Shown: positions 1 to 46,860 of the stretch, one piece after another
Layout of the letters: each line of letters opens with the position of its first letter
Numbering within the stretch: position 1 is the stretch's first letter
Translations under genes and position numbers: made by a program
DNA from: Opitutus sp. GAS368
GTDB taxonomy: Bacteria; Verrucomicrobiota; Verrucomicrobiia; Opitutales; Opitutaceae
Assembly: GCA_945861645.1 (NCBI GenBank)
Contig: CAMAVZ010000015.1
Location: 1 to 46,860, forward strand
Direction: 5' to 3'
Length of the DNA stretch: 46,860 nt
The notes under the pieces: model-generated
Told to the model about the DNA's origin: nothing
Seen by the model: only the letters and a program-made list of their open reading frames with translations
Database searches by the model: none

Positions 1-91
1 AATTTTGACTGTGAAGAAAGCGAGGTTTTCGCGCTGGGCCGTTGGGACTGCAGGATTGTCTTTTTGGTGATATTTAGGAGTACTCAGCACT

Positions 92-1048
92 GTGAGCACA
101 CCTTTTCCTGCTAAACCCCGCATCGCGATTATCGGTACCGGCGCCCTCGGTTGTTATTATGGAGCGTTGCTCGTCAAGGCGGGCCTCGATGTTCATTTTT
201 TGGTGCGCAGTGGGCGGGCGGCGGTGATGGCTCGAGGCATTCGGATCAAAATGCCGACGGAGCGAATCCATGTCCGCAAGGTGCAGGTCTATGGTTCGGC
301 CGCGGAGATTGGGCCCTGTGATTTGGTGATCGTGGCGATCAAGGCGACGGCTAATGCGGAGCTTAAAAATCTGCTGCCGCCGCTGCTCGGGCCTGAGACG
401 ATGGTGCTCACTCTGCAGAATGGCCTCGGGGTCGAAGAGCCCGTCGCTAATATCGCTGGGGCGCATCGGGTGTTGGGGGCGATTTGTTATATTGGCTGCA
501 CGCGGACCGCGCCGGGCGTCGTGGATTGTTCTTTTCCTGGACTCATGACGATTGGCAAATTTGGCAAGCCGGCCAGTGAGCGCACGCAGGCTTTGGCCGC
601 CTTGTGGCGGCGAGTCGGCGTAAAATGTACCGCGCTCGATAACCTTGAGGCGCAGCGTTGGCACAAGCTCGTTTGGAATGTGCCGTTCAATGGACTCGCC
701 ATTATTGCCGGTGGACTCACTACCGATCTGCTTTTGGCGGATGAAGGCCTCCGGACCTTGGCGCGGCGCTTGATGGAGGAGATCGTCGAGGCGGCGGCCA
801 AATTCGGACACGATATTCCCCGTTCGTTTGTCGATTTGCAATTTGAGCGCACCGCCAAAATGGGCGCTTACCGGCCATCGAGTCTGATTGATTTTGAGGA
901 GGGGCGCGAAGTTGAGCTTGAGGAAATTTGGGGTGAGCCCGTGCGACGGGCGAAAGCGGTCGGCGTTTCCGTGGCGCGGCTTGAAATGCTTTACTGGTTA
1001 ATTAAGCGCATGCTGGCCGCGCGAAAATTGCCTAAGCGGAAAAAATAA
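92..1048 (+). CDS. panE: 2-dehydropantoate 2-reductase (ketopantoate reductase, PanE/ApbA family)
   Basis: Rossmann IIGTGALG; TLQNGLG; WHKLVWNVPFN; SSLIDF...ELE C-terminal motif; GTG start after AGGAG. Confidence 0.9.
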   Translation: MSTPFPAKPRIAIIGTGALGCYYGALLVKAGLDVHFLVRSGRAAVMARGIRIKMPTERIHVRKVQVYGSAAEIGPCDLVIVAIKATANAELKNLLPPLLGPETMVLTLQNGLGVEEPVANIAGAHRVLGAICYIGCTRTAPGVVDCSFPGLMTIGKFGKPASERTQALAALWRRVGVKCTALDNLEAQRWHKLVWNVPFNGLAIIAGGLTTDLLLADEGLRTLARRLMEEIVEAAAKFGHDIPRSFVDLQFERTAKMGAYRPSSLIDFEEGREVELEEIWGEPVRRAKAVGVSVARLEMLYWLIKRMLAARKLPKRKK

Positions 1049-1180
1049 TTGATGAGCCTGGGCTCGTGCTGGTGGCCGGGTTAATCGGATCGGACGGGTA
1101 GGGGAAGGCGGGCCGCGGGCACCTACTCGGGCATTGCCCCGAGATCATCCATCGGCAAGCTGGCGGAAAAATAAATCCCC

Positions 1181-3466
1181 ATGGCCACCCCTCCATCTGC
1201 TCCCTTCGAACCCTTCATTCCCGCCTCAGTTAATCTCCGGGAATTTACTTTTCGGGCCGTGTTGACCGGCATTGTGCTCGGCATCGTTTTTGGTGCTTCC
1301 TCACTTTATCTGGTGCTTAAGGTTGGTTTGACGGTGAGTGCATCGATTCCCGTCGCCGTAATTTCGTTAGCGATGTTTCGGGCTTGGTCAAAGATGGGTG
1401 GGCGCGATGCCACGATCCTCGAGCATAATATTACCCAGACGGCTGGCTCCGCGGGCGAGTCAATCGCGTTCGGGGTGGGGGTCACGATGCCAGCCATTCT
1501 TATTTTAGGTTTCGATCTCGAGCTCACGCGCGTGATGCTTGTGGCGATTTTAGGCGGACTGCTGGGAATCTTAATGATGATTCCTTTGCGCCGTGCGCTC
1601 ATTGTGAAGGAGCACGGCGTATTAAAATATCCGGAAGGTACGGCGTGTGCCGCGGTGCTCAAAGCCGGGGTCGATGAGGTTTCTCGCGCGGCCGCTTCCC
1701 CGGCCGCCAAGGCAGAAATGGCCGCCGCCGAGGCGGCGGGTCTTGGTCAATCGCCGGGCGCCAAAATTATTTTCACCGGCTTCGGCCTCGGGTTGTTGTA
1801 CAAGACGTTCAACGTTGCGCTGAAGGGCTGGAAGGACGTCCCTGAAAAAATCTTCGGCGCACCGCTCAAGGCTGGTTCGGTCAGCGCGGAGATTTCTCCG
1901 GAGCTCGTCGGCGTTGGCTATATTATTGGCCCGTACATCGGGGGGATTATGTGCGCGGGCGGGGTGCTTTCTTATTTACTGTTGATCCCCTTGATAAAGT
2001 TTTTTGGGGAAGGTCTGCCCGGACCGCTGGCGCCGGGCTTAATTTCCATTGCGGAGATGGGCCCTGGCCAAATTCGGAGCGCCTACATTCTCTACATTGG
2101 CGCGGGGGCGGTAGCCGCGGGGGGAATTATTAGTTTAGTTCAAGCCCTTCCGACTATCTGGCATGGCATTAAAGGCGGGCTGCGTGATTTAGGCTGGGGT
2201 GGTCAAGTTGATCAGGGGCCTACGCTGCGCACTGATCGCGATATTTCGATGAAGTGGGTGGGGATCGGCATTTTTGTGCTCATTGGCACCATCATGCTCG
2301 CCCCGTCGTTGCATATGAATTTTCTCGGCGCTTTGCTGATCATCGCCTTCGGCTTTTTGTTCGTCACCGTTTCCTCCCGTTTAACGGGTGAGATTGGTTC
2401 CACCTCTAATCCCATTTCGGGCATGACCGTGGCGACACTCTTGTTCACTTGCTTGATCTTCTTGCTCGTGGGCTGGACCGGCGGAGCGCATTACGTCACC
2501 GCGCTCACGATTGGCGCCATTGTTTGTATCGCCTCCTCCAACGGGGGCACGACCTCGCAGGATCTCAAGACGGGTTTTCTGCTCGGTTCGACGCCGAAGC
2601 TCCAGCAGTACGCTATTCTGCTCGGGGCGTTTGGCTCGGCCGTGGTGCTCGGTCCGATTCTATTAAAATTGAATGATGCGGCCACCGTTTATGTGCCGGT
2701 AGCCCAGGTTGTTTCAGCGGGATTGCGCACGGATCCAGCCTTGTTGACTAACCATGAATCGCTGCGTGGACCGCAGGCGCGTGACGATGGCGGCTCTTAT
2801 TTAACGTGGCACAAAACGGATGCGGTGGGTGGTCCTGCCGGAAAATATTTGGTCAATGCGGCGGGTGCGGCGGTGTGGCTGGTGGATCCCGGTATTAATG
2901 GGGCCTACGACACGCGGCCTGATGGCTCGCAAGTGCGCAAATTTGATGCACCGAAAGCGACGCTGATGTCGTATATCATTAAAGGCATTCTCGATCGCAA
3001 ACTCCCGTGGGCGCTCGTGCTCCTCGGCGTGATGATCGCGGTTTGCCTGCAGATGTCATTTATTCCGGCCCTCGCCTTTGCGGTGGGCGTTTATCTGCCG
3101 CTCTCTTCTTCTTCGCCCATTTTCATCGGGGGCATGATCCGCTGGTTGGTGGATCGTAAATTAAAACAAAACCCTGCGCACGCCAAGTTGTCCCCCGATG
3201 AATTTAACGCGGAGAGTGATAAGAGCCCCGGGGTGTTGTTGGCCTCCGGCTATATCGCCGGAGGCGCGATTGCGGGCATCGTCATCGCATTTTTTGCCGG
3301 CGTACTGAGTGATTTTGACTTCGCCATTACGCAATGGTCGGTGGCGCATAATCCCTTTTTCGAGGGACCGCACTCGGACTTGCTCTCGCTCATTCCCTTT
3401 ATCGCGATCTGTGGCTTCCTCTATCTAGTAGCGCGGGAGAAGTTGCTGCGGCCAAAGCTGAACTAA
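1181..3466 (+). CDS. OPT family oligopeptide transporter
   Basis: REFTFRA, LKVGLTVSASIP, EHNITQTAGSAGES, YPEGTACA, SNPISGMT, SQDLKTG, APKATLM motifs; many hydrophobic segments. Confidence 0.92.
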   Translation: MATPPSAPFEPFIPASVNLREFTFRAVLTGIVLGIVFGASSLYLVLKVGLTVSASIPVAVISLAMFRAWSKMGGRDATILEHNITQTAGSAGESIAFGVGVTMPAILILGFDLELTRVMLVAILGGLLGILMMIPLRRALIVKEHGVLKYPEGTACAAVLKAGVDEVSRAAASPAAKAEMAAAEAAGLGQSPGAKIIFTGFGLGLLYKTFNVALKGWKDVPEKIFGAPLKAGSVSAEISPELVGVGYIIGPYIGGIMCAGGVLSYLLLIPLIKFFGEGLPGPLAPGLISIAEMGPGQIRSAYILYIGAGAVAAGGIISLVQALPTIWHGIKGGLRDLGWGGQVDQGPTLRTDRDISMKWVGIGIFVLIGTIMLAPSLHMNFLGALLIIAFGFLFVTVSSRLTGEIGSTSNPISGMTVATLLFTCLIFLLVGWTGGAHYVTALTIGAIVCIASSNGGTTSQDLKTGFLLGSTPKLQQYAILLGAFGSAVVLGPILLKLNDAATVYVPVAQVVSAGLRTDPALLTNHESLRGPQARDDGGSYLTWHKTDAVGGPAGKYLVNAAGAAVWLVDPGINGAYDTRPDGSQVRKFDAPKATLMSYIIKGILDRKLPWALVLLGVMIAVCLQMSFIPALAFAVGVYLPLSSSSPIFIGGMIRWLVDRKLKQNPAHAKLSPDEFNAESDKSPGVLLASGYIAGGAIAGIVIAFFAGVLSDFDFAITQWSVAHNPFFEGPHSDLLSLIPFIAICGFLYLVAREKLLRPKLN

Positions 3467-3491
3467 CGCGGGGGCCTGAGTAGCCGGCGCC

Positions 3492-4613
3492 TTATTTTTT
3501 TAGGCCGAGGGCTTCGACGCAGGCGGCATCGAGGGTGCGCAGGCCCGGCGCGGAGTTGAGTGCGACGCGAAAGCCGCCGGCGTAATCCCACATGGTCCAG
3601 CCGATGTTGTGCGCTTCGCATATCTCACGCACATCGCGCAGCCAGCGGTAACGATCGAGTGGAGGGCTTACCTTGGTGTAGACGCCAAATTCATTGCAGG
3701 TAATCGGCACGGCATATTTTTTCGCCCAATCGATTGCGAGTGCGAGGCGCGCCTCGAGGCCGGCGCGATCGGCGGTGTAGTTGAGAAGATGACCGCGGCC
3801 CTTGCCCGAGCCGACTCGCTCTAGGTTGGCCGCTTTATTATTATTTTCGGCGGGGTAGTTGAGGCCGACAATGGGCTCGAGTCCCATGTCGGGCCAGGCG
3901 GCCGACTGATGGGTGAAGACCATGGGCTCATAGAAATGAAAATTATAAACTACGTTGGTGTCGGCGAGGGGTTGCAATTGAAGCAGTTCATCGACGCCAC
4001 TCCAGCGATGGCCGGTGGCGATGAGGGTGTGTTGCGGGGCGCCCGCGCGCATGGCGGTGAGCAGTTGATTTTGCATGGAGGTCCAGCGCTCGAGCGACAT
4101 TTTCCCGGCCGGTTCGTTCATGATTTCCAAGAAAACCTGCTCGGGGTCACGGCTCGCAAGATGCCGCGCCAGTGCGCCCCAGAGGGCAACAGCCTGCGCG
4201 ACGAGTTGGTCGTCGTGCTTTAGCCGATCCTTGGTCTCTTCCCGAGCATGCCAGTCAACGATAACCGCCAGTCCGGCACCGAGCAGTTGGTCGAGCGCGG
4301 TGTCGAAGTCGGCGAGAAACTCTGGGCGCAGTCTCCCGGGATTTTTTTCGTCGAGGAACAGCTCAAATTCGACGGGAAAACGCACATGTCGAAAACCGGC
4401 GGCGGCGAGCAGCGTGAAATCCGCGGGCTGATTATAGCTCTTGAAGCGCTGATGCAGACTGGCCTCGTCTCCGAGGGGCATCTGCGAAAACCAGTGGGAG
4501 AGATTGATGCCTTGGGTTAAGCGCTCGAGGCGGGCGTTCGGGACGGATGCAAGCGCGGCGTTCAGCAGGCCAGGGAGGAAAACGAGGACGAGAATAATGC
4601 GAGCCAGGGTCAT
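3492..4613 (-). CDS. Secreted glycoside hydrolase family 5 (endo-beta-glucanase/mannanase-like)
   Basis: Signal peptide; GINLSHWF, HVRFPV, IVDWH, acid/base EIMNEP, FHFYEP, nucleophile CNEFG, WTMWDY. Confidence 0.88.
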   Translation of the reverse strand: MTLARIILVLVFLPGLLNAALASVPNARLERLTQGINLSHWFSQMPLGDEASLHQRFKSYNQPADFTLLAAAGFRHVRFPVEFELFLDEKNPGRLRPEFLADFDTALDQLLGAGLAVIVDWHAREETKDRLKHDDQLVAQAVALWGALARHLASRDPEQVFLEIMNEPAGKMSLERWTSMQNQLLTAMRAGAPQHTLIATGHRWSGVDELLQLQPLADTNVVYNFHFYEPMVFTHQSAAWPDMGLEPIVGLNYPAENNNKAANLERVGSGKGRGHLLNYTADRAGLEARLALAIDWAKKYAVPITCNEFGVYTKVSPPLDRYRWLRDVREICEAHNIGWTMWDYAGGFRVALNSAPGLRTLDAACVEALGLKK

Positions 4614-4708
4614 AACGGCGGGGTGTTTTTTTAAATCTATCAGGCGGGGTGATGGGTCGGCCTTACGGCTACGATCTCGATTTATATCGTGGCGAGGTCA
4701 ATCGGGGA

Positions 4709-4770
4709 GAGTTGTTTCTCAATTCTCGAATAAAGGCTCTCATCCTCAGCGCCGGGGTATTGTTTAAAGT
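4709..4770 (+). promoter_or_regulatory. Tandem direct-repeat operator plus -10 upstream of CE7-GH1
   Basis: gagttgtttctcaat (4709-4723) and ataaaggctctcatc (4730-4744), 21 bp period; TAAAGT at 4765-4770. Confidence 0.6.
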
Positions 4771-4818
4771 GATCTTCGCGATGTCAGCTTTCGTTTATCT
4801 TTACGCTCAGGCCGTTCG

Positions 4819-6171
4819 ATGAGATCGCGCGTCTTTATGCTCATTGGTGGCGGGTTGATCGCGAGCACGGCTCTTTGGGCCGTGCAGGCAATCACCCCAG
4901 TGCCCCCGCAGGTGGACTTTCGGGTTGCTGCGATTCAGGTACGGGTGAAGCCAGAACATCGCGATTGGACGTACGCGCTGGGTGAGGCCGTCAAATTTCA
5001 GGTTATCGTTACCGCCGACAATGAACCGATCGATACGGTGGCAGTGCACTATACGGTGGGGCCGGATCTGCAGCCCGGACCAGCGAAGATGGCGCTAGTC
5101 CCTTTGACCGGTTTAATCATCGATGCGGGCACGATGACGGCGCCAGGTTTCTTGCGCTGCATCGTAACTACCGAAGTGGCCGGCACCATTTATTCTGGAG
5201 TGGCGACGGCCGCCATAGCGCCCGAAAAAATTGTCGCCTACCAAACTGAACCGCGCGATTTCGATGCCTTCTGGGCAGCAGGCCGAGCCGAGCTGGCGAA
5301 ACTTCCGCTCGAGGCCAGGCTCACGCTGCAGGCGGAGGCCTGTACGGATAAGGTGAATGTCTATCAGGTAAGTTTTCGCGGTCTCGGCGAGGGTTGGGCG
5401 GGTCCGGCGCGTATTTATGGAGTTCTCACGGAGCCCAAGGTGCCGGGGCATTATCCTGCTGTGCTGAAAGTGCCCGGAGCCGGCGTTCGGCCGTATTTCG
5501 GTGACACTCGCTTAGCGGCTCGGGGCGTGATCGTCTTGGAGATTGGCGTCCATGGAATTCCCGTCAATCAGCCGCAAGAAATTTATGATCAGTTGCAGGC
5601 CGGCGCGCTCAACGGGTACTGGCTGTTTAACTTAGATGATCGTTACAATTATTATTATCGGCGGATTTATTTGGGCTGTCTGCGGGCCAATGATTTTTTA
5701 ACAACGCGCGAAAACTGGGATGGGCAAAATTTGCTGGTCGTGGGGGCCAGCCAAGGCGGTCTGCTCGCCATCACCACTGCGGCGCTCGACGCACGCGTGA
5801 CGGGGCTAGCGGCCACGCATCCGGCCTTCTGTGATGTGGCGGCTCCACTGCATGGGCGAGCGGGCGGTTGGCCGCACCCTTTTATGCCTGATGCCCTAAC
5901 GGGCCAGCCCTCGCCGCAGGCCACGCCGGCGAAAATTGAAACGGCGCGATATTACGATGCGGTGAATTTCGCGCGCCGGCTGAAGGTGCCGGGCTTTTAT
6001 ATCTGGGGTTACAATGATGCGGTTTGCCCGCCGACTTCGACCTTCGCGGCCTATAATCTTATCACGGCACCCAAGCAACTGGCGGTCGAATTTGAACAGG
6101 CGCACACTTATCCGCCTGAACAGGATCAGGCCATCACTCGCTGGATTACCACTGCGCTTAGGCTCCGGTAA
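4819..6171 (+). CDS. Acetylxylan/acetyl esterase, CE7 (AXE1/cephalosporin-C deacetylase family), secreted, with N-terminal extra domain
   Basis: PRDFDAFW, YYYRRIYL, nucleophile GASQGG, YYDAVNFA, NDAVCPP (Asp), C-terminal His (QAHTY); hydrophobic N-terminus. Confidence 0.88.
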   Translation: MRSRVFMLIGGGLIASTALWAVQAITPVPPQVDFRVAAIQVRVKPEHRDWTYALGEAVKFQVIVTADNEPIDTVAVHYTVGPDLQPGPAKMALVPLTGLIIDAGTMTAPGFLRCIVTTEVAGTIYSGVATAAIAPEKIVAYQTEPRDFDAFWAAGRAELAKLPLEARLTLQAEACTDKVNVYQVSFRGLGEGWAGPARIYGVLTEPKVPGHYPAVLKVPGAGVRPYFGDTRLAARGVIVLEIGVHGIPVNQPQEIYDQLQAGALNGYWLFNLDDRYNYYYRRIYLGCLRANDFLTTRENWDGQNLLVVGASQGGLLAITTAALDARVTGLAATHPAFCDVAAPLHGRAGGWPHPFMPDALTGQPSPQATPAKIETARYYDAVNFARRLKVPGFYIWGYNDAVCPPTSTFAAYNLITAPKQLAVEFEQAHTYPPEQDQAITRWITTALRLR

Positions 6172-6198
6172 TTTTCCGGCGGCCCCGTTATTTTATTT

Positions 6199-7560
6199 AT
6201 GTCATTTCCGAAAAATTTCATATGGGGGGCTGGCTCATCCGCCTACCAAATCGAAGGCGGTTGGAATCTCGGTGGCCGGGGCCCTTCTATCTGGGACACA
6301 TTTTCGCAACAATCGGGTAAGGTATTCGAAAACCACAATGGGAATATCGCTTGTGACCATTACCATCGGTGGCGCGAGGATATTGGTCTGATGCGTGATC
6401 TGGGGCTGCAGGCTTATCGGTTGTCATTGGCTTGGCCGCGCATTCAGCCGATGGGAACGGGCCGAGCTAATGCCCGTGGGCTCGCCTTTTATGATCGGCT
6501 AATCGATCGATTGCTGGCGGCGGGCATCACGCCATGGGTAACGCTTTACCATTGGGATTTGCCGCAGGCGCTGCAGGAACGGGGCGGTTTTCTTAACCGC
6601 GATTTTGTCGATTGGTTTGGCGATTACACGGCGATCGTCGCAGATCGCCTAGGTGATCGCGTGAAGCATTGGCTGACGTTTAACGAGCCGCCCGTAATTA
6701 TAGGATTGGGTCATCAAGAAGGTCGCATGGCGCCCGGGTTGCAGTTGCCCTTCGCGGATTGTTTGCTGGGCGCGCATCATCTATTGATGGCTCACGGTCG
6801 ATCGGTCCAGGCGTTGCGCGCCGGTTGCTCCGGCCGCGTAAAGATTGCCATCGTACAGACGGGGCGCGAACGCATTCCGGCGACGAGCCACCGGCGGGAT
6901 ATTGCGGCGGCCCGGCAAGATTATTTTGCTAGCACCGAACGTACGATGCATAATCTAGCGTGGTGGGCGGATCCTGTCATGCTCGGTCGCTATCCAGAAG
7001 ATGGGGTTAAGGCTTTTGGGGCGGATATGCCAAAATTTACGGCAGCGGATATGAAGCTGATTGCCCAAAAGACTGACTTCATCGCCTATAATTGCTATTC
7101 GGGGTGGCCGGTGCGGGCCAATGCTCGTGGTAAGGCCGAGCGCGTTCCTGCTGGCTGGGGAATCGGCAACCCGCGGGGGACGCTGGCCTGGCTGGAGAGC
7201 GCCCCTGATGCGATTTATTGGGCGGCGCGTTTCCAGACGGAGCGTTACGCTCGGCCCATCGTTTTTTCTGAGAACGGAATTTGTAGCTCTGATTTTGTCC
7301 ATCTCGACGGTCGGGTGCACGATCCCCAGCGAATTGATTTTTTGCGCCGCTATCTCGGAGCGGTGCGGCGGGCGGTTGATGAGGGCATTCGGGTGGAGGG
7401 CTATTTCCATTGGTCGATTATGGATAATCTTGAATGGGCCGAGGGCTACAAAGACCGCTTCGGTTTGATCCATGTGGATTATCGCACGCAGCAGCGCACC
7501 CTGAAAGATTCCGCTTACTGGTATCGTGATTTTATCCGCTCGGGTGGCCGGATGGGCTAA
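6199..7560 (+). CDS. Glycoside hydrolase family 1 beta-glucosidase (no signal peptide)
   Basis: FPKNFIWG...AYQIEG, ACDHYHRW, TLYHWDLP, acid/base TFNEP, nucleophile FSENG, WSIMDNLEWAEGY. Confidence 0.95.
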   Translation: MSFPKNFIWGAGSSAYQIEGGWNLGGRGPSIWDTFSQQSGKVFENHNGNIACDHYHRWREDIGLMRDLGLQAYRLSLAWPRIQPMGTGRANARGLAFYDRLIDRLLAAGITPWVTLYHWDLPQALQERGGFLNRDFVDWFGDYTAIVADRLGDRVKHWLTFNEPPVIIGLGHQEGRMAPGLQLPFADCLLGAHHLLMAHGRSVQALRAGCSGRVKIAIVQTGRERIPATSHRRDIAAARQDYFASTERTMHNLAWWADPVMLGRYPEDGVKAFGADMPKFTAADMKLIAQKTDFIAYNCYSGWPVRANARGKAERVPAGWGIGNPRGTLAWLESAPDAIYWAARFQTERYARPIVFSENGICSSDFVHLDGRVHDPQRIDFLRRYLGAVRRAVDEGIRVEGYFHWSIMDNLEWAEGYKDRFGLIHVDYRTQQRTLKDSAYWYRDFIRSGGRMG

Positions 7561-7789
7561 GATCTTAGGGCTGTCAGCTGTGACTGGGTCTCTTGTTAGT
7601 TTTGAGGTTAGATTTTTTTGCGGCCGGCCGGTATAAAGGAAGATGGTTCAACTCATGACTGTTTGGTTGGCTTAATTATGGGTGCGACGTTGGGCGACTC
7701 TTCCCGTTGGTCTGACCGAAGCTACCGCTAGAGCGGCGGGGTCCCGTTCTTTGGCTGGCTCTGCTGCCTCAGGTCGGTTTCGAGCCGTC

Positions 7790-7852
7790 GTCTAAATACT
7801 CAAATCTTAAGCAAGGATTCTCATTAACATGAGAGGGAAAAATTGTTACACA
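7790..7852 (+). promoter_or_regulatory. Tandem direct-repeat operator plus extended -10 upstream of GH2-GPH operon
   Basis: gtctaaatactcaaa (7790-7804) and gcaaggattctcatt (7811-7825), 21 bp period; TGtTACACA at 7844-7852. Confidence 0.55.
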
Positions 7853-7956
7853 GTGGTTATCTAGCCTAGGCCTACCCCATCCTTGATCAGCGCGCATGAC
7901 TATTTTGCCGCCGCTAAATTTACGCTCATTTTTAATTCTGACCCAGGCTTGTCATC

Positions 7957-10434
7957 GTGTCATCGCTCTCTCTCACAAATATTCCTTGGCAGTTTCGCGA
8001 AGTCGCCCCGCGCGCCAGCTGGCATCCTGCCGTGGTCCCGGGTTGCGTGCATACGGATCTGCAGAAGCAGGGCCTCATTCCGGAGCCATTCTGGGAGAAT
8101 AACGAAGCGGGCCTGCAGTGGATTGAAGAGCGCGATTGGGAATATCGGACCACTTTTACGGTGTCGCGGGAATGGCTCGCGGCGGAAGTGGTCGAGCTGG
8201 TTGCCGATGGTCTCGATACCGTGGCGACGGTCCGGCTCAATGGGCAAGAAGTGGCGCGCACGGCCAATATGTTTACGGGTTTCCGGTGGGTCGTGAAGCC
8301 CCTGCTCCGAGTGGGGCGCAATGTTTTGACGATACAGTTTGGCAGTGCGCTGAAATATATTCGCGCCACGCGCCGCGGCCATCGCCCCGTTGAGTTCAAC
8401 GATCCGGTCGGACGTTCGCAGGTTATTCGCAAGCAAGCCAGTCAGTTTGGGTGGGATTGGGGTCCGCGTTTTGTAACGGCGGGGATCTGGGCCGATCTTC
8501 GTTTGGAGGCTTGGACAGGTAATCGTTTGGCGGGAGTGCGGGTCACCCAGCAACATGCGGCGGATGGCAGTGTCACGCTGGCGCTCGGGTTAGAGTTAGC
8601 GCGGTCGGCGGCGCAGGCCTGTGCGGTTCGTTGGCGATTATCCCTCGGTGATTTGCTGATCGCGGAGGGGCGGCAGCTAACCATTCATTTGGCTAATCCG
8701 CAGCTCTGGTGGCCGAATGGCCAAGGGGCGCAATCGCTTTATACACTCGAAGTCGAGGTGCTGGGCGCCGCGGGGCGGCTGATCGGTCAGTGGAGCCGGC
8801 GGATTGGTTTGCGCACGATCCAGCTGGATCGGCACGCGGATGCCGCGGGAGAAACCTTTCAATTTGTCGTCAATGGGCGGCCCATTTTTGCCAAGGGCGC
8901 TAATTGGATTCCGGCGCATAGTTTTGTCACGGGCTTGACGCGCGAACATTATGCGCGGGATCTCCAAAGTGCGGCGGAGGCGCACATGAACATGATTCGG
9001 GTTTGGGGTGGGGGCATCTACGAGAGTGAGAAATTTTATGACGAGTGCGATCAGCTGGGGCTGCTGGTCTGGCAGGATTTTATGTTTGCCTGCTCGATTT
9101 ATCCGGCGGACCGAGCTTTTCAGAAAAGTGTGCGCGCGGAGGCCGTGCATCAAGTGCGCCGACTACGGCACCGCGCGTGCCTCGCCCTCTGGTGCGGCAA
9201 CAACGAAATTGAGTCGCTCAATGCCCCCTTGTTGAAAGAACCCTCGCGCCGCCGTGAATACGATGCGCTCTTTCACCAATTGTTGCCCGCCGTGGTTGCA
9301 CAGCATGATGCCGTCACTGATTATTGGCCCTCCTCGCCCCATCGGGGGGGGCAGGATGATAGTCACGCGATCGGGGTGCAACGTGGAGACACTCATTTTT
9401 GGGATGTCTGGCACAAGCGCCAGCCGGTGAAAGATTATGAGCAATGGCGGTTCCGTTTTGTTTCTGAATTTGGCATGCAAAGTTATAGTTCGCCCGAAAC
9501 GCAGGCTACTTTCTGTTCGGCGGAGCACGGGAATATATTCGGCCGGCAGATGGAAAATCACCAAAAGAACCGCGGCGGCAATCAAGTCATTCTCGATTAT
9601 GTGTCCCGCCGTTATCGGTTTCCAAAATCGCAGGCCGACCTGATCTATCTTTCGCAGTTAAATCAGGCGTACTGCATGCAGACTGGCGTGGAGCATTATC
9701 GGCGGACGATGCCGCATTGCATGGGGGCGCTTTACTGGCAATTGAACGACTGTTGGCCTACGGCTTCGTGGAGCTCGCTGGAATTCACGGGTCGGTGGCG
9801 CGCTTTGCATCATGCGGCGCGGCGTTTTTTTGCGCCCGCGCTCGCCTGTGCCCACATGCCGGGGGAGGAGACGACAACTATTGGGAACTATCCGCGTTCC
9901 ACGATCGATGTGGTGCATCTGTACACTGTGAGTGACCTGCCGGGCACTGTGCCCGGCGTCCTCCGCTGGGACCTTTTATCGCTCGATGGTCGCACCCTCC
10001 AGCAGGGGCGCAAGCAGGTGAAGCTAAGCTATGGGACCAGCGTTAAGCAGAAGACGCTCCGGCTGGCTGCCGCCCTCGCGCGGCATGGTCGGGATCGGGT
10101 GATTCTGCGCATCGCCCTCGATTTGGCTGGTCGCCGAGTCAGCGAGGAAAGCTTGTTTTTCTCGCCGCCTCGGTTCTTAGATCTCCCGGTGGGCCGCACA
10201 AAAATTGCTTTGCAATTACCGACTCCCCACCGGGCGCGGCTCACGATCACGTCGGCTGTTTTTCAGCATCGCTTTAAGTTCGAGCTCCCTGGCATTGGGC
10301 ACCGCAGCAGCGATAATTATTTTGAGCTTTATCCCCACGAGGCCCGGGTGGTGGAGCTGGAATTCACCCGCCCCCAGACGCTCACTCGGTTGAAAAAAAC
10401 TCTTACCTATCAATCGCTCCGCGATACCTACTGA
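7957..10434 (+). CDS. Glycoside hydrolase family 2 beta-mannosidase (no signal peptide)
   Basis: RKQASQFGWDWGP, KGANWIP, NMIRVWGGGIYE, WQDFMFAC, WCGNNE, FVSEFGMQS, LYWQLNDCWP are beta-mannosidase signatures; GTG start approximate. Confidence 0.92.
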   Translation: MSSLSLTNIPWQFREVAPRASWHPAVVPGCVHTDLQKQGLIPEPFWENNEAGLQWIEERDWEYRTTFTVSREWLAAEVVELVADGLDTVATVRLNGQEVARTANMFTGFRWVVKPLLRVGRNVLTIQFGSALKYIRATRRGHRPVEFNDPVGRSQVIRKQASQFGWDWGPRFVTAGIWADLRLEAWTGNRLAGVRVTQQHAADGSVTLALGLELARSAAQACAVRWRLSLGDLLIAEGRQLTIHLANPQLWWPNGQGAQSLYTLEVEVLGAAGRLIGQWSRRIGLRTIQLDRHADAAGETFQFVVNGRPIFAKGANWIPAHSFVTGLTREHYARDLQSAAEAHMNMIRVWGGGIYESEKFYDECDQLGLLVWQDFMFACSIYPADRAFQKSVRAEAVHQVRRLRHRACLALWCGNNEIESLNAPLLKEPSRRREYDALFHQLLPAVVAQHDAVTDYWPSSPHRGGQDDSHAIGVQRGDTHFWDVWHKRQPVKDYEQWRFRFVSEFGMQSYSSPETQATFCSAEHGNIFGRQMENHQKNRGGNQVILDYVSRRYRFPKSQADLIYLSQLNQAYCMQTGVEHYRRTMPHCMGALYWQLNDCWPTASWSSLEFTGRWRALHHAARRFFAPALACAHMPGEETTTIGNYPRSTIDVVHLYTVSDLPGTVPGVLRWDLLSLDGRTLQQGRKQVKLSYGTSVKQKTLRLAAALARHGRDRVILRIALDLAGRRVSEESLFFSPPRFLDLPVGRTKIALQLPTPHRARLTITSAVFQHRFKFELPGIGHRSSDNYFELYPHEARVVELEFTRPQTLTRLKKTLTYQSLRDTY

Positions 10435-10471
10435 GAGGGGCTGTGGCCTCCTGCTTTTATACCCCGACCCC

Positions 10472-11887
10472 ATGATAACTAAAGATGCTAAGCTCCCCTT
10501 TCGTGAAATGCTCGCCTTTGGCTGCGGCGATTTCGCTTCCGTGCTGTATTGGCAAACGTTCATGCGGTATTTGCCTTTTTATTATACCGATATTTTTGGC
10601 CTCACCGCGGGTGCGTTGGCGACGATGCTGTTGGTGAGTCGCATTTGGGATGGGGTGAATGACCCCATCATTGGGCTGCTCGCTGATCGCACCGAGACGC
10701 GCTGGGGAAAATTTCGTCCCTTTATTTTATTCGGGTGTGTGCCGTTTGCAATTTTCGGAGTCTTAACTTTTACCACGCCCGCTTTTGGCCCGGCCGGTAA
10801 GCTCATTTGGGCCTATCTTACTTACAACGCGCTGATGATGCTCTATACGACCGTGAACATTCCTTATAGCGCGTTGATGGGGGTGATGACGAGCGATCCG
10901 ACTGAGCGCACGCGACTCTCGTCAATTAAGTTTATTTTTGCCTTCACCGCGGGCATGGTAATCTCGGCGACGCTTTTGCCTATGGTGCGGGCCCTGGGAG
11001 GCGACCACAACCCGCAACTCGGCTGGCAGTTGGCCTTCGGCCTCGTGGGCGTCGTGGCCGTGGGATTTTTTCTGATCACAGTTTTCGGCACGAAGGAACG
11101 TATCAAGCCGGCGGTGGAGGAAAACACTTCGGTGCTGCGAGATTTGCGTTACCTCGTGGGCAATCGAGCTTGGGTGCTCCTGCTTTGCACGACCCTGACT
11201 TGGATTCTCTTCATCGCCCTACGCAGTTCCGTCTCCACCCACTACTTCAAATATTATCTCTACAACGGCTTGCCCGAAACGCAGCTGCCTTTTCTGGGGC
11301 AGAGCTTTACCCTCGATGGGCTGGTTTCGACCTTTAATACCCTCGGTCAAGCGGCTTCGGTGGCAGGGGTGGTGCTGCTCAGTTTAGTGGCCGCCAAGTT
11401 TCCCAAGAAGCTTATCTTTGTGACCCTGTTTATTCTGCAGATTGGTTGTACGGCCGCCTATTTATTTCTGGCGCCCGGTCAGCTCGGAGCAATTTTCACC
11501 TTGGAAATTATCGGCAGTTTCTTGGGGGCGCCCTTGCCGGTGTTAATGTGGGCCATGTATGCCGATACAGCTGATTATGGTGAATGGCAGAGCGGGCGCC
11601 GCACGACGGGGCTCGTCTTCTCGGCCTCGACGATGAGCCAAAAATTTGGTTGGGCCCTCGGGGCCTTCCTCGCCTTCCAATCGTTGCATTGGGTGGGTTT
11701 TATCGCCAACGAGATTCCCACGCTGGCGGTTAAGAGCAGTTTAGTCCGGCTGATGAGCATTTATCCCGCCGCGTTGGGCGTGCTCTCCATTGTGATTTTC
11801 CTATTCTATCCCCTTAGCGAAAAGCGTATGGCGGTGATCAATGACGAGCTGAAACAGCGCCGGACTGGTCTCACGGAGGTAGCTTAA
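10472..11887 (+). CDS. Glycoside-pentoside-hexuronide (GPH) family sugar:cation symporter (MFS_2)
   Basis: FGCGDFAS, DGVNDPIIG..ADRTETRWGKFRP, NIPYSAL, ADTADYGEW..GRR; about 12 hydrophobic segments. Confidence 0.93.
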   Translation: MITKDAKLPFREMLAFGCGDFASVLYWQTFMRYLPFYYTDIFGLTAGALATMLLVSRIWDGVNDPIIGLLADRTETRWGKFRPFILFGCVPFAIFGVLTFTTPAFGPAGKLIWAYLTYNALMMLYTTVNIPYSALMGVMTSDPTERTRLSSIKFIFAFTAGMVISATLLPMVRALGGDHNPQLGWQLAFGLVGVVAVGFFLITVFGTKERIKPAVEENTSVLRDLRYLVGNRAWVLLLCTTLTWILFIALRSSVSTHYFKYYLYNGLPETQLPFLGQSFTLDGLVSTFNTLGQAASVAGVVLLSLVAAKFPKKLIFVTLFILQIGCTAAYLFLAPGQLGAIFTLEIIGSFLGAPLPVLMWAMYADTADYGEWQSGRRTTGLVFSASTMSQKFGWALGAFLAFQSLHWVGFIANEIPTLAVKSSLVRLMSIYPAALGVLSIVIFLFYPLSEKRMAVINDELKQRRTGLTEVA

Positions 11888-11952
11888 AGCGCCGCGCGGC
11901 AGCGGATTTTGACCAAGCTTGCTTGTTTTGAGGGAACTGACAATTTTTCACT

Positions 11953-13143
11953 ATGCGACCTGAGGTCCTGCTTATTTTCCTAACTCGCTTCGAGGAGAGC
12001 TTGGGGATGTTAAAAGGCATTGCTCATTATGAGCGTACGCACCAGGTCTGGACCGCTTTTCACGATGAACAGGCGCGGGCAGAAATGGACCCGCACTGGT
12101 TGCGCAGTCGGCAATGGAACGGGGTGATCAGTCGGCACACCACCCCTGCGCTCGTGAAGGCCTGCGCTCAGCGAAAAATACCGCTCGTCGATTTAAACGA
12201 CATCAAGATTTATCCGGGCGTCCCCAAGATTCGCCCCGATAACGTCGCGTTAGGCCATCTGGGCGCGGAGCATTTCCTGGAGCGGGGCCACGTAAATTTT
12301 GGCTATAGCGGATTTTCGAGCGAGCTTTGGTCGGCTGAGCGACGCGATGGGTTTCTTGAGGCGCTGCATTTGGCGGGGCGAAACTGCGCGCTCCATGATG
12401 TGAATTATCCCGGCGACCTGAATCCGATCTGGGATCCGGCGCAGATCGACGCGCTCACCGCTTGGCTAAAGGCCCTCCCTAAGCCGGTCGCCATAATGGC
12501 CTGTAATGATATGCGCGCGCAGCAGATTGTGACGGCCGCGACGCTAAATGGGATGATGGTGCCTGAGGAGGTCGCGATCTTGGGGGTGAACAACGACCCG
12601 ATTCGCTGCGAATTATCCTATCCGCCACTGTCGAGTGTGGCGCCTAACGCTTTTCAGTCGGGCTATCACGCTGCCGAGGTGCTGGCGGAGATGCTGGCGG
12701 GGCGGAAGCCCAAGAATTATGATCAGCGCATAGAGCCGCTGGGGGTAATCACGCGGGCGTCAAGTGATGCGCTGGCGATCAATGATCGGCACGTCGCGGC
12801 CGCGCTCAATTTTATCCGCAAAAATGCCTGTCTGGGGCTGAAAGTGGAGGCTTTAAGTAAACCAGCTTTTGCTTCTCGGAGTCAGCTGGAGAAAAAGTTT
12901 CGTCAATATCTGGGCCGTTCCCCGCAAGCTGAGATTCGGCGCGTGCAAGTGGCCAAAATTCGCCAGCTGCTGATCGAAACTGATTTTCCCCTTAAAAAAA
13001 TTGCTGACCTCACCGGCTTTGAGCACGTGGAGTATATGTGTGTTTTATTCAAGCGGGTGACGGGTAGTTCGCCGGGTTTATATCGCAAAAATAATCAGGC
13101 GACCTTCGCTCAATTTAGCGAAGAACGAGGCGCCACTGGGTAG
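11953..13143 (+). CDS. xylR: XylR-type transcriptional regulator (LacI-like ligand-binding domain plus C-terminal AraC HTH)
   Basis: KPVAIMACND, VPEEVAILGVNND..CELSYPPLSSV, then SRSQLEKKF..YLGRSP and IADLTGF...FKRVTGSSP; symbol is family-level only. Confidence 0.88.
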   Translation: MRPEVLLIFLTRFEESLGMLKGIAHYERTHQVWTAFHDEQARAEMDPHWLRSRQWNGVISRHTTPALVKACAQRKIPLVDLNDIKIYPGVPKIRPDNVALGHLGAEHFLERGHVNFGYSGFSSELWSAERRDGFLEALHLAGRNCALHDVNYPGDLNPIWDPAQIDALTAWLKALPKPVAIMACNDMRAQQIVTAATLNGMMVPEEVAILGVNNDPIRCELSYPPLSSVAPNAFQSGYHAAEVLAEMLAGRKPKNYDQRIEPLGVITRASSDALAINDRHVAAALNFIRKNACLGLKVEALSKPAFASRSQLEKKFRQYLGRSPQAEIRRVQVAKIRQLLIETDFPLKKIADLTGFEHVEYMCVLFKRVTGSSPGLYRKNNQATFAQFSEERGATG

Positions 13144-13153
13144 AGGCGGCGCG

Positions 13154-13250
13154 GCAACCATTCTCAATTTTGCTGAGATAGGTTGCGGCAATGATTCTCA
13201 ATGCTTCTGCAATTGAACTCATTCCCTTGCCGGAGGGTTTGCCCTATAAA
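13154..13250 (+). promoter_or_regulatory. Three direct repeats plus -10 upstream of the TonB-dependent receptor
   Basis: gcaaccattctcaat (13154-13168), gcaatgattctcaat (13188-13202), gcaattgaactcatt (13209-13223); last two 21 bp apart; TATAAA at 13245-13250. Confidence 0.65.
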
Positions 13251-13339
13251 GGTGCTGTATGCTGTGGAAACCCCTTAGCCTACACGCTGGGCTGCTTTCA
13301 GTTCAGTTTACCTCCGCTAGCCTAACCACCCCTAATAAT

Positions 13340-16300
13340 ATGAATAGTCTTAATTCGCGACTGCGAGCCTTGCTGCTCACTTCCGCTCTGGGTCTCATGA
13401 CGGTGGGACACCTGACCGCGCAAACCACGGCTAAGCCCGTGGCCCCTAAATTAGATGACGATGAAGCCATCGTGCTTTCGCCCTTCGTGGTCAGCGCCGC
13501 GGAAGACGCTGGCTATACGGCAAAAAATACTTTGGCCGGAACGCGCGTGCGGACTGAGTTGAAGGATGTGGGCTCGGCCATTTCCGTGGTCACGGCAAAA
13601 TTTCTCCAAGATACTAATTCAAAGAACTCCGCCGATCTGTTAGTTTACACCACGGGCACCGAAGTAGCGGGTCAAGGGGGTAACTTTGCCGGCGGTGGTG
13701 ATGGGGCGATTATCGCCGACGGCTCCTATGTGAAGCCGGTCGCCAATACCCGCGTCCGCGGGTTGGCCGCGGCCGATAATCTTCGCGATTTTTTCCTAAC
13801 CGATATTCCTTGGGACTCCTATAATGTGGGTCGTGTCGATTTACAGCGCGGGCCCAATTCGATCCTGTTCGGTATTGGTTCTCCCGCGGGCGTGATTAAC
13901 AGCAGCGTCAATACCGCTAGCCTTAAGAACGCCAACAAGGTGGAAGTGCAAATTTCGGACCTCGGTTCAATTCGCGGCACGCTCGATCTCAACAAGGTAA
14001 TCATTAAAAATGAGCTCGCGATTCGCATTTCCGCTTTACAGGACAACACTAAATTCAAGCAGGAGCCGGCCTATAAGGACGACAAGCGCATGTACGGCGC
14101 GCTGCGTTGGGAGCCCAAAGCTTTCGCTAAGAACGGTGCGCATACTTCCTTCCGTGCGAATTACGAGTCGGGTGATATTAAGGGCATCAATCCTCGCTAC
14201 GCCCCGCCCATCGACGCAATCACGCCGTGGTTTGCGAACATGAACAAGGCTACGTATAACTGGCAGGACTCTAACCAATTGACGGACCGTACGAGCGCTC
14301 GCTTTAGCCCTTACGTGGGCGCAGCTGGTCAGCGTATCTGGGACGGCAACGTGGTAACATTTACAGATCCAGCGAGTACCTCCCAGAGCGGTGCGTTTAG
14401 TGCGACCGCCCAAAACTACCCGCTCAATCAGCCGGGCGCGAACAACAATACGACCAACGGTAGTTATAAGGGCATTGTAACCTATAATCAAATCGCGATG
14501 GGGCTGCGTTTGCCCGGTTACGCCATCAACCCGTACAAGGCTAAGTCCCTCACGGATGCTTCAGTATTCGATTTCTATAATCATCTCATCGAGGGTGAGA
14601 ATCGCAGCAATACCAGCAACTTTAAGGCGCATAACCTGACGCTTAACCAAACCTTCATGGACAACAAACTCGGTTTCGAGTTGGCCTATGATAAGCAGGA
14701 CACAAAGTGGGGTTATCGGAACTTTCTTGCTTGGGATGCTGCGGCAATTTCGGTGGATATCATGAACACCTTTATGGATGGTTCAGCTAATCCAAACGTA
14801 GGCCGCGCGATGGTTATCGGTGGCGGTGGATCGGCCGGCAGCGGCAGCACCCACCGTATTCGTGAATCGGTACGGGGAACCGCTTTCGGCGAGTTTGATT
14901 TCAAGGATGTGCTCAGCGAGCAGAACCTGCTGGCGCGTATTCTGGGCCGCCATGTCTTGACCTGGAGTGGAGCGAGGCAAGCTAATGACTCCACCAACCT
15001 TGGTTGGAACAACTGGTTCGTGGGCACCGGTTATGGCCCCACCGCGATGTCCTCCGTGGGGCAATCCTCCCGCGATGCAACCACAATCACTTATCTCTCG
15101 CCGAAGTTGACCGGTTCTTCTGCGTCAGGGCTTAACCTCTCGCCTATCACGGCGCGGCAGCAGGCCGCCAGCACGACAGTTAAGCAATGGGACACGGTCT
15201 CGAAGAGCTTCACGAACTATGCTCTCCCGATTGTGAATCCGAATGCTGATACCTACACTGAGGCTACTCGGCCGTATACGCAGGTCAGCATATCGCGGGA
15301 CGAGATCAATTCCCAAGTCTTCGTTTGGCAGGGCTACCTCTTCGACGGCGCCTTGGTGCCAATGGTTGGTTGGCGCCGGGATGTCGCTGAAAACTTTGAT
15401 GCGGGTTCCCCCAATAAAGTGGGTGGCTTGGTCACCAATTTCGCCGATCCACTTTACCGAATTCCCACGGGCCAGGCTGAAGCCGGCAGCGGTAAATATA
15501 AAGAGCGCTTGTACAGCATCGTCACTGGCACGACTCATACGAGCAGTCTAGTGGCGCACCTCCCGAAGCGGTTCAGCAAGAATCTTCCTTGGGGTTTAGA
15601 TGCGAGCGTCTTCACGAGCTCATCAGCTAACTTTCAGCCTGATGCTTCCCGTAAGGACATCATTGGCGGTCGGATTCCTTCGCCGAGTGGTGATACCAAG
15701 GATTACGGTTTCGTGGTCTCAGCCTTGGAAGGAAAAATCGCGCTCAAGGTTAATCGTTACCATACGACCGTGGCTAATGCGACCCTCTCGGGTGAACTCG
15801 GCAATGCCTACCTGATTGGTGCCGGCGAGGCTTGGGGTAACGTGCACGCCAAGCGGCTCGCCCGCGGCGATGCTGGTGACAGCTCCGCTATCTGGGATAA
15901 TTTCGGCACCACCTCAGCAGCCTCCGCTTATGGTGCTGGGAAAATCGTCCAGTGGCAACCTGCCGACTCCGGCTTAAAAGACCCGTCGAAAGGCTATGAT
16001 TCGGGGACCAACCCCTACACCCAAGCTGCCTTGGATGCGCAGTACTCAATCCAACGCAAGTCGGTCGATACCTGGAATGCTAATCCAATTCCGCTCTCGA
16101 TGCAGGTTGCTTGGGGTATGACTGATTATGCTACCGGCGGCGGCAGTTGGAGCATGAACAGTGTAGCCGTCACCGGTGACACCGACTCGCGTGGTACGGA
16201 ATTTGAGCTCGCGATTAATCCAATCAAGGGGCTCGACGTTTCTATCAATGCCTCCAAGACGGACGCTAAGCGTCTCAATATTGGTAAAGCTTACTCGGAC

Positions 16301-16849
16301 TGGATCGAGGGGCGTTACTTGCTCTATAAAGGGCCGATTGGCGACATGCGCATGTGGGGTAACGGCAATTGGGCTATCCCCGAGGATTCGGGTGGCACGG
16401 TGCGGTCTAAATTTAACGCCGAAACTTATCCCGCCTACCAACTCGCGTTGGCTCTTAACAATAGCAATGTCCCCGAGCTGCGCCCTTGGCGCTTCAATGC
16501 CGTCGCGAATTATTCGTTCAGCGAAGGTATGTTCAAGGGGGCGAATATCGGTGGTAGCTACCGCTGGCAGGATAAAAACGTCACAGGCTTTAAGCTCAAT
16601 AGCGCCAAGAATGGCTACGACGTGAATGATCCTTGGTTTGGACCTAAGGAGACTGCGTTCGATCTCTGGATTGGCTACGGCCGCAAGATCTTCTCAGATA
16701 AGATCAATTGGCGGATGCAGCTGAATGTTCGCGATCTCTTCGCGAAGAACTCCTTGATTCCGATCACCGTGCAGCCAGATGGGTCACCGGCCGCTTTCCG
16801 CATTCATGAGCCGCGGGTGATTTCCTTGAGCAGCTCGTTCGAATTCTAA
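13340..16849 (+). CDS. TonB-dependent outer-membrane receptor (Opitutaceae-type), probable glycan importer
   Basis: Signal peptide from ATG 13340 (ORF track starts at 13259); LSPFVVSAAEDAGY...TLAGTRVRT; plug RVDLQRGPNSILFGIGSPAGVIN; C-terminal Phe (SSSFEF). Confidence 0.92.
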   Translation: MNSLNSRLRALLLTSALGLMTVGHLTAQTTAKPVAPKLDDDEAIVLSPFVVSAAEDAGYTAKNTLAGTRVRTELKDVGSAISVVTAKFLQDTNSKNSADLLVYTTGTEVAGQGGNFAGGGDGAIIADGSYVKPVANTRVRGLAAADNLRDFFLTDIPWDSYNVGRVDLQRGPNSILFGIGSPAGVINSSVNTASLKNANKVEVQISDLGSIRGTLDLNKVIIKNELAIRISALQDNTKFKQEPAYKDDKRMYGALRWEPKAFAKNGAHTSFRANYESGDIKGINPRYAPPIDAITPWFANMNKATYNWQDSNQLTDRTSARFSPYVGAAGQRIWDGNVVTFTDPASTSQSGAFSATAQNYPLNQPGANNNTTNGSYKGIVTYNQIAMGLRLPGYAINPYKAKSLTDASVFDFYNHLIEGENRSNTSNFKAHNLTLNQTFMDNKLGFELAYDKQDTKWGYRNFLAWDAAAISVDIMNTFMDGSANPNVGRAMVIGGGGSAGSGSTHRIRESVRGTAFGEFDFKDVLSEQNLLARILGRHVLTWSGARQANDSTNLGWNNWFVGTGYGPTAMSSVGQSSRDATTITYLSPKLTGSSASGLNLSPITARQQAASTTVKQWDTVSKSFTNYALPIVNPNADTYTEATRPYTQVSISRDEINSQVFVWQGYLFDGALVPMVGWRRDVAENFDAGSPNKVGGLVTNFADPLYRIPTGQAEAGSGKYKERLYSIVTGTTHTSSLVAHLPKRFSKNLPWGLDASVFTSSSANFQPDASRKDIIGGRIPSPSGDTKDYGFVVSALEGKIALKVNRYHTTVANATLSGELGNAYLIGAGEAWGNVHAKRLARGDAGDSSAIWDNFGTTSAASAYGAGKIVQWQPADSGLKDPSKGYDSGTNPYTQAALDAQYSIQRKSVDTWNANPIPLSMQVAWGMTDYATGGGSWSMNSVAVTGDTDSRGTEFELAINPIKGLDVSINASKTDAKRLNIGKAYSDWIEGRYLLYKGPIGDMRMWGNGNWAIPEDSGGTVRSKFNAETYPAYQLALALNNSNVPELRPWRFNAVANYSFSEGMFKGANIGGSYRWQDKNVTGFKLNSAKNGYDVNDPWFGPKETAFDLWIGYGRKIFSDKINWRMQLNVRDLFAKNSLIPITVQPDGSPAAFRIHEPRVISLSSSFEF

Positions 16850-16893
16850 GTGATTAAATAAATCCTGCTGAATTTTTCAGTGGTTTGAATTCC

Positions 16894-16927
16894 AAGTCCG
16901 GCGATGAATAATCGCCGGACTTTTTTT
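16894..16927 (+). terminator. Rho-independent terminator after the TonB-dependent receptor
   Basis: aagtccggcgat-gaata-atcgccggactt perfect 12-bp stem running into a T7 tract. Confidence 0.9.
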
Positions 16928-17143
16928 ATCTACCCGCAGGAGCGCACACAGCTCTGGGCCCGCCGCGAAGTAAGGGGTGAGTCCTGAGTAACCGCATCAA
17001 TCGCCAAGCATCAGGGCTCGTGCTAGCCGGTACCAAGAGGCTTGTTTGAGCCGCAGGAGTCACGCTTTTCAGAGCCAGTGAAATTAGGGATTTGTCATGA
17101 CTTTCCCTTGCGACTGCCTGGGCCTTGGCTTCATATTAAGTGG

Positions 17144-18442
17144 ATGAGTTCACCGCATGGGTTGACCCGCGGCGTCGTCTGGTCCGCGGCCCTGGGAATA
17201 GTATTTGCCGCCTTCGGTTGTTCGCGCGAAGTAGCGCGCCCAGTCGCGGCGCTGGTACCGCCGGTTACGGTGGTGGCGGCCACCGACTGGTTTTGGCCTC
17301 AAGAGGTAGCGGGCGCGGCTGAAAATAAACCGTGGATTTCGCACGTTAATATCAGCGACCTTGATCGTGATGGGTTGGCGGATATTTTATTTTGCGACGC
17401 GAAGCTCAATGCGGTGCTCTGGATCCGCCAGATCGCGCCTGGTCGTTTCGCGGAACCGCAGGTCTTGGGTGCGGCACTGTCGGGGGTGGTGCACGTGGAG
17501 GCGGTGGACATGGATGGCGATGGGGACCTCGATTTATTGGTGGCCTGCATGGGCGAATTATTCCCCAACAATGATAAAATTGGTTCGGTGCTTATTTTAG
17601 AAAACGATGGCGCGCAACATTTCACCCCGCATGTGCTTGCCGAGCATATTGCTCGGGTGACTGATGTGCGCGCCGGCGATTTTGATGGCGACGGTAAACT
17701 TGATTTGGCGGTCGCGCAGTTTGGCTACGATCAGGGAGAGATCCGCTGGATGAAAAATCTCGGGGGGTGGCAATTTTCTAGTCACGTTTTGCTCAGCCTC
17801 TCTGGGGCGATCAATGTTTGCGTGGCGGATATGAACGGCGACCGCACACTGGATATCGTGGCGGTGGTATCGCAGCAACATGAGGAGATTTATTTATTTG
17901 AAAATAACGGCCATGGGGAATTTACGCCCAAAAAATTATTTGGCTCCACCAATGAGGATTTCGGCAGTAGTGGCCTCAGTTTATGTGATCTGAATCGCGA
18001 TGGGCGGCCGGATATTTTGTATAGTAATGGAGATGGTTTTGGCTATGCGGACCCCGGAGCCCGTCCGTGGCATGGGCTCCAGTGGCTCGAGAACCTCGGC
18101 CAAGGTTTTTTTCGATTCCATCGTATCGGTCAGCTTTCTGGGGCTTACAGTCCCGTTGGGGTCGATCTCAATGGCGATGGGGCAATGGATATCGTTGCAG
18201 TCAGCGGATTCAACGACTGGTCCGATCCCGCGGCGGCGGCCCTCGTCGTTTTTGAGAACGATGGACAGATGAATTTCACCCAAAAAGTTTTAGCGCACGC
18301 GCCGACCCAGCTCATCACTTGCGCGGTGGGATCGTTGGATGGCTCGGGCCGGCCGGCGATCGTCACTGGGGGCAATTATTCGTATCCCCCCTTTGATCAT
18401 ATGGGGCGGGTCACACTTTGGCGGCAAAAGCCCAAGCCATGA
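17144..18442 (+). CDS. FG-GAP/VCBS-repeat beta-propeller protein, probable lipoprotein
   Basis: Repeated DxDxDGxxD loops (DLDRDGLAD, DMDGDGDLD, DFDGDGKLD, DMNGDRTLD, DLNRDGRPD, DLNGDGAMD); hydrophobic leader ending AAFG-C from ATG 17144 (ORF track starts at 17042). Confidence 0.82.
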   Translation: MSSPHGLTRGVVWSAALGIVFAAFGCSREVARPVAALVPPVTVVAATDWFWPQEVAGAAENKPWISHVNISDLDRDGLADILFCDAKLNAVLWIRQIAPGRFAEPQVLGAALSGVVHVEAVDMDGDGDLDLLVACMGELFPNNDKIGSVLILENDGAQHFTPHVLAEHIARVTDVRAGDFDGDGKLDLAVAQFGYDQGEIRWMKNLGGWQFSSHVLLSLSGAINVCVADMNGDRTLDIVAVVSQQHEEIYLFENNGHGEFTPKKLFGSTNEDFGSSGLSLCDLNRDGRPDILYSNGDGFGYADPGARPWHGLQWLENLGQGFFRFHRIGQLSGAYSPVGVDLNGDGAMDIVAVSGFNDWSDPAAAALVVFENDGQMNFTQKVLAHAPTQLITCAVGSLDGSGRPAIVTGGNYSYPPFDHMGRVTLWRQKPKP

Positions 18443-19884
18443 GAGCGGTCCAAACCAACCAGCCTTGGCTGATCGGTGGTATTTTAATCACACTGGCTCT
18501 CGCCGGTGGGCTCGGGCTCGCCGTCAGTAGCCAGCACCAGCGGACAATAATCTTAAATCATCTGCCCCCGGCGCCCGTTTTTAGCTCTCGAGTGGCGGGC
18601 TTAAAGGCGCGGGTGGCGAGCGCTGAGGGGAGCGCCCGGAGTTACTGGCGGCCAGGGACCGGCCTGGCGGAGCTAAGCCGGCTTTATCAAGCCAACGGAT
18701 TTTATAACGAAGCGCTGCAGTGTTTGGCGGGGCTGCAACAGCTTGAGCGCGCAGAGGCCCGCTGGCCCCATTTGCAAGCCGCCATGCTCGGCGAATTTGG
18801 GCAACTGGATGAAGCGCTCCCAGCGCAGCAGCGCGCCGTCCTCTTGGCGCCCAGCTATGGGCCGGCTCGCCTGCGCCTCGGCGATATGCTCCTTAAAACC
18901 AATCAGACCGTGGCCGCAAATTTGGCTTATGCGGAGGTCCTACGGCGTGAGCCGGCTAATCCGTATGCGTTGCTCGGTTTAGCTAAGAGCGCGGTAGGGC
19001 AGGGGAACTGGGTGGAGGCCGGCGCCTGGTTGCAGCAGGCCCGCGACGCGCATCCTGATTTTATTGGCGGGCTTTCGTTGCTGGTGACCGTGCGCGAACA
19101 TTTAAATGATCAGGCGGGGGCAGATGCCTTGCGGGCGATGATTGGCAAGCGAGAGTTTACGGAACTGGCGGACCCTTGGCGTGACGCGCTAACGGATGAT
19201 TGTTATGATCCCTATTTGCTCAGTGTTGCCGCGGCGAAGGCCAATTTTTCGGGAGATGGCAAGACGGCCCGACGTTGGCTGGAGCAGGCCATGGCGCTCG
19301 CCCCGACGGATCACGCCTATCGCCGACAACTCGGCAAGCTGCTCTTAGAAACGCGAGAATTCGGGCCGGCGCAGTGGCAGCTGGAAAAAGCGGTCGCGCT
19401 CGCCCCGGATGATTCTGAAGCTTGGAGCCTGCTGATTTTATTATTTAACGCGCAAGGCAATCGAGCGGCGGCCGAGCGAGCTTTAGCTAGCGGCTTGGTT
19501 TATTGCCCGTCATCAGCGGCCCTCCGATATACCAACGGGCAAAGGCTCAGTCAGGCGGGTCGTTATCCGGAGGCGATTAGCGAATTGCAGATGGCGCGCC
19601 GCTTACGGCCTAACGAAGCGAATGCTTCGATCGATCTTGCGCTGATTTATTTCCGGCAAGAGCGCTTGGCTGAGGCGGTAGCTGAACTCAAGACTGCGCT
19701 GACCGTCCAACCGGGTCATCCACTCGCGTTGGGCACCTTGGCGCGTTACGCCATTGGGACGGCGGATGAACCGGCGGCCCGACATTGGATCCGGCAGCTC
19801 CGGCTGCAGCCGCGGGTTCCGCTAGCTGATCTCAACCAGATAACAGCTGAATATCAGCAGCTCTTTAAGCGTGCCCCTTGGTAA
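18439..19884 (+). CDS. Tetratricopeptide-repeat protein with N-terminal membrane anchor
   Basis: ATGA overlap with the upstream stop; TM segment WLIGGILITLALAGGLGLAV; repeated TPR-like units (AVLLAPSY, LRREPAN, AMALAPTD, AVALAPDD, RRLRPNE, LTVQPGH). Confidence 0.82.
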   Translation: MRAVQTNQPWLIGGILITLALAGGLGLAVSSQHQRTIILNHLPPAPVFSSRVAGLKARVASAEGSARSYWRPGTGLAELSRLYQANGFYNEALQCLAGLQQLERAEARWPHLQAAMLGEFGQLDEALPAQQRAVLLAPSYGPARLRLGDMLLKTNQTVAANLAYAEVLRREPANPYALLGLAKSAVGQGNWVEAGAWLQQARDAHPDFIGGLSLLVTVREHLNDQAGADALRAMIGKREFTELADPWRDALTDDCYDPYLLSVAAAKANFSGDGKTARRWLEQAMALAPTDHAYRRQLGKLLLETREFGPAQWQLEKAVALAPDDSEAWSLLILLFNAQGNRAAAERALASGLVYCPSSAALRYTNGQRLSQAGRYPEAISELQMARRLRPNEANASIDLALIYFRQERLAEAVAELKTALTVQPGHPLALGTLARYAIGTADEPAARHWIRQLRLQPRVPLADLNQITAEYQQLFKRAPW

Positions 19885-19887
19885 AAT

Positions 19888-22800
19888 TTATGGGGCCGGC
19901 TCGTGGAGGGTGAGCGTGAAACATTTCTCGGGGACAAGGTGCGCTGAAGTGGCGCCGGTGGGCCAGCGGACGCGAATGCGTCGCGGTGGTGTGGCGGCGG
20001 GGAAGCCAAAGAAAATAGTGGCGGTGGATTGGCTCAAATAACCTGACCCACCTGCAACTTCGCTTAGCTGAGTGGTGCCATCGGCCAGCTCAAGCGTAAC
20101 CCAAGCGCCCACGGCCTGAAGATTGCCCACTCGGCCGCGCAACGTGACTCCCAAGGAACGCCGCGCGGCGACCCCTTGATTGCGAAAGGCTAAAGTGGTG
20201 CCGTTATTTCGACTGACCATGAAATCCGGCCAGCCATCCTGATTGAGATCGAGCACCACCAGCGCTTTAGCATCGCCGGGGACGACTAGGCCACTGGCGG
20301 CTGGTGCCACAGCCGTGAAGTGACCATGGCCATCTCCCGATAGCATTTGACTGAGGCCGCCATCAAAATGACCGATAGCCGGAACGGGGGCATAAGAATT
20401 TTGCACGGCATAAATATCGGCATGCCCATCGCCGGTGAAATCGCCGGCCACGATGCCTTGGAGCGGGGCGATTTGCGCCGGGCGGGGAAGCGGAAAGAAG
20501 CGATACTGGCCATCTGATTGGCTCAGGAATACTCCGCTCATAAATTCAGTGGCGACCAAGCGCTGCGCCGCGGCCAGCGAAGCAGCCCCTAGAAGATCGG
20601 GCAAAGTGGCCTTAGCGTAGTCATTTACCTGAGGGAAGCGCTTGCGGATAGAGGGCTGGGCGGCACTCAGCTGTTTGTACGCGCGCCAAGGCCGCAATTG
20701 GTCGGCCTCGTAGTGGGCTTCGATGATCTGCGGACCTCCACCCGCCTTAAAATTTCCGTAGTAGAGCAGTGCGGGCTGCGTCGGACTGGCGTGATAGGGC
20801 GTGTTCAACCCAAGATTGCCGGCGACATAATCCAACCGGCCGTCGCCATTGAAATCAGCCGCCGCGAGAGAATTCCACCACCCCGTCCCCGCCGCAGAAA
20901 AACCGGCGCGGGTCGTCCAGTTTTCAAACCCTTGGCCTTGCTGGTTGTGAAAATACGTGATGGGGCCCCACTCCAAAGCAAGAAGAAGATCCGGCCAGCC
21001 ATCACCATCGACATCCGTCCACAAAGCGGAAGTCACCAGCCCAATGGTCCGCAGGCCTGGCGCGAGGGCATCGGTGACATCGACAAATTTGCCGCCGTGG
21101 TTGACGAGTAGGGCGCTGTTGCCGGGTTGGGGATACTGCCCCGGCACTAGCCGGCCGCCGAGGAATAAATCAAGGGCCCCGTCCCGATTAAAATCTCCCG
21201 CCGCAGCCGCTCCCGTGCTCGAGTGGAAGGGTGGGAGAGTATCAGCTGGGGCGGGTTGAAATCCGCCTTGGTGATCGCCCCACCACAGTTGAGGTTGATA
21301 TTCAGCTGCGCCGGCCGGCCAGCGGACGCCCCCTTTCGTAATCAAGAGGTCATTAGCGCCATCACCGTTGGCATCGAAAATCAAAAGGGGGCCGTCGTTG
21401 AGCGCGGGAGAGGGCGGGAGTTCGCTCGCCGGCAAATATTTTCCCTCGCCGCCGTTGGGCAAGACACGCGCGGGGTCCAAGGTGGTGCCGCCGATGATCA
21501 CATCATCCCGCCCATTGCCGTGCAGATCGCCAACCGCGAGGCTCGGTCCGCTGCGGTTATGTCGAAACGGCAACAGGGGTTGCTGGGACGTTTCCTGGAC
21601 GTCGGCCTCGCGTGAGGGCCATGAGAGATTAGCGGCTGCACTGACTTCAATGAATTGGCCGACGCTGGGCGCAGCCGACTCGGTTAACGCCGCGACGGAT
21701 TGAGGCAGCGCGAGCGGCTCGGTTATAGTGAAGTGGTGGTCCGCTGGTAGGTCGGTGAAAATTTGGCTTTGCCCGCTGGGCCACGAAACCGTGAGGCGTT
21801 TTATAAGTGACGCGGAGCCCAAGCCAAAATGCAGGATGGGCTCGCTGCTCGAAAGATAGCCCCGCGCGAGCACGAGTTGGCGAACTTGGACGCCGGTCTC
21901 AGTTTCTAATCGGAGCGTGGTGCCCACGCCGAAACGGTTAGATGCGGTGCCGCGCAGGGAGAAAATTGCGCGATGCCCAGTGTCACTATCGTTGCGTAGC
22001 GTGGTGACGCCACCTTGGTAATTAGTATAGACCAAATCGAGGTCGCCATCGCCATCGAGGTCGCCAAAAGCGGCCCCGAAACTCACGCCCTTCTGGTCAA
22101 GGCCCCAAGCAGGCCCGATAGGCTCAAAGCGCAGGTTACCCAGATTGCGGAAGGCCAGATTATTTTCCGCGAGCACCGGACTCGCCCGCATGAGTCGAAT
22201 CCGCTCGGCGGGGCTTTCTGCCACCATCATGCGGGCGAGTATATCCGTATTGTGCAATTCTCGCACCATGCCGTTGGTCACGTGCAAATCGAGGCGGCCG
22301 TCGTTATCTAAATCCTCCCAACGCACCGACCAGCTCCAGTCGGTGGCCGCAAGACCGGTCAAGCTGGCCGCCTCCTGAACATGCTCCGTGTTGGTGTTGA
22401 GAAAAAGCGCGTTGCGCAGATATTGTGGCGCGGTTGCTGGGTGGTCCTGAGTGGCAGAGGCCGCCGCTCGCGAGGTGGCCATTCCGCGCTGATCTTTTTC
22501 ATGAGTGGTCGCAGCCATATCAGATACGAGCAGGTCAATCAGCCCGTCATTATTCACATCACCGAGGTCAGCCCCCATGGAGGAAAACGGGGTGTGGGGG
22601 AGCACGTGGTTGAGCGTATTGGTAAAGGTCCCGTTGCGATTATTATGGTACAGTGTATCGGGGGCGGCGAAGTCATTGGCCACGTAGAGATCAGGCCAGC
22701 CATCGTTATCATAGTCCCACCAGGTGGCCGAATGGCCTTGGGTCTCACCGGTGATGCCGGCGCGGTCCGTCACCTCGGCAAAGGTGCCATCCCCTTGGTT

Positions 22801-23499
22801 ATGAAAAAGACGATCCCGTTGACCATGGGGGTGCGTTGCGGTATCGAGCAGATTCGTTTGCAGATAAACATCGAGCCAGCCATCGCGATCGTAGTCGGCG
22901 AAGGCGGCCATGCCGCTCGCATCACTGATCGCCAAGCCCCGGGCGGCGGCCTCTTCGGTGAAAGTTCCGTCACCTTGATTGATATAGAGCCGGTTCGGTG
23001 CGCCTAACCGGCAGAGATAAATATCCAGCCGGCCATCATTGTTCACATCAACAAAGGTGGCCCCTTGTTTCCAGATTGCGGCGGTGGCGCCTTGATCACC
23101 GACGCCGGCTTGGGCAGTGACGTCCGTAAATTTAAAGTCCCCCAGATTGCGAAAGAGCCGACAGCTTTCGGTTTTGCTCACCACAAAAATATCAGGGCGA
23201 CCGTCGCCATCATAGTCGCCGATCGCGAGGCCGGTCCCGATCGCACCGACGGAGAATTCTTGATAACGCTCCCACCACATCTGGGGATCAGCGTAGCGAT
23301 TTTCAGTGAGCAAGCCGGTCTCCGCGTTAGGGCGGACAGAAAAAAGTGTGGGGCCGCGTGGACCAGATCGCGGCGTGAAGGCTCGGGCCGTGAGTCCCGG
23401 CGGCGCGTTGTGCGGTGCGATGGGAGTGGGTAACTGCGCCCGCAATAAGCTGGCCCCGATCAGAGCTAAGCCGGCAAGGAAGAACAGTCGGAGACGCAT
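19888..23499 (-). CDS. Secreted ASPIC/UnbV (CRTAC1-like) protein with two FG-GAP/VCBS propeller regions
   Basis: Signal peptide; many DxDxDG loops; ASPIC/UnbV GYLSSSEPILHFGLG...VSWPSG and a second C-terminal GSGYLSQS...FFGF...VRWPTG. Confidence 0.88.
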   Translation of the reverse strand: MRLRLFFLAGLALIGASLLRAQLPTPIAPHNAPPGLTARAFTPRSGPRGPTLFSVRPNAETGLLTENRYADPQMWWERYQEFSVGAIGTGLAIGDYDGDGRPDIFVVSKTESCRLFRNLGDFKFTDVTAQAGVGDQGATAAIWKQGATFVDVNNDGRLDIYLCRLGAPNRLYINQGDGTFTEEAAARGLAISDASGMAAFADYDRDGWLDVYLQTNLLDTATHPHGQRDRLFHNQGDGTFAEVTDRAGITGETQGHSATWWDYDNDGWPDLYVANDFAAPDTLYHNNRNGTFTNTLNHVLPHTPFSSMGADLGDVNNDGLIDLLVSDMAATTHEKDQRGMATSRAAASATQDHPATAPQYLRNALFLNTNTEHVQEAASLTGLAATDWSWSVRWEDLDNDGRLDLHVTNGMVRELHNTDILARMMVAESPAERIRLMRASPVLAENNLAFRNLGNLRFEPIGPAWGLDQKGVSFGAAFGDLDGDGDLDLVYTNYQGGVTTLRNDSDTGHRAIFSLRGTASNRFGVGTTLRLETETGVQVRQLVLARGYLSSSEPILHFGLGSASLIKRLTVSWPSGQSQIFTDLPADHHFTITEPLALPQSVAALTESAAPSVGQFIEVSAAANLSWPSREADVQETSQQPLLPFRHNRSGPSLAVGDLHGNGRDDVIIGGTTLDPARVLPNGGEGKYLPASELPPSPALNDGPLLIFDANGDGANDLLITKGGVRWPAGAAEYQPQLWWGDHQGGFQPAPADTLPPFHSSTGAAAAGDFNRDGALDLFLGGRLVPGQYPQPGNSALLVNHGGKFVDVTDALAPGLRTIGLVTSALWTDVDGDGWPDLLLALEWGPITYFHNQQGQGFENWTTRAGFSAAGTGWWNSLAAADFNGDGRLDYVAGNLGLNTPYHASPTQPALLYYGNFKAGGGPQIIEAHYEADQLRPWRAYKQLSAAQPSIRKRFPQVNDYAKATLPDLLGAASLAAAQRLVATEFMSGVFLSQSDGQYRFFPLPRPAQIAPLQGIVAGDFTGDGHADIYAVQNSYAPVPAIGHFDGGLSQMLSGDGHGHFTAVAPAASGLVVPGDAKALVVLDLNQDGWPDFMVSRNNGTTLAFRNQGVAARRSLGVTLRGRVGNLQAVGAWVTLELADGTTQLSEVAGGSGYLSQSTATIFFGFPAATPPRRIRVRWPTGATSAHLVPEKCFTLTLHEPAP

Positions 23500-23540
23500 G
23501 CGAAGGGCTAAAGTGAGGGATCAGTAGGCAGAGTTAAAAG

Positions 23541-23602
23541 AAGATAGCAAAGTCAAGGCGGTGGGAAAGGAGAGTCTTTATCTAACAGTTGAGAACGATC
23601 AG
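23541..23602 (-). promoter_or_regulatory. Tandem direct-repeat operator plus extended -10 upstream of the minus-strand ASPIC/UnbV gene
   Basis: Minus strand: ctgatcgttctcaac (23602-23588) and ataaagactctcctt (23581-23567), 21 bp period; TGcTATCTT (23549-23541). Confidence 0.55.
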
Positions 23603-23707
23603 AAAATCGACAACTTCGGTCGGGCGGCATGGGGACTAGGCTTGCCCCTGGGCTCGGCTTGGGTTTGTTTGGCGGGCTACAATTAGCGGTGTCGACGCTA
23701 CCATGGC

Positions 23708-26161
23708 ATGAGTTTATTTTACCGTTTAACTTTTCGTTCATGGCTCTGGGTGCCGTGCTTGGCCGGAGCTTTTTTGGTGGGAACCACGGTGCTGCGCTGG
23801 CAGCGGGTGGATTATGTAACGGGAATTGCTGAGTGGTCGGTGAGCGCGCCGACCCTGAGTGCGACTTCGGCCACGGGTTATGCGGAGGGCGTACGCCGCT
23901 TAATTGTGCCCGGTCATAATAATAACAGCTATCAGTGGATCATGCAGACGCAGCAAATGGTGGCGGGGGGTGATTGGCGCCTGCGGCACGTGAGTTACGA
24001 CAATGCCCCACAGGGTCGGGTGACGCATGCGCCGGCTGGGTACCGCTGGTGGTTGGGCGCAGTAGCCCAAGCGCATTACTTTTTTTTTGGAGGGTCTTGG
24101 GCTGCGGCGGTGGAACGCGCGGCACTGCTGGCGGACCCGCTGAGCCAATTAATTCTGCTAGTCGCAGCGGTTTTTTTTACGGCGCGCTGGTTCAGGCCTT
24201 GGTCGGCAGCGCTCCTCTCAGTTGCGCTCGTGGCGCTTTTTCCGCTGGCCGCAGACTATTTTCCCGGCGCGCCGGATCAGCACGGCTGGTTGGTGGCCGC
24301 GGTGCTGGGGAGCGTGTTGCCATTGTTGGCGGGCGGGTGGGCCTGGCCCGAGGCAGCGTCCGCTGAGGCGAGGGGCGGAACTCGGTCCCGCGCGCGATTA
24401 TTTTTTGCCGCCGGCGTAATTGGGGGCTTAGGTTTATGGCTCAACGCGGCGAGCCAAGCGCCCATTCTGGTGGGCTTGGGGTTGAGTGGTTTGGTGGTGG
24501 CATGGATGACGCGTACGGCCGTTGATCAACCCACCCTCATCTTGCCGTGGCGCAGTTGGGCCGCGGGGGGAGCACTGACGAGTCTGCTGGCTTATTTATT
24601 AGAATATTTTCCGAGCAACTTGACTTTGCGCTTGGAGGTCAATCATCCGCTTTATGCCCTGGCGTGGTGGGCAACCGGTGAGGTGCTTGGGCGATTTCCG
24701 AGCGGTGGGCTGCGGGAGTCACCGGTTTCACTGGCCCGTGCTTGGGGTGGTACAATCGTAGCCGCGATAGTTGCGGGAGGGGCTTTGATTGCAATTTTGG
24801 TGACAACCGAAGGCGGAAAATTTATTTTTTCAGATCCGTTAGGTTCACACCTCAGCCAGCATCCGCTACTCACCGCGCCTCATTTATTTGCGTGGTTGCA
24901 ACGCGATGGACTCTCCTTCGCCGCGGTGGCGACGATGCTGCCGTGGCTATTGATCGTCCCCGCGATCTGGCAGCTTGGCCGCGGCGTTCTTTTATTAAAC
25001 CAGCGCGTGCTTATTGTAATCGCGCTCGGCCCGGTGTGCGTGGCTGGGTTGCTCGCGAGTCAGCAACTGCGCTGGTTTAGCCAAGGAGATGCCGCGCTCG
25101 TTGCGCTTCTTATCGCGCTGACTGCCACGAGGGGACCGATCGGACGCGCGCGGCGCTGGGGTTGGGCAGTGCTGCTGGTCGGACTGCTTTTGCCCGGAGT
25201 CGGGTTATTGTTACCCGCTTGGCGGGCGCAGACGCGCACCGCGCTCACAGAAATTGAGGTGGCGGGGATTATTGAGCGGGATTTAGCGCATTGGCTCGCG
25301 CAGCGTAGCGGCGGTCAAGCCGTCGTGCTGGCGCCGCCGGATTTGACGACGGCGTTCTCCTACCATGGCGGCCTGCGCGGTCTCGGCACTCTGGATTGGG
25401 AAAATGAGGCGGGGCTTAAAGCGGCGATCCGGATTGCGAGCGCAACTTCCCCCGAGGAGGCGTTGGCGTTGCTCCAACAGCGTGGCGTGACCCATATTGT
25501 GATACCTTCCTGGGACACTACGCTAGATGCCTATGCGCGGCTAGGCTCGCGCCTATCCGGCAATTCTTTCATGACCGCACTGAATCGCTGGGTGCCGCTG
25601 GGCTGGCTCCGCCCCTTGCCGTATCATTGGCCAAAGATTAGTGGCTTTGAGGAACAATCAGTCGTCGTGTTGGAGGTAGGCGAGGACCAAGACGAACTAA
25701 CGGCGCTAATTCATCAGGCCGGATATTTTGTCGAAATGGGCCGGTTGGAATTAGCCGCTGGGCTGGAACCTGAGCTACAGCGTTTTCCGGCTGATTTAGG
25801 CGCGCGGGTCGCTTGGGCCCAAATTGAGGCGGCTCGCGGCAACGCAGAAAATTTTAAAAAAATATTTAATGCCCTGATCAATGATCTGCGGAGCGAGGTG
25901 GACCAGACTCTGCCTTGGGATCAGCGGGTGAACTTGCTGGCCGTGCTGATGCACGGTGACCGATTGGACTTGGCCCGACCTCAGGTTAGTCGCTGCCTAG
26001 CGGAGGCGACGGAGGAGCGGGTGCGTGCGCTCACAAGTGGCGCGCTCTTTCGGTTGCTGGCGCTCAGTCGTAAATTTAATCTAGAGATTGCCGATCCGGC
26101 GCTCCGTGAATTAGCGTTTCGTTTATTGCCCCCAAGTGCGCGTGACCGCGTCCAGCGGTGA
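23708..26161 (+). CDS. Polytopic membrane protein, divergent STT3/AglB/PglB-like (GT-C fold) with helical C-terminal extension
   Basis: About 13 hydrophobic segments; NNSYQW...YDNAPQGR...P..Y loop, GAPDQH, and VVLAPPD...EEALALLQQRGVTHIV occur in the order of STT3/AglB motifs; canonical WWDYG absent. Confidence 0.6.
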   Translation: MSLFYRLTFRSWLWVPCLAGAFLVGTTVLRWQRVDYVTGIAEWSVSAPTLSATSATGYAEGVRRLIVPGHNNNSYQWIMQTQQMVAGGDWRLRHVSYDNAPQGRVTHAPAGYRWWLGAVAQAHYFFFGGSWAAAVERAALLADPLSQLILLVAAVFFTARWFRPWSAALLSVALVALFPLAADYFPGAPDQHGWLVAAVLGSVLPLLAGGWAWPEAASAEARGGTRSRARLFFAAGVIGGLGLWLNAASQAPILVGLGLSGLVVAWMTRTAVDQPTLILPWRSWAAGGALTSLLAYLLEYFPSNLTLRLEVNHPLYALAWWATGEVLGRFPSGGLRESPVSLARAWGGTIVAAIVAGGALIAILVTTEGGKFIFSDPLGSHLSQHPLLTAPHLFAWLQRDGLSFAAVATMLPWLLIVPAIWQLGRGVLLLNQRVLIVIALGPVCVAGLLASQQLRWFSQGDAALVALLIALTATRGPIGRARRWGWAVLLVGLLLPGVGLLLPAWRAQTRTALTEIEVAGIIERDLAHWLAQRSGGQAVVLAPPDLTTAFSYHGGLRGLGTLDWENEAGLKAAIRIASATSPEEALALLQQRGVTHIVIPSWDTTLDAYARLGSRLSGNSFMTALNRWVPLGWLRPLPYHWPKISGFEEQSVVVLEVGEDQDELTALIHQAGYFVEMGRLELAAGLEPELQRFPADLGARVAWAQIEAARGNAENFKKIFNALINDLRSEVDQTLPWDQRVNLLAVLMHGDRLDLARPQVSRCLAEATEERVRALTSGALFRLLALSRKFNLEIADPALRELAFRLLPPSARDRVQR

Positions 26162-26198
26162 TCCGCGTGGCCGAGTTAATTTTATAACCCAATTAATA

Positions 26199-28013
26199 AT
26201 GGATTCTTTTTTGTGGCCGAGCCGAGAGGTCTTAACCCGCTGCATCGGTTGTTTGCTTGGCGGGTTTATATTGCTTGGCGGGAGTGCTCGCGGTGCAGAG
26301 CCAAGCTCCCCCAGGATTTCGGCGGGGCCGCAAGCTTATCGGACTAGTCCGGTAAGCTGGATGTCATGGGGCGAGTCAGCCTTCGTTCGGGCCCAGCAGG
26401 AGCAGAAGCCCATTTTTGTTTTCATCGGCTCTGCCACCAGCGAACTGAGTCGGGCGATGCGGCTCCAGACTTTTGCCCACGCGGACACCGCGGCCCTGCT
26501 GAATCAGAATTTTGTCTGCGTGCTTGTGGAGCGCGAGGAGCACCCGGAGTTGGTCGCGCTTTACCAGTCCTATTTAAGCGAAGTGAAGCAACTCACTGGC
26601 CAGCCCCTGAATCTTTGGCTCACGCCAGAACTATTGCCGTACGAAGGGGCCGCCTACCTGCCGCCGACCGAAGAGTGGGGCAAGACGAGTTTCCTGAAGA
26701 TCGCCCAACAAGCGGCCACGGCTTGGACGACGGACGCCGGTGGTTGTCGCGCTCGAGCCACGGAAGCGGTGACGCAATTGAGCGCGGTCCACCAAGCGGT
26801 GACTCCAGCGATTCTGGCACCCGATATTTTATCGCATAAATTAGCCGCTGCGGCGGCCGCTGGGCGAGCGAGACTCGCTGAAATAAATCGAGGTTTGGCG
26901 GCCCCCCCGCTCGCCCCCGGGCCGGAATTTTTGCGTTTTCTCCTCCAGCGATCGCCGGCCGATCGTGCCGCCGCGCTTGGTGCGTTGCGGGAGATAGTGG
27001 TGAGTCCGCTGCGCGATCCGCTCGACGGCGGATTTTTCCGGTACGCCACGGATGCGCGTTGGCGCCTACCGTATGCGCAGAAGAATCTGGCCGACCAGGC
27101 TCGAATTACCCTGGCCTTGCTGGATGCCGCCGCAGGCGATGAGTCAGGATTTTTCGCCGCCGCCGCCCGCGGGGCGCTGGATTATGTCCTGACCCGGCTG
27201 GCCCAGCCCGGCGGAACCTACGCGGCGGGCGAGGACGCGACCGAGGAGGAATTCGTCGGCTATTATGCTTGGACAGCAACAGAGATTGATGCGGCCTTGG
27301 GTGCGGCCGCGGCTGGCTTTAAGATCGCGCACGGAGTAGAAGCGGCCGGCAATATTTCCGCGGAGGATGATCTGTCGGGCAAATTGAAGGGAAGAAATTT
27401 TCTGCGTGGCTCCCCTGAAACCGGGTATGCGGCGGCGGCCCGTTTGCGGGTGGTGCGCGATCTTCGTCCCGCTCCGTTGCGGCAAGAGACGGCCACGGCC
27501 CGGACGCACGGCTTGCTCCTGGCGGCCCTGGCTCGAGCCGGAGGCGAACTGAAGCAGCCGCTTTATCGCCAAGCGGCGACGCAGTTACTCGCCGTGGTGG
27601 AAAAGGAATTTTTCCTTTCGAGTAGCGGAGAGCTCCGGCACTTGCGTGGGGCGAACACTCCGGCGGGTCCGGCCGACTATGCCGCGTTGGCTCTGGGTTA
27701 TCGCGAGCTGGCTCGGGCGGAGCACCGGCCGGAGCTGGAGAGGCTCGCCGCTCAGTGGCTAGCGCTGGCGAATGAACAGTTCCTCGATCCGATCAGCGGA
27801 CTTTATTATGCGACCCCGGCCGTCATGCCGGCGGGTGTTTTTTTCCGTCCGCTGGCGCAGGATGAGGCCCCCTCGGCCGAAGCGTTGGCATTGCTGGCGG
27901 GCCTGCCACTGGCGCAGCGTTCGCTCATCGCCGCAGGCTTAGCAGCCACCCTTGAGGCGGCGGCGGCTCCTGCGTCCGGCGATGTACTGTTAGCCTTGGC
28001 GCAATTGCCTTAA
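26199..28013 (+). CDS. YyaL/SSP411-like protein (DUF255 thioredoxin-like domain plus helical barrel), degenerate, probable signal peptide
   Basis: SPVSWMSWGESAFVRAQQEQKPIFVFIG, LNQNFVCVLVEREEHPEL, DPLDGGFFRYATD.RW; ATG 26199 preferred over GTG 26136. Confidence 0.8.
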   Translation: MDSFLWPSREVLTRCIGCLLGGFILLGGSARGAEPSSPRISAGPQAYRTSPVSWMSWGESAFVRAQQEQKPIFVFIGSATSELSRAMRLQTFAHADTAALLNQNFVCVLVEREEHPELVALYQSYLSEVKQLTGQPLNLWLTPELLPYEGAAYLPPTEEWGKTSFLKIAQQAATAWTTDAGGCRARATEAVTQLSAVHQAVTPAILAPDILSHKLAAAAAAGRARLAEINRGLAAPPLAPGPEFLRFLLQRSPADRAAALGALREIVVSPLRDPLDGGFFRYATDARWRLPYAQKNLADQARITLALLDAAAGDESGFFAAAARGALDYVLTRLAQPGGTYAAGEDATEEEFVGYYAWTATEIDAALGAAAAGFKIAHGVEAAGNISAEDDLSGKLKGRNFLRGSPETGYAAAARLRVVRDLRPAPLRQETATARTHGLLLAALARAGGELKQPLYRQAATQLLAVVEKEFFLSSSGELRHLRGANTPAGPADYAALALGYRELARAEHRPELERLAAQWLALANEQFLDPISGLYYATPAVMPAGVFFRPLAQDEAPSAEALALLAGLPLAQRSLIAAGLAATLEAAAAPASGDVLLALAQLP

Positions 28014-28052
28014 GGCGAGGGGTCGGCTTTTTTAGGTGGCACACCGATTTTA

Positions 28053-29765
28053 TTAGCGGGCGGGTGGTTTAACGCGGAGGCGGCTGATGAAGCTCCAATC
28101 GCCTTTTGCGTTTTGGATTTTAATTAACAGCTGATTTTTTCCCGCCAGGAGATGCAGCGGGACGATATCGTCATCGATTCGGCTGATGCGCTGCACCCAG
28201 CGATCGTGGATCAGCTCGCCGTTGAGCCAAATTTTTAGGCCGTCATCACTCCCGATGCCCAGCCAGCCTTCTAAGGCTTGGGGCAACGCGAGCTCGGTCC
28301 AAGCGTAGCCGACGCAATAATCCCGACCGACTCCGGTTTGCAGATTAACGAATCCTTCCGTTGATGGCACGCGTTGCCAAGTAAGCTTCGTTTCCTCGAC
28401 GAGTTGGGTGTCGCCCTCCGTTGGCCTCACCGCGGTGGCGGTGGCAAAGAAATCGGTGTGGAAGGAATTCATCTGCGCGGCGCGGTTCACTTTTTCCTGA
28501 CTGACGCTGAACTTAGTCAGAACCGCCGTGCCGTTTTCATCGATGTAGTCCACGCTCGAAAATACGTTGGGCGGGACTGGGATGGGCCGAAGCACTAGCC
28601 AGGAATTGATCGCGATTTCGATACGGGCATCGCCGCGTAGCCAAGCAATGTCCGCGGCGGTGGCAGTGGACTTCGGCGTGGTGTCAAAAAAATAAGCATA
28701 CGTTCCGGCGACCGCTTGACCGTGATCGATGGCGGGGCTGAAGCGCGCGGTTGCGCGCAAGGCCTCGGCGAGTTGGGACTGAAGGCGAGTGGATACGCCG
28801 CCAGTGGGCGCCACCACCGCGCTGAGCACGCGACCCTCTGCGCTCACTTCGAGGCGCGCGCTGACGGCCGTTACGCCGCGCTGACTCAAGCCTTCCGCAC
28901 GCAGCGGATTGCCCACGAGGACGGGATCAGCCTGCCTTTGGGCGTATTGCTTGGGCCGCACTGCATCGAGGTAGTGCAGGCGATCGCGCCAAGAGGACTG
29001 ATTGGTGGGATCGACCGACCTAACTAGATCAGATAAATCATCAATGAACTGTTTGATCGCCACGACATTCTCGGCGCGGGAGGAAAGCAGCGGGACCCCG
29101 TTGCGGGAGATGGCGAGCATTAAGCAGCCCTCGCGAGGGATGAAGCGGGCGAGGCGGCTCATGTTTTCCTGCTCCGCCCAGTCGGCGATGAGCCAAGGCA
29201 TCGCGGACTCTGTGGCGATGCGGCGATGATCACTGGGCTTGCCGCGCACGCCTACAAATACCGTTTCACACCACCCGCCGTAAATTTGCTGAAGGCGGCG
29301 GTAGGTCGGGATGAAGCCGTGCACCATGCCCCAGGATTCTCCGTCGTTGTTGGAGCCAAAGAGCACCACGAAAATTTCTGGCTCGGCGCGAGTGCTTAGA
29401 TCAACAGGCACTAATTGGTGCTGATTGACTTGAGCCACGCGACCGAGCAATTCGCGGCTGATCAAGCCTTGGGCTTGATCCCAGTGAGCCGCGACTGGCG
29501 GGCGCGAACTGGTTTCAGCATAAAAGCGGCGGCAATCTTCTGGGGTAAGTCCGCGCAAGTGGGTGCGCTGTCCTCTGGTCGCGCTGAGATTAAATAAAGC
29601 GAAGGGCCCTAGGACTTCGGTCGGCTCAGCGCGAAACTGCGCACCTGCCGTGTCTGTCCATTGCGAGAGGCCGGTGGCCGACCCGCTCGTCCCCAGCAGA
29701 GAAAAAATCAGCAGCCCGATAGGGCTTAAACGCTCACGGGTGAACTTCCAATGGGGGCCGACCAT
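28053..29765 (-). CDS. Exported multidomain protein: SHD1-like, thioredoxin-like (no CxxC), TonB C-terminal-like, PA14-like beta-sandwich
   Basis: WTDTAGAQFRAE; FVVLFGSNNDGES...ETVFVG; LEVSAEGRV...ARFSPAIDHGQAV; GYAWTE...IGSDDGLKIWLNG...LAGKNQLLIKIQN..GDWSF; tandem TAA TAA stop. Confidence 0.6.
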   Translation of the reverse strand: MVGPHWKFTRERLSPIGLLIFSLLGTSGSATGLSQWTDTAGAQFRAEPTEVLGPFALFNLSATRGQRTHLRGLTPEDCRRFYAETSSRPPVAAHWDQAQGLISRELLGRVAQVNQHQLVPVDLSTRAEPEIFVVLFGSNNDGESWGMVHGFIPTYRRLQQIYGGWCETVFVGVRGKPSDHRRIATESAMPWLIADWAEQENMSRLARFIPREGCLMLAISRNGVPLLSSRAENVVAIKQFIDDLSDLVRSVDPTNQSSWRDRLHYLDAVRPKQYAQRQADPVLVGNPLRAEGLSQRGVTAVSARLEVSAEGRVLSAVVAPTGGVSTRLQSQLAEALRATARFSPAIDHGQAVAGTYAYFFDTTPKSTATAADIAWLRGDARIEIAINSWLVLRPIPVPPNVFSSVDYIDENGTAVLTKFSVSQEKVNRAAQMNSFHTDFFATATAVRPTEGDTQLVEETKLTWQRVPSTEGFVNLQTGVGRDYCVGYAWTELALPQALEGWLGIGSDDGLKIWLNGELIHDRWVQRISRIDDDIVPLHLLAGKNQLLIKIQNAKGDWSFISRLRVKPPAR

Positions 29766-29774
29766 TATGCGCAG

Positions 29775-29837
29775 AGGTTAAGAGAGCGTCGCCCGACCGA
29801 CTATGAGAAATTCATTTTTTAAAATGAGATTTCTTGC
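29775..29837 (-). promoter_or_regulatory. Tandem direct-repeat operator plus -10 upstream of the multidomain gene
   Basis: Minus strand: gcaagaaatctcatt (29837-29823) and aatgaatttctcata (29816-29802), 21 bp period; TAACCT (29780-29775). Confidence 0.55.
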
Positions 29838-29920
29838 GGGAATTTTTTGGCTAAAATAATTACATCGGCGTCGACAGTTTTAGAAATTCTTCTCAGATTA
29901 ATCCTTGGCGTCTTTGTGCT

Positions 29921-31192
29921 ATGAAGCTCTGTTTTATTATTATTTCACTTTTGAGTGGGCTCCTCAATGGCGCTTGGGCGGCGGGGGACAACCCCGTGCT
30001 CTACTGGAACGAACAAGCGCTGAACGCCACCCGTCTGGCGCGCAATCCGCCGCCGATTGCTTCAGCGTATTATGCGACTTACCACGCGGCGATCTTTGAT
30101 GCGGTGAACGGCATCACCAGCACGCACCGCGGATGGTTGGTGCAAGCATCTGCGCCGACGGGGGCTAATCCGGCCGCGGCGATCGCTAGCGCTAGCTTTG
30201 CCGTTCTGAATGCGCTTTGGGGTCAGGCGGCTAATCCCCGCAACTTTCAGCTCGCTTATGATCATGCGCTCGAGGCGATCCCAGATGGCCCGGGCAAAGA
30301 AAATGGCCTCGCTTGGGGTCGGCAAGTGGCCGCACTGATTTTAGCTAATCGCGCCCAGAGTGGTTTCGACCGGCCTAGGCCTGGCCAATACGCGAGCACG
30401 GAACCGGGCTTATGGCGCGAAACGCCGCCGGGATTTCGTCCGCCCGTATTGCCCTATTGGGGCAAGGTTACCCCTTTCGTGCTCACCTCCCCGGCGCAAT
30501 TTCGCGCGCCGCCGCCGCCGTTATTAACGTCCCAGTCGTACGCCGATGAATTGGCCCAGATCAGTCGTATCGGCGGGCGGGATGGGGCTGAGCGCACTGA
30601 ATATGAGACGCTCAGTCCAGCTTTTTGGGCTGACGATCTGGGCACGGCCACGCCGCCAGGGCACTGGAATGTAATCGCGCAGGATCTCGCTCGGCGGAAT
30701 CAATTATCGACGGAGGCAACCGCGCGCTTGTTTGCGCTCTTAAATCTAGCGACCGCGGATGCGGCGATCGCTTGCTGGGAGACCAAATATTTCTATCGCA
30801 CTTGGCGACCCGAGACCGCCATCCGCGAACTTGATGCAGTGCTCAATCCCTTCGTGCGGCCGCAGCCCAATTTTATTCCGCTCATGGTGACGCCGGCGTT
30901 CCCAGGCTATGTCTCGGGGCACAGCACATTTTCAGCTGCCGCCGCACAGATTCTAACGCACTTCTTTGGTACCGATGATATAGAATTTACGGTCACCTCA
31001 GAAGGGCTGCCCGGCGCCGTGCGTTCCTTTAAACAACTTTCCGCCTGTCGCGATGAGATCGGTCGCAGTCGGCTATTCGGCGGAATTCATGTGCGTTCAG
31101 ATGATGCGGCCGGCCAGGCCATGGGTATAAAAATAGGCGATTGGGTGTTCGCGTATGCGTTGCTTCCTAACCCCACCCCTCGGAGGCCTTGA
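29921..31192 (+). CDS. Secreted vanadium-dependent haloperoxidase / PAP2 superfamily protein
   Basis: Signal peptide; KYFYRTWRP (K-x6-RP), PAFPGYVSGHS, SRLFGGIH. Confidence 0.85.
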   Translation: MKLCFIIISLLSGLLNGAWAAGDNPVLYWNEQALNATRLARNPPPIASAYYATYHAAIFDAVNGITSTHRGWLVQASAPTGANPAAAIASASFAVLNALWGQAANPRNFQLAYDHALEAIPDGPGKENGLAWGRQVAALILANRAQSGFDRPRPGQYASTEPGLWRETPPGFRPPVLPYWGKVTPFVLTSPAQFRAPPPPLLTSQSYADELAQISRIGGRDGAERTEYETLSPAFWADDLGTATPPGHWNVIAQDLARRNQLSTEATARLFALLNLATADAAIACWETKYFYRTWRPETAIRELDAVLNPFVRPQPNFIPLMVTPAFPGYVSGHSTFSAAAAQILTHFFGTDDIEFTVTSEGLPGAVRSFKQLSACRDEIGRSRLFGGIHVRSDDAAGQAMGIKIGDWVFAYALLPNPTPRRP

Positions 31193-31196
31193 ACTG

Positions 31197-34100
31197 ATGC
31201 GTGCGGCGCTTTTCATGGTAGGAGGAATCAGCCTGACGGTCAGCCTTTGGGCAGCTAATTTTTCGGCGTCTCTTTTACCGGCTCGCTCGCTCGCTCCGAC
31301 GGGGAGCAGGCTTTTTACCGTACTCTCGCCGACCGAGACCGGCGTGAACGGGTCCAACGTTTTCAACGACCCCCGCATGTGGGGCGCGCGCTTTCGCGAA
31401 CTCACGTTAGGCGCGGTAGAGACCGGCGTTGCCGTCGCGGACTTCGATCGCGACGGCCGGCCGGATATTTTTTCTGTTTCGAAAAATGGCCCGTGCGCGC
31501 TTTATCGGCAGATCGCGCCCTTCGAATTTACCGACGTTGCGGCGACTGCCGGTGTGACTGCGGCTGAGCCGGGCGCCAGCAAAACCGGAGCCACGGTGGT
31601 GGACCTGAACCAAGATGGCTGGCCTGACATCTACGTCTGTCGCTACGACGCCCCGAATCTATTATTTATCAATAATCATGACGGTACCTTCACCGAGAGC
31701 GCCAAAGTCTACGGGCTCGATATCAAGGACGCGTCCGTCCACGCCGTTTTTGCCGACTACGACCGCGATGGGTATCTGGACTGCTATCTTGTCACCAACA
31801 TTCTTGATTTTTCCCAGGCGCCGCAGGGCCGGCGCGACTACCTGCTCCGCAACAATGGCAACAACACCTTCACCGATGTCTCCAAGGCGGCGGGCATCTG
31901 GGGTCTGACGCAGGGCCACACGGCGCTCTGGTTCGATTGTAATCACGACGGCTGGCCGGACCTCTATGTTGCTAATGATTTCGAAACGCCTGACCGGCTC
32001 TATCTTAATAATGGTAATGGCACCTTCACTGATGTGGTCGATGAGCGCCTGCCGCATGTAACCTATTTCTCTATGGGCGCCGATGCCGGCGATCTGAATA
32101 ACGATGGCCTCATTGATTTTTTTATCACTGACATGCGCGACCGCCACCACGCGGAGTTCATGACCGGCATGGAAGAAATTGGGCGCGGTCTCTGGGAGAG
32201 CGAACGGCCGACTGCACTTATCCCGCAATACATGTGGAACGCGGTTTACCTCAATACCGGCACCGACCGCTTCGCTGAAGTGGCACATCTCACCGGGATG
32301 GAAGCGACCGGCTGGACCTGGTCGGCCCGGCTCGGCGACCTAGACAACGACGGCCGCCTCGATGTTTTTGTGACCGCCGGGATGATTCGTAACTTCATCG
32401 ATGCTGATCTGGTCGATAAACAGAACATCGCGCCGAATCTGGCGGCGCGGGCCGGCGTGTGGAAAAACGCCCAACCGCGGCACGAAACCACACTCGCCTA
32501 CCGCAATCTCGGTGATCTGAGATTTGCCAACGTTTCCGCTGAGTGGGGCCTCGACCACAACGGCGTCAGTTTTGGCTGCGCCGAGGTCGACCTCGACGGT
32601 GACGGCGACCTGGATCTGGTCTTCGCCAACTACAACGAGCCGCCCACGGTCGTCCGCAACAATACCATCGGCGGGCACCGCGTGGTGATCAAGCTCGCTG
32701 GCCGCGCGCCCAATTTAGACGGGATCGGGGCGGAACTGCAGATCGAGACAGCTTCCGGCCGGCAAGTGCGGCAACTCTTTACCGAGCGCGGCATCGTTGC
32801 CAGCGAACCACCCCTCGTCCACTTTGGCCTCGGCGACGACACCACCATCAAGCAACTCACCATTCGCTGGCCGCGCGGCCAGATACAGGTGCTGGAAAAT
32901 ATCCCGGCTGACCAGATGCTCACGATTGCCGAGCCGCCGCTGGCCACGGCAACAAAACCGGCGCCGGCTAGCTTCCGAACTCCCGCGCGCCCGGACGCTT
33001 TATTTACCGAGTCCGCCGCCGGGCTTGGGCTCAAGCATACCAGCCAGTTGAGTCCCTTAGACGAGTTCACGCGCCAGCGCCTTCTGCCGCGTCGCTTGAA
33101 CGGTTTGGGCCCGGTGCTGGCGACGGCCGACGTAAACGGGGATGGCCTCGCCGATCTTTTCGTTTCCGGTGCGGCCAGACAGTCCGGTGAACTCTTCCTC
33201 GGCCAGTCCGACGGTCGCTTTTTAGCCGCGCCCCATCAGCCATGGGCTGAGGCTGCCGAAGCGGATGATGTTGGCGCGGTGTTTCTCGACGTGAACGGTG
33301 ACGGACATCCCGACCTGTTCATCGCGGCCGGCGGGGTGCGCAAGCTCTCGGGCGATGCCTTGCTCAACGACCGGCTTTACCTGAACGACGGCCACGGCCG
33401 CTTCACACTCGCTCCGGTTGGCACGCTGCCGCCCGATGGGGAGAGCACCGCGGCGACGGCGACCGCTGATTTCGATGGCGACGGCCGCGCGGATCTTTTT
33501 GTCGGTGGCCGGGTCGTCCCGGGAAAATACCCGGCGACGCCGCGCAGCTTTATTTACCACAATGTCGGCGGAAAATTAGTCGATGTGACCGACGAACTCG
33601 CCCCGGGCCTGCGCACCATCGGCATGGTAACGGCCGCGGTCTGGGCTGATGTGGATGGCGACCAGCGTCCTGATCTTATCCTCGCAATTGAGTGGGGTCC
33701 GATTTCCTACTGGCATAACACGGGTCATGGCTTCGAAAACCTTACGGGGACGGTCGGGCTTGCCGCCGTCACCGGTTGGTGGAGCGCGCTGACTGTGGCG
33801 GATGTTAACGGCGACGGCCGACCTGATTTCATCGCTGGCAATGTGGGCCTTAACACGAAGTACCACGCCAGTGCCGCTGAGCCGACGGTCCTCTTCGCTG
33901 GGGATTTCGACGGCCGCGGCAAGGAGCAGCTCGTCGAGGCGCAGTTTGAGGACGGCAAACTTTTTCCGGTGCGCGGCCGTAGCAAGCTGGCCTACGCCTT
34001 TCCGTGGCTACCGAAAAAGTTCCCCACGTATCAAGCCTACGCGCACGCGACGGTGGAGGATATTTTCGGGGCCAAGCCGCTTGCCGCTGTGCGCCAGTTG

Positions 34101-34532
34101 GCCGCCACAGAACTGGCCAGCGGGATCTTTCTCCAGCAGCCCGACGTTACCTTCCGGTTTCAGCCGCTGCCGCGACTCGCCCAAATCGCCCCGATCAATG
34201 CGATCGTAGCGCGCGATTTCGATGGGGATGGCTCGCTCGATCTTTTTTGTGTCGGCAATAATTTCGGACCCGAAGCGAACACCGGCCGTTTCGATGGGGG
34301 CCTAAGTGGGTTGCTGAAGGGGAACGGCCGCGGCCGCTTCACAGCGCTGATGCCTGCTCAGTCCGGCCTGAGTGTTGTGGGCGACGCCCGATCGGCGGTC
34401 GCGCTTGCTTTGCCCAGCGATAAGCGTCCAGCCATTGCCGTTGCTCGCTGTGACGGACCGGTGCTGCTGTTCACTCCGGCGAAGCCTGAACGCGGAATCG
34501 AGCCAGCTTTTTCTGCCCCCCTTAGGCAATGA
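31197..34532 (+). CDS. Second secreted ASPIC/UnbV (CRTAC1-like) FG-GAP/VCBS protein
   Basis: GGAGG then ATG 31197 (ORF track starts at 31155); signal peptide; many DxDxDG loops; ASEPPLVHFGLG...IRWPRG; collinear with 19888-23499. Confidence 0.88.
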   Translation: MRAALFMVGGISLTVSLWAANFSASLLPARSLAPTGSRLFTVLSPTETGVNGSNVFNDPRMWGARFRELTLGAVETGVAVADFDRDGRPDIFSVSKNGPCALYRQIAPFEFTDVAATAGVTAAEPGASKTGATVVDLNQDGWPDIYVCRYDAPNLLFINNHDGTFTESAKVYGLDIKDASVHAVFADYDRDGYLDCYLVTNILDFSQAPQGRRDYLLRNNGNNTFTDVSKAAGIWGLTQGHTALWFDCNHDGWPDLYVANDFETPDRLYLNNGNGTFTDVVDERLPHVTYFSMGADAGDLNNDGLIDFFITDMRDRHHAEFMTGMEEIGRGLWESERPTALIPQYMWNAVYLNTGTDRFAEVAHLTGMEATGWTWSARLGDLDNDGRLDVFVTAGMIRNFIDADLVDKQNIAPNLAARAGVWKNAQPRHETTLAYRNLGDLRFANVSAEWGLDHNGVSFGCAEVDLDGDGDLDLVFANYNEPPTVVRNNTIGGHRVVIKLAGRAPNLDGIGAELQIETASGRQVRQLFTERGIVASEPPLVHFGLGDDTTIKQLTIRWPRGQIQVLENIPADQMLTIAEPPLATATKPAPASFRTPARPDALFTESAAGLGLKHTSQLSPLDEFTRQRLLPRRLNGLGPVLATADVNGDGLADLFVSGAARQSGELFLGQSDGRFLAAPHQPWAEAAEADDVGAVFLDVNGDGHPDLFIAAGGVRKLSGDALLNDRLYLNDGHGRFTLAPVGTLPPDGESTAATATADFDGDGRADLFVGGRVVPGKYPATPRSFIYHNVGGKLVDVTDELAPGLRTIGMVTAAVWADVDGDQRPDLILAIEWGPISYWHNTGHGFENLTGTVGLAAVTGWWSALTVADVNGDGRPDFIAGNVGLNTKYHASAAEPTVLFAGDFDGRGKEQLVEAQFEDGKLFPVRGRSKLAYAFPWLPKKFPTYQAYAHATVEDIFGAKPLAAVRQLAATELASGIFLQQPDVTFRFQPLPRLAQIAPINAIVARDFDGDGSLDLFCVGNNFGPEANTGRFDGGLSGLLKGNGRGRFTALMPAQSGLSVVGDARSAVALALPSDKRPAIAVARCDGPVLLFTPAKPERGIEPAFSAPLRQ

Positions 34533-35895
34533 AGGAGTAATCGTACGGCTTGCGCATTTCGCGGGCTACATAGCGGTTTGCTTCTTGGGCGCCGGAGCCA
34601 ATGAATTTTTCCGCGTTGGAATCCCATTCGAGTTTGTGTCCGGTGCGCAACGCGATGGCGCCGAGGTGGCACATGGTCGCGGAGCGATGGCCGGTCTCGA
34701 CGTCGCAGATGGGCAGGGCCCGCGAACGCACGCAGTCGAAGAAATTAGCCATATGGTTTTTGCTCTCGTAGAGCCGCACCGCATCGGCGGGCAGCGGATC
34801 CTTGAGCAGGAGCGGATCACTGGCCTTGATCTCGTCGCGATTCACCCAGATCCAACCGTTGGGGCCCTCGAAGCGGATGCCGTTGCGCTGGCCTGCGGCA
34901 TTGATGACTCCGCCGAAAATCGAGTCATCTTTGGTGGTATTAATCTGCAGACCGATGCCGTTGGTGTAGGTGTACTTCACCTCGTAATCGGCGTAGGCGT
35001 TATAACCGCCCGGGATGGGCTGGGATAAGGCGCGCGCTTCGACTTTGCTGGGGGCCAGCAGCCCGATCGCCCAATAGGCGATGTCGTTGTGGTGGGCGCC
35101 CCAGTCGGTCATCGTCCCGCCGGAATAATCATACCAGAAACGGAAATTGGTGTGGCAGCGTTCCTTCACATAATCCGTCGCTGGCGCTGGGCCCTGCCAG
35201 AAATCCCAATCCAATGCCGCGGGGATAGGGGTGGGGGCAAACGGGCCGGCGCGCAATCCGGCGGGCAGCCAGACTTGGGCCCGCGCTAATTTGCCTAGTC
35301 GCCCATTACGGATGAGTTCGCACGCGAGGCGAAACCGCGCGGAGCTGCGTTGCTGGGTGCCGGTTTGCAGAACCACGCCATGATTACGCACCGCGTTAAT
35401 AAGATGACGACCTTCATCAATGGTGAGGGTCAGAGGTTTCTCGCCATAGATATCCTTGCCGGCCTGCGCCGCGGCGAGGTTGACCAAGGTGTGCCAGTGA
35501 TCAGGGGTTCCATTGATGATCACGTGAATATCATCACGTGCCATGACTTGCCGAAAATCGCGGTAAATTTTAGGGGCCCGGCCTTCGACGGTAAATTCCA
35601 TCGCAGCGGCGGCGGCATGATTGGCGTCCACATCACAGACCGCGAGAATATCGCCGAAGCGGCTCGCGTTGGTGGCATCGGCCCGCCCTTGACCTCCGCA
35701 ACCAATGAGGGCGATGCCGAATCGATCATTGGGCCCGTGGCGCCGAGAAGTTTCAGCCGCTTGTAATTGCTGGCGTTCGATAAACCACCCAGGCAGGCCC
35801 GTGAGGGCCGCAAGCTGGCCGCAGCGCTGGAGGAAGGCGCGACGAGAAATGTTGGGTATCGGGCGAGGAAGCGACGACGGTTGGGGGGAGTTCAT
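34522..35895 (-). CDS. Tat-exported Gfo/Idh/MocA family NAD(P)-dependent oxidoreductase
   Basis: SRRAFL Tat motif; LIGCGGQG; GTPDHWH; YGEKPL; QTGTQQRS; DWGAHHND. Confidence 0.92.
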   Translation of the reverse strand: MNSPQPSSLPRPIPNISRRAFLQRCGQLAALTGLPGWFIERQQLQAAETSRRHGPNDRFGIALIGCGGQGRADATNASRFGDILAVCDVDANHAAAAAMEFTVEGRAPKIYRDFRQVMARDDIHVIINGTPDHWHTLVNLAAAQAGKDIYGEKPLTLTIDEGRHLINAVRNHGVVLQTGTQQRSSARFRLACELIRNGRLGKLARAQVWLPAGLRAGPFAPTPIPAALDWDFWQGPAPATDYVKERCHTNFRFWYDYSGGTMTDWGAHHNDIAYWAIGLLAPSKVEARALSQPIPGGYNAYADYEVKYTYTNGIGLQINTTKDDSIFGGVINAAGQRNGIRFEGPNGWIWVNRDEIKASDPLLLKDPLPADAVRLYESKNHMANFFDCVRSRALPICDVETGHRSATMCHLGAIALRTGHKLEWDSNAEKFIGSGAQEANRYVAREMRKPYDYSFIA

Positions 35896-35917
35896 GGGGG
35901 AGGGGAAAATTAAACGG

Positions 35918-37216
35918 TCACGCTAGTTTGGGAGGGTCAGTGCGGGTGAACGGTGCAAACCAAGCCGCGAGGATGGAGGGGATCGCGGCAAACATCACGA
36001 TGATGAAGTAAAGCTTGTACCCAAAATAATCGGCCAAGGGACCACTGATCATTTGCGTTGGCACTAACATGAGATTCATCAGCGCCGTACAGAAGGCGTA
36101 GTGCGTCATGGAATATTTTCCCGGCGAGATTTGCTGCATCATATAAAGCATATTTGCGACCATGCCAAAACTGTAGCCAAATTTCTCGATCGTGACTAAG
36201 GCGCTAATTGTCCACAGGGAGAGCGTATGGCCCGGTCCCGCTAACTGGGCCAGAATCACGAAAGTGATATGCGGCAGATTGAGGCACAGCGCCATGAAGA
36301 TCAGGGTATTTCGCTTCAGGCCATATTTGGCCATGAAGACCCCGCCGAGCAGACCGGCCCCAAGACTGGCTAGGGTACTCACGGTGCCGTCGATCAGGCC
36401 TTTTTGCTTTAATGATAAGCCGAGCCCGCCGACCGCGGTTGATGCCTGCAGGAAAAGCGGCCCTTCCACTAAAAGCAGGCCTTCCGAACTGCGGTAAAGA
36501 AACACAAACATCAGCATGCCCCAGATTTTCTCTTTACGGAAAAAATCTAAAACGGAATCCGTAAAAGTGTGCTGAATGGCCTGTAAGTTTTGGGGGCGTG
36601 CCGTGAGTGAGCCCGTGGGCAAAGCAAACCAGTGATAGAGGGCTAAGGCGCCCAGCGTGGCGCCGGCGAGTCCAAACGCCCAGCCCCAGGCGGCGGTGGT
36701 TGTCAGCCCATGATCCTCCTTGAGCGAGCCCGCCGCCCAAACGATGGCAGCGGTAGCAAAGAGGCGGCCCGCATTCCAGAAGACGCCCTGCACGCCGATG
36801 AACGCCGCCTGTTTAGCGGCATCCAGCGAGGTGATATAAATACCATCTACGCAAATATCCTGGGTCGCCGAGGCGAAGGCCAAGACCCAGAGTACGGCGA
36901 TAGTAATTTGGAAATAATTGGGCAGTGGCAGCGCCACGGCGATGCTACAGAGGAGCCCCGCCATAAGTAGCTCCATCGTGAGGACAAAGAATTTCTTGGT
37001 CCGATACATATCAAGAAAAGCCGCCCAGAATGGCTTCAGCGACCAAGCAATGCCGATGCTCCCAGTCGCGAGCGTGATCTGGGTGTCCGAGTGGCCTAGA
37101 TCCTTGAATAAGGTTCCCGCCACCCAGATGACCAAGGCGAAGGGAATGCCTTCAGCTAGATAGGCACTGGGTACCCAGCGCCAGGGACTAGGGGCAGTAG
37201 CTTGGGGGGTAGACAT
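35918..37216 (-). CDS. MFS transporter, AmpG-like
   Basis: YLAEGIPF, WSLKPFWA, ASATQDICVDG, HYAFCTALM; about 12 hydrophobic segments. Confidence 0.85.
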   Translation of the reverse strand: MSTPQATAPSPWRWVPSAYLAEGIPFALVIWVAGTLFKDLGHSDTQITLATGSIGIAWSLKPFWAAFLDMYRTKKFFVLTMELLMAGLLCSIAVALPLPNYFQITIAVLWVLAFASATQDICVDGIYITSLDAAKQAAFIGVQGVFWNAGRLFATAAIVWAAGSLKEDHGLTTTAAWGWAFGLAGATLGALALYHWFALPTGSLTARPQNLQAIQHTFTDSVLDFFRKEKIWGMLMFVFLYRSSEGLLLVEGPLFLQASTAVGGLGLSLKQKGLIDGTVSTLASLGAGLLGGVFMAKYGLKRNTLIFMALCLNLPHITFVILAQLAGPGHTLSLWTISALVTIEKFGYSFGMVANMLYMMQQISPGKYSMTHYAFCTALMNLMLVPTQMISGPLADYFGYKLYFIIVMFAAIPSILAAWFAPFTRTDPPKLA

Positions 37217-37254
37217 AGGGTAGGAAATTTTCGGGGCTAAAATTTAGGCGATAA

Positions 37255-38406
37255 TTATTTAGGCGCCTGGGGCGGAGCGGCCCCGCTTGGTAGCCCGGTG
37301 TGCGTCAGCGTCTCATAGTTGAGATTCCAAATGGCCCGCGGGGCACGCGGCCGGACTTGCTCGCTCAACAAGCGGCGGGTGTGGGGGAGGTCGACTCCCG
37401 CGCGGTTATGATAATGGTTATAGCCCACACTCCAGGTATCAAAACGATTGGGGCTGGGCCGCGGATCGCGGGCCACACCTTGCATTGAGTCACTCAAGAA
37501 TTGCTCCGCCAGTAACTCCATGGCGGCCGTATAGCGCGCTTGGTTTTCCGTGTAGAGATCGATCCCCTGATGCCAAGCGGTCTCGGCGGCGTGGAGGGCT
37601 GAACCCAGGCCATACTGCGCATGATGACCGTTGTCGCGGCAGGTTTCCTGCATTAGTCCATCGACCCACTTGAGGGGCTGGTGCCAGAATTTTTCTACAT
37701 CCCCGCCATCACCCTCAATGGGCTGGGGTCGGGGACCATCCGAGCTCAGATAGAAGTAGGCTGGGTTCCGGAGTTTCAAGCGCGCGATACCTTGGTGGAA
37801 CAAATGCTCGTCCTCATTGAAGACGGCGATGGCCATCATCGCATCGATTTGGGTCAGATCGACATTTCCGTTCCAACTGCTCGCCGTGGTCAGTTGCGGA
37901 TAAAAGGCGCGCCGAAACATAGCTTGCAGGTTCTTAATTTCGGTCGGGGTCCAGCCGGGATAAAGGCGCATGATTTCCGCCGCCGGCGCGAATACCGCGC
38001 CGATCCAGCCGGCCTGCAGCCGATCTTGCGGCGTACCGGTGGTGAAGGCCTGAAGATTACTCCACGAATTCAGGATGGCGATGGCGCTCCGGGCATAGGC
38101 CTCTTCGCCGGTGAGATACCACAGCAGCGCTTGGCTGTAGGCCGCGGCCGCGTCGTAGCGAGAGATGTTCGCATCCTCACTCTTGGAATCGATGTTGGTC
38201 AGCCCATGTGGGCCCATGTGCGCATAGTGGGAATTCTTGATTTGCTCGAGCTCTCCCTTCCACGGCTGCGCCCCGGCCTGAATCCTCGTCTTGATAAAAT
38301 CGAGTTCGGCTTGCGAGTTGAGCGCCCCAGGATGGATAAAATCGTGGGCGCTAGTCGCCGCGGCTCCCAGACTCAACGCCAACCATAAAGTGATTAAGGT
38401 TTTCAT
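37255..38406 (-). CDS. Secreted alginate-lyase-family (PF05426-like) protein
   Basis: Signal peptide from ATG 38406 (ORF track starts at 38478); [18 protein letters not shown]...[36 protein letters not shown]. Confidence 0.75.
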
Positions 38407-38568
38407 GATCTGATGGTGGCGCCGGACGCCGCGGTCGCGGACCTCGGAAAATGGCCAGTAGGCGTTACAGACGCACAAGAAGCAAATGACGCAGGTCGCA
38501 TTAATAGGGGAGAATTATGCAGCGGCTGTAGGCAGTCCGCGGTCTTTAGCGAGGTTGTCAATTGGACT

Positions 38569-38630
38569 AGTCGATTTCTCAAATTTCAGACAAGGGCTCT
38601 CATTCATGCGCGGGGCTATCATGTTATATT
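38569..38630 (+). promoter_or_regulatory. Tandem direct-repeat operator plus extended -10 upstream of the IorAB-like operon
   Basis: agtcgatttctcaaa (38569-38583) and acaagggctctcatt (38590-38604), 21 bp period; TGtTATATT at 38622-38630. Confidence 0.62.
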
Positions 38631-38673
38631 AATGATTCAATGTCGCACACGCGATGGCCTGTGGCCGTATGTC

Positions 38674-39156
38674 ATGCCTACTTACACCCTAAAAATTAAC
38701 GAGTCGACTCGGACCATCGTAGCCCAGTCGGATACGCCGCTGCTCTGGGTGCTGCGTGATCAGCTCAAGCTCGTGGGGACAAAATACGGCTGCGGTCTAG
38801 GGCTTTGTGGCGCGTGCACCGTACACTTAAACGGTGCTCCGGTGCGTTCTTGTCAGTTGCCGATTTCAGCCGTCGACAGCACGCCTGTGACCACCATCGA
38901 GGGACTAGATCCAGCCGGCCACCACCCGCTGCAGAAGGCTTGGTGTGACCACGACGTGCCCCAATGCGGCTACTGTCAGGCTGGGCAGATCATGACCGCG
39001 GCCGCCTTTCTGAAGCAGAACCCCGCCCCGACGGAGCCGCAGATTAATGAGGCCATGGCGGGGGTGCTTTGTCGTTGTGGGACTTATTTGCGCATTCGTG
39101 CCGCGATCAAGGATGCCGCGAAGGCGCTGGCGGCCGTAAAAGTGGGTGCGCCATGA
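38674..39156 (+). CDS. iorA: (2Fe-2S)-binding small subunit, isoquinoline 1-oxidoreductase alpha / aldehyde dehydrogenase type
   Basis: [46 protein letters not shown] 38674 preferred (ORF track starts at 38413); symbol is family-level only. Confidence 0.9.
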
Positions 39157-41363
39157 CAGCTGAAGCCTTTTTTTCTCGACGGGAATTTATACGAGTTTCT
39201 GCACTGGCCAGTGGGGGCTTAATCATTGGCTGCGTCCTGCCGGGCCGCGCGCGCGCGTCAGCTCCGCTCGTCGACAACACGGCGCGGGCTTTTACGCCGA
39301 ATGCATTTATTAAGATCACGCCGGATGGCTTGGTTACCTTGGTCGCAAAAAATCCTGAGCTTGGACAAGGCGTAAAGACGGCTTTGCCCATGATTTTGGC
39401 CGAAGAATTGGGCGCCGATTTCTCCAAGGTGCGGATCGAGTATGGAGCGTTGAATGCCCAGCTCGGCCCACAGGATGCGGGCGGCAGCATGTCGGTTTTT
39501 GATAATTATCTGCCTCTTCGCCGAGCTGGGGCGGTGGCCCGCACGCTCCTCATTCAAGCGGCGGCGGAGACTTGGCAGGTTCCAGCGGTTGAATGTAGTG
39601 TCGCTCAGAGTTGCGTTACGCATCAGCCCACCGGCCGCGTCCTGACCTTTGGGGACCTTGCCACCAAGGCGGCGCTGCTGCCGATCCCAGATGAGAAATC
39701 AGTGATCCTTAAACGCCCGCAGGAAAACAAACTTATCGGCAATCGCGTCGGCGGCGTCGACAATCCGGCCATCGTGGTCGGTCAGCCGCTCTTCGGGATC
39801 GACCAAACCATCCCTGGCATGGTTTACGGCGTTTACGTCAAATGCCCCGTCTTCGGGGGCAAGGTGATCTTGGCGAATTTGGACCGAATCAAAAAAATGC
39901 CGGGGGTCCTCGATGCTTTCATTTTAGACGGGACCACGGACTACTACGGCCTGATGCCCGGAGTGGCGATCATCGCCGAGTCCACGTGGGCCAGCTTCAA
40001 GGCGCGCCGCGCCCTTAATGTCACTTGGGCCGAAGGTCCGGGGGCCAGCCACCACTCCACTGATTACGAAAAGCAGGCTACTCAGCTCGGGGCCAAGGGC
40101 GGCCAGGTGATGCGCAACGACGGTGACACTGCGGCCGCGTTAGCTGCCGCCGCCAAGACGGTGGAAGGAGTCTACCACTACCCTTATCTGCATCATGCGA
40201 CCCTCGAGCCGATGAATGCCCTGGCGATTCCGCTGGCGGATGGCGGCATGCAAATAGTGGCTCCCACGCAAAGTCCGGAGGATGCGCGGAATGTTGCAGC
40301 TAGGGTTCTGAACGTACCGCCAGAAAAAATTAAAGTGCAGTTCACTCGTATTGGCGGCGCCTTTGGCCGACGGTTGGTGAATGACTTTGTAGCGGAAGCC
40401 GCCGCGCTGGCGCAGCGGGTGGGGCGGCCGGTCAAGCTGACCTGGACGCGCGAAGACGATACGCAGCAGGGTAAATATCGCCCCGCGGGTTGGCATTTCC
40501 TGCAAGGTGGGATTGATGCGGCTGGTCAGCTGATCGCATGGCGAAATCATTTTGTCACAGTCGGACTGAATAATAACGCGACCGCGGGAACGGCCGCCGA
40601 GATGAGCAGCACGGAATTTCCTTGTCGGTTCTTGCCGAACTTTCGGTTGGAAAAATCCATCATCAGCACCAATGTGCCGACCAATTGGTTGCGGGCCCCA
40701 GGGAGTAATGGTTTGGCCTTTGTATTTCAGAGCTTCATCGATGAATTGGCCCACGCCGCCGGTCGGGATCCATTCGCCTTCCGCCTCGCACTGCTGGGTG
40801 TCGAACGGGAACTGCCCGGCACGGGTCGGTGGGATCCACCCTACAACGTCACTCGCATGAAGGATGTGCTGAAGCTGGCCGCGGAAAAAGCTCAGTGGGG
40901 AAAAAAACTCGCGCGCGGTTCGGGGCAGGGGATCGCGTTTCATTTTAGCCATGGGGGGTACGTGGCGGAAGTGGCGGAAGTGAGCGTTACGCCGGCCGGT
41001 GCGCTGACCGTGCAGCGCGTCGTAGCGGCCATCGATGTGGGTCCAATTATTAATTACAGCGGGGCAGAAAGTCAGGTGCAGGGCTCAATTATCGACGGGC
41101 TCGGCGCCGCGTGGCTGCAAGCGATCACGCTCAGCGAGGGTCGCGTCGAACAAAACAACTTTCATGACTATCCGTTGCTAAGAATTAATTCCAGCCCAGC
41201 ACAAATTGAGGTTCATTTTCTGCAAAGCGCGAACCCGCCAACGGGCTTGGGCGAACCGGCGTTACCCCCACTCCCGCCCGCCGTCTGCAACGCTATCTTC
41301 GCTGCCACTGGCAAACGCATCCGCCGCCTACCGATCGCACAAGCTGATCTGCAGTGGAGTTGA
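39153..41363 (+). CDS. iorB: Tat-exported molybdopterin-binding large subunit, xanthine dehydrogenase family (IorB-like)
   Basis: ATGA overlap with small subunit; SRREFI Tat motif; ELGQGV.T...[34 protein letters not shown]...[12 protein letters not shown]; symbol is family-level only. Confidence 0.9.
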
Positions 41364-41440
41364 GCGGCGATGATTACCCTGCCTCTGTTTTCCACCCGCT
41401 CGACTGCTTATTGGGCTAAAAACTACCACTCCTAATCCAC

Positions 41441-42163
41441 GTGAAATCTTCAGTTGGCTTAATTTTGCTGGTGGTAATTGGGGGCGCTCTCGGGCCTGCC
41501 GCATCCGCCGCTCTCTTCTCTATTATTACTCCCCCCTCTTTATCCCTCACTATGAATAAACCATCCCTCACCGGCATTGACATCGGCTCTCCTCGTCTGG
41601 CCGGCAAACTAAGCCTGTCGTCACAAGACATCACCATCGTCGCTGGGGGCGAAGATATCTGGGGAGCGCGGGATGAATTCCATTTCGCCTACCTTCCGGT
41701 GACCGGAAATTTCGAGCTGAGCGTCCGCCTCGACTCACTCGCGATGGCCGATATCTACACGAAGGCCGGTATCATGCTGCGGGCTTCCCTCGCTGAAGGA
41801 GCCGAGCATGTCATGCTGCTCGCGTTCGGGGACAATCAGCCCCGCAACAAAAACAACGGCGGCCTCGAGTTTCAGTCGCGGTTGACGGCGAATGGGCCAT
41901 GCCACGGCATTTATCCGCCGCAGCCGCTCCCGCCGCAGCCGGATTTCCCTGCCAGTTATCCGAACGTATGGCTGAAATTGATCCGCGTCGGTGATACCTT
42001 TACCAGCCGAAGCAGTCAGGATGGACAACACTGGAAGACCTTTAGCGTTCATCATCAGCCCTTGCCGGCGGCCGCGTATCTGGGTCTGGCCGCGACGTCG
42101 CACAACGTGCATCAGACCATCAAGGCGGTTTTCAGTCAGCTCAACTATAGCGAACAACCTTGA
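41441..42163 (+). CDS. Concanavalin-A-like/DUF1349-type beta-sandwich protein
   Basis: DIG.P..AG...GGEDIWGARDEFHFAY...GNF, KAGIMLRASL, WLKLIRVGDTF...SQDG..W, LGLAATSH; start ambiguous (GTG 41441 with signal-like leader, or ATG 41552). Confidence 0.7.
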   Translation: MKSSVGLILLVVIGGALGPAASAALFSIITPPSLSLTMNKPSLTGIDIGSPRLAGKLSLSSQDITIVAGGEDIWGARDEFHFAYLPVTGNFELSVRLDSLAMADIYTKAGIMLRASLAEGAEHVMLLAFGDNQPRNKNNGGLEFQSRLTANGPCHGIYPPQPLPPQPDFPASYPNVWLKLIRVGDTFTSRSSQDGQHWKTFSVHHQPLPAAAYLGLAATSHNVHQTIKAVFSQLNYSEQP

Positions 42164-42220
42164 GCAGCACTTGATCGCCTACGCCAAATCTTAATCCCTC
42201 CATCGCATAATAATTCTTCT

Positions 42221-42952
42221 ATGATTTCACTCCAAGGCAAATGGTCACTCGTCACCGGCGCAAGCCGGGGGGTCGGCACTCACGTCTGTGAGGGCCTCGC
42301 CCAGCTCGGATCCAACATCATCCTGCACAGTCGTGAGCTGGCCCACACCCACGCGCTCGCCGCCAAGCTCAAGGGCACTGGCGTCAAGGTCGTCTCCGTG
42401 GCCGGCGAACTCTCCGATCAAGCGCAGGTCGATGCTCTGCTCGCCGCAGCCCTGAAGCAGGCTGGGCAGATCGACATTATCTACAACAACGCCGCCATCA
42501 TGACGCCTTATCGGGCCAACATCTGGGAGATTCCGGCGGAGGATTTTCGGACGAGCTTCGAAGTCAATGTCATCAGCCTCGCCCGCATCTGCCACCGGTT
42601 GGTGCCACTCATGCTCGCTCGGAGATGGGGCCGCGTGATCAACCTTACCTCGGGCATCCAGGAACAACCCGAATTGACCGCCTATTCAATTTCCAAGGCG
42701 GCCGTGGATAAACTCGTCCGCGACTTTGTGCCGAAGTTGGCCGGCACCGGCGTGCAGATGAACCTGCTCGACCCCGGCTGGCTGCGCACCGATCTGGGCG
42801 GACCCAAGGCGCCCAACGACCCAAGCACGGTGCTGCCCGGCGCTCTGGTGCCAGCGCTGCTGGACAATGGCGAAAGCGGCCGCTTCTTCCGCGCCCAGGA
42901 CTATGCTGGTCTATCGTTGGCGCAGGCGGTGGAGAAAGCTTTGAACAAATAA
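42221..42952 (+). CDS. Short-chain dehydrogenase/reductase (SDR)
   Basis: VTGASRGVG, YNNAA, catalytic YSISK, DPGWLRTDLGG. Confidence 0.92.
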   Translation: MISLQGKWSLVTGASRGVGTHVCEGLAQLGSNIILHSRELAHTHALAAKLKGTGVKVVSVAGELSDQAQVDALLAAALKQAGQIDIIYNNAAIMTPYRANIWEIPAEDFRTSFEVNVISLARICHRLVPLMLARRWGRVINLTSGIQEQPELTAYSISKAAVDKLVRDFVPKLAGTGVQMNLLDPGWLRTDLGGPKAPNDPSTVLPGALVPALLDNGESGRFFRAQDYAGLSLAQAVEKALNK

Positions 42953-42973
42953 TATTAAATCGTCCCCCGCTCC

Positions 42974-43882
42974 ATGATCACTCGCAGCAAAATCGCTCCC
43001 ACCGGCCCTGAATTCTCCCGCCTCGTCTACGGCACTTGGCGCATGCTAGATGATGGCTCGTCCATTCAGGAAATTAACCGCCGCCTCCACCGTTGCGTGG
43101 AGTTGGGCATCACCACCATCGACACGGCGGAAATTTACGGCCTCTACAAGGTCGAGGCCGCGCTCGGCCAGGCGCTGGCGCTGTCCCCGGGGCTGCGCGC
43201 GAAAATCGAGCTCATCACCAAGGCGGACATCTACGTGCCGAATCCCAAGCACCCCGCCAGCCGGGTGGCTTGCTACGACGCCACGGGAGCTCGCCTGCGA
43301 CAAAGTGTTGATGAATCTCTCCGGCTCATGGGCACGGACCATATCGAGCTCTTCCTCGTCCATCGGCCCGACTGGCTCACCGGCATCGACGACACGGCCC
43401 AAGGAATAAACGACCTGATCCGAGCGGGGAAAATCCGCAGCGCGGGCGTGTCAAATTACAGTGCCACCCAATTCGCGGCACTCAACAGTCGCTTGGAGCA
43501 ACCGCTCGTGACCAATCAGGTAGAGTTCCATCTGTTGCACATGGCTCCGATTTACGACGGCACGCTGGATCAATGCCAACACCAGCGCTTTCAGCCCATG
43601 GCGTGGAGTCCATTGGCGGGCGGGCGCTTATTCGATCAAACCAACGCCGCCGCTCTCCGTCTCGCCACGGCCGCTGCGGAAATGGCCGTGCGCTACCACG
43701 GCGCGACGCTGGAGCAACTCGCCTACGCGTGGATATTAGCACACCCAAGTCGGCCCCTGCCGGTCATTGGCACCAATAAAATCGAACGTATCGAAAGTGC
43801 GGCGCGAGCAGCCAGTATCATTCTCGCTCGAGAAGACTGGTACGCCCTCTGGATCGCCGCCCAAGGCCACGGGATTCCTTAA
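42974..43882 (+). CDS. Aldo/keto reductase, YdhF-like
   Basis: GITTIDTAEIYG, LVHRPD, GVSNY, TNQVEF, MAWSPLAGG, PVIGT. Confidence 0.9.
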   Translation: MITRSKIAPTGPEFSRLVYGTWRMLDDGSSIQEINRRLHRCVELGITTIDTAEIYGLYKVEAALGQALALSPGLRAKIELITKADIYVPNPKHPASRVACYDATGARLRQSVDESLRLMGTDHIELFLVHRPDWLTGIDDTAQGINDLIRAGKIRSAGVSNYSATQFAALNSRLEQPLVTNQVEFHLLHMAPIYDGTLDQCQHQRFQPMAWSPLAGGRLFDQTNAAALRLATAAAEMAVRYHGATLEQLAYAWILAHPSRPLPVIGTNKIERIESAARAASIILAREDWYALWIAAQGHGIP

Positions 43883-44174
43883 AATTAATAGCCTGGGCCG
43901 AATAGAGTATTCTCTAGGCGCTCGGGCTTTCGGGTGGGGCCGCTAGTCCGCGGTTTATTGGCGCGTGGGGCTTGTTGCTGCTGGTAAAGCAGCTCGTTCG
44001 CCGGCGTCACTCATGCTCGGCTGTTTTTCGACCACGAATAGGTCGGCATTTCATCGGATCTAAACCAAGGTGGGGCACAGCTGCCAAGCTAGTCTGCGTT
44101 GACTCTGTTTTTGCGGGCGCCGATTTTAGCCGAGCTTGCTTTCCCCTCGGGGTATTAATTGACCTGTTCTCCTT

Positions 44175-46511
44175 ATGAAATTCACCAGCGTCGTCGCGGC
44201 CATTTTTTTAATTAGTCTGGGGACCGTTCGCGCGGTCGAAACCAAATTGCCGGTCGATTATGTCAATCCGCTGATCGATACACATAAATCGCGGTGGATC
44301 TTTTTTTCTTCGGCGTGTCGACCATTTGGGATGGTGAATCTCAGTCCCGATACCGATACGGGCGGGGACTGGCTGAAAGGTTATTTGTACGGTTCGAATA
44401 AAATTCGGGCCTTCAGCCACATCCATGGTTGGCAACTCTATGGCCTCGCGGTGTTGCCGACGACGGGCGAGATGCGCGGCCACCTCGGGATGGATGCGTA
44501 TGCGTCGGATTTCTCCCATGCCGATGAAGTCGTGCAAGCCGGCTATCATAAAGTGGTCCTCCAAACCTATGGCATCACCGCGGAGCTCACCGCGACCACG
44601 CGCGTAGGGTTGCATCGCTATACGTTCCCCGCCACCCAACCGGCGCAAGTGCTCTTCGACACCGGGGCGGCGTTAATGGCGCCGATTACGTCCAGTGAAG
44701 TGCATCGCATCAGCGATACAGAATTAGCGGGGTCGGCGGTGATGGCGCCCACGATTCGGCGGCCGAAGCCGTTCACGGTTTATTTTGTCGCGCAATTTAG
44801 TCAGCCCTTCAGCTCTTTCGGCGGTTGGCGTGACGGGGTCGTATTGCCGGGGCCGTTGACGGCTGTCGCGGGGGCTAACGTCGGGGCTTACGTGGGCTAC
44901 CCCAAGCCCCCGACGGGACCACTGCTGCTGAAGGTCGCGATATCCTACACCAGTATCGAAGGCGCGCGCCGCAACTTGGCGGCGGAATTGCCCCATTGGG
45001 ATTTTGACCGCGTGGTCCGTGAGTCGCGGGATGATTGGAATCACCAGCTCGCCCGCCTAGCGGTCACTGGCGGCACGGAAAATCAGCGGGTTAAATTTTA
45101 TACCGACCTCTGGCACGCCTTGCTCGGCCGCCGAATTGTGAGTGATGTTGATGGTGCGTATTGTGACATGACGGGGCCGGCCGCGGTGGTGCGCCACGTC
45201 GCCCTTAATGCCGCCGGGCAGCCGCGCTTTCCGCACCACAATTTTGACGCGCTCTGGGGTAGTCACTGGTCGTTGAATATTCTTTGGTCGTTTGCCTATC
45301 CGGAGGTGATGGATGCTTTCTGTAATACAATGGTGGATATGTATCGGAATGGCGGACTCATCCCCCGCGGTCCGTCGGGGGGGAATTATACTTACGTGAT
45401 GATCGGTGATCCGGCCGCACCATTTTTTGCGGCGGCTTACAATAAGGGCATTCGCGGTTACGATGCGGCGCAGGCTTACGCGGGTTTGCGGAAGAATGCC
45501 TTGCCCGGCGGCATCCGCGATCACGCGGGCTATGAACATAGTGCCGACGCCAGCAGCGGCGGGATGAAATATTATGTAGAGCGCGGTTATGTGCCCGAGG
45601 GGATCAGCGGCACAGGCATGCACAAGGACGGGGCCTCCATGACGCTGGAGTACGCTTATCAGGATTGGTGTGTGGCCCAACTGGCGCAGGCTTTGGGTCA
45701 TCAAGCTGATGCGGTCTGGCTCGGTCAACGAGCGGGTAACTATGCGAAGCTGTGGGATCCAGCGGTGCAATTGATGCGCCCGCGCCTGGTCGATGGTTCG
45801 TGGCTGCCTGGATTTGAGCCGGTAGGTAAAAAAGGATCATTTGCGACCAAGGGGTTCTGTGAATCCAACGCGGCGATCTACACCCATTTTGTGCCGCAGG
45901 ATATGCCGGGGCTGATTCAGCTCTTCGGCGGGCCGGCCAAATACGTGCAGGCACTTAATCGGCAATTTGAACAAGCGGAGGGGAAGAACTTTGTCGTCGC
46001 GCACGGGGAGCATGCGGAGTCGTGGGTCGATTATGATAATCAGCCGGGCACGGCGATGGCTCATTTATTTAATTACGCGGAAGCGCCGTGGCTCAGTCAG
46101 AAATGGGTCCGGGCGGTCAAGGCGCAGGCCTTTGGCGATGTCACGCCCTTTGGCGGTTACAACGGCGATGAAGACCAGGGGCAGATGGGCGCGCTCGGCG
46201 TACTGATGGCGTTGGGGCTTTTTGATGTGGAAGGCGGCGCAGCGCTAAAACCGACTTACCAGATTACGAGTCCACTTTTTGATCGGGTGACGATTCAGCT
46301 GAACCCCGATTATTTTCCGGGCAAAACGTTTACGATCACGACGCTTAATAACCGGCCGGAGAATATTTATATTCAATCGGCCAAGCTTAACGGCCAGCTG
46401 CTCACGCAGGTTTCCTTCCCGCACGCGGTGCTCGCGCAAGGTGGTGAGTTGGAAGTTGTGCTGGGGCCGCAGCCGTCCACTTGGGGTACCTCATCCCACC
46501 GCGCGGAGTGA
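44175..46511 (+). CDS. Secreted glycoside hydrolase family 92 (alpha-mannosidase family)
   Basis: Signal peptide; YVNPLI, PFGMVNLSPDT, FSHIH, TLEYAYQDW, FCESN, GDEDQGQM, NIYIQSAKLNG. Confidence 0.92.
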   Translation: MKFTSVVAAIFLISLGTVRAVETKLPVDYVNPLIDTHKSRWIFFSSACRPFGMVNLSPDTDTGGDWLKGYLYGSNKIRAFSHIHGWQLYGLAVLPTTGEMRGHLGMDAYASDFSHADEVVQAGYHKVVLQTYGITAELTATTRVGLHRYTFPATQPAQVLFDTGAALMAPITSSEVHRISDTELAGSAVMAPTIRRPKPFTVYFVAQFSQPFSSFGGWRDGVVLPGPLTAVAGANVGAYVGYPKPPTGPLLLKVAISYTSIEGARRNLAAELPHWDFDRVVRESRDDWNHQLARLAVTGGTENQRVKFYTDLWHALLGRRIVSDVDGAYCDMTGPAAVVRHVALNAAGQPRFPHHNFDALWGSHWSLNILWSFAYPEVMDAFCNTMVDMYRNGGLIPRGPSGGNYTYVMIGDPAAPFFAAAYNKGIRGYDAAQAYAGLRKNALPGGIRDHAGYEHSADASSGGMKYYVERGYVPEGISGTGMHKDGASMTLEYAYQDWCVAQLAQALGHQADAVWLGQRAGNYAKLWDPAVQLMRPRLVDGSWLPGFEPVGKKGSFATKGFCESNAAIYTHFVPQDMPGLIQLFGGPAKYVQALNRQFEQAEGKNFVVAHGEHAESWVDYDNQPGTAMAHLFNYAEAPWLSQKWVRAVKAQAFGDVTPFGGYNGDEDQGQMGALGVLMALGLFDVEGGAALKPTYQITSPLFDRVTIQLNPDYFPGKTFTITTLNNRPENIYIQSAKLNGQLLTQVSFPHAVLAQGGELEVVLGPQPSTWGTSSHRAE

Positions 46512-46603
46512 TTTTCTTGAAAGAATCTGGAGATTCTGAATATTCGCTCCAAATTTTTTAAGCAGGCCAACGTGATCAGCGATTCTCTGATCATCTTAAA
46601 TCT

Positions 46604-46860
46604 ATGACTACTCCCCATTCATCTCGTCGTGATTTTTTAAAAACCTCTACGCTCGCCGGACTGAGCGCCTCGCTCGCGGGGCTGGCGTTGACCGGAACCA
46701 AGGGGGCTGCCCAAACCGCGGTGGCCTCTAAGAATGCGGCTAATTTGAGCGAAGTTCTGCCCCGCCCGGCCGGACAAAAGCCCGTGCATAACCTTGCGGC
46801 GGCACCGCTAGAGCGGGTGCGCGTCGGGGTCATCGGCCTGCATCGCGGGATGGGTCACGT
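46604..46860 (+). CDS. Partial (3' end outside window) Tat-exported Gfo/Idh/MocA-fold protein, GH109-like
   Basis: Hand translation from ATG 46604: MTTPHSSRRDFLKTS...PRPAGQKPVHNLAAAPLERVRVGVIGLHRGMGH; open to window end; not in ORF track. Confidence 0.75.
   Translation, partial: MTTPHSSRRDFLKTSTLAGLSASLAGLALTGTKGAAQTAVASKNAANLSEVLPRPAGQKPVHNLAAAPLERVRVGVIGLHRGMGH

Follow-up and report, generated by a model that had tools for sequence, protein, structure and literature searches.

Paired CTCA boxes with a 21-bp period at six promoters of a Verrucomicrobia contig and a candidate XylR-type regulator

Six promoters in the window, by which we mean the whole 46,860-nucleotide stretch that was analyzed, carry paired CTCA boxes that lie on the same strand as the gene they precede and are exactly 21 bp apart from core to core. 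We estimate a probability of about 0.75 that a single transcription factor uses all six sites as operators; the most likely candidate is the XylR-type activator of the AraC family encoded at 11953-13143. The pairs had been quoted in an earlier note on this DNA, and all six were confirmed as quoted; the regulon interpretation that the note attached to them was partly supported overall.

Paired boxes and promoter geometry

Each half-site is bipartite, RYAA-N5-CTCA-W-T, and two copies make up a 37-bp operator adjoining a weak -35 element. The sites and the hexamers that follow them, with positions counted from the second core, are as follows.

4709..4745, + strand: 37-bp putative operator of CE7-GH1; two RYAA-N5-CTCA half-sites with a 21-bp period
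4765..4770, + strand: -10-like hexamer TAAAGT (CE7) at +23; predicted start near 4777
7790..7826, + strand: 37-bp putative operator of GH2-MFS-regulator
7847..7852, + strand: -10-like hexamer TACACA (GH2) at +24, preceded by TGn
13188..13224, + strand: 37-bp putative operator of the TonB-dependent receptor, 45 bp past the regulator stop
13245..13250, + strand: -10-like hexamer TATAAA (TonB receptor) at +24; predicted start near 13257
23566..23602, - strand: 37-bp putative operator of the ASPIC/UnbV FG-GAP gene (19888-23499); box 2 core CTCC
23541..23546, - strand: -10-like hexamer TATCTT (ASPIC) at +23, preceded by TGn; predicted start near 23534
29801..29837, - strand: 37-bp operator-like pair of unk570 (secreted 570-aa protein, 28053-29765)
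29775..29780, - strand: -10-like hexamer TAACCT (unk570) at +24; predicted start ~3 nt before the annotated ATG
38569..38605, + strand: 37-bp putative operator of iorA-iorB-DUF1349-SDR-AKR
38625..38630, + strand: -10-like hexamer TATATT (iorA) at +23, preceded by TGn

An exact search of the window for CTCA-N17-CTCA returned 8 matches, compared with 0.94 expected, and none of 100 shuffled sequences reached 8. Five of the matches are at the claimed promoters and three are intragenic (913-, 12336-, and 41546+); the ASPIC site is absent from the eight because its second core is CTCC. Genome-wide, there were 136 CTCA pairs at a spacing of 21, and 117 and 121 at the neighboring multiples of three, 18 and 24. 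Hence, the excess at 21 is small and mostly due to this contig.

The host DNA is a freshwater Verrucomicrobia contig, and the genome is a Verrucomicrobiota MAG that is 84% complete. We scored a half-site matrix at 21-bp spacing over 4,586,250 genome positions in a leave-one-promoter-out test; five held-out sites ranked 6 to 8, just after the five training promoters (unk570 ranked 6), and the ASPIC site ranked 26. When each half had to score 8 or more, a spacing of 21 gave 7 genome pairs, 6 of them in the window, and other spacings from 10 to 44 gave 0 to 3 (training sites included throughout). A second matrix was built from 75 sites in relatives, none identical to the window sequence. Over 4.59 million genome positions, five window sites took ranks 1 to 5 with scores of 24 to 46 (TonB receptor, 1; GH2, 2; iorA, 3; CE7, 4; ASPIC, 5), the next best score was 16.8, and unk570 ranked 16 with a score of 8.0; this ranking is partly circular, since the relatives' sites were chosen with a window-trained matrix. 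We concluded that the motif is real and, within this genome, nearly confined to this contig.

Two direct repeats that have a 21-bp period and abut the -35 element are the layout of AraC/XylR-type activators, as had been claimed. All six TA-initiated hexamers were found at +23 or +24 past the second core, and the upstream TG reported for three of them takes the canonical TGn form before the GH2, ASPIC, and iorA hexamers; the GH2 hexamer lacks a final T. In columns outside the scoring, 70 of 81 unique sites from relatives have C at +5, 68 have T at +24, 69 have A at +25, and 65 have T at +29. Read as a whole, these columns form a -35-like TTnnC separated by 17 bp from a TAnnnT -10 element. A simple sigma-70 scan of 4400-24000 called none of the four promoters there, as expected if they are activator dependent.

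It is very unlikely that the regulator binds but represses, or does both by AraC-like looping. The operators stop short of the polymerase contacts, at about -36, and leave the -10 element and start uncovered; the -35 hexamers are poor, and the sigma-70 scan missed all four promoters; and lake RNA libraries contain ample sequence of the receptor gene, which indicates that it is expressed in situ. The case for repression draws on the ability of AraC-family proteins to repress, on the looping of DNA between two operators described for E. coli XylR dimers (PMC3561964), and on the presence of six operators in 34 kb with extra upstream boxes at the TonB receptor and iorA promoters. Activation is the reading that we prefer.

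Conservation in relatives and the candidate regulator

The candidate regulator aligns to E. coli XylR (4FE4) over its full length (residues 6-382; E value, 1.6e-42).

11953..13143, + strand: XylR-type regulator; LacI/GalR-like sensor and AraC double HTH (Pfam Peripla_BP_3, 5.3e-31; HTH_18, 1.9e-18)

We sampled 80 Opitutaceae loci around orthologues of this regulator. Pairs scoring at least 17 numbered 90, compared with 2 in reversed-sequence controls; by spacing, 21 gave 90 pairs and the others (18-24, 31, 32, and 42) gave 0 to 4. The pairs were on the regulator's strand in 85 of 90 cases, and most of them precede the TonB receptor, GH1, or GH2/GH130. In 45 of 76 regulator orthologue loci, a site follows the regulator gene within 400 bp, at 22 to 298 bp from its 3′ end. 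Conservation upstream of orthologues, a check that the earlier note had suggested, was seen for the core, with sites at 11 of 12 TonB receptor orthologues and 14 of 25 GH1 orthologues, and hardly extended to the outer targets discussed below.

Across dozens of species, conserved blocks are parted by freely varying linkers and keep a fixed distance to a conserved -10 element. This pattern contradicts the idea that the boxes reflect chance similarity, a dispersed repeat, or a mobile-element remnant without a regulatory role. The controls based on shuffling, leave-one-out ranking, reversed sequence, and spacing contradict it as well. CTCA is short, and three of the eight exact matches in the window are intragenic, but we regard this explanation as extremely improbable.

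A strict form of the pattern, CTCA-N8-RYAA-N5-CTCAT, was present in each of the 14 same-genus genomes that have a regulator orthologue (at least 62% identity) and in 1 of 10 without one, a contrast that overstates the support because related genomes are not independent. Outside the genus it occurred in 2 of 16 genomes, and the reversed pattern gave 4 matches over all 41 genomes. Six of the 10 orthologue-free genomes hold only paralogues (29 to 33% identity); five of these six lack the pattern, and the sixth (G016) has a single match.

A genome search found only two genes of the XylR type and seven with an AraC HTH, the regulator being included in both counts. Besides the six other AraC-HTH genes, further regulators and sites may lie in unassembled parts of this incomplete genome. 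The binder could be another AraC-family regulator, the XylR paralogue (C3:87253-88377), or an unassembled factor, with the adjacent regulator having a different role. We consider this unlikely, since the motif tracks the orthologue and is missing from most paralogue-only genomes, a site so often follows the regulator gene closely, and the operator layout equals that described for E. coli XylR (PMC3561964). The claim that the XylR-type protein activates all six promoters can be upheld in part. The layout, the XylR homology, and the co-occurrence of motif and orthologue argue for it, and the lack of conservation at the outer targets weakens it; that this protein is the binder and that it activates are what we infer.

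Core mannan genes and lineage-specific targets

The conserved targets are GH1, GH2, GH130, GH27, CE7, the GPH symporter, and the TonB receptor, which makes the earlier guess of mannan as the substrate reasonable. The genes involved, and those of the iorA unit, are as follows.

4819..7560, + strand: CE7 acetyl esterase and GH1 beta-glucosidase (Pfam AXE1, 2.5e-41; Glyco_hydro_1, 1.8e-143)
7957..11887, + strand: GH2 beta-mannosidase-like protein and GPH/MFS_2 sugar symporter (Pfam Glyco_hydro_2_N2, Mannosidase_ig, Ig_mannosidase, MFS_2)
13259..16849, + strand: TonB-dependent receptor (Pfam Plug)
16894..16922, + strand: intrinsic terminator downstream of the receptor gene; 12-pair stem followed by a T run
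38665..43882, + strand: 2Fe-2S and molybdopterin subunits, DUF1349, short-chain dehydrogenase, and aldo/keto reductase (Pfam, NCBIfam)

The CE7 and GH1 genes, separated by 27 bp, are likely one unit. NCBIfam matches were above the cut-off for the GH1 beta-glucosidase and the GPH symporter (TIGR00792). The CE7 orthologue of G020 has an equivalent site upstream (L112). For GH2, a site no more than 400 bp away was found at 8 of 36 orthologues in relatives, and some further sites are placed one gene upstream, before GH130. The receptor operator is present in loci L002-L013. Translation of the receptor probably begins in fact at Met 13340, where the N-terminal sequence leads into a signal peptide; tblastn alignments to orthologues begin at residues 13-28.

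RNA-library contigs from three studies begin, on the receptor gene, at 13274, 13314, 13379, and 13399 among the records listed, and none of those records falls within 12618-13273. Three of four runs had no RNA depth across 12442-13107. The contigs end at 16734-16896, and cover is zero over 17104-18435. Although such contigs cannot reveal RNA ends, these begin 17 to 142 nt past the predicted start and do not run beyond the terminator, a weak hint in support of the promoter. A single low-depth contig (23331-23562) crosses the predicted ASPIC start.

The genes from iorA to AKR lie on one strand with gaps of 21 to 77 bp. The start of the 2Fe-2S subunit was taken as 38665; orthologues align from residues 1-8 of that start. 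Of 29 other loci, only that of the closest relative, G020 (L105/L152), has the iorA site, there with a TGnTATAGT -10 element; it was not found in the other 28. For ASPIC, one syntenic orthologue, in G013 (L113), has a site with the exact strict pattern; no upstream site was found in 9 orthologues checked or in the 29 loci of a separate scan. No site was found in any of 18 loci around unk570 orthologues or paralogues. The iorA, ASPIC/UnbV, and unk570 targets are, by these comparisons, lineage specific.

It is possible, but doubtful, that the operator is real and only the core is regulated, one or more of these three sites being near-inert look-alikes. Their absence before most orthologues fits that reading, as does the weakness of unk570, the weakest of the six, whose rank with the relatives' matrix is low, whose proximal box begins with AATG rather than RYAA, and whose predicted start leaves almost no leader. 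However, iorA and ASPIC hold ranks 3 and 5 of 4.59 million with a matrix that never saw either, and each has its conserved counterpart, in G020 and G013, respectively. All three sites are intergenic, aimed at a gene, and followed by a TA hexamer at the usual distance, and chance would yield ~0.014 sites with the score of unk570 in the intergenic DNA of the window (an estimate from 10 non-site matches).

Proposed mechanism and related systems

Activation by one XylR-type protein could proceed as follows. The two conserved blocks of a half-site lie about one helical turn apart, which fits one AraC-type domain with two helix-turn-helix motifs; one such domain per half-site would put two subunits side by side on one DNA face. 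The proximal half-site ends at about -36, its trailing TT opening a weak -35-like hexamer, TTnnC, followed after a 16- to 17-bp spacer by a TAnnnT -10 element. Loaded with a mannan-derived sugar, the regulator would recruit RNA polymerase to otherwise poor promoters from its -35-abutting site, as AraC does at araI and as XylR does at xylA/xylF. The core regulon, which is conserved, would serve (galacto)glucomannan uptake and breakdown through the TonB-dependent receptor, CE7-GH1, and GH2-GPH symporter-regulator, and in relatives it would also take in GH130 and GH27. As the last gene of the GH2 unit, the regulator gene would be inside its own regulon, predicting positive autoregulation. The ASPIC/UnbV FG-GAP protein, the molybdo-iron-sulfur dehydrogenase operon and, less surely, the unknown secreted protein would be lineage gains.

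A regulon of this type is already known, and the present one is a fairly ordinary, sound example. At araI1-araI2 of araBAD, AraC binds direct-repeat half-sites that are likewise two in number and have a 21-bp period. The proximal half-site overlaps or abuts the -35 element, and both HTH motifs of one subunit read each half-site, as predicted here. AraC differs in having a cupin-type sensor, where the regulator here has a LacI/GalR-type sensor, and in its repression loop to the distant O2 site, which has no demonstrated counterpart here.

E. coli XylR (4FE4/4FE7) shares the domain architecture of the regulator and is a sugar-dependent activator of transport and catabolic genes near its own gene, a role that is predicted here. 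Its IA and IF operators, at the sigma-70 promoters of xylAB and xylFGH, are likewise ~37 bp long and consist of two direct repeats beside the -35 element (PMC3561964). In contrast, its half-site is described as A rich (gaAa-a-a-AAT; PMC3561964) and the one here is RYAA-N5-CTCAWT; it has two divergent operators rather than six over 34 kb; and its targets are xylose isomerase/kinase and an ABC transporter rather than mannan genes and a TonB-dependent receptor, so that the effector here is probably not xylose. The host here is a Verrucomicrobiota MAG known from sequence alone. In Vibrio, the XylR homologue XylRA binds direct-repeat motifs, found by cross-genome comparison, at five promoters of one polysaccharide locus, that for beta-1,3-xylan utilization, including hydrolases and transporters (PMC12125979). 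There, binding was measured by EMSA and xylose affinity by ITC; the motif is AT rich and E. coli-like, the substrate is xylan instead of mannan, and the available text of that report describes no TonB-dependent receptor among the targets (PMC12125979).

The earlier note had tied the unexplained genes to glycan use. The lack of conservation at the three outer sites and the low rank of unk570 with the relatives' matrix weaken that link. If true, the regulon would link several genes of unknown function to the use of plant mannan.

The paired boxes and their predicted promoters

The source genome of Opitutus sp. GAS368 is 2.30 Mb in 116 contigs, 84% complete, with 57% G+C; the window is one entire contig (C15), and the stretch is present in DNA runs from lake, freshwater and drinking-water metagenomes. 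Genes on the contig were assigned from Pfam.

Features of the window
minus strand: GH5
4819-7560: CE7 and GH1, with 27 bp between the two
11953-13143 (plus strand, regulator): GH2 with beta-mannosidase-type Ig domains, GPH/MFS_2 symporter and the 396-aa regulator, which is the last gene of this unit
13259-19884: 1196-aa TonB-dependent receptor (13259-16849), followed by FG-GAP and TPR proteins
19888-23499, minus strand: 1203-aa ASPIC/UnbV FG-GAP protein (ASPIC1203)
23708-26161: 817-aa membrane protein (unk817), with a DUF255 protein
minus strand: 570-aa protein of no family (unk570)
31155-34532: second ASPIC/UnbV protein (ASPIC1125), with PAP2
minus strand: GFO, MFS_1 and alginate-lyase-like genes
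2Fe-2S and molybdopterin dehydrogenase subunits, DUF1349, SDR, AKR and GH92

The Pfam scan gave no SusD-family match among the 26 window proteins. Pfam and NCBIfam searches with unk570 and unk817 gave no significant match, and unk570 had sub-threshold hints of PA14 (E, 0.037) and TonB_C (E, 0.17) alone. The unk817 sequence looks like that of a multi-pass membrane protein whose C-terminal part is long and soluble.

The earlier note had described CTCA-core direct repeats with a 21-bp period at six promoters (CE7, GH2, the receptor, ASPIC1203, unk570 and iorA). All six pairs of 15-mers are where they were said to be, each on the same strand as the gene downstream, and in every pair one core follows the other at exactly 21 bp; at the ASPIC site, the second box is CTCC. 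The exact pattern CTCA-N17-CTCA has 8 matches in the window (0.94 expected; none of 100 shuffles reached 8), five at the claimed promoters and three within genes. Genome-wide, there are 136 CTCA pairs at a spacing of 21, compared to 117 and 121 at the adjacent multiples of three (spacings of 18 and 24), a modest excess that indicates a small regulon rather than a general promoter feature.

Alignment of the 12 boxes gave a bipartite half-site, made up of an RYAA-like block and, 9 nt further on, an invariant C-T-C-(A) with W-T after it. A full 41-nt matrix built from the six sites was overfitted, with leave-one-out analysis placing the unk570 site at rank 3197. Hence, a half-site matrix, and later a matrix built from relatives' sites only, was used instead. 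In leave-one-promoter-out analysis with the half-site matrix (paired at 21 bp), five promoters ranked 6 to 8 of 4,586,250 positions, directly after the five training promoters, and the ASPIC site ranked 26.

The -10-like hexamers, for which the earlier note had reported a TA start and a distance of 23-24 nt, begin at +23 or +24 after the second core at all six sites, with TGn ahead of the GH2, ASPIC and iorA hexamers. The same geometry is seen in 81 unique sites from relatives, in columns outside the 37 nt that were scored: C at +5 (70/81), T at +24 (68/81), A at +25 (69/81) and T at +29 (65/81). When the TT at the end of the half-site is added, these columns read TTnnC (+1 to +5), a 17-nt spacer and TAnnnT (+24 to +29). 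With the hexamer set at -12 to -7, the operator covers about -69 to -36. The operator sites therefore read, from their sequence, as probable sigma-70-type promoters with a poor -35 element starting where the operator ends. A scan for consensus sigma-70 promoters called none of four promoters within 4400-24000, consistent with activator dependence, and the hallmark of activator-dependent promoters, a conserved -10 element at a fixed distance from the activator site together with a weak -35 element, is seen here in the sequence.

Additional box-like sequences lie near two operators. The receptor operator has an extra copy of ATTCTCAAT (window 13160-13168) 34 bp ahead of its box 1. The iorA operator has a weaker box, GTTGTCAAT (window 38548-38568), ahead of its box 1 by exactly 21 bp; taken as a pair with box 1, this weaker box scores 18.3 (38548-38584). 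No third box is conserved in the relatives' logo.

RNA evidence came from four lake or freshwater RNA-library runs in three studies, mapped as contigs, which can neither define RNA ends nor rank genes. Contigs over the receptor gene begin at 13274, 13314, 13379 and 13399, which is 17 to 142 nt past the predicted start, and end at 16734-16896. No record among those listed falls between 12618 and 13273, and in three of the four runs the depth over 12442-13107 is zero. The receptor gene is followed at 16894-16922 by a strong terminator, a 12-pair stem with a T run. The contig pattern is compatible with a start near 13257 and a stop at the terminator, within the limit that contigs cannot set RNA ends. 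One low-depth contig (23331-23562) runs across the predicted ASPIC start. The FG-GAP and TPR genes, which lie downstream of the receptor gene, and most of the ASPIC gene (17104-23097) have almost no cover, which proves nothing. The order receptor, FG-GAP, TPR recurs in six relatives' loci (L049, L057, L066, L070, L071 and L081), despite which the terminator parts the receptor gene from the FG-GAP gene in the window.

Conservation of the proposed operator among relatives

The named public relatives of the regulator gene are metagenome-assembled genomes of Opitutaceae (Verrucomicrobiota) and one isolate, labeled Oleiharenicola, Lacunisphaera, Didemnitutus, Nibricoccus or Opitutus. We took 80 loci that surround regulator orthologues, together 1.30 Mb, and placed orthologues of the window's genes by tblastn; the gene and intergenic labels of a greedy open reading frame caller were set aside because genes were mis-called in the GC-richer relatives. 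The pair matrix had 90 matches of at least 17 bits in these loci, compared to 2 in the same sequences read backwards. A spacing of 21 gave the 90 matches, whereas spacings of 18-24 other than 21, 31, 32 and 42 gave 0 to 4. The strand was that of the regulator gene for 85 of the 90, and in 45 of 76 loci a site lies 22 to 298 bp past the 3′ end of the regulator gene.

Sites were located no more than 400 bp upstream for 11/12 receptor, 14/25 GH1 and 8/36 GH2 orthologues, but for none of those of CE7 (0/12) or ASPIC1203 (0/9). Within the same distance, none was found for the symporter (0/15), the regulator itself (0/74), FG-GAP (0/4), TPR (0/10), unk817 (0/5) or ASPIC1125 (0/5). For GH2 genes lacking a site, in several loci the site is one gene further up, before a GH130 beta-1,4-mannooligosaccharide phosphorylase; GH130 was not found by a PF04041 search of the source genome, which is 84% complete. 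GH1 in relatives is often followed by a GH27 alpha-galactosidase. In several relatives, including loci L106 (genome G013) and L040, the operator lies between CE7 and GH1 and is directed at GH1, whereas in the source genome and its closest relative (G020) it lies before CE7; hence, either the operator or the gene order has shifted.

We also scanned 41 genomes with a strict exact pattern, CTCA-N8-RYAA-N5-CTCAT. Among the 24 same-genus genomes, it is present in 14/14 with a regulator orthologue of at least 62% identity and in 1/10 without one, a contrast that is supportive rather than statistical proof because the genomes are kin. Two of 16 genomes from other genera have it, and the backwards pattern has 4 matches across all 41. 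The five closest relatives have 2 to 4 such sites each, mostly at receptor and GH1 or GH130-GH2 promoters; the source genome has four, and its ASPIC and unk570 sites are variants.

The source genome was scanned with a matrix made from 75 unique sites in relatives; these had originally been picked with the window-trained matrix, but no site matches window sequence exactly. Five of the six window sites took ranks 1 to 5 of 4.59 million positions (receptor, 45.7; GH2, 33.5; iorA, 29.7; CE7, 26.7; ASPIC, 24.1), but unk570 was at rank 16 with a score of 8.0. The matches directly after the top five, at 16.8 and 12.1, are on contig C1 in housekeeping contexts. The only operator-like matches beyond the window are C1:48456-48492 and C1:34968-35010, both with degenerate cores. 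The former (plus strand) is upstream of an MBL-fold hydrolase gene, with scores of 20.3 and 12.1 and a proximal box that is weak; the latter (minus strand) is located where dnaE ends, ahead of an RsmB-like gene, and scores 16.8 with cores CTCG/CTTA. Both are probable chance matches.

iorA, ASPIC and unk570 as possible targets

In G020, whose regulator is 80% identical, one site precedes CE7 and a second precedes the iorA-iorB orthologues (86-88% identity), where TGnTATAGT stands at the expected distance; no site was found at 28 other iorA-type loci. In G013, an exact-pattern site is present at an ASPIC orthologue that is syntenic and forms a divergent pair with an unk817 orthologue; no site was found in 29 ASPIC loci. 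Since, among the loci covered, relatives' sites were found in G020 for iorA and in G013 for ASPIC, both genes look like recent, lineage-specific recruits, judging by site distribution. Several relatives have unk817 and the ASPIC gene as a divergent pair. The genus has a strongly expanded ASPIC/UnbV FG-GAP family: a single genome can have as many as 13 matches at E ≤ 1e-90, and the family was found in 15 of the 24 same-genus genomes, namely, the 14 with a regulator orthologue and G014.

At the unk570 site, the proximal RYAA is absent, and about 3 nt separate the predicted start from the ATG that follows it. The 18 loci around unk570 homologues (≤49% identity) had no site (best score, 8.3). We regard unk570 as the least secure, uncertain target. 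The operator-like region (29801-29837) is partly palindromic, TCATTTT-AAAA-AATGA, and lies in a very A/T-rich spacer, which could reflect a different or additional binding mode.

The proposal that a XylR-type regulon spans six promoters is thus largely right in its core; iorA and ASPIC are plausible members, but unk570 is uncertain. That a mannan-sensing XylR-type activator has recruited an ASPIC/UnbV FG-GAP beta-propeller protein, the secreted unk570 protein and a dehydrogenase operon, all three with no known glycan role, seems to us a tentative and rather unlikely proposition.

The candidate regulator and its class

The regulator combines a LacI/GalR-like sensor domain (residues 19-271; Peripla_BP_3, 5.3e-31; Peripla_BP_1, 1.9e-14) with a C-terminal AraC-type double helix-turn-helix (residues 303-379; HTH_18, 1.9e-18; HTH_AraC, 9.5e-13), for which PDB matches include MarA, RamA and the AraC DNA-binding domain. 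Residues 6-382 are collinear with residues 9-388 of E. coli XylR (4FE4_A; E, 1.6e-42). The source genome has two XylR-type genes, the second on contig C3 and 32% identical, and seven AraC-HTH genes.

The operators of E. coli XylR are described as about 37 bp long, consisting of two direct repeats and adjoining the -35 element (PMC3561964); the window's operators are alike in layout but differ in consensus. A Vibrio XylR homologue is described as binding such motifs at five promoters within a xylan locus (PMC12125979). At sequence level, the window's sites have the features of the XylR-type class, an operator of about 37 bp with two repeats beside a -35 element. Their predicted targets are CE7, GH1, a GH2 beta-mannosidase-like enzyme, the GPH symporter and the TonB receptor, with GH130 and GH27 added in relatives. 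Neither a xylose isomerase nor a xylulokinase gene was seen at any operator. On the evidence of these targets, the protein is filed as XylR-type by architecture and not as a xylose regulator orthologous to XylR proper.

We conclude that the system is, on sequence grounds, apparently a well-delimited case of the XylR/AraC direct-repeat activator class, and that its most likely role is to control the use of (galacto)glucomannan by freshwater Opitutaceae. A search of the literature on transcription factor regulons in Verrucomicrobiota found nothing of this kind. Since the mechanism is textbook, the result adds no new principle, and its value is for annotation and the design of experiments: for the abundant Opitutaceae of fresh water, it supplies a model of the operator, a candidate for the regulator and a class of inducers that can be tested. 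It would place the SusD-less TonB receptor genes of Opitutaceae under a classical AraC/XylR-type switch and gives a regulatory handle on the large, uncharacterized ASPIC/UnbV family. If the sites work, TonB-dependent receptors in SusD-less Verrucomicrobia would have the ASPIC/UnbV and FG-GAP/TPR proteins as partners at the surface, and the 2Fe-2S/molybdopterin dehydrogenase operon (DUF1349, SDR, AKR) would be an oxidative branch of mannan-sugar catabolism.

What the first reader, a model, noticed from the sequence alone, without database searches (positions are those of the whole stretch)
13340..34532. Candidate undescribed SusD-less envelope system: TonB receptor, three FG-GAP propeller proteins, TPR, STT3-like, YyaL-like, TonB_C fusion and haloperoxidase-family protein
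Seen: nine consecutive genes, all with export or membrane signals and none a recognisable glycoside hydrolase, inside a CAZyme locus. Three of their promoters carry the shared motif. No SusD-like gene is present. Known: FG-GAP loops bind Ca2+ in beta-propellers, and the function of bacterial ASPIC/UnbV proteins is not established. Inference: a multi-protein surface or periplasmic apparatus for glycan capture, transport or modification that replaces the SusCD arrangement in this lineage.
Basis: partly seen in the sequence, partly recalled or inferred. Interest (0 to 1): 0.85.

Follow-up and report, generated by a model that had tools for sequence, protein, structure and literature searches.

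The report
TonB-receptor locus with propeller–glycosyltransferase pairs
Next to a sugar-uptake receptor, this Opitutaceae bacterium keeps conserved pairs of calcium-type propeller proteins and membrane proteins with TPR arms, one of them an unstudied relative of the enzymes that attach sugars to proteins, which gives a testable lead on what bacterial CRTAC1-like proteins do.

Summary
The nine genes exist as described (13259-34532). All have export or membrane signals, none matches a glycoside hydrolase family, and no SusD was found in the window or the genome. They are not one nine-gene unit. In relatives they split into: (A) TonB-dependent receptor, FG-GAP lipoprotein and membrane-anchored TPR protein; (B) a mostly divergent pair of a CRTAC1-like double propeller and an 817-aa membrane protein; (C) haloperoxidase-like enzyme, second CRTAC1-like propeller and often DUF255; and a lone thioredoxin-fold/beta-sandwich protein. 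Modules A and B recur up to several times per genome beside different CAZyme sets.

The 817-aa protein has no Pfam family. Its model is an STT3/AglB-like GT-C glycosyltransferase with an OST-type periplasmic domain and a C-terminal TPR arm (VIA Z 22.9). This is the same domain order as the protein-specific O-mannosyltransferase TMEM260. The FG-GAP lipoprotein and the TPR protein are predicted to bind (ipSAE 0.88, best control 0.00). An operator-like repeat links the receptor, the GH2 gene and the lone protein to the locus's XylR-like regulator.

Best reading: a SusD-less CUT-type uptake locus with TPR-held propeller partners and a partner-specific glycosyltransferase. The modules are shown; the glycosylation is inferred. 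I rate it a new variant of a known kind.

The parts
7811..7825 (+). Operator-like motif copy upstream of the GH2 (beta-mannosidase-like) gene; outside the finding but in the same putative regulon
   Evidence: Exact match to GCAA-N5-CTCAWT, in intergenic sequence
11953..13143 (+). XylR-like regulator (periplasmic-binding-protein fold + AraC HTH), directly upstream of the receptor; context gene
   Evidence: Peripla_BP_3 E 5.3e-31, HTH_18 E 1.9e-18; 68% identical orthologues precede the receptor in G008, G017 and G012
13154..13223 (+). Three direct copies of the operator-like motif, ahead of a TATAAA box in the receptor promoter
   Evidence: a GGCAAT...CTCATT element stands at the same place upstream of 7 orthologous receptors
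13259..16849 (+). g09, TonB-dependent receptor, 1196 aa from ATG 13259 (probable start ATG 13340)
   Evidence: Plug domain E 1.1e-8; siderophore-receptor models match the N-terminal 300 aa; 25-46% identical ~1200-aa homologues beside the module in relatives
16894..16922 (+). Terminator-like hairpin (12-bp stem, T run) 45 nt after the receptor stop codon
   Evidence: Top-ranked site. The total number of such sites equals chance, so only its position and stem length count
17042..18442 (+). g10, FG-GAP beta-propeller lipoprotein (probable start ATG 17144, lipobox Cys60)
   Evidence: FG-GAP_3 E 2.2e-45, 6 stretches; N-terminus read; followed by a same-strand TPR gene in 7 of 7 related loci
18418..19884 (+). 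g11, TPR protein with one N-terminal TM helix (residues 18-36); overlaps g10 by 25 nt
   Evidence: TPR_19 E 4.1e-25; hydropathy; predicted complex with g10, ipSAE 0.88/0.87/0.88 against a best control of 0.00
19888..23499 (-). g12, secreted CRTAC1-like double propeller (two FG-GAP propeller + UnbV/ASPIC units), divergent from g13
   Evidence: FG-GAP_3 E 2.8e-89 (12 stretches), UnbV_ASPIC E 5.4e-37 (2 stretches); only PDB relative is human CRTAC1, 9ETN, E 5.7e-24
23708..26161 (+). g13, STT3/AglB-like GT-C membrane protein: about 13 TM helices (1-501), OST-type alpha/beta periplasmic domain (~517-658), TPR arm (662-817)
   Evidence: No Pfam family; AF2 pLDDT 88.9, pTM 0.90; Foldseek AglB E 6.5e-11; VIA AglB Z 22.9, rmsd 4.2, 575 aligned, and AglB C-terminal domain Z 9.8, rmsd 2.8, 130 aligned; TPR hits of the profile; conserved D98, D190, E299, R524, E565-N566
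26136..28013 (+). g14, DUF255/YyaL-like protein (thioredoxin-fold domain without the CxxC cysteines + helical barrel)
   Evidence: Thioredox_DsbH E 2.2e-35; PDB 7TKV E 6.6e-46, and the alignment shows SELS where 7TKV has CHWC
28053..29765 (-). g15, exported 570-aa protein: Cys-less thioredoxin fold + small alpha/beta (TonB_C-like?) domain + galactose-binding-like beta-sandwich
   Evidence: AF2 pLDDT 87.5; Foldseek DipZ C-terminal domain, tryparedoxin/DsbE and GH2 N-terminal domains; PA14 E 0.037, TonB_C E 0.17; 4867 library proteins at E<=0.001, mostly through the C-terminal sandwich
29823..29837 (-). Operator-like motif copy about 60 nt upstream of g15
29921..31192 (+). g16, exported vanadium-haloperoxidase-like / PAP2 enzyme
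   Evidence: PAP2 E 9.1e-9; best PDB relative is the vanadium-dependent haloperoxidase 4CIT/4USZ, E 1.2e-34, with the K..RP, SGHS and R..GGIH stretches aligned
31155..34532 (+). g17, second CRTAC1-like double propeller (49% identical to g12), overlaps g16 by 38 nt
   Evidence: FG-GAP_3 E 3.2e-87, UnbV_ASPIC E 1.7e-20; 69-77% identical orthologues directly follow the haloperoxidase-like gene in 6 of 7 neighbourhoods

Best explanation
The region is a SusD-less, TonB-receptor-centred carbohydrate-utilisation (CUT-type) locus of an Opitutaceae bacterium. Three conserved envelope modules have been placed side by side in it.

(A) The receptor, under the locus's XylR-like regulator, imports oligosaccharides released by the neighbouring GH5, esterase, GH1 and GH2 enzymes, probably beta-manno/gluco-oligosaccharides. 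Just downstream lies an FG-GAP propeller lipoprotein that is clasped by the periplasmic TPR superhelix of a single-pass inner-membrane protein.

(B) A secreted CRTAC1-like double propeller is encoded next to, and mostly divergently from, an STT3/AglB-like GT-C enzyme whose periplasmic side carries an OST-type domain and a TPR arm. I propose that this enzyme takes a sugar from a polyprenyl-phosphate carrier and glycosylates its own neighbouring propeller, with the TPR arm recruiting it. The eukaryotic GT-C+TPR enzymes TMEM260 and TMTC work this way on particular protein domains.

(C) An exported haloperoxidase-like enzyme, a second CRTAC1-like propeller and a Cys-less DUF255 protein form a separate module of unknown chemistry. 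A thioredoxin-fold/beta-sandwich protein is co-regulated with the receptor.

Shown: the gene identities, the modular conservation, the GT-C/OST fold and the operator sharing. Model support only: the lipoprotein-TPR complex. Inferred: the imported substrate, that the propellers bind glycan or Ca2+, and that the GT-C glycosylates the propeller.
For: Context and regulation. GH5, AXE1, GH1, GH2 (with mannosidase Ig domains), MFS_2 and a XylR-like gene precede the receptor. The same order, AXE1-GH1-GH2-MFS-regulator-receptor-propeller-GT-C(-GT-C)-lipoprotein-TPR, is found in G008, G017 and G012. The operator-like motif has 5 exact copies, all in the 5.7% of the window that is intergenic: before the receptor (3), the GH2 gene and g15. 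A matching element stands upstream of 7 orthologous receptors.

Module recurrence. GT-C homologues occur in 19 of 24 same-genus genomes, with up to 9 matches in one genome.
- Of the 50 near-full-length GT-C matches in the 41 genomes searched, 26 have a CRTAC1-like gene within 600 bp and 33 within 5 kb. Of 28 adjacent pairs, 22 are divergent.
- In the 79 loci from named genomes, 16 GT-C genes have the propeller as upstream neighbour and all 16 are divergent.
- Within the genus the propeller type is found in 15 of 24 genomes. These are the same 15 that hold the close GT-C type; the other 9 lack it. Kin are not independent.

GT-C fold. AF2 pLDDT 88.9. VIA-align gives AglB Z 22.9 (rmsd 4.2, 575 aligned), human and yeast STT3 Z 19-20.5, DPY19 Z 18, PglB Z 15 and ArnT Z 14.8. 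The AglB C-terminal globular domain aligns on residues 517-658 at Z 9.8 (rmsd 2.8, 130 aligned, 19% identity). Acidic residues are conserved in 33 homologues: D98 (100% D/E) in the first periplasmic loop, D190 (97%), E299, and R524 and E565-N566 in the periplasmic domain. A low-confidence loop at 368-388 sits where OSTs have a flexible external loop (the comparison is recalled).

Eukaryotic parallel. TMEM260 has the domain order GT-C core + Rossmann-like domain + 5-helix TPR, and its TPR recruits the acceptor (bioRxiv 10.64898/2026.03.17.711096, sections 5 and 8 read).

Propeller-TPR docking. g10(60-466) with g11(40-488) scored ipSAE 0.88, 0.87 and 0.88; the best of 3 controls scored 0.00. The mark was reached by 58 of 80 solved complexes and 2 of 110 mismatched pairs. 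The runs share at least 77% of their contacts and the partner's pLDDT is at least 87. My own alignments were used, so the counts hold only roughly. The two genes overlap by 25 nt and are adjacent in 7 of 7 related loci.

Transcription hint. Contigs of RNA libraries match the receptor at 13274-13813, 14108-16152 and 16169-16834 with no differences, and 151-268-nt pieces lie in g10, g12, g13, g14 and the g16/g17 junction. DNA carry-over is not excluded.
Against: No experiment or direct computation links the GT-C to the propeller. Adjacency and co-occurrence fit a shared pathway as well as an enzyme-substrate pair.

The GT-C family is wider than the pairing. 17 of the 50 GT-C matches have no propeller within 5 kb (some lie at contig ends). 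More distant family members sit beside other genes: PMT_2/TMTC-like GT-C-TPR proteins and receptors in Lacunisphaera-type loci, and a ~3200-aa DUF3739 protein in Chthoniobacterales.

g13 does not reach the Pfam STT3 model, and I read no WWDYG-like motif in it.

A scan for conserved N-x-S/T sequons in the propellers gave nothing beyond what the FG-GAP consensus itself produces.

The divergent g12|g13 promoter region lacks the operator motif. A strong terminator-like hairpin follows the receptor gene. So the modules need not be co-expressed with the receptor.

The imported substrate is inferred from neighbours only. The complex prediction is a model's confidence, not a measurement.
Confidence: 0.45

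Rival explanations
1. All nine proteins form one surface or periplasmic apparatus that takes the place of SusCD in this lineage.
For: All nine are exported or membrane proteins. Modules A/B and C are adjacent in three genomes: the window, L031 and G028. g15 shares the operator motif with the receptor. One pair is predicted to bind. Within the genus, the haloperoxidase-like gene (12 genomes) and the g15 homologues (13 genomes) occur only in genomes that also hold the propeller/GT-C pair.
Against: In G008, G017 and other relatives the haloperoxidase module and g15 lie hundreds of kilobases from the receptor modules. The syntenic orthologous loci of G008, G017 and G012 lack g14-g17 altogether. 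Nothing resembles SusD in fold or position. SusD-less receptor loci work without such partners in other phyla (own knowledge; CUT loci are cited in PMC5615132).
Confidence: 0.1
2. The GT-C enzymes build or modify an envelope glycan or lipid (LPS, capsule or wall polymer), or act as general protein glycosyltransferases. The CRTAC1-like propellers are themselves the working enzymes or binders for the imported polymer (for example Ca2+-dependent lyases or oxidases), and are merely encoded nearby.
For: The same fold class includes ArnT, Emb/Aft and ALG enzymes that act on lipids and glycans. Distant family members occur without propellers. GT-C loci are rich in CAZymes such as PcRGLX-like lyase, GH43/SGNH and glucuronyl esterase. 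Earlier notes of this scan report CRTAC1-like proteins beside cytochromes and fused to thioredoxin domains, which hints at an enzymatic or redox role (unchecked leads).
Against: A general envelope function would not need up to 9 copies per genome, each beside its own propeller paralogue. The best structural matches, including the periplasmic domain, are protein-modifying OSTs and DPY19, not lipid or glycan transferases. A C-terminal TPR arm is the hallmark of protein-directed GT-C enzymes (TMEM260 preprint, sections 5 and 8 read; TMTC, PMC7801869 passages).
Confidence: 0.2
3. The propeller lipoprotein + TPR pair, and perhaps the GT-C's TPR arm, serve the biogenesis or energising of the very large receptor barrel. 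They would resemble BamB/BamD or TolB/CpoB rather than handle the glycan.
For: The genes follow the receptor gene directly. The architecture is a beta-propeller lipoprotein plus a TPR protein. g11 gives weak, generic matches to BamD, BepA, PilW, Tgl and YbgF models, all far below their cut-offs. g15 has a sub-threshold TonB_C-like stretch.
Against: All those matches are ordinary TPR similarity. FG-GAP propellers are not BamB or TolB relatives by any search here. Many receptors in the same genomes lack the pair: FG-GAP lipoprotein homologues were seen in only 7 of 74 GT-C loci. The analogy is recalled, not tested.
Confidence: 0.1
4. The core of the region is oxidative chemistry. The haloperoxidase-like enzyme, with the CRTAC1-like propellers and thioredoxin-fold proteins, makes or handles reactive halogen or peroxide species in the envelope, for polymer attack or defence. 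The receptor locus is only a neighbour.
For: g16 has the vanadate/phosphate-site stretches aligned with a solved vanadium haloperoxidase. The order g16, g17-type propeller (then DUF255) is conserved. Two thioredoxin-fold proteins lie beside it.
Against: Both thioredoxin-fold proteins lack the redox cysteines (my reading of g15). The same active site serves acid phosphatases, so halogenation is unproven. This reading does not explain modules A and B, which recur without module C.
Confidence: 0.1

Closest known systems
TonB-dependent-receptor carbohydrate utilisation (CUT) loci of Xanthomonas, aquatic bacteria and freshwater Verrucomicrobia (PMC5615132, passages read; Blanvillain 2007 seen only as its reference)
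   Same: A receptor without SusD, clustered with secreted glycoside hydrolases or esterases, an inner-membrane sugar transporter and a regulator
   Different: The CUT loci in the passages I read are not described with CRTAC1-like propellers, FG-GAP lipoprotein/TPR pairs or GT-C enzymes; here these recur with the receptor
Bacteroidota Sus-type polysaccharide utilisation loci (SusC/SusD)
   Same: An outer-membrane TonB-dependent transporter next to CAZymes and exported accessory proteins
   Different: No SusD-like gene and no CarboxypepD_reg extension on the receptor; the regulator is XylR/AraC-type
Oligosaccharyltransferases AglB / STT3 / PglB (GT66)
   Same: Best structural matches over both the membrane domain and the periplasmic globular domain (Z 22.9, 19-20.5, 15; 3VU0 Z 9.8). 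Some family members touch the Pfam STT3 model at or just below threshold
   Different: g13 itself does not match PF02516. I read no WWDYG-type motif (motif recalled). It has an added C-terminal TPR arm, many paralogues per genome, and about 12% identity
TMEM260, the protein-specific O-mannosyltransferase (bioRxiv 10.64898/2026.03.17.711096, sections 5 and 8 read), and TMTC1-4 (PMC7801869, passages read)
   Same: The domain order is GT-C membrane core, then an alpha/beta domain, then a short TPR. In TMEM260 the TPR recruits the acceptor and a conserved acidic residue sits in the first luminal loop. Each enzyme serves one class of protein domain
   Different: TMEM260 has 11 TM helices against about 13 here. 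There is no detectable sequence relation (no Pfam family at E<=10). The membrane and alpha/beta domains of g13 look like OST rather than PMT. The donor and the acceptor are unknown
CRTAC1 (cartilage acidic protein 1; PDB 9ETN) and bacterial ASPIC/UnbV proteins
   Same: FG-GAP propeller followed by an UnbV/ASPIC domain
   Different: The bacterial proteins here have two such units (about 1200 aa) and no known function. The term 'UnbV' occurs in 6 of the listed papers of the library, none of which gives a function in what I read
Vanadium-dependent iodoperoxidase of Zobellia galactanivorans (PDB 4CIT/4USZ; organism and enzyme name recalled, the table says 'vanadium-dependent haloperoxidase')
   Same: Best PDB relative of g16, E 1.2e-34, with the anion-site stretches aligned
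   Different: Activity is untested. The site is shared with PAP2 acid phosphatases. g16 is always followed by a CRTAC1-like gene

Membership tests
TonB-dependent receptor (g09) | Plug domain after a signal peptide | tested here: met
   PF07715 E 1.1e-8, residues 101-212; signal-peptide-like N-terminus from M28 (read)
TonB-dependent receptor (g09) | 22-stranded C-terminal beta-barrel | tested here: inconclusive
   No Pfam barrel model matched, even at E<=10. The length (about 980 aa after the plug), the terminal Phe and the ~1200-aa homologues fit a barrel, but no structure was predicted
Sus-type PUL | SusD-like lipoprotein gene next to the SusC-like transporter | tested here: not met
   No SusD family among 26 window ORFs; PF07980 has no match at E<=1 in the 84%-complete genome, while the Bacteroides control rings
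CUT locus | Receptor clustered with CAZymes, an inner-membrane sugar transporter and a regulator | tested here: met
   GH5, AXE1, GH1, GH2, MFS_2 and a XylR-like gene within 10 kb upstream; shared operator-like motif
GT-C glycosyltransferase superfamily (g13) | Multi-pass GT-C membrane fold | tested here: met
   AF2 pLDDT 88.9; Foldseek E 6.5e-11 to AglB; VIA Z 22.9 to 10.8 against OST, DPY19, PMT, ArnT, ALG, Emb and Aft
GT-C glycosyltransferase superfamily (g13) | Conserved acidic residue in the first extracytoplasmic loop | tested here: met
   D98 is D or E in 33 of 33 aligned homologues and lies between helices 3-38 and 111-127
GT-C glycosyltransferase superfamily (g13) | Transfer from a polyprenyl-phosphate-linked sugar | not testable with these tools
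   Needs biochemistry
Oligosaccharyltransferase GT66 (STT3/AglB/PglB) | Match to the STT3 sequence model | tested here: not met
   No PF02516 match for g13. Relatives are borderline: L079 homologue 23.5 bits against a cut-off of 24.5; precomputed PF02516 on P0039 and P0044
Oligosaccharyltransferase GT66 (STT3/AglB/PglB) | OST-type C-terminal globular domain | tested here: met
   Residues 517-658 align to the AglB-S2 C-terminal domain 3VU0_C, Z 9.8, rmsd 2.8, 130 of 154 residues, 19% identity
Oligosaccharyltransferase GT66 (STT3/AglB/PglB) | WWDYG-type acceptor-binding motif (recalled) | tested here: not met
   Not present on my reading of the sequence. The conserved residues in that domain are R524, D525, E565 and N566
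TMEM260-like O-mannosyltransferase | GT-C core + alpha/beta domain + C-terminal TPR | tested here: met
   Secondary structure and domain matches compared with section 5 of the preprint. This is likeness of architecture only
TMEM260-like O-mannosyltransferase | Sequence membership | tested here: not met
   No Pfam family at E<=10. No TMEM260 chain appeared in the PDB copy searched; it may not be in it
CRTAC1 / ASPIC-UnbV family (g12, g17) | FG-GAP propeller plus UnbV_ASPIC domain | tested here: met
   PDB 9ETN E 5.7e-24
Vanadium haloperoxidase (g16) | PAP2-type anion site and VHPO helical domains | tested here: met
   PAP2 above its cut-off; VCPO_N and VCPO_2nd below theirs; 4CIT E 1.2e-34 with the site stretches aligned
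Vanadium haloperoxidase (g16) | Vanadate-dependent halide oxidation | not testable with these tools
   The same site serves acid phosphatases
DUF255 / YyaL thioredoxin-domain proteins (g14) | Thioredox_DsbH domain | tested here: met
   E 2.2e-35; 7TKV E 6.6e-46
DUF255 / YyaL thioredoxin-domain proteins (g14) | CxxC redox motif | tested here: not met
   SELS is aligned to the CHWC of 7TKV
TonB (g15) | TonB C-terminal domain | tested here: inconclusive
   PF03544 E 0.17, 12.8 bits against a cut-off of 24.6, residues 301-356. The model has a small alpha/beta unit there, but no TonB chain was among the Foldseek rows shown
TonB (g15) | N-terminal membrane anchor and proline-rich spacer (recalled) | tested here: not met
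   The N-terminus reads as a signal peptide followed by a thioredoxin fold

The most novel reading that the evidence does not exclude
Opitutaceae and their relatives hold an undescribed family of STT3/AglB-like GT-C enzymes with TPR arms. These would be partner-specific periplasmic protein glycosyltransferases: each paralogue modifies the CRTAC1-like propeller (or another giant exported protein) encoded beside it. More generally, FG-GAP propellers would dock on the TPR arms of inner-membrane proteins as a recurring bacterial recognition pair. That would be a bacterial counterpart of domain-specific glycosylation by TMEM260, TMTC and DPY19, and the first functional handle on bacterial CRTAC1/ASPIC proteins.
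Probability: 0.3. Interest if true: 0.85.

Novelty: new variant of a known kind. Interest (0 to 1): 0.65.

Why it matters
Verrucomicrobia are major polysaccharide degraders in lakes and soils, yet how their SusD-less receptor loci work is barely studied. Bacterial CRTAC1/ASPIC proteins are abundant across several phyla and have no known function.

This locus shows that such propellers come in conserved pairs with membrane proteins that carry TPR arms. One of those partners is an OST-like enzyme family with no Pfam model and many copies per genome.

If the enzyme-substrate reading holds, it would add a new bacterial protein-glycosylation system with built-in, gene-by-gene substrate assignments. 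It would also explain a widespread family of unknown function. The candidate substrate sits next to each enzyme, so knock-outs and glycoproteomics could test it directly.

Tried and rejected
Expression. The look-up of sequencing runs listed no RNA holder. I laid four metatranscriptome libraries that hold 0.01-0.03 of the words. They gave only short contigs besides the receptor. Parts without cover, and the lack of a contig bridging the receptor and g10, say nothing.

Acceptor motif. I looked for a conserved N-x-S/T sequon in 29 propeller sequences. One position (1098/1099) is a sequon in 11 of 13 GT-C-adjacent propellers, 1 of 9 non-adjacent and 0 of 5 haloperoxidase-linked ones. It lies inside the FG-GAP consensus and the groups follow phylogeny, so I dropped it. 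There are no WxxW motifs.

Promoter motif between g12 and g13. K-mer counts over 8 divergent intergenic regions found nothing shared. My ORF calls over-extend starts, so this test was weak. Two words shared by the g12|g13 and g15|g16 spacers were not followed up.

TTCTCAAT alone gave 3 matches, and 16 of 100 shuffles gave as many. It was superseded by the longer motif.

Fusions of the GT-C to propellers. None was found in the six longest homologues. The 'longer' mode of the homologue search was not run.

The N-terminal domain of the PMT_2/TMTC-like neighbours had no match in the PDB sequences or NCBIfam.

In-frame TGA in g17-type orthologues. Translating L110 shows an ordinary stop codon.

Earlier findings by place and by the GT-C sequence were blank.

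Literature. No paper of the library holds 'FG-GAP' + 'TonB-dependent' + 'polysaccharide utilization'. Searches found no description of this gene set. Supplements were closed and subscription journals are not covered.

A mirror-tree test of GT-C against propeller was considered and not run, because co-duplication of neighbours would give the same signal.

Full report
WHAT IS THERE. The window is contig C15 of a 2.3-Mb, 84%-complete genome. ORF listing and Pfam/NCBIfam scans give 26 genes. The finding covers nine of them:
- g09, a TonB-dependent receptor (13259-16849; Plug E 1.1e-8).
- g10, an FG-GAP propeller with a lipobox (17042-18442).
- g11, a TPR protein with one N-terminal membrane helix (18418-19884, overlapping g10 by 25 nt).
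- g12, a 1203-aa FG-GAP/UnbV-ASPIC double propeller (19888-23499, minus strand).
- g13, an 817-aa polytopic protein with no Pfam family (23708-26161).
- g14, DUF255/Thioredox_DsbH (26136-28013).
- g15, a 570-aa exported protein with no Pfam family (28053-29765, minus strand).
- g16, a PAP2/vanadium-haloperoxidase-like protein (29921-31192).
- g17, a second double propeller, 49% identical to g12 (31155-34532).

Upstream lie GH5, an AXE1 esterase, GH1, a GH2 with mannosidase Ig domains, an MFS_2 symporter and a XylR-like regulator. Downstream lie an oxidoreductase, an MFS transporter, a PF05426 lyase-like gene and further on a GH92.

No SusD family was found in the window, nor in the genome with PF07980. 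Export signals were read by eye and with a hydropathy script. The observation therefore stands, apart from the 'TonB_C' label (E 0.17) and the count of promoters that share a motif.

WHOSE GENOME. Public records that hold homologues of g13 are named Opitutus terrae, Opitutaceae, Lacunisphaera, Oleiharenicola and, more distantly, Chthoniobacterales/Terrimicrobiaceae. The organism is a member of the Opitutaceae (Verrucomicrobiota).

DOES THE SET TRAVEL TOGETHER? Not as nine genes.

Module A+B is conserved and paralogously repeated. I ran tblastn of the window's proteins on 20-40-kb neighbourhoods of g13 homologues. Receptor + double propeller + GT-C (once or twice in tandem) + FG-GAP lipoprotein + TPR stands at three loci in the complete genome G008 and three in G017, and in G012. 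At one locus in each of these three genomes it directly follows AXE1-GH1-GH2-MFS-regulator, as in the window. Those syntenic loci lack g14-g17.

Numbers for the GT-C/propeller pair:
- g13 homologues occur in 19 of 24 genomes of the genus, with up to 9 matches per genome.
- I took the 50 near-full-length rows and the 83 near-full-length rows. Shorter fragments, mostly at contig ends, were left out, and two pieces at G008:738-741 kb were merged.
- Of the 50 GT-C genes, 26 have a propeller gene within 600 bp and 33 within 5 kb. Of 28 adjacent pairs, 22 are divergent.
- Of the 83 propeller genes, 40 have a GT-C within 5 kb. The rest include the g17 type and many at contig ends.
- In 79 loci from named genomes (197 confirmed stretches, the best 80 kept), 74 had a called GT-C ORF. 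Among these 74, a TPR-family gene was present in 30, the propeller in 20, the receptor family in 20 (24 with a second receptor family), and the FG-GAP lipoprotein in 7.
- In those loci 16 GT-C genes had the propeller as upstream neighbour, all 16 divergent. The lipoprotein was followed by a TPR gene in 7 of 7 cases.

Module C is separate. In 7 neighbourhoods of g16 homologues, the g17-type propeller follows directly in 6 (the seventh ends at a contig end), and DUF255 follows in 3. The same order is seen in G028. In G008 this triad lies at 2.16 Mb, far from the A/B modules.

g15 homologues stand alone in 5 neighbourhoods, one of them near a receptor.

Modules A/B and C are adjacent in three genomes: the window, L031 and G028.

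Within the genus, all four elements occur only in the same subset of genomes: propeller in 15, close GT-C type in the same 15, g16 in 12, g15 in 13. This may simply mark one subclade.

THE 817-AA PROTEIN. An AlphaFold model built with 33 homologues is confident (pLDDT 88.9, pTM 0.90).
- Foldseek ranks the archaeal, eukaryotic and bacterial oligosaccharyltransferases first, then DPY19, ArnT and Aft enzymes.
- VIA-align gives AglB Z 22.9 (rmsd 4.2, 575 aligned), STT3 Z 19-20.5, DPY19 Z 18, Pmt4 15.6, PglB 15 and ArnT 14.8.
- Residues 517-658 align to the isolated C-terminal globular domain of an AglB at Z 9.8 (rmsd 2.8, 130 of 154 residues, 19% identity).
- The last 155 residues are TPR.
- By sequence the protein is outside the STT3 Pfam family, though a few relatives touch it.
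- Conserved residues fit an active enzyme: D98 in the first periplasmic loop (D or E in all 33), D190, E299, H313, and in the periplasmic domain R524, D525 and E565-N566.

The domain order (GT-C core, alpha/beta domain, short TPR) is that of human TMEM260. Its recent structures show the TPR 'fingers' recruiting the acceptor and the alpha/beta 'palm' holding the catalytic base (bioRxiv 10.64898/2026.03.17.711096, sections 5 and 8 read).

More distant family members are not next to propellers. In Lacunisphaera-type loci they lie between CAZymes (PcRGLX-like lyase, GH43/SGNH, an SSF transporter) and a receptor. In Chthoniobacterales they follow a ~3200-aa DUF3739 protein.

In 23 of the 74 loci the neighbour is a second GT-C+TPR protein, of the PMT_2/TMTC type. 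The evidence is a DD motif 30-60 residues from the N-terminus, PMT_2 at E 2.6e-5 in 1 of 4 tested, and Atlas features scoring 0.97-0.98 to PMT_2 clusters. The DD motif as a TMTC hallmark comes from PMC7801869 (passages read).

THE LIPOPROTEIN-TPR PAIR. The complex predictor, given g10 residues 60-466 and g11 residues 40-488 with 13-row alignments, scored 0.88, 0.87 and 0.88. Its three controls scored 0.00. The runs share at least 77% of their contacts and the partner's pLDDT is at least 87. The mark was reached by 58 of 80 solved complexes and 2 of 110 mismatched pairs, and these counts hold only roughly because I supplied my own alignments. The contacts touch loops of all blades on one face of the propeller and TPR residues from 94 to 466, so the TPR superhelix wraps the propeller. 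This supports binding but does not show it.

OTHER PARTS.
- g16's best solved relative is a vanadium-dependent haloperoxidase (4CIT, E 1.2e-34) with the anion-site stretches aligned. Whether it is a phosphatase or a haloperoxidase cannot be told.
- g14 matches a solved DUF255 protein (7TKV) but has lost the CxxC cysteines.
- The g15 model (pLDDT 87.5) combines a Cys-less thioredoxin fold, a small alpha/beta unit and a galactose-binding-like sandwich.

REGULATION AND EXPRESSION. Upstream of the receptor stand three direct copies of GCAA-N5-CTCAWT ahead of a TATAAA box. Seven orthologous receptor promoters carry a GGCAAT...CTCATT element at the same place.

In the window the motif has 5 exact copies, all in the 2648 intergenic bases: before the receptor (3), before the GH2 gene and before g15. 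One position of the pattern was widened after the first search, which I note as a weakness. This fits an operator of the adjacent XylR-like regulator. It ties the receptor and g15, but not g12/g13 or g16/g17, to the CAZyme regulon.

A 12-bp-stem hairpin with a T run follows the receptor gene.

Contigs from libraries labelled as metatranscriptomes match the receptor gene almost end to end with no differences, and match short stretches of g10, g12, g13, g14 and g16/g17. This fits transcription in nature, but DNA carry-over is not excluded.

HOW IT MOST LIKELY WORKS. Shown: the gene identities, the three-module structure, the OST-like fold with its TPR arm, and the operator sharing. Supported by a model: the g10-g11 complex.

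Inferred:
- The receptor imports oligosaccharides made by the neighbouring enzymes.
- The propellers are Ca2+-type binding or catalytic partners, held near the inner membrane by TPR arms.
- Each GT-C glycosylates the propeller encoded beside it.

The last step rests on four points: the tight and mostly divergent pairing, the many paralogous pairs per genome, the protein-directed nature of the closest folds, and the TMEM260/TMTC precedent for TPR-armed GT-C enzymes. I put the whole reading at 0.45 and the enzyme-substrate step alone at about 0.3.

Earlier notes of this scan (AI notes, unchecked) describe a haloperoxidase/ASPIC module in another Opitutaceae genome, SusCD loci with CRTAC1-like lipoproteins, and TPR-armed membrane cytochromes next to CRTAC1-like genes in several phyla. 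The last fits the idea that TPR arms are the usual docking partners of these propellers. It is a lead, not support.

COMPARISON AND NOVELTY. SusD-less receptor loci (CUT loci) are known, in freshwater Verrucomicrobia too (PMC5615132, passages read), so the frame is ordinary.

What I did not find described, in searches, is the accessory set: CRTAC1-like propellers paired with an OST-like GT-C+TPR family that has no Pfam model, and FG-GAP lipoprotein/TPR pairs beside the receptor. Those searches cover open-access full text only, with no supplements. I file the finding as a new variant of a known kind, with a real chance that the GT-C family is a new protein-glycosylation system.

LIMITS. No structure was predicted for the propellers or the receptor. 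No GT-C/propeller complex could be run. Genomes of one genus dominate the counts and are not independent. Many contigs are short. ORF starts in related loci were taken as the first start codon and are often too long.

Noticed in passing
Related loci, e.g. L059:12459-14207(-), L050:12416-14704(-), L035:12433-14493(-); own genome C1:19.4-20.6 kb: The 580-780-aa 'TPR' genes beside the STT3-like GT-C in 23 related loci are themselves GT-C+TPR proteins of the PMT_2/TMTC type. They carry a DD motif near the N-terminus, PMT_2 scores E 2.6e-5 in 1 of 4 tested, and Atlas features score 0.97-0.98. Seven lie directly downstream of a receptor gene. Two different GT-C+TPR families thus sit at receptor loci.
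   Followed up: partly
L093:187-9888(+), and likewise L097, L099, L103, L105, L106: In Chthoniobacterales/Terrimicrobiaceae a ~3200-aa DUF3739 (filamentous-haemagglutinin-type) protein lies directly upstream of the GT-C homologue on the same strand. Sel1-repeat and PEP-CTERM proteins lie nearby.
   Followed up: partly
window 26136-28013: The DUF255 protein has SELS where the solved homologue 7TKV has the CHWC redox motif. The thioredoxin fold of g15 also lacks cysteines there. Both are probably not redox-active (my reading).
   Followed up: partly
window 34522-41363: Downstream lie a GFO/IDH/MocA oxidoreductase with a twin-arginine-like N-terminus (RRAFLQ), an MFS transporter, a PF05426 alginate-lyase-like protein, and a 2Fe-2S + molybdopterin-binding (aldehyde-oxidase-type) pair. 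This may be a separate oxidative sugar pathway.
   Followed up: no
window 44175-46511 and own genome C91:2-1228: A 97%-identical copy of the C-terminal half of the GH92 gene lies on another short contig. It is either a recent duplicate or assembly redundancy.
   Followed up: no
G008:C1:686299-691192, G012:C161:48684-53595, L031, L063: GT-C genes often stand as tandem pairs 42-46% identical to g13, which points to repeated local duplication of the family.
   Followed up: no
window 23616-23626 / 29790-29800 and 23690-23698 / 29868-29876: The two divergent spacers g12|g13 and g15|g16 share an 11-mer and a 9-mer that contains GTCGAC, in opposite orientation. It was not tested against relatives.
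   Followed up: no
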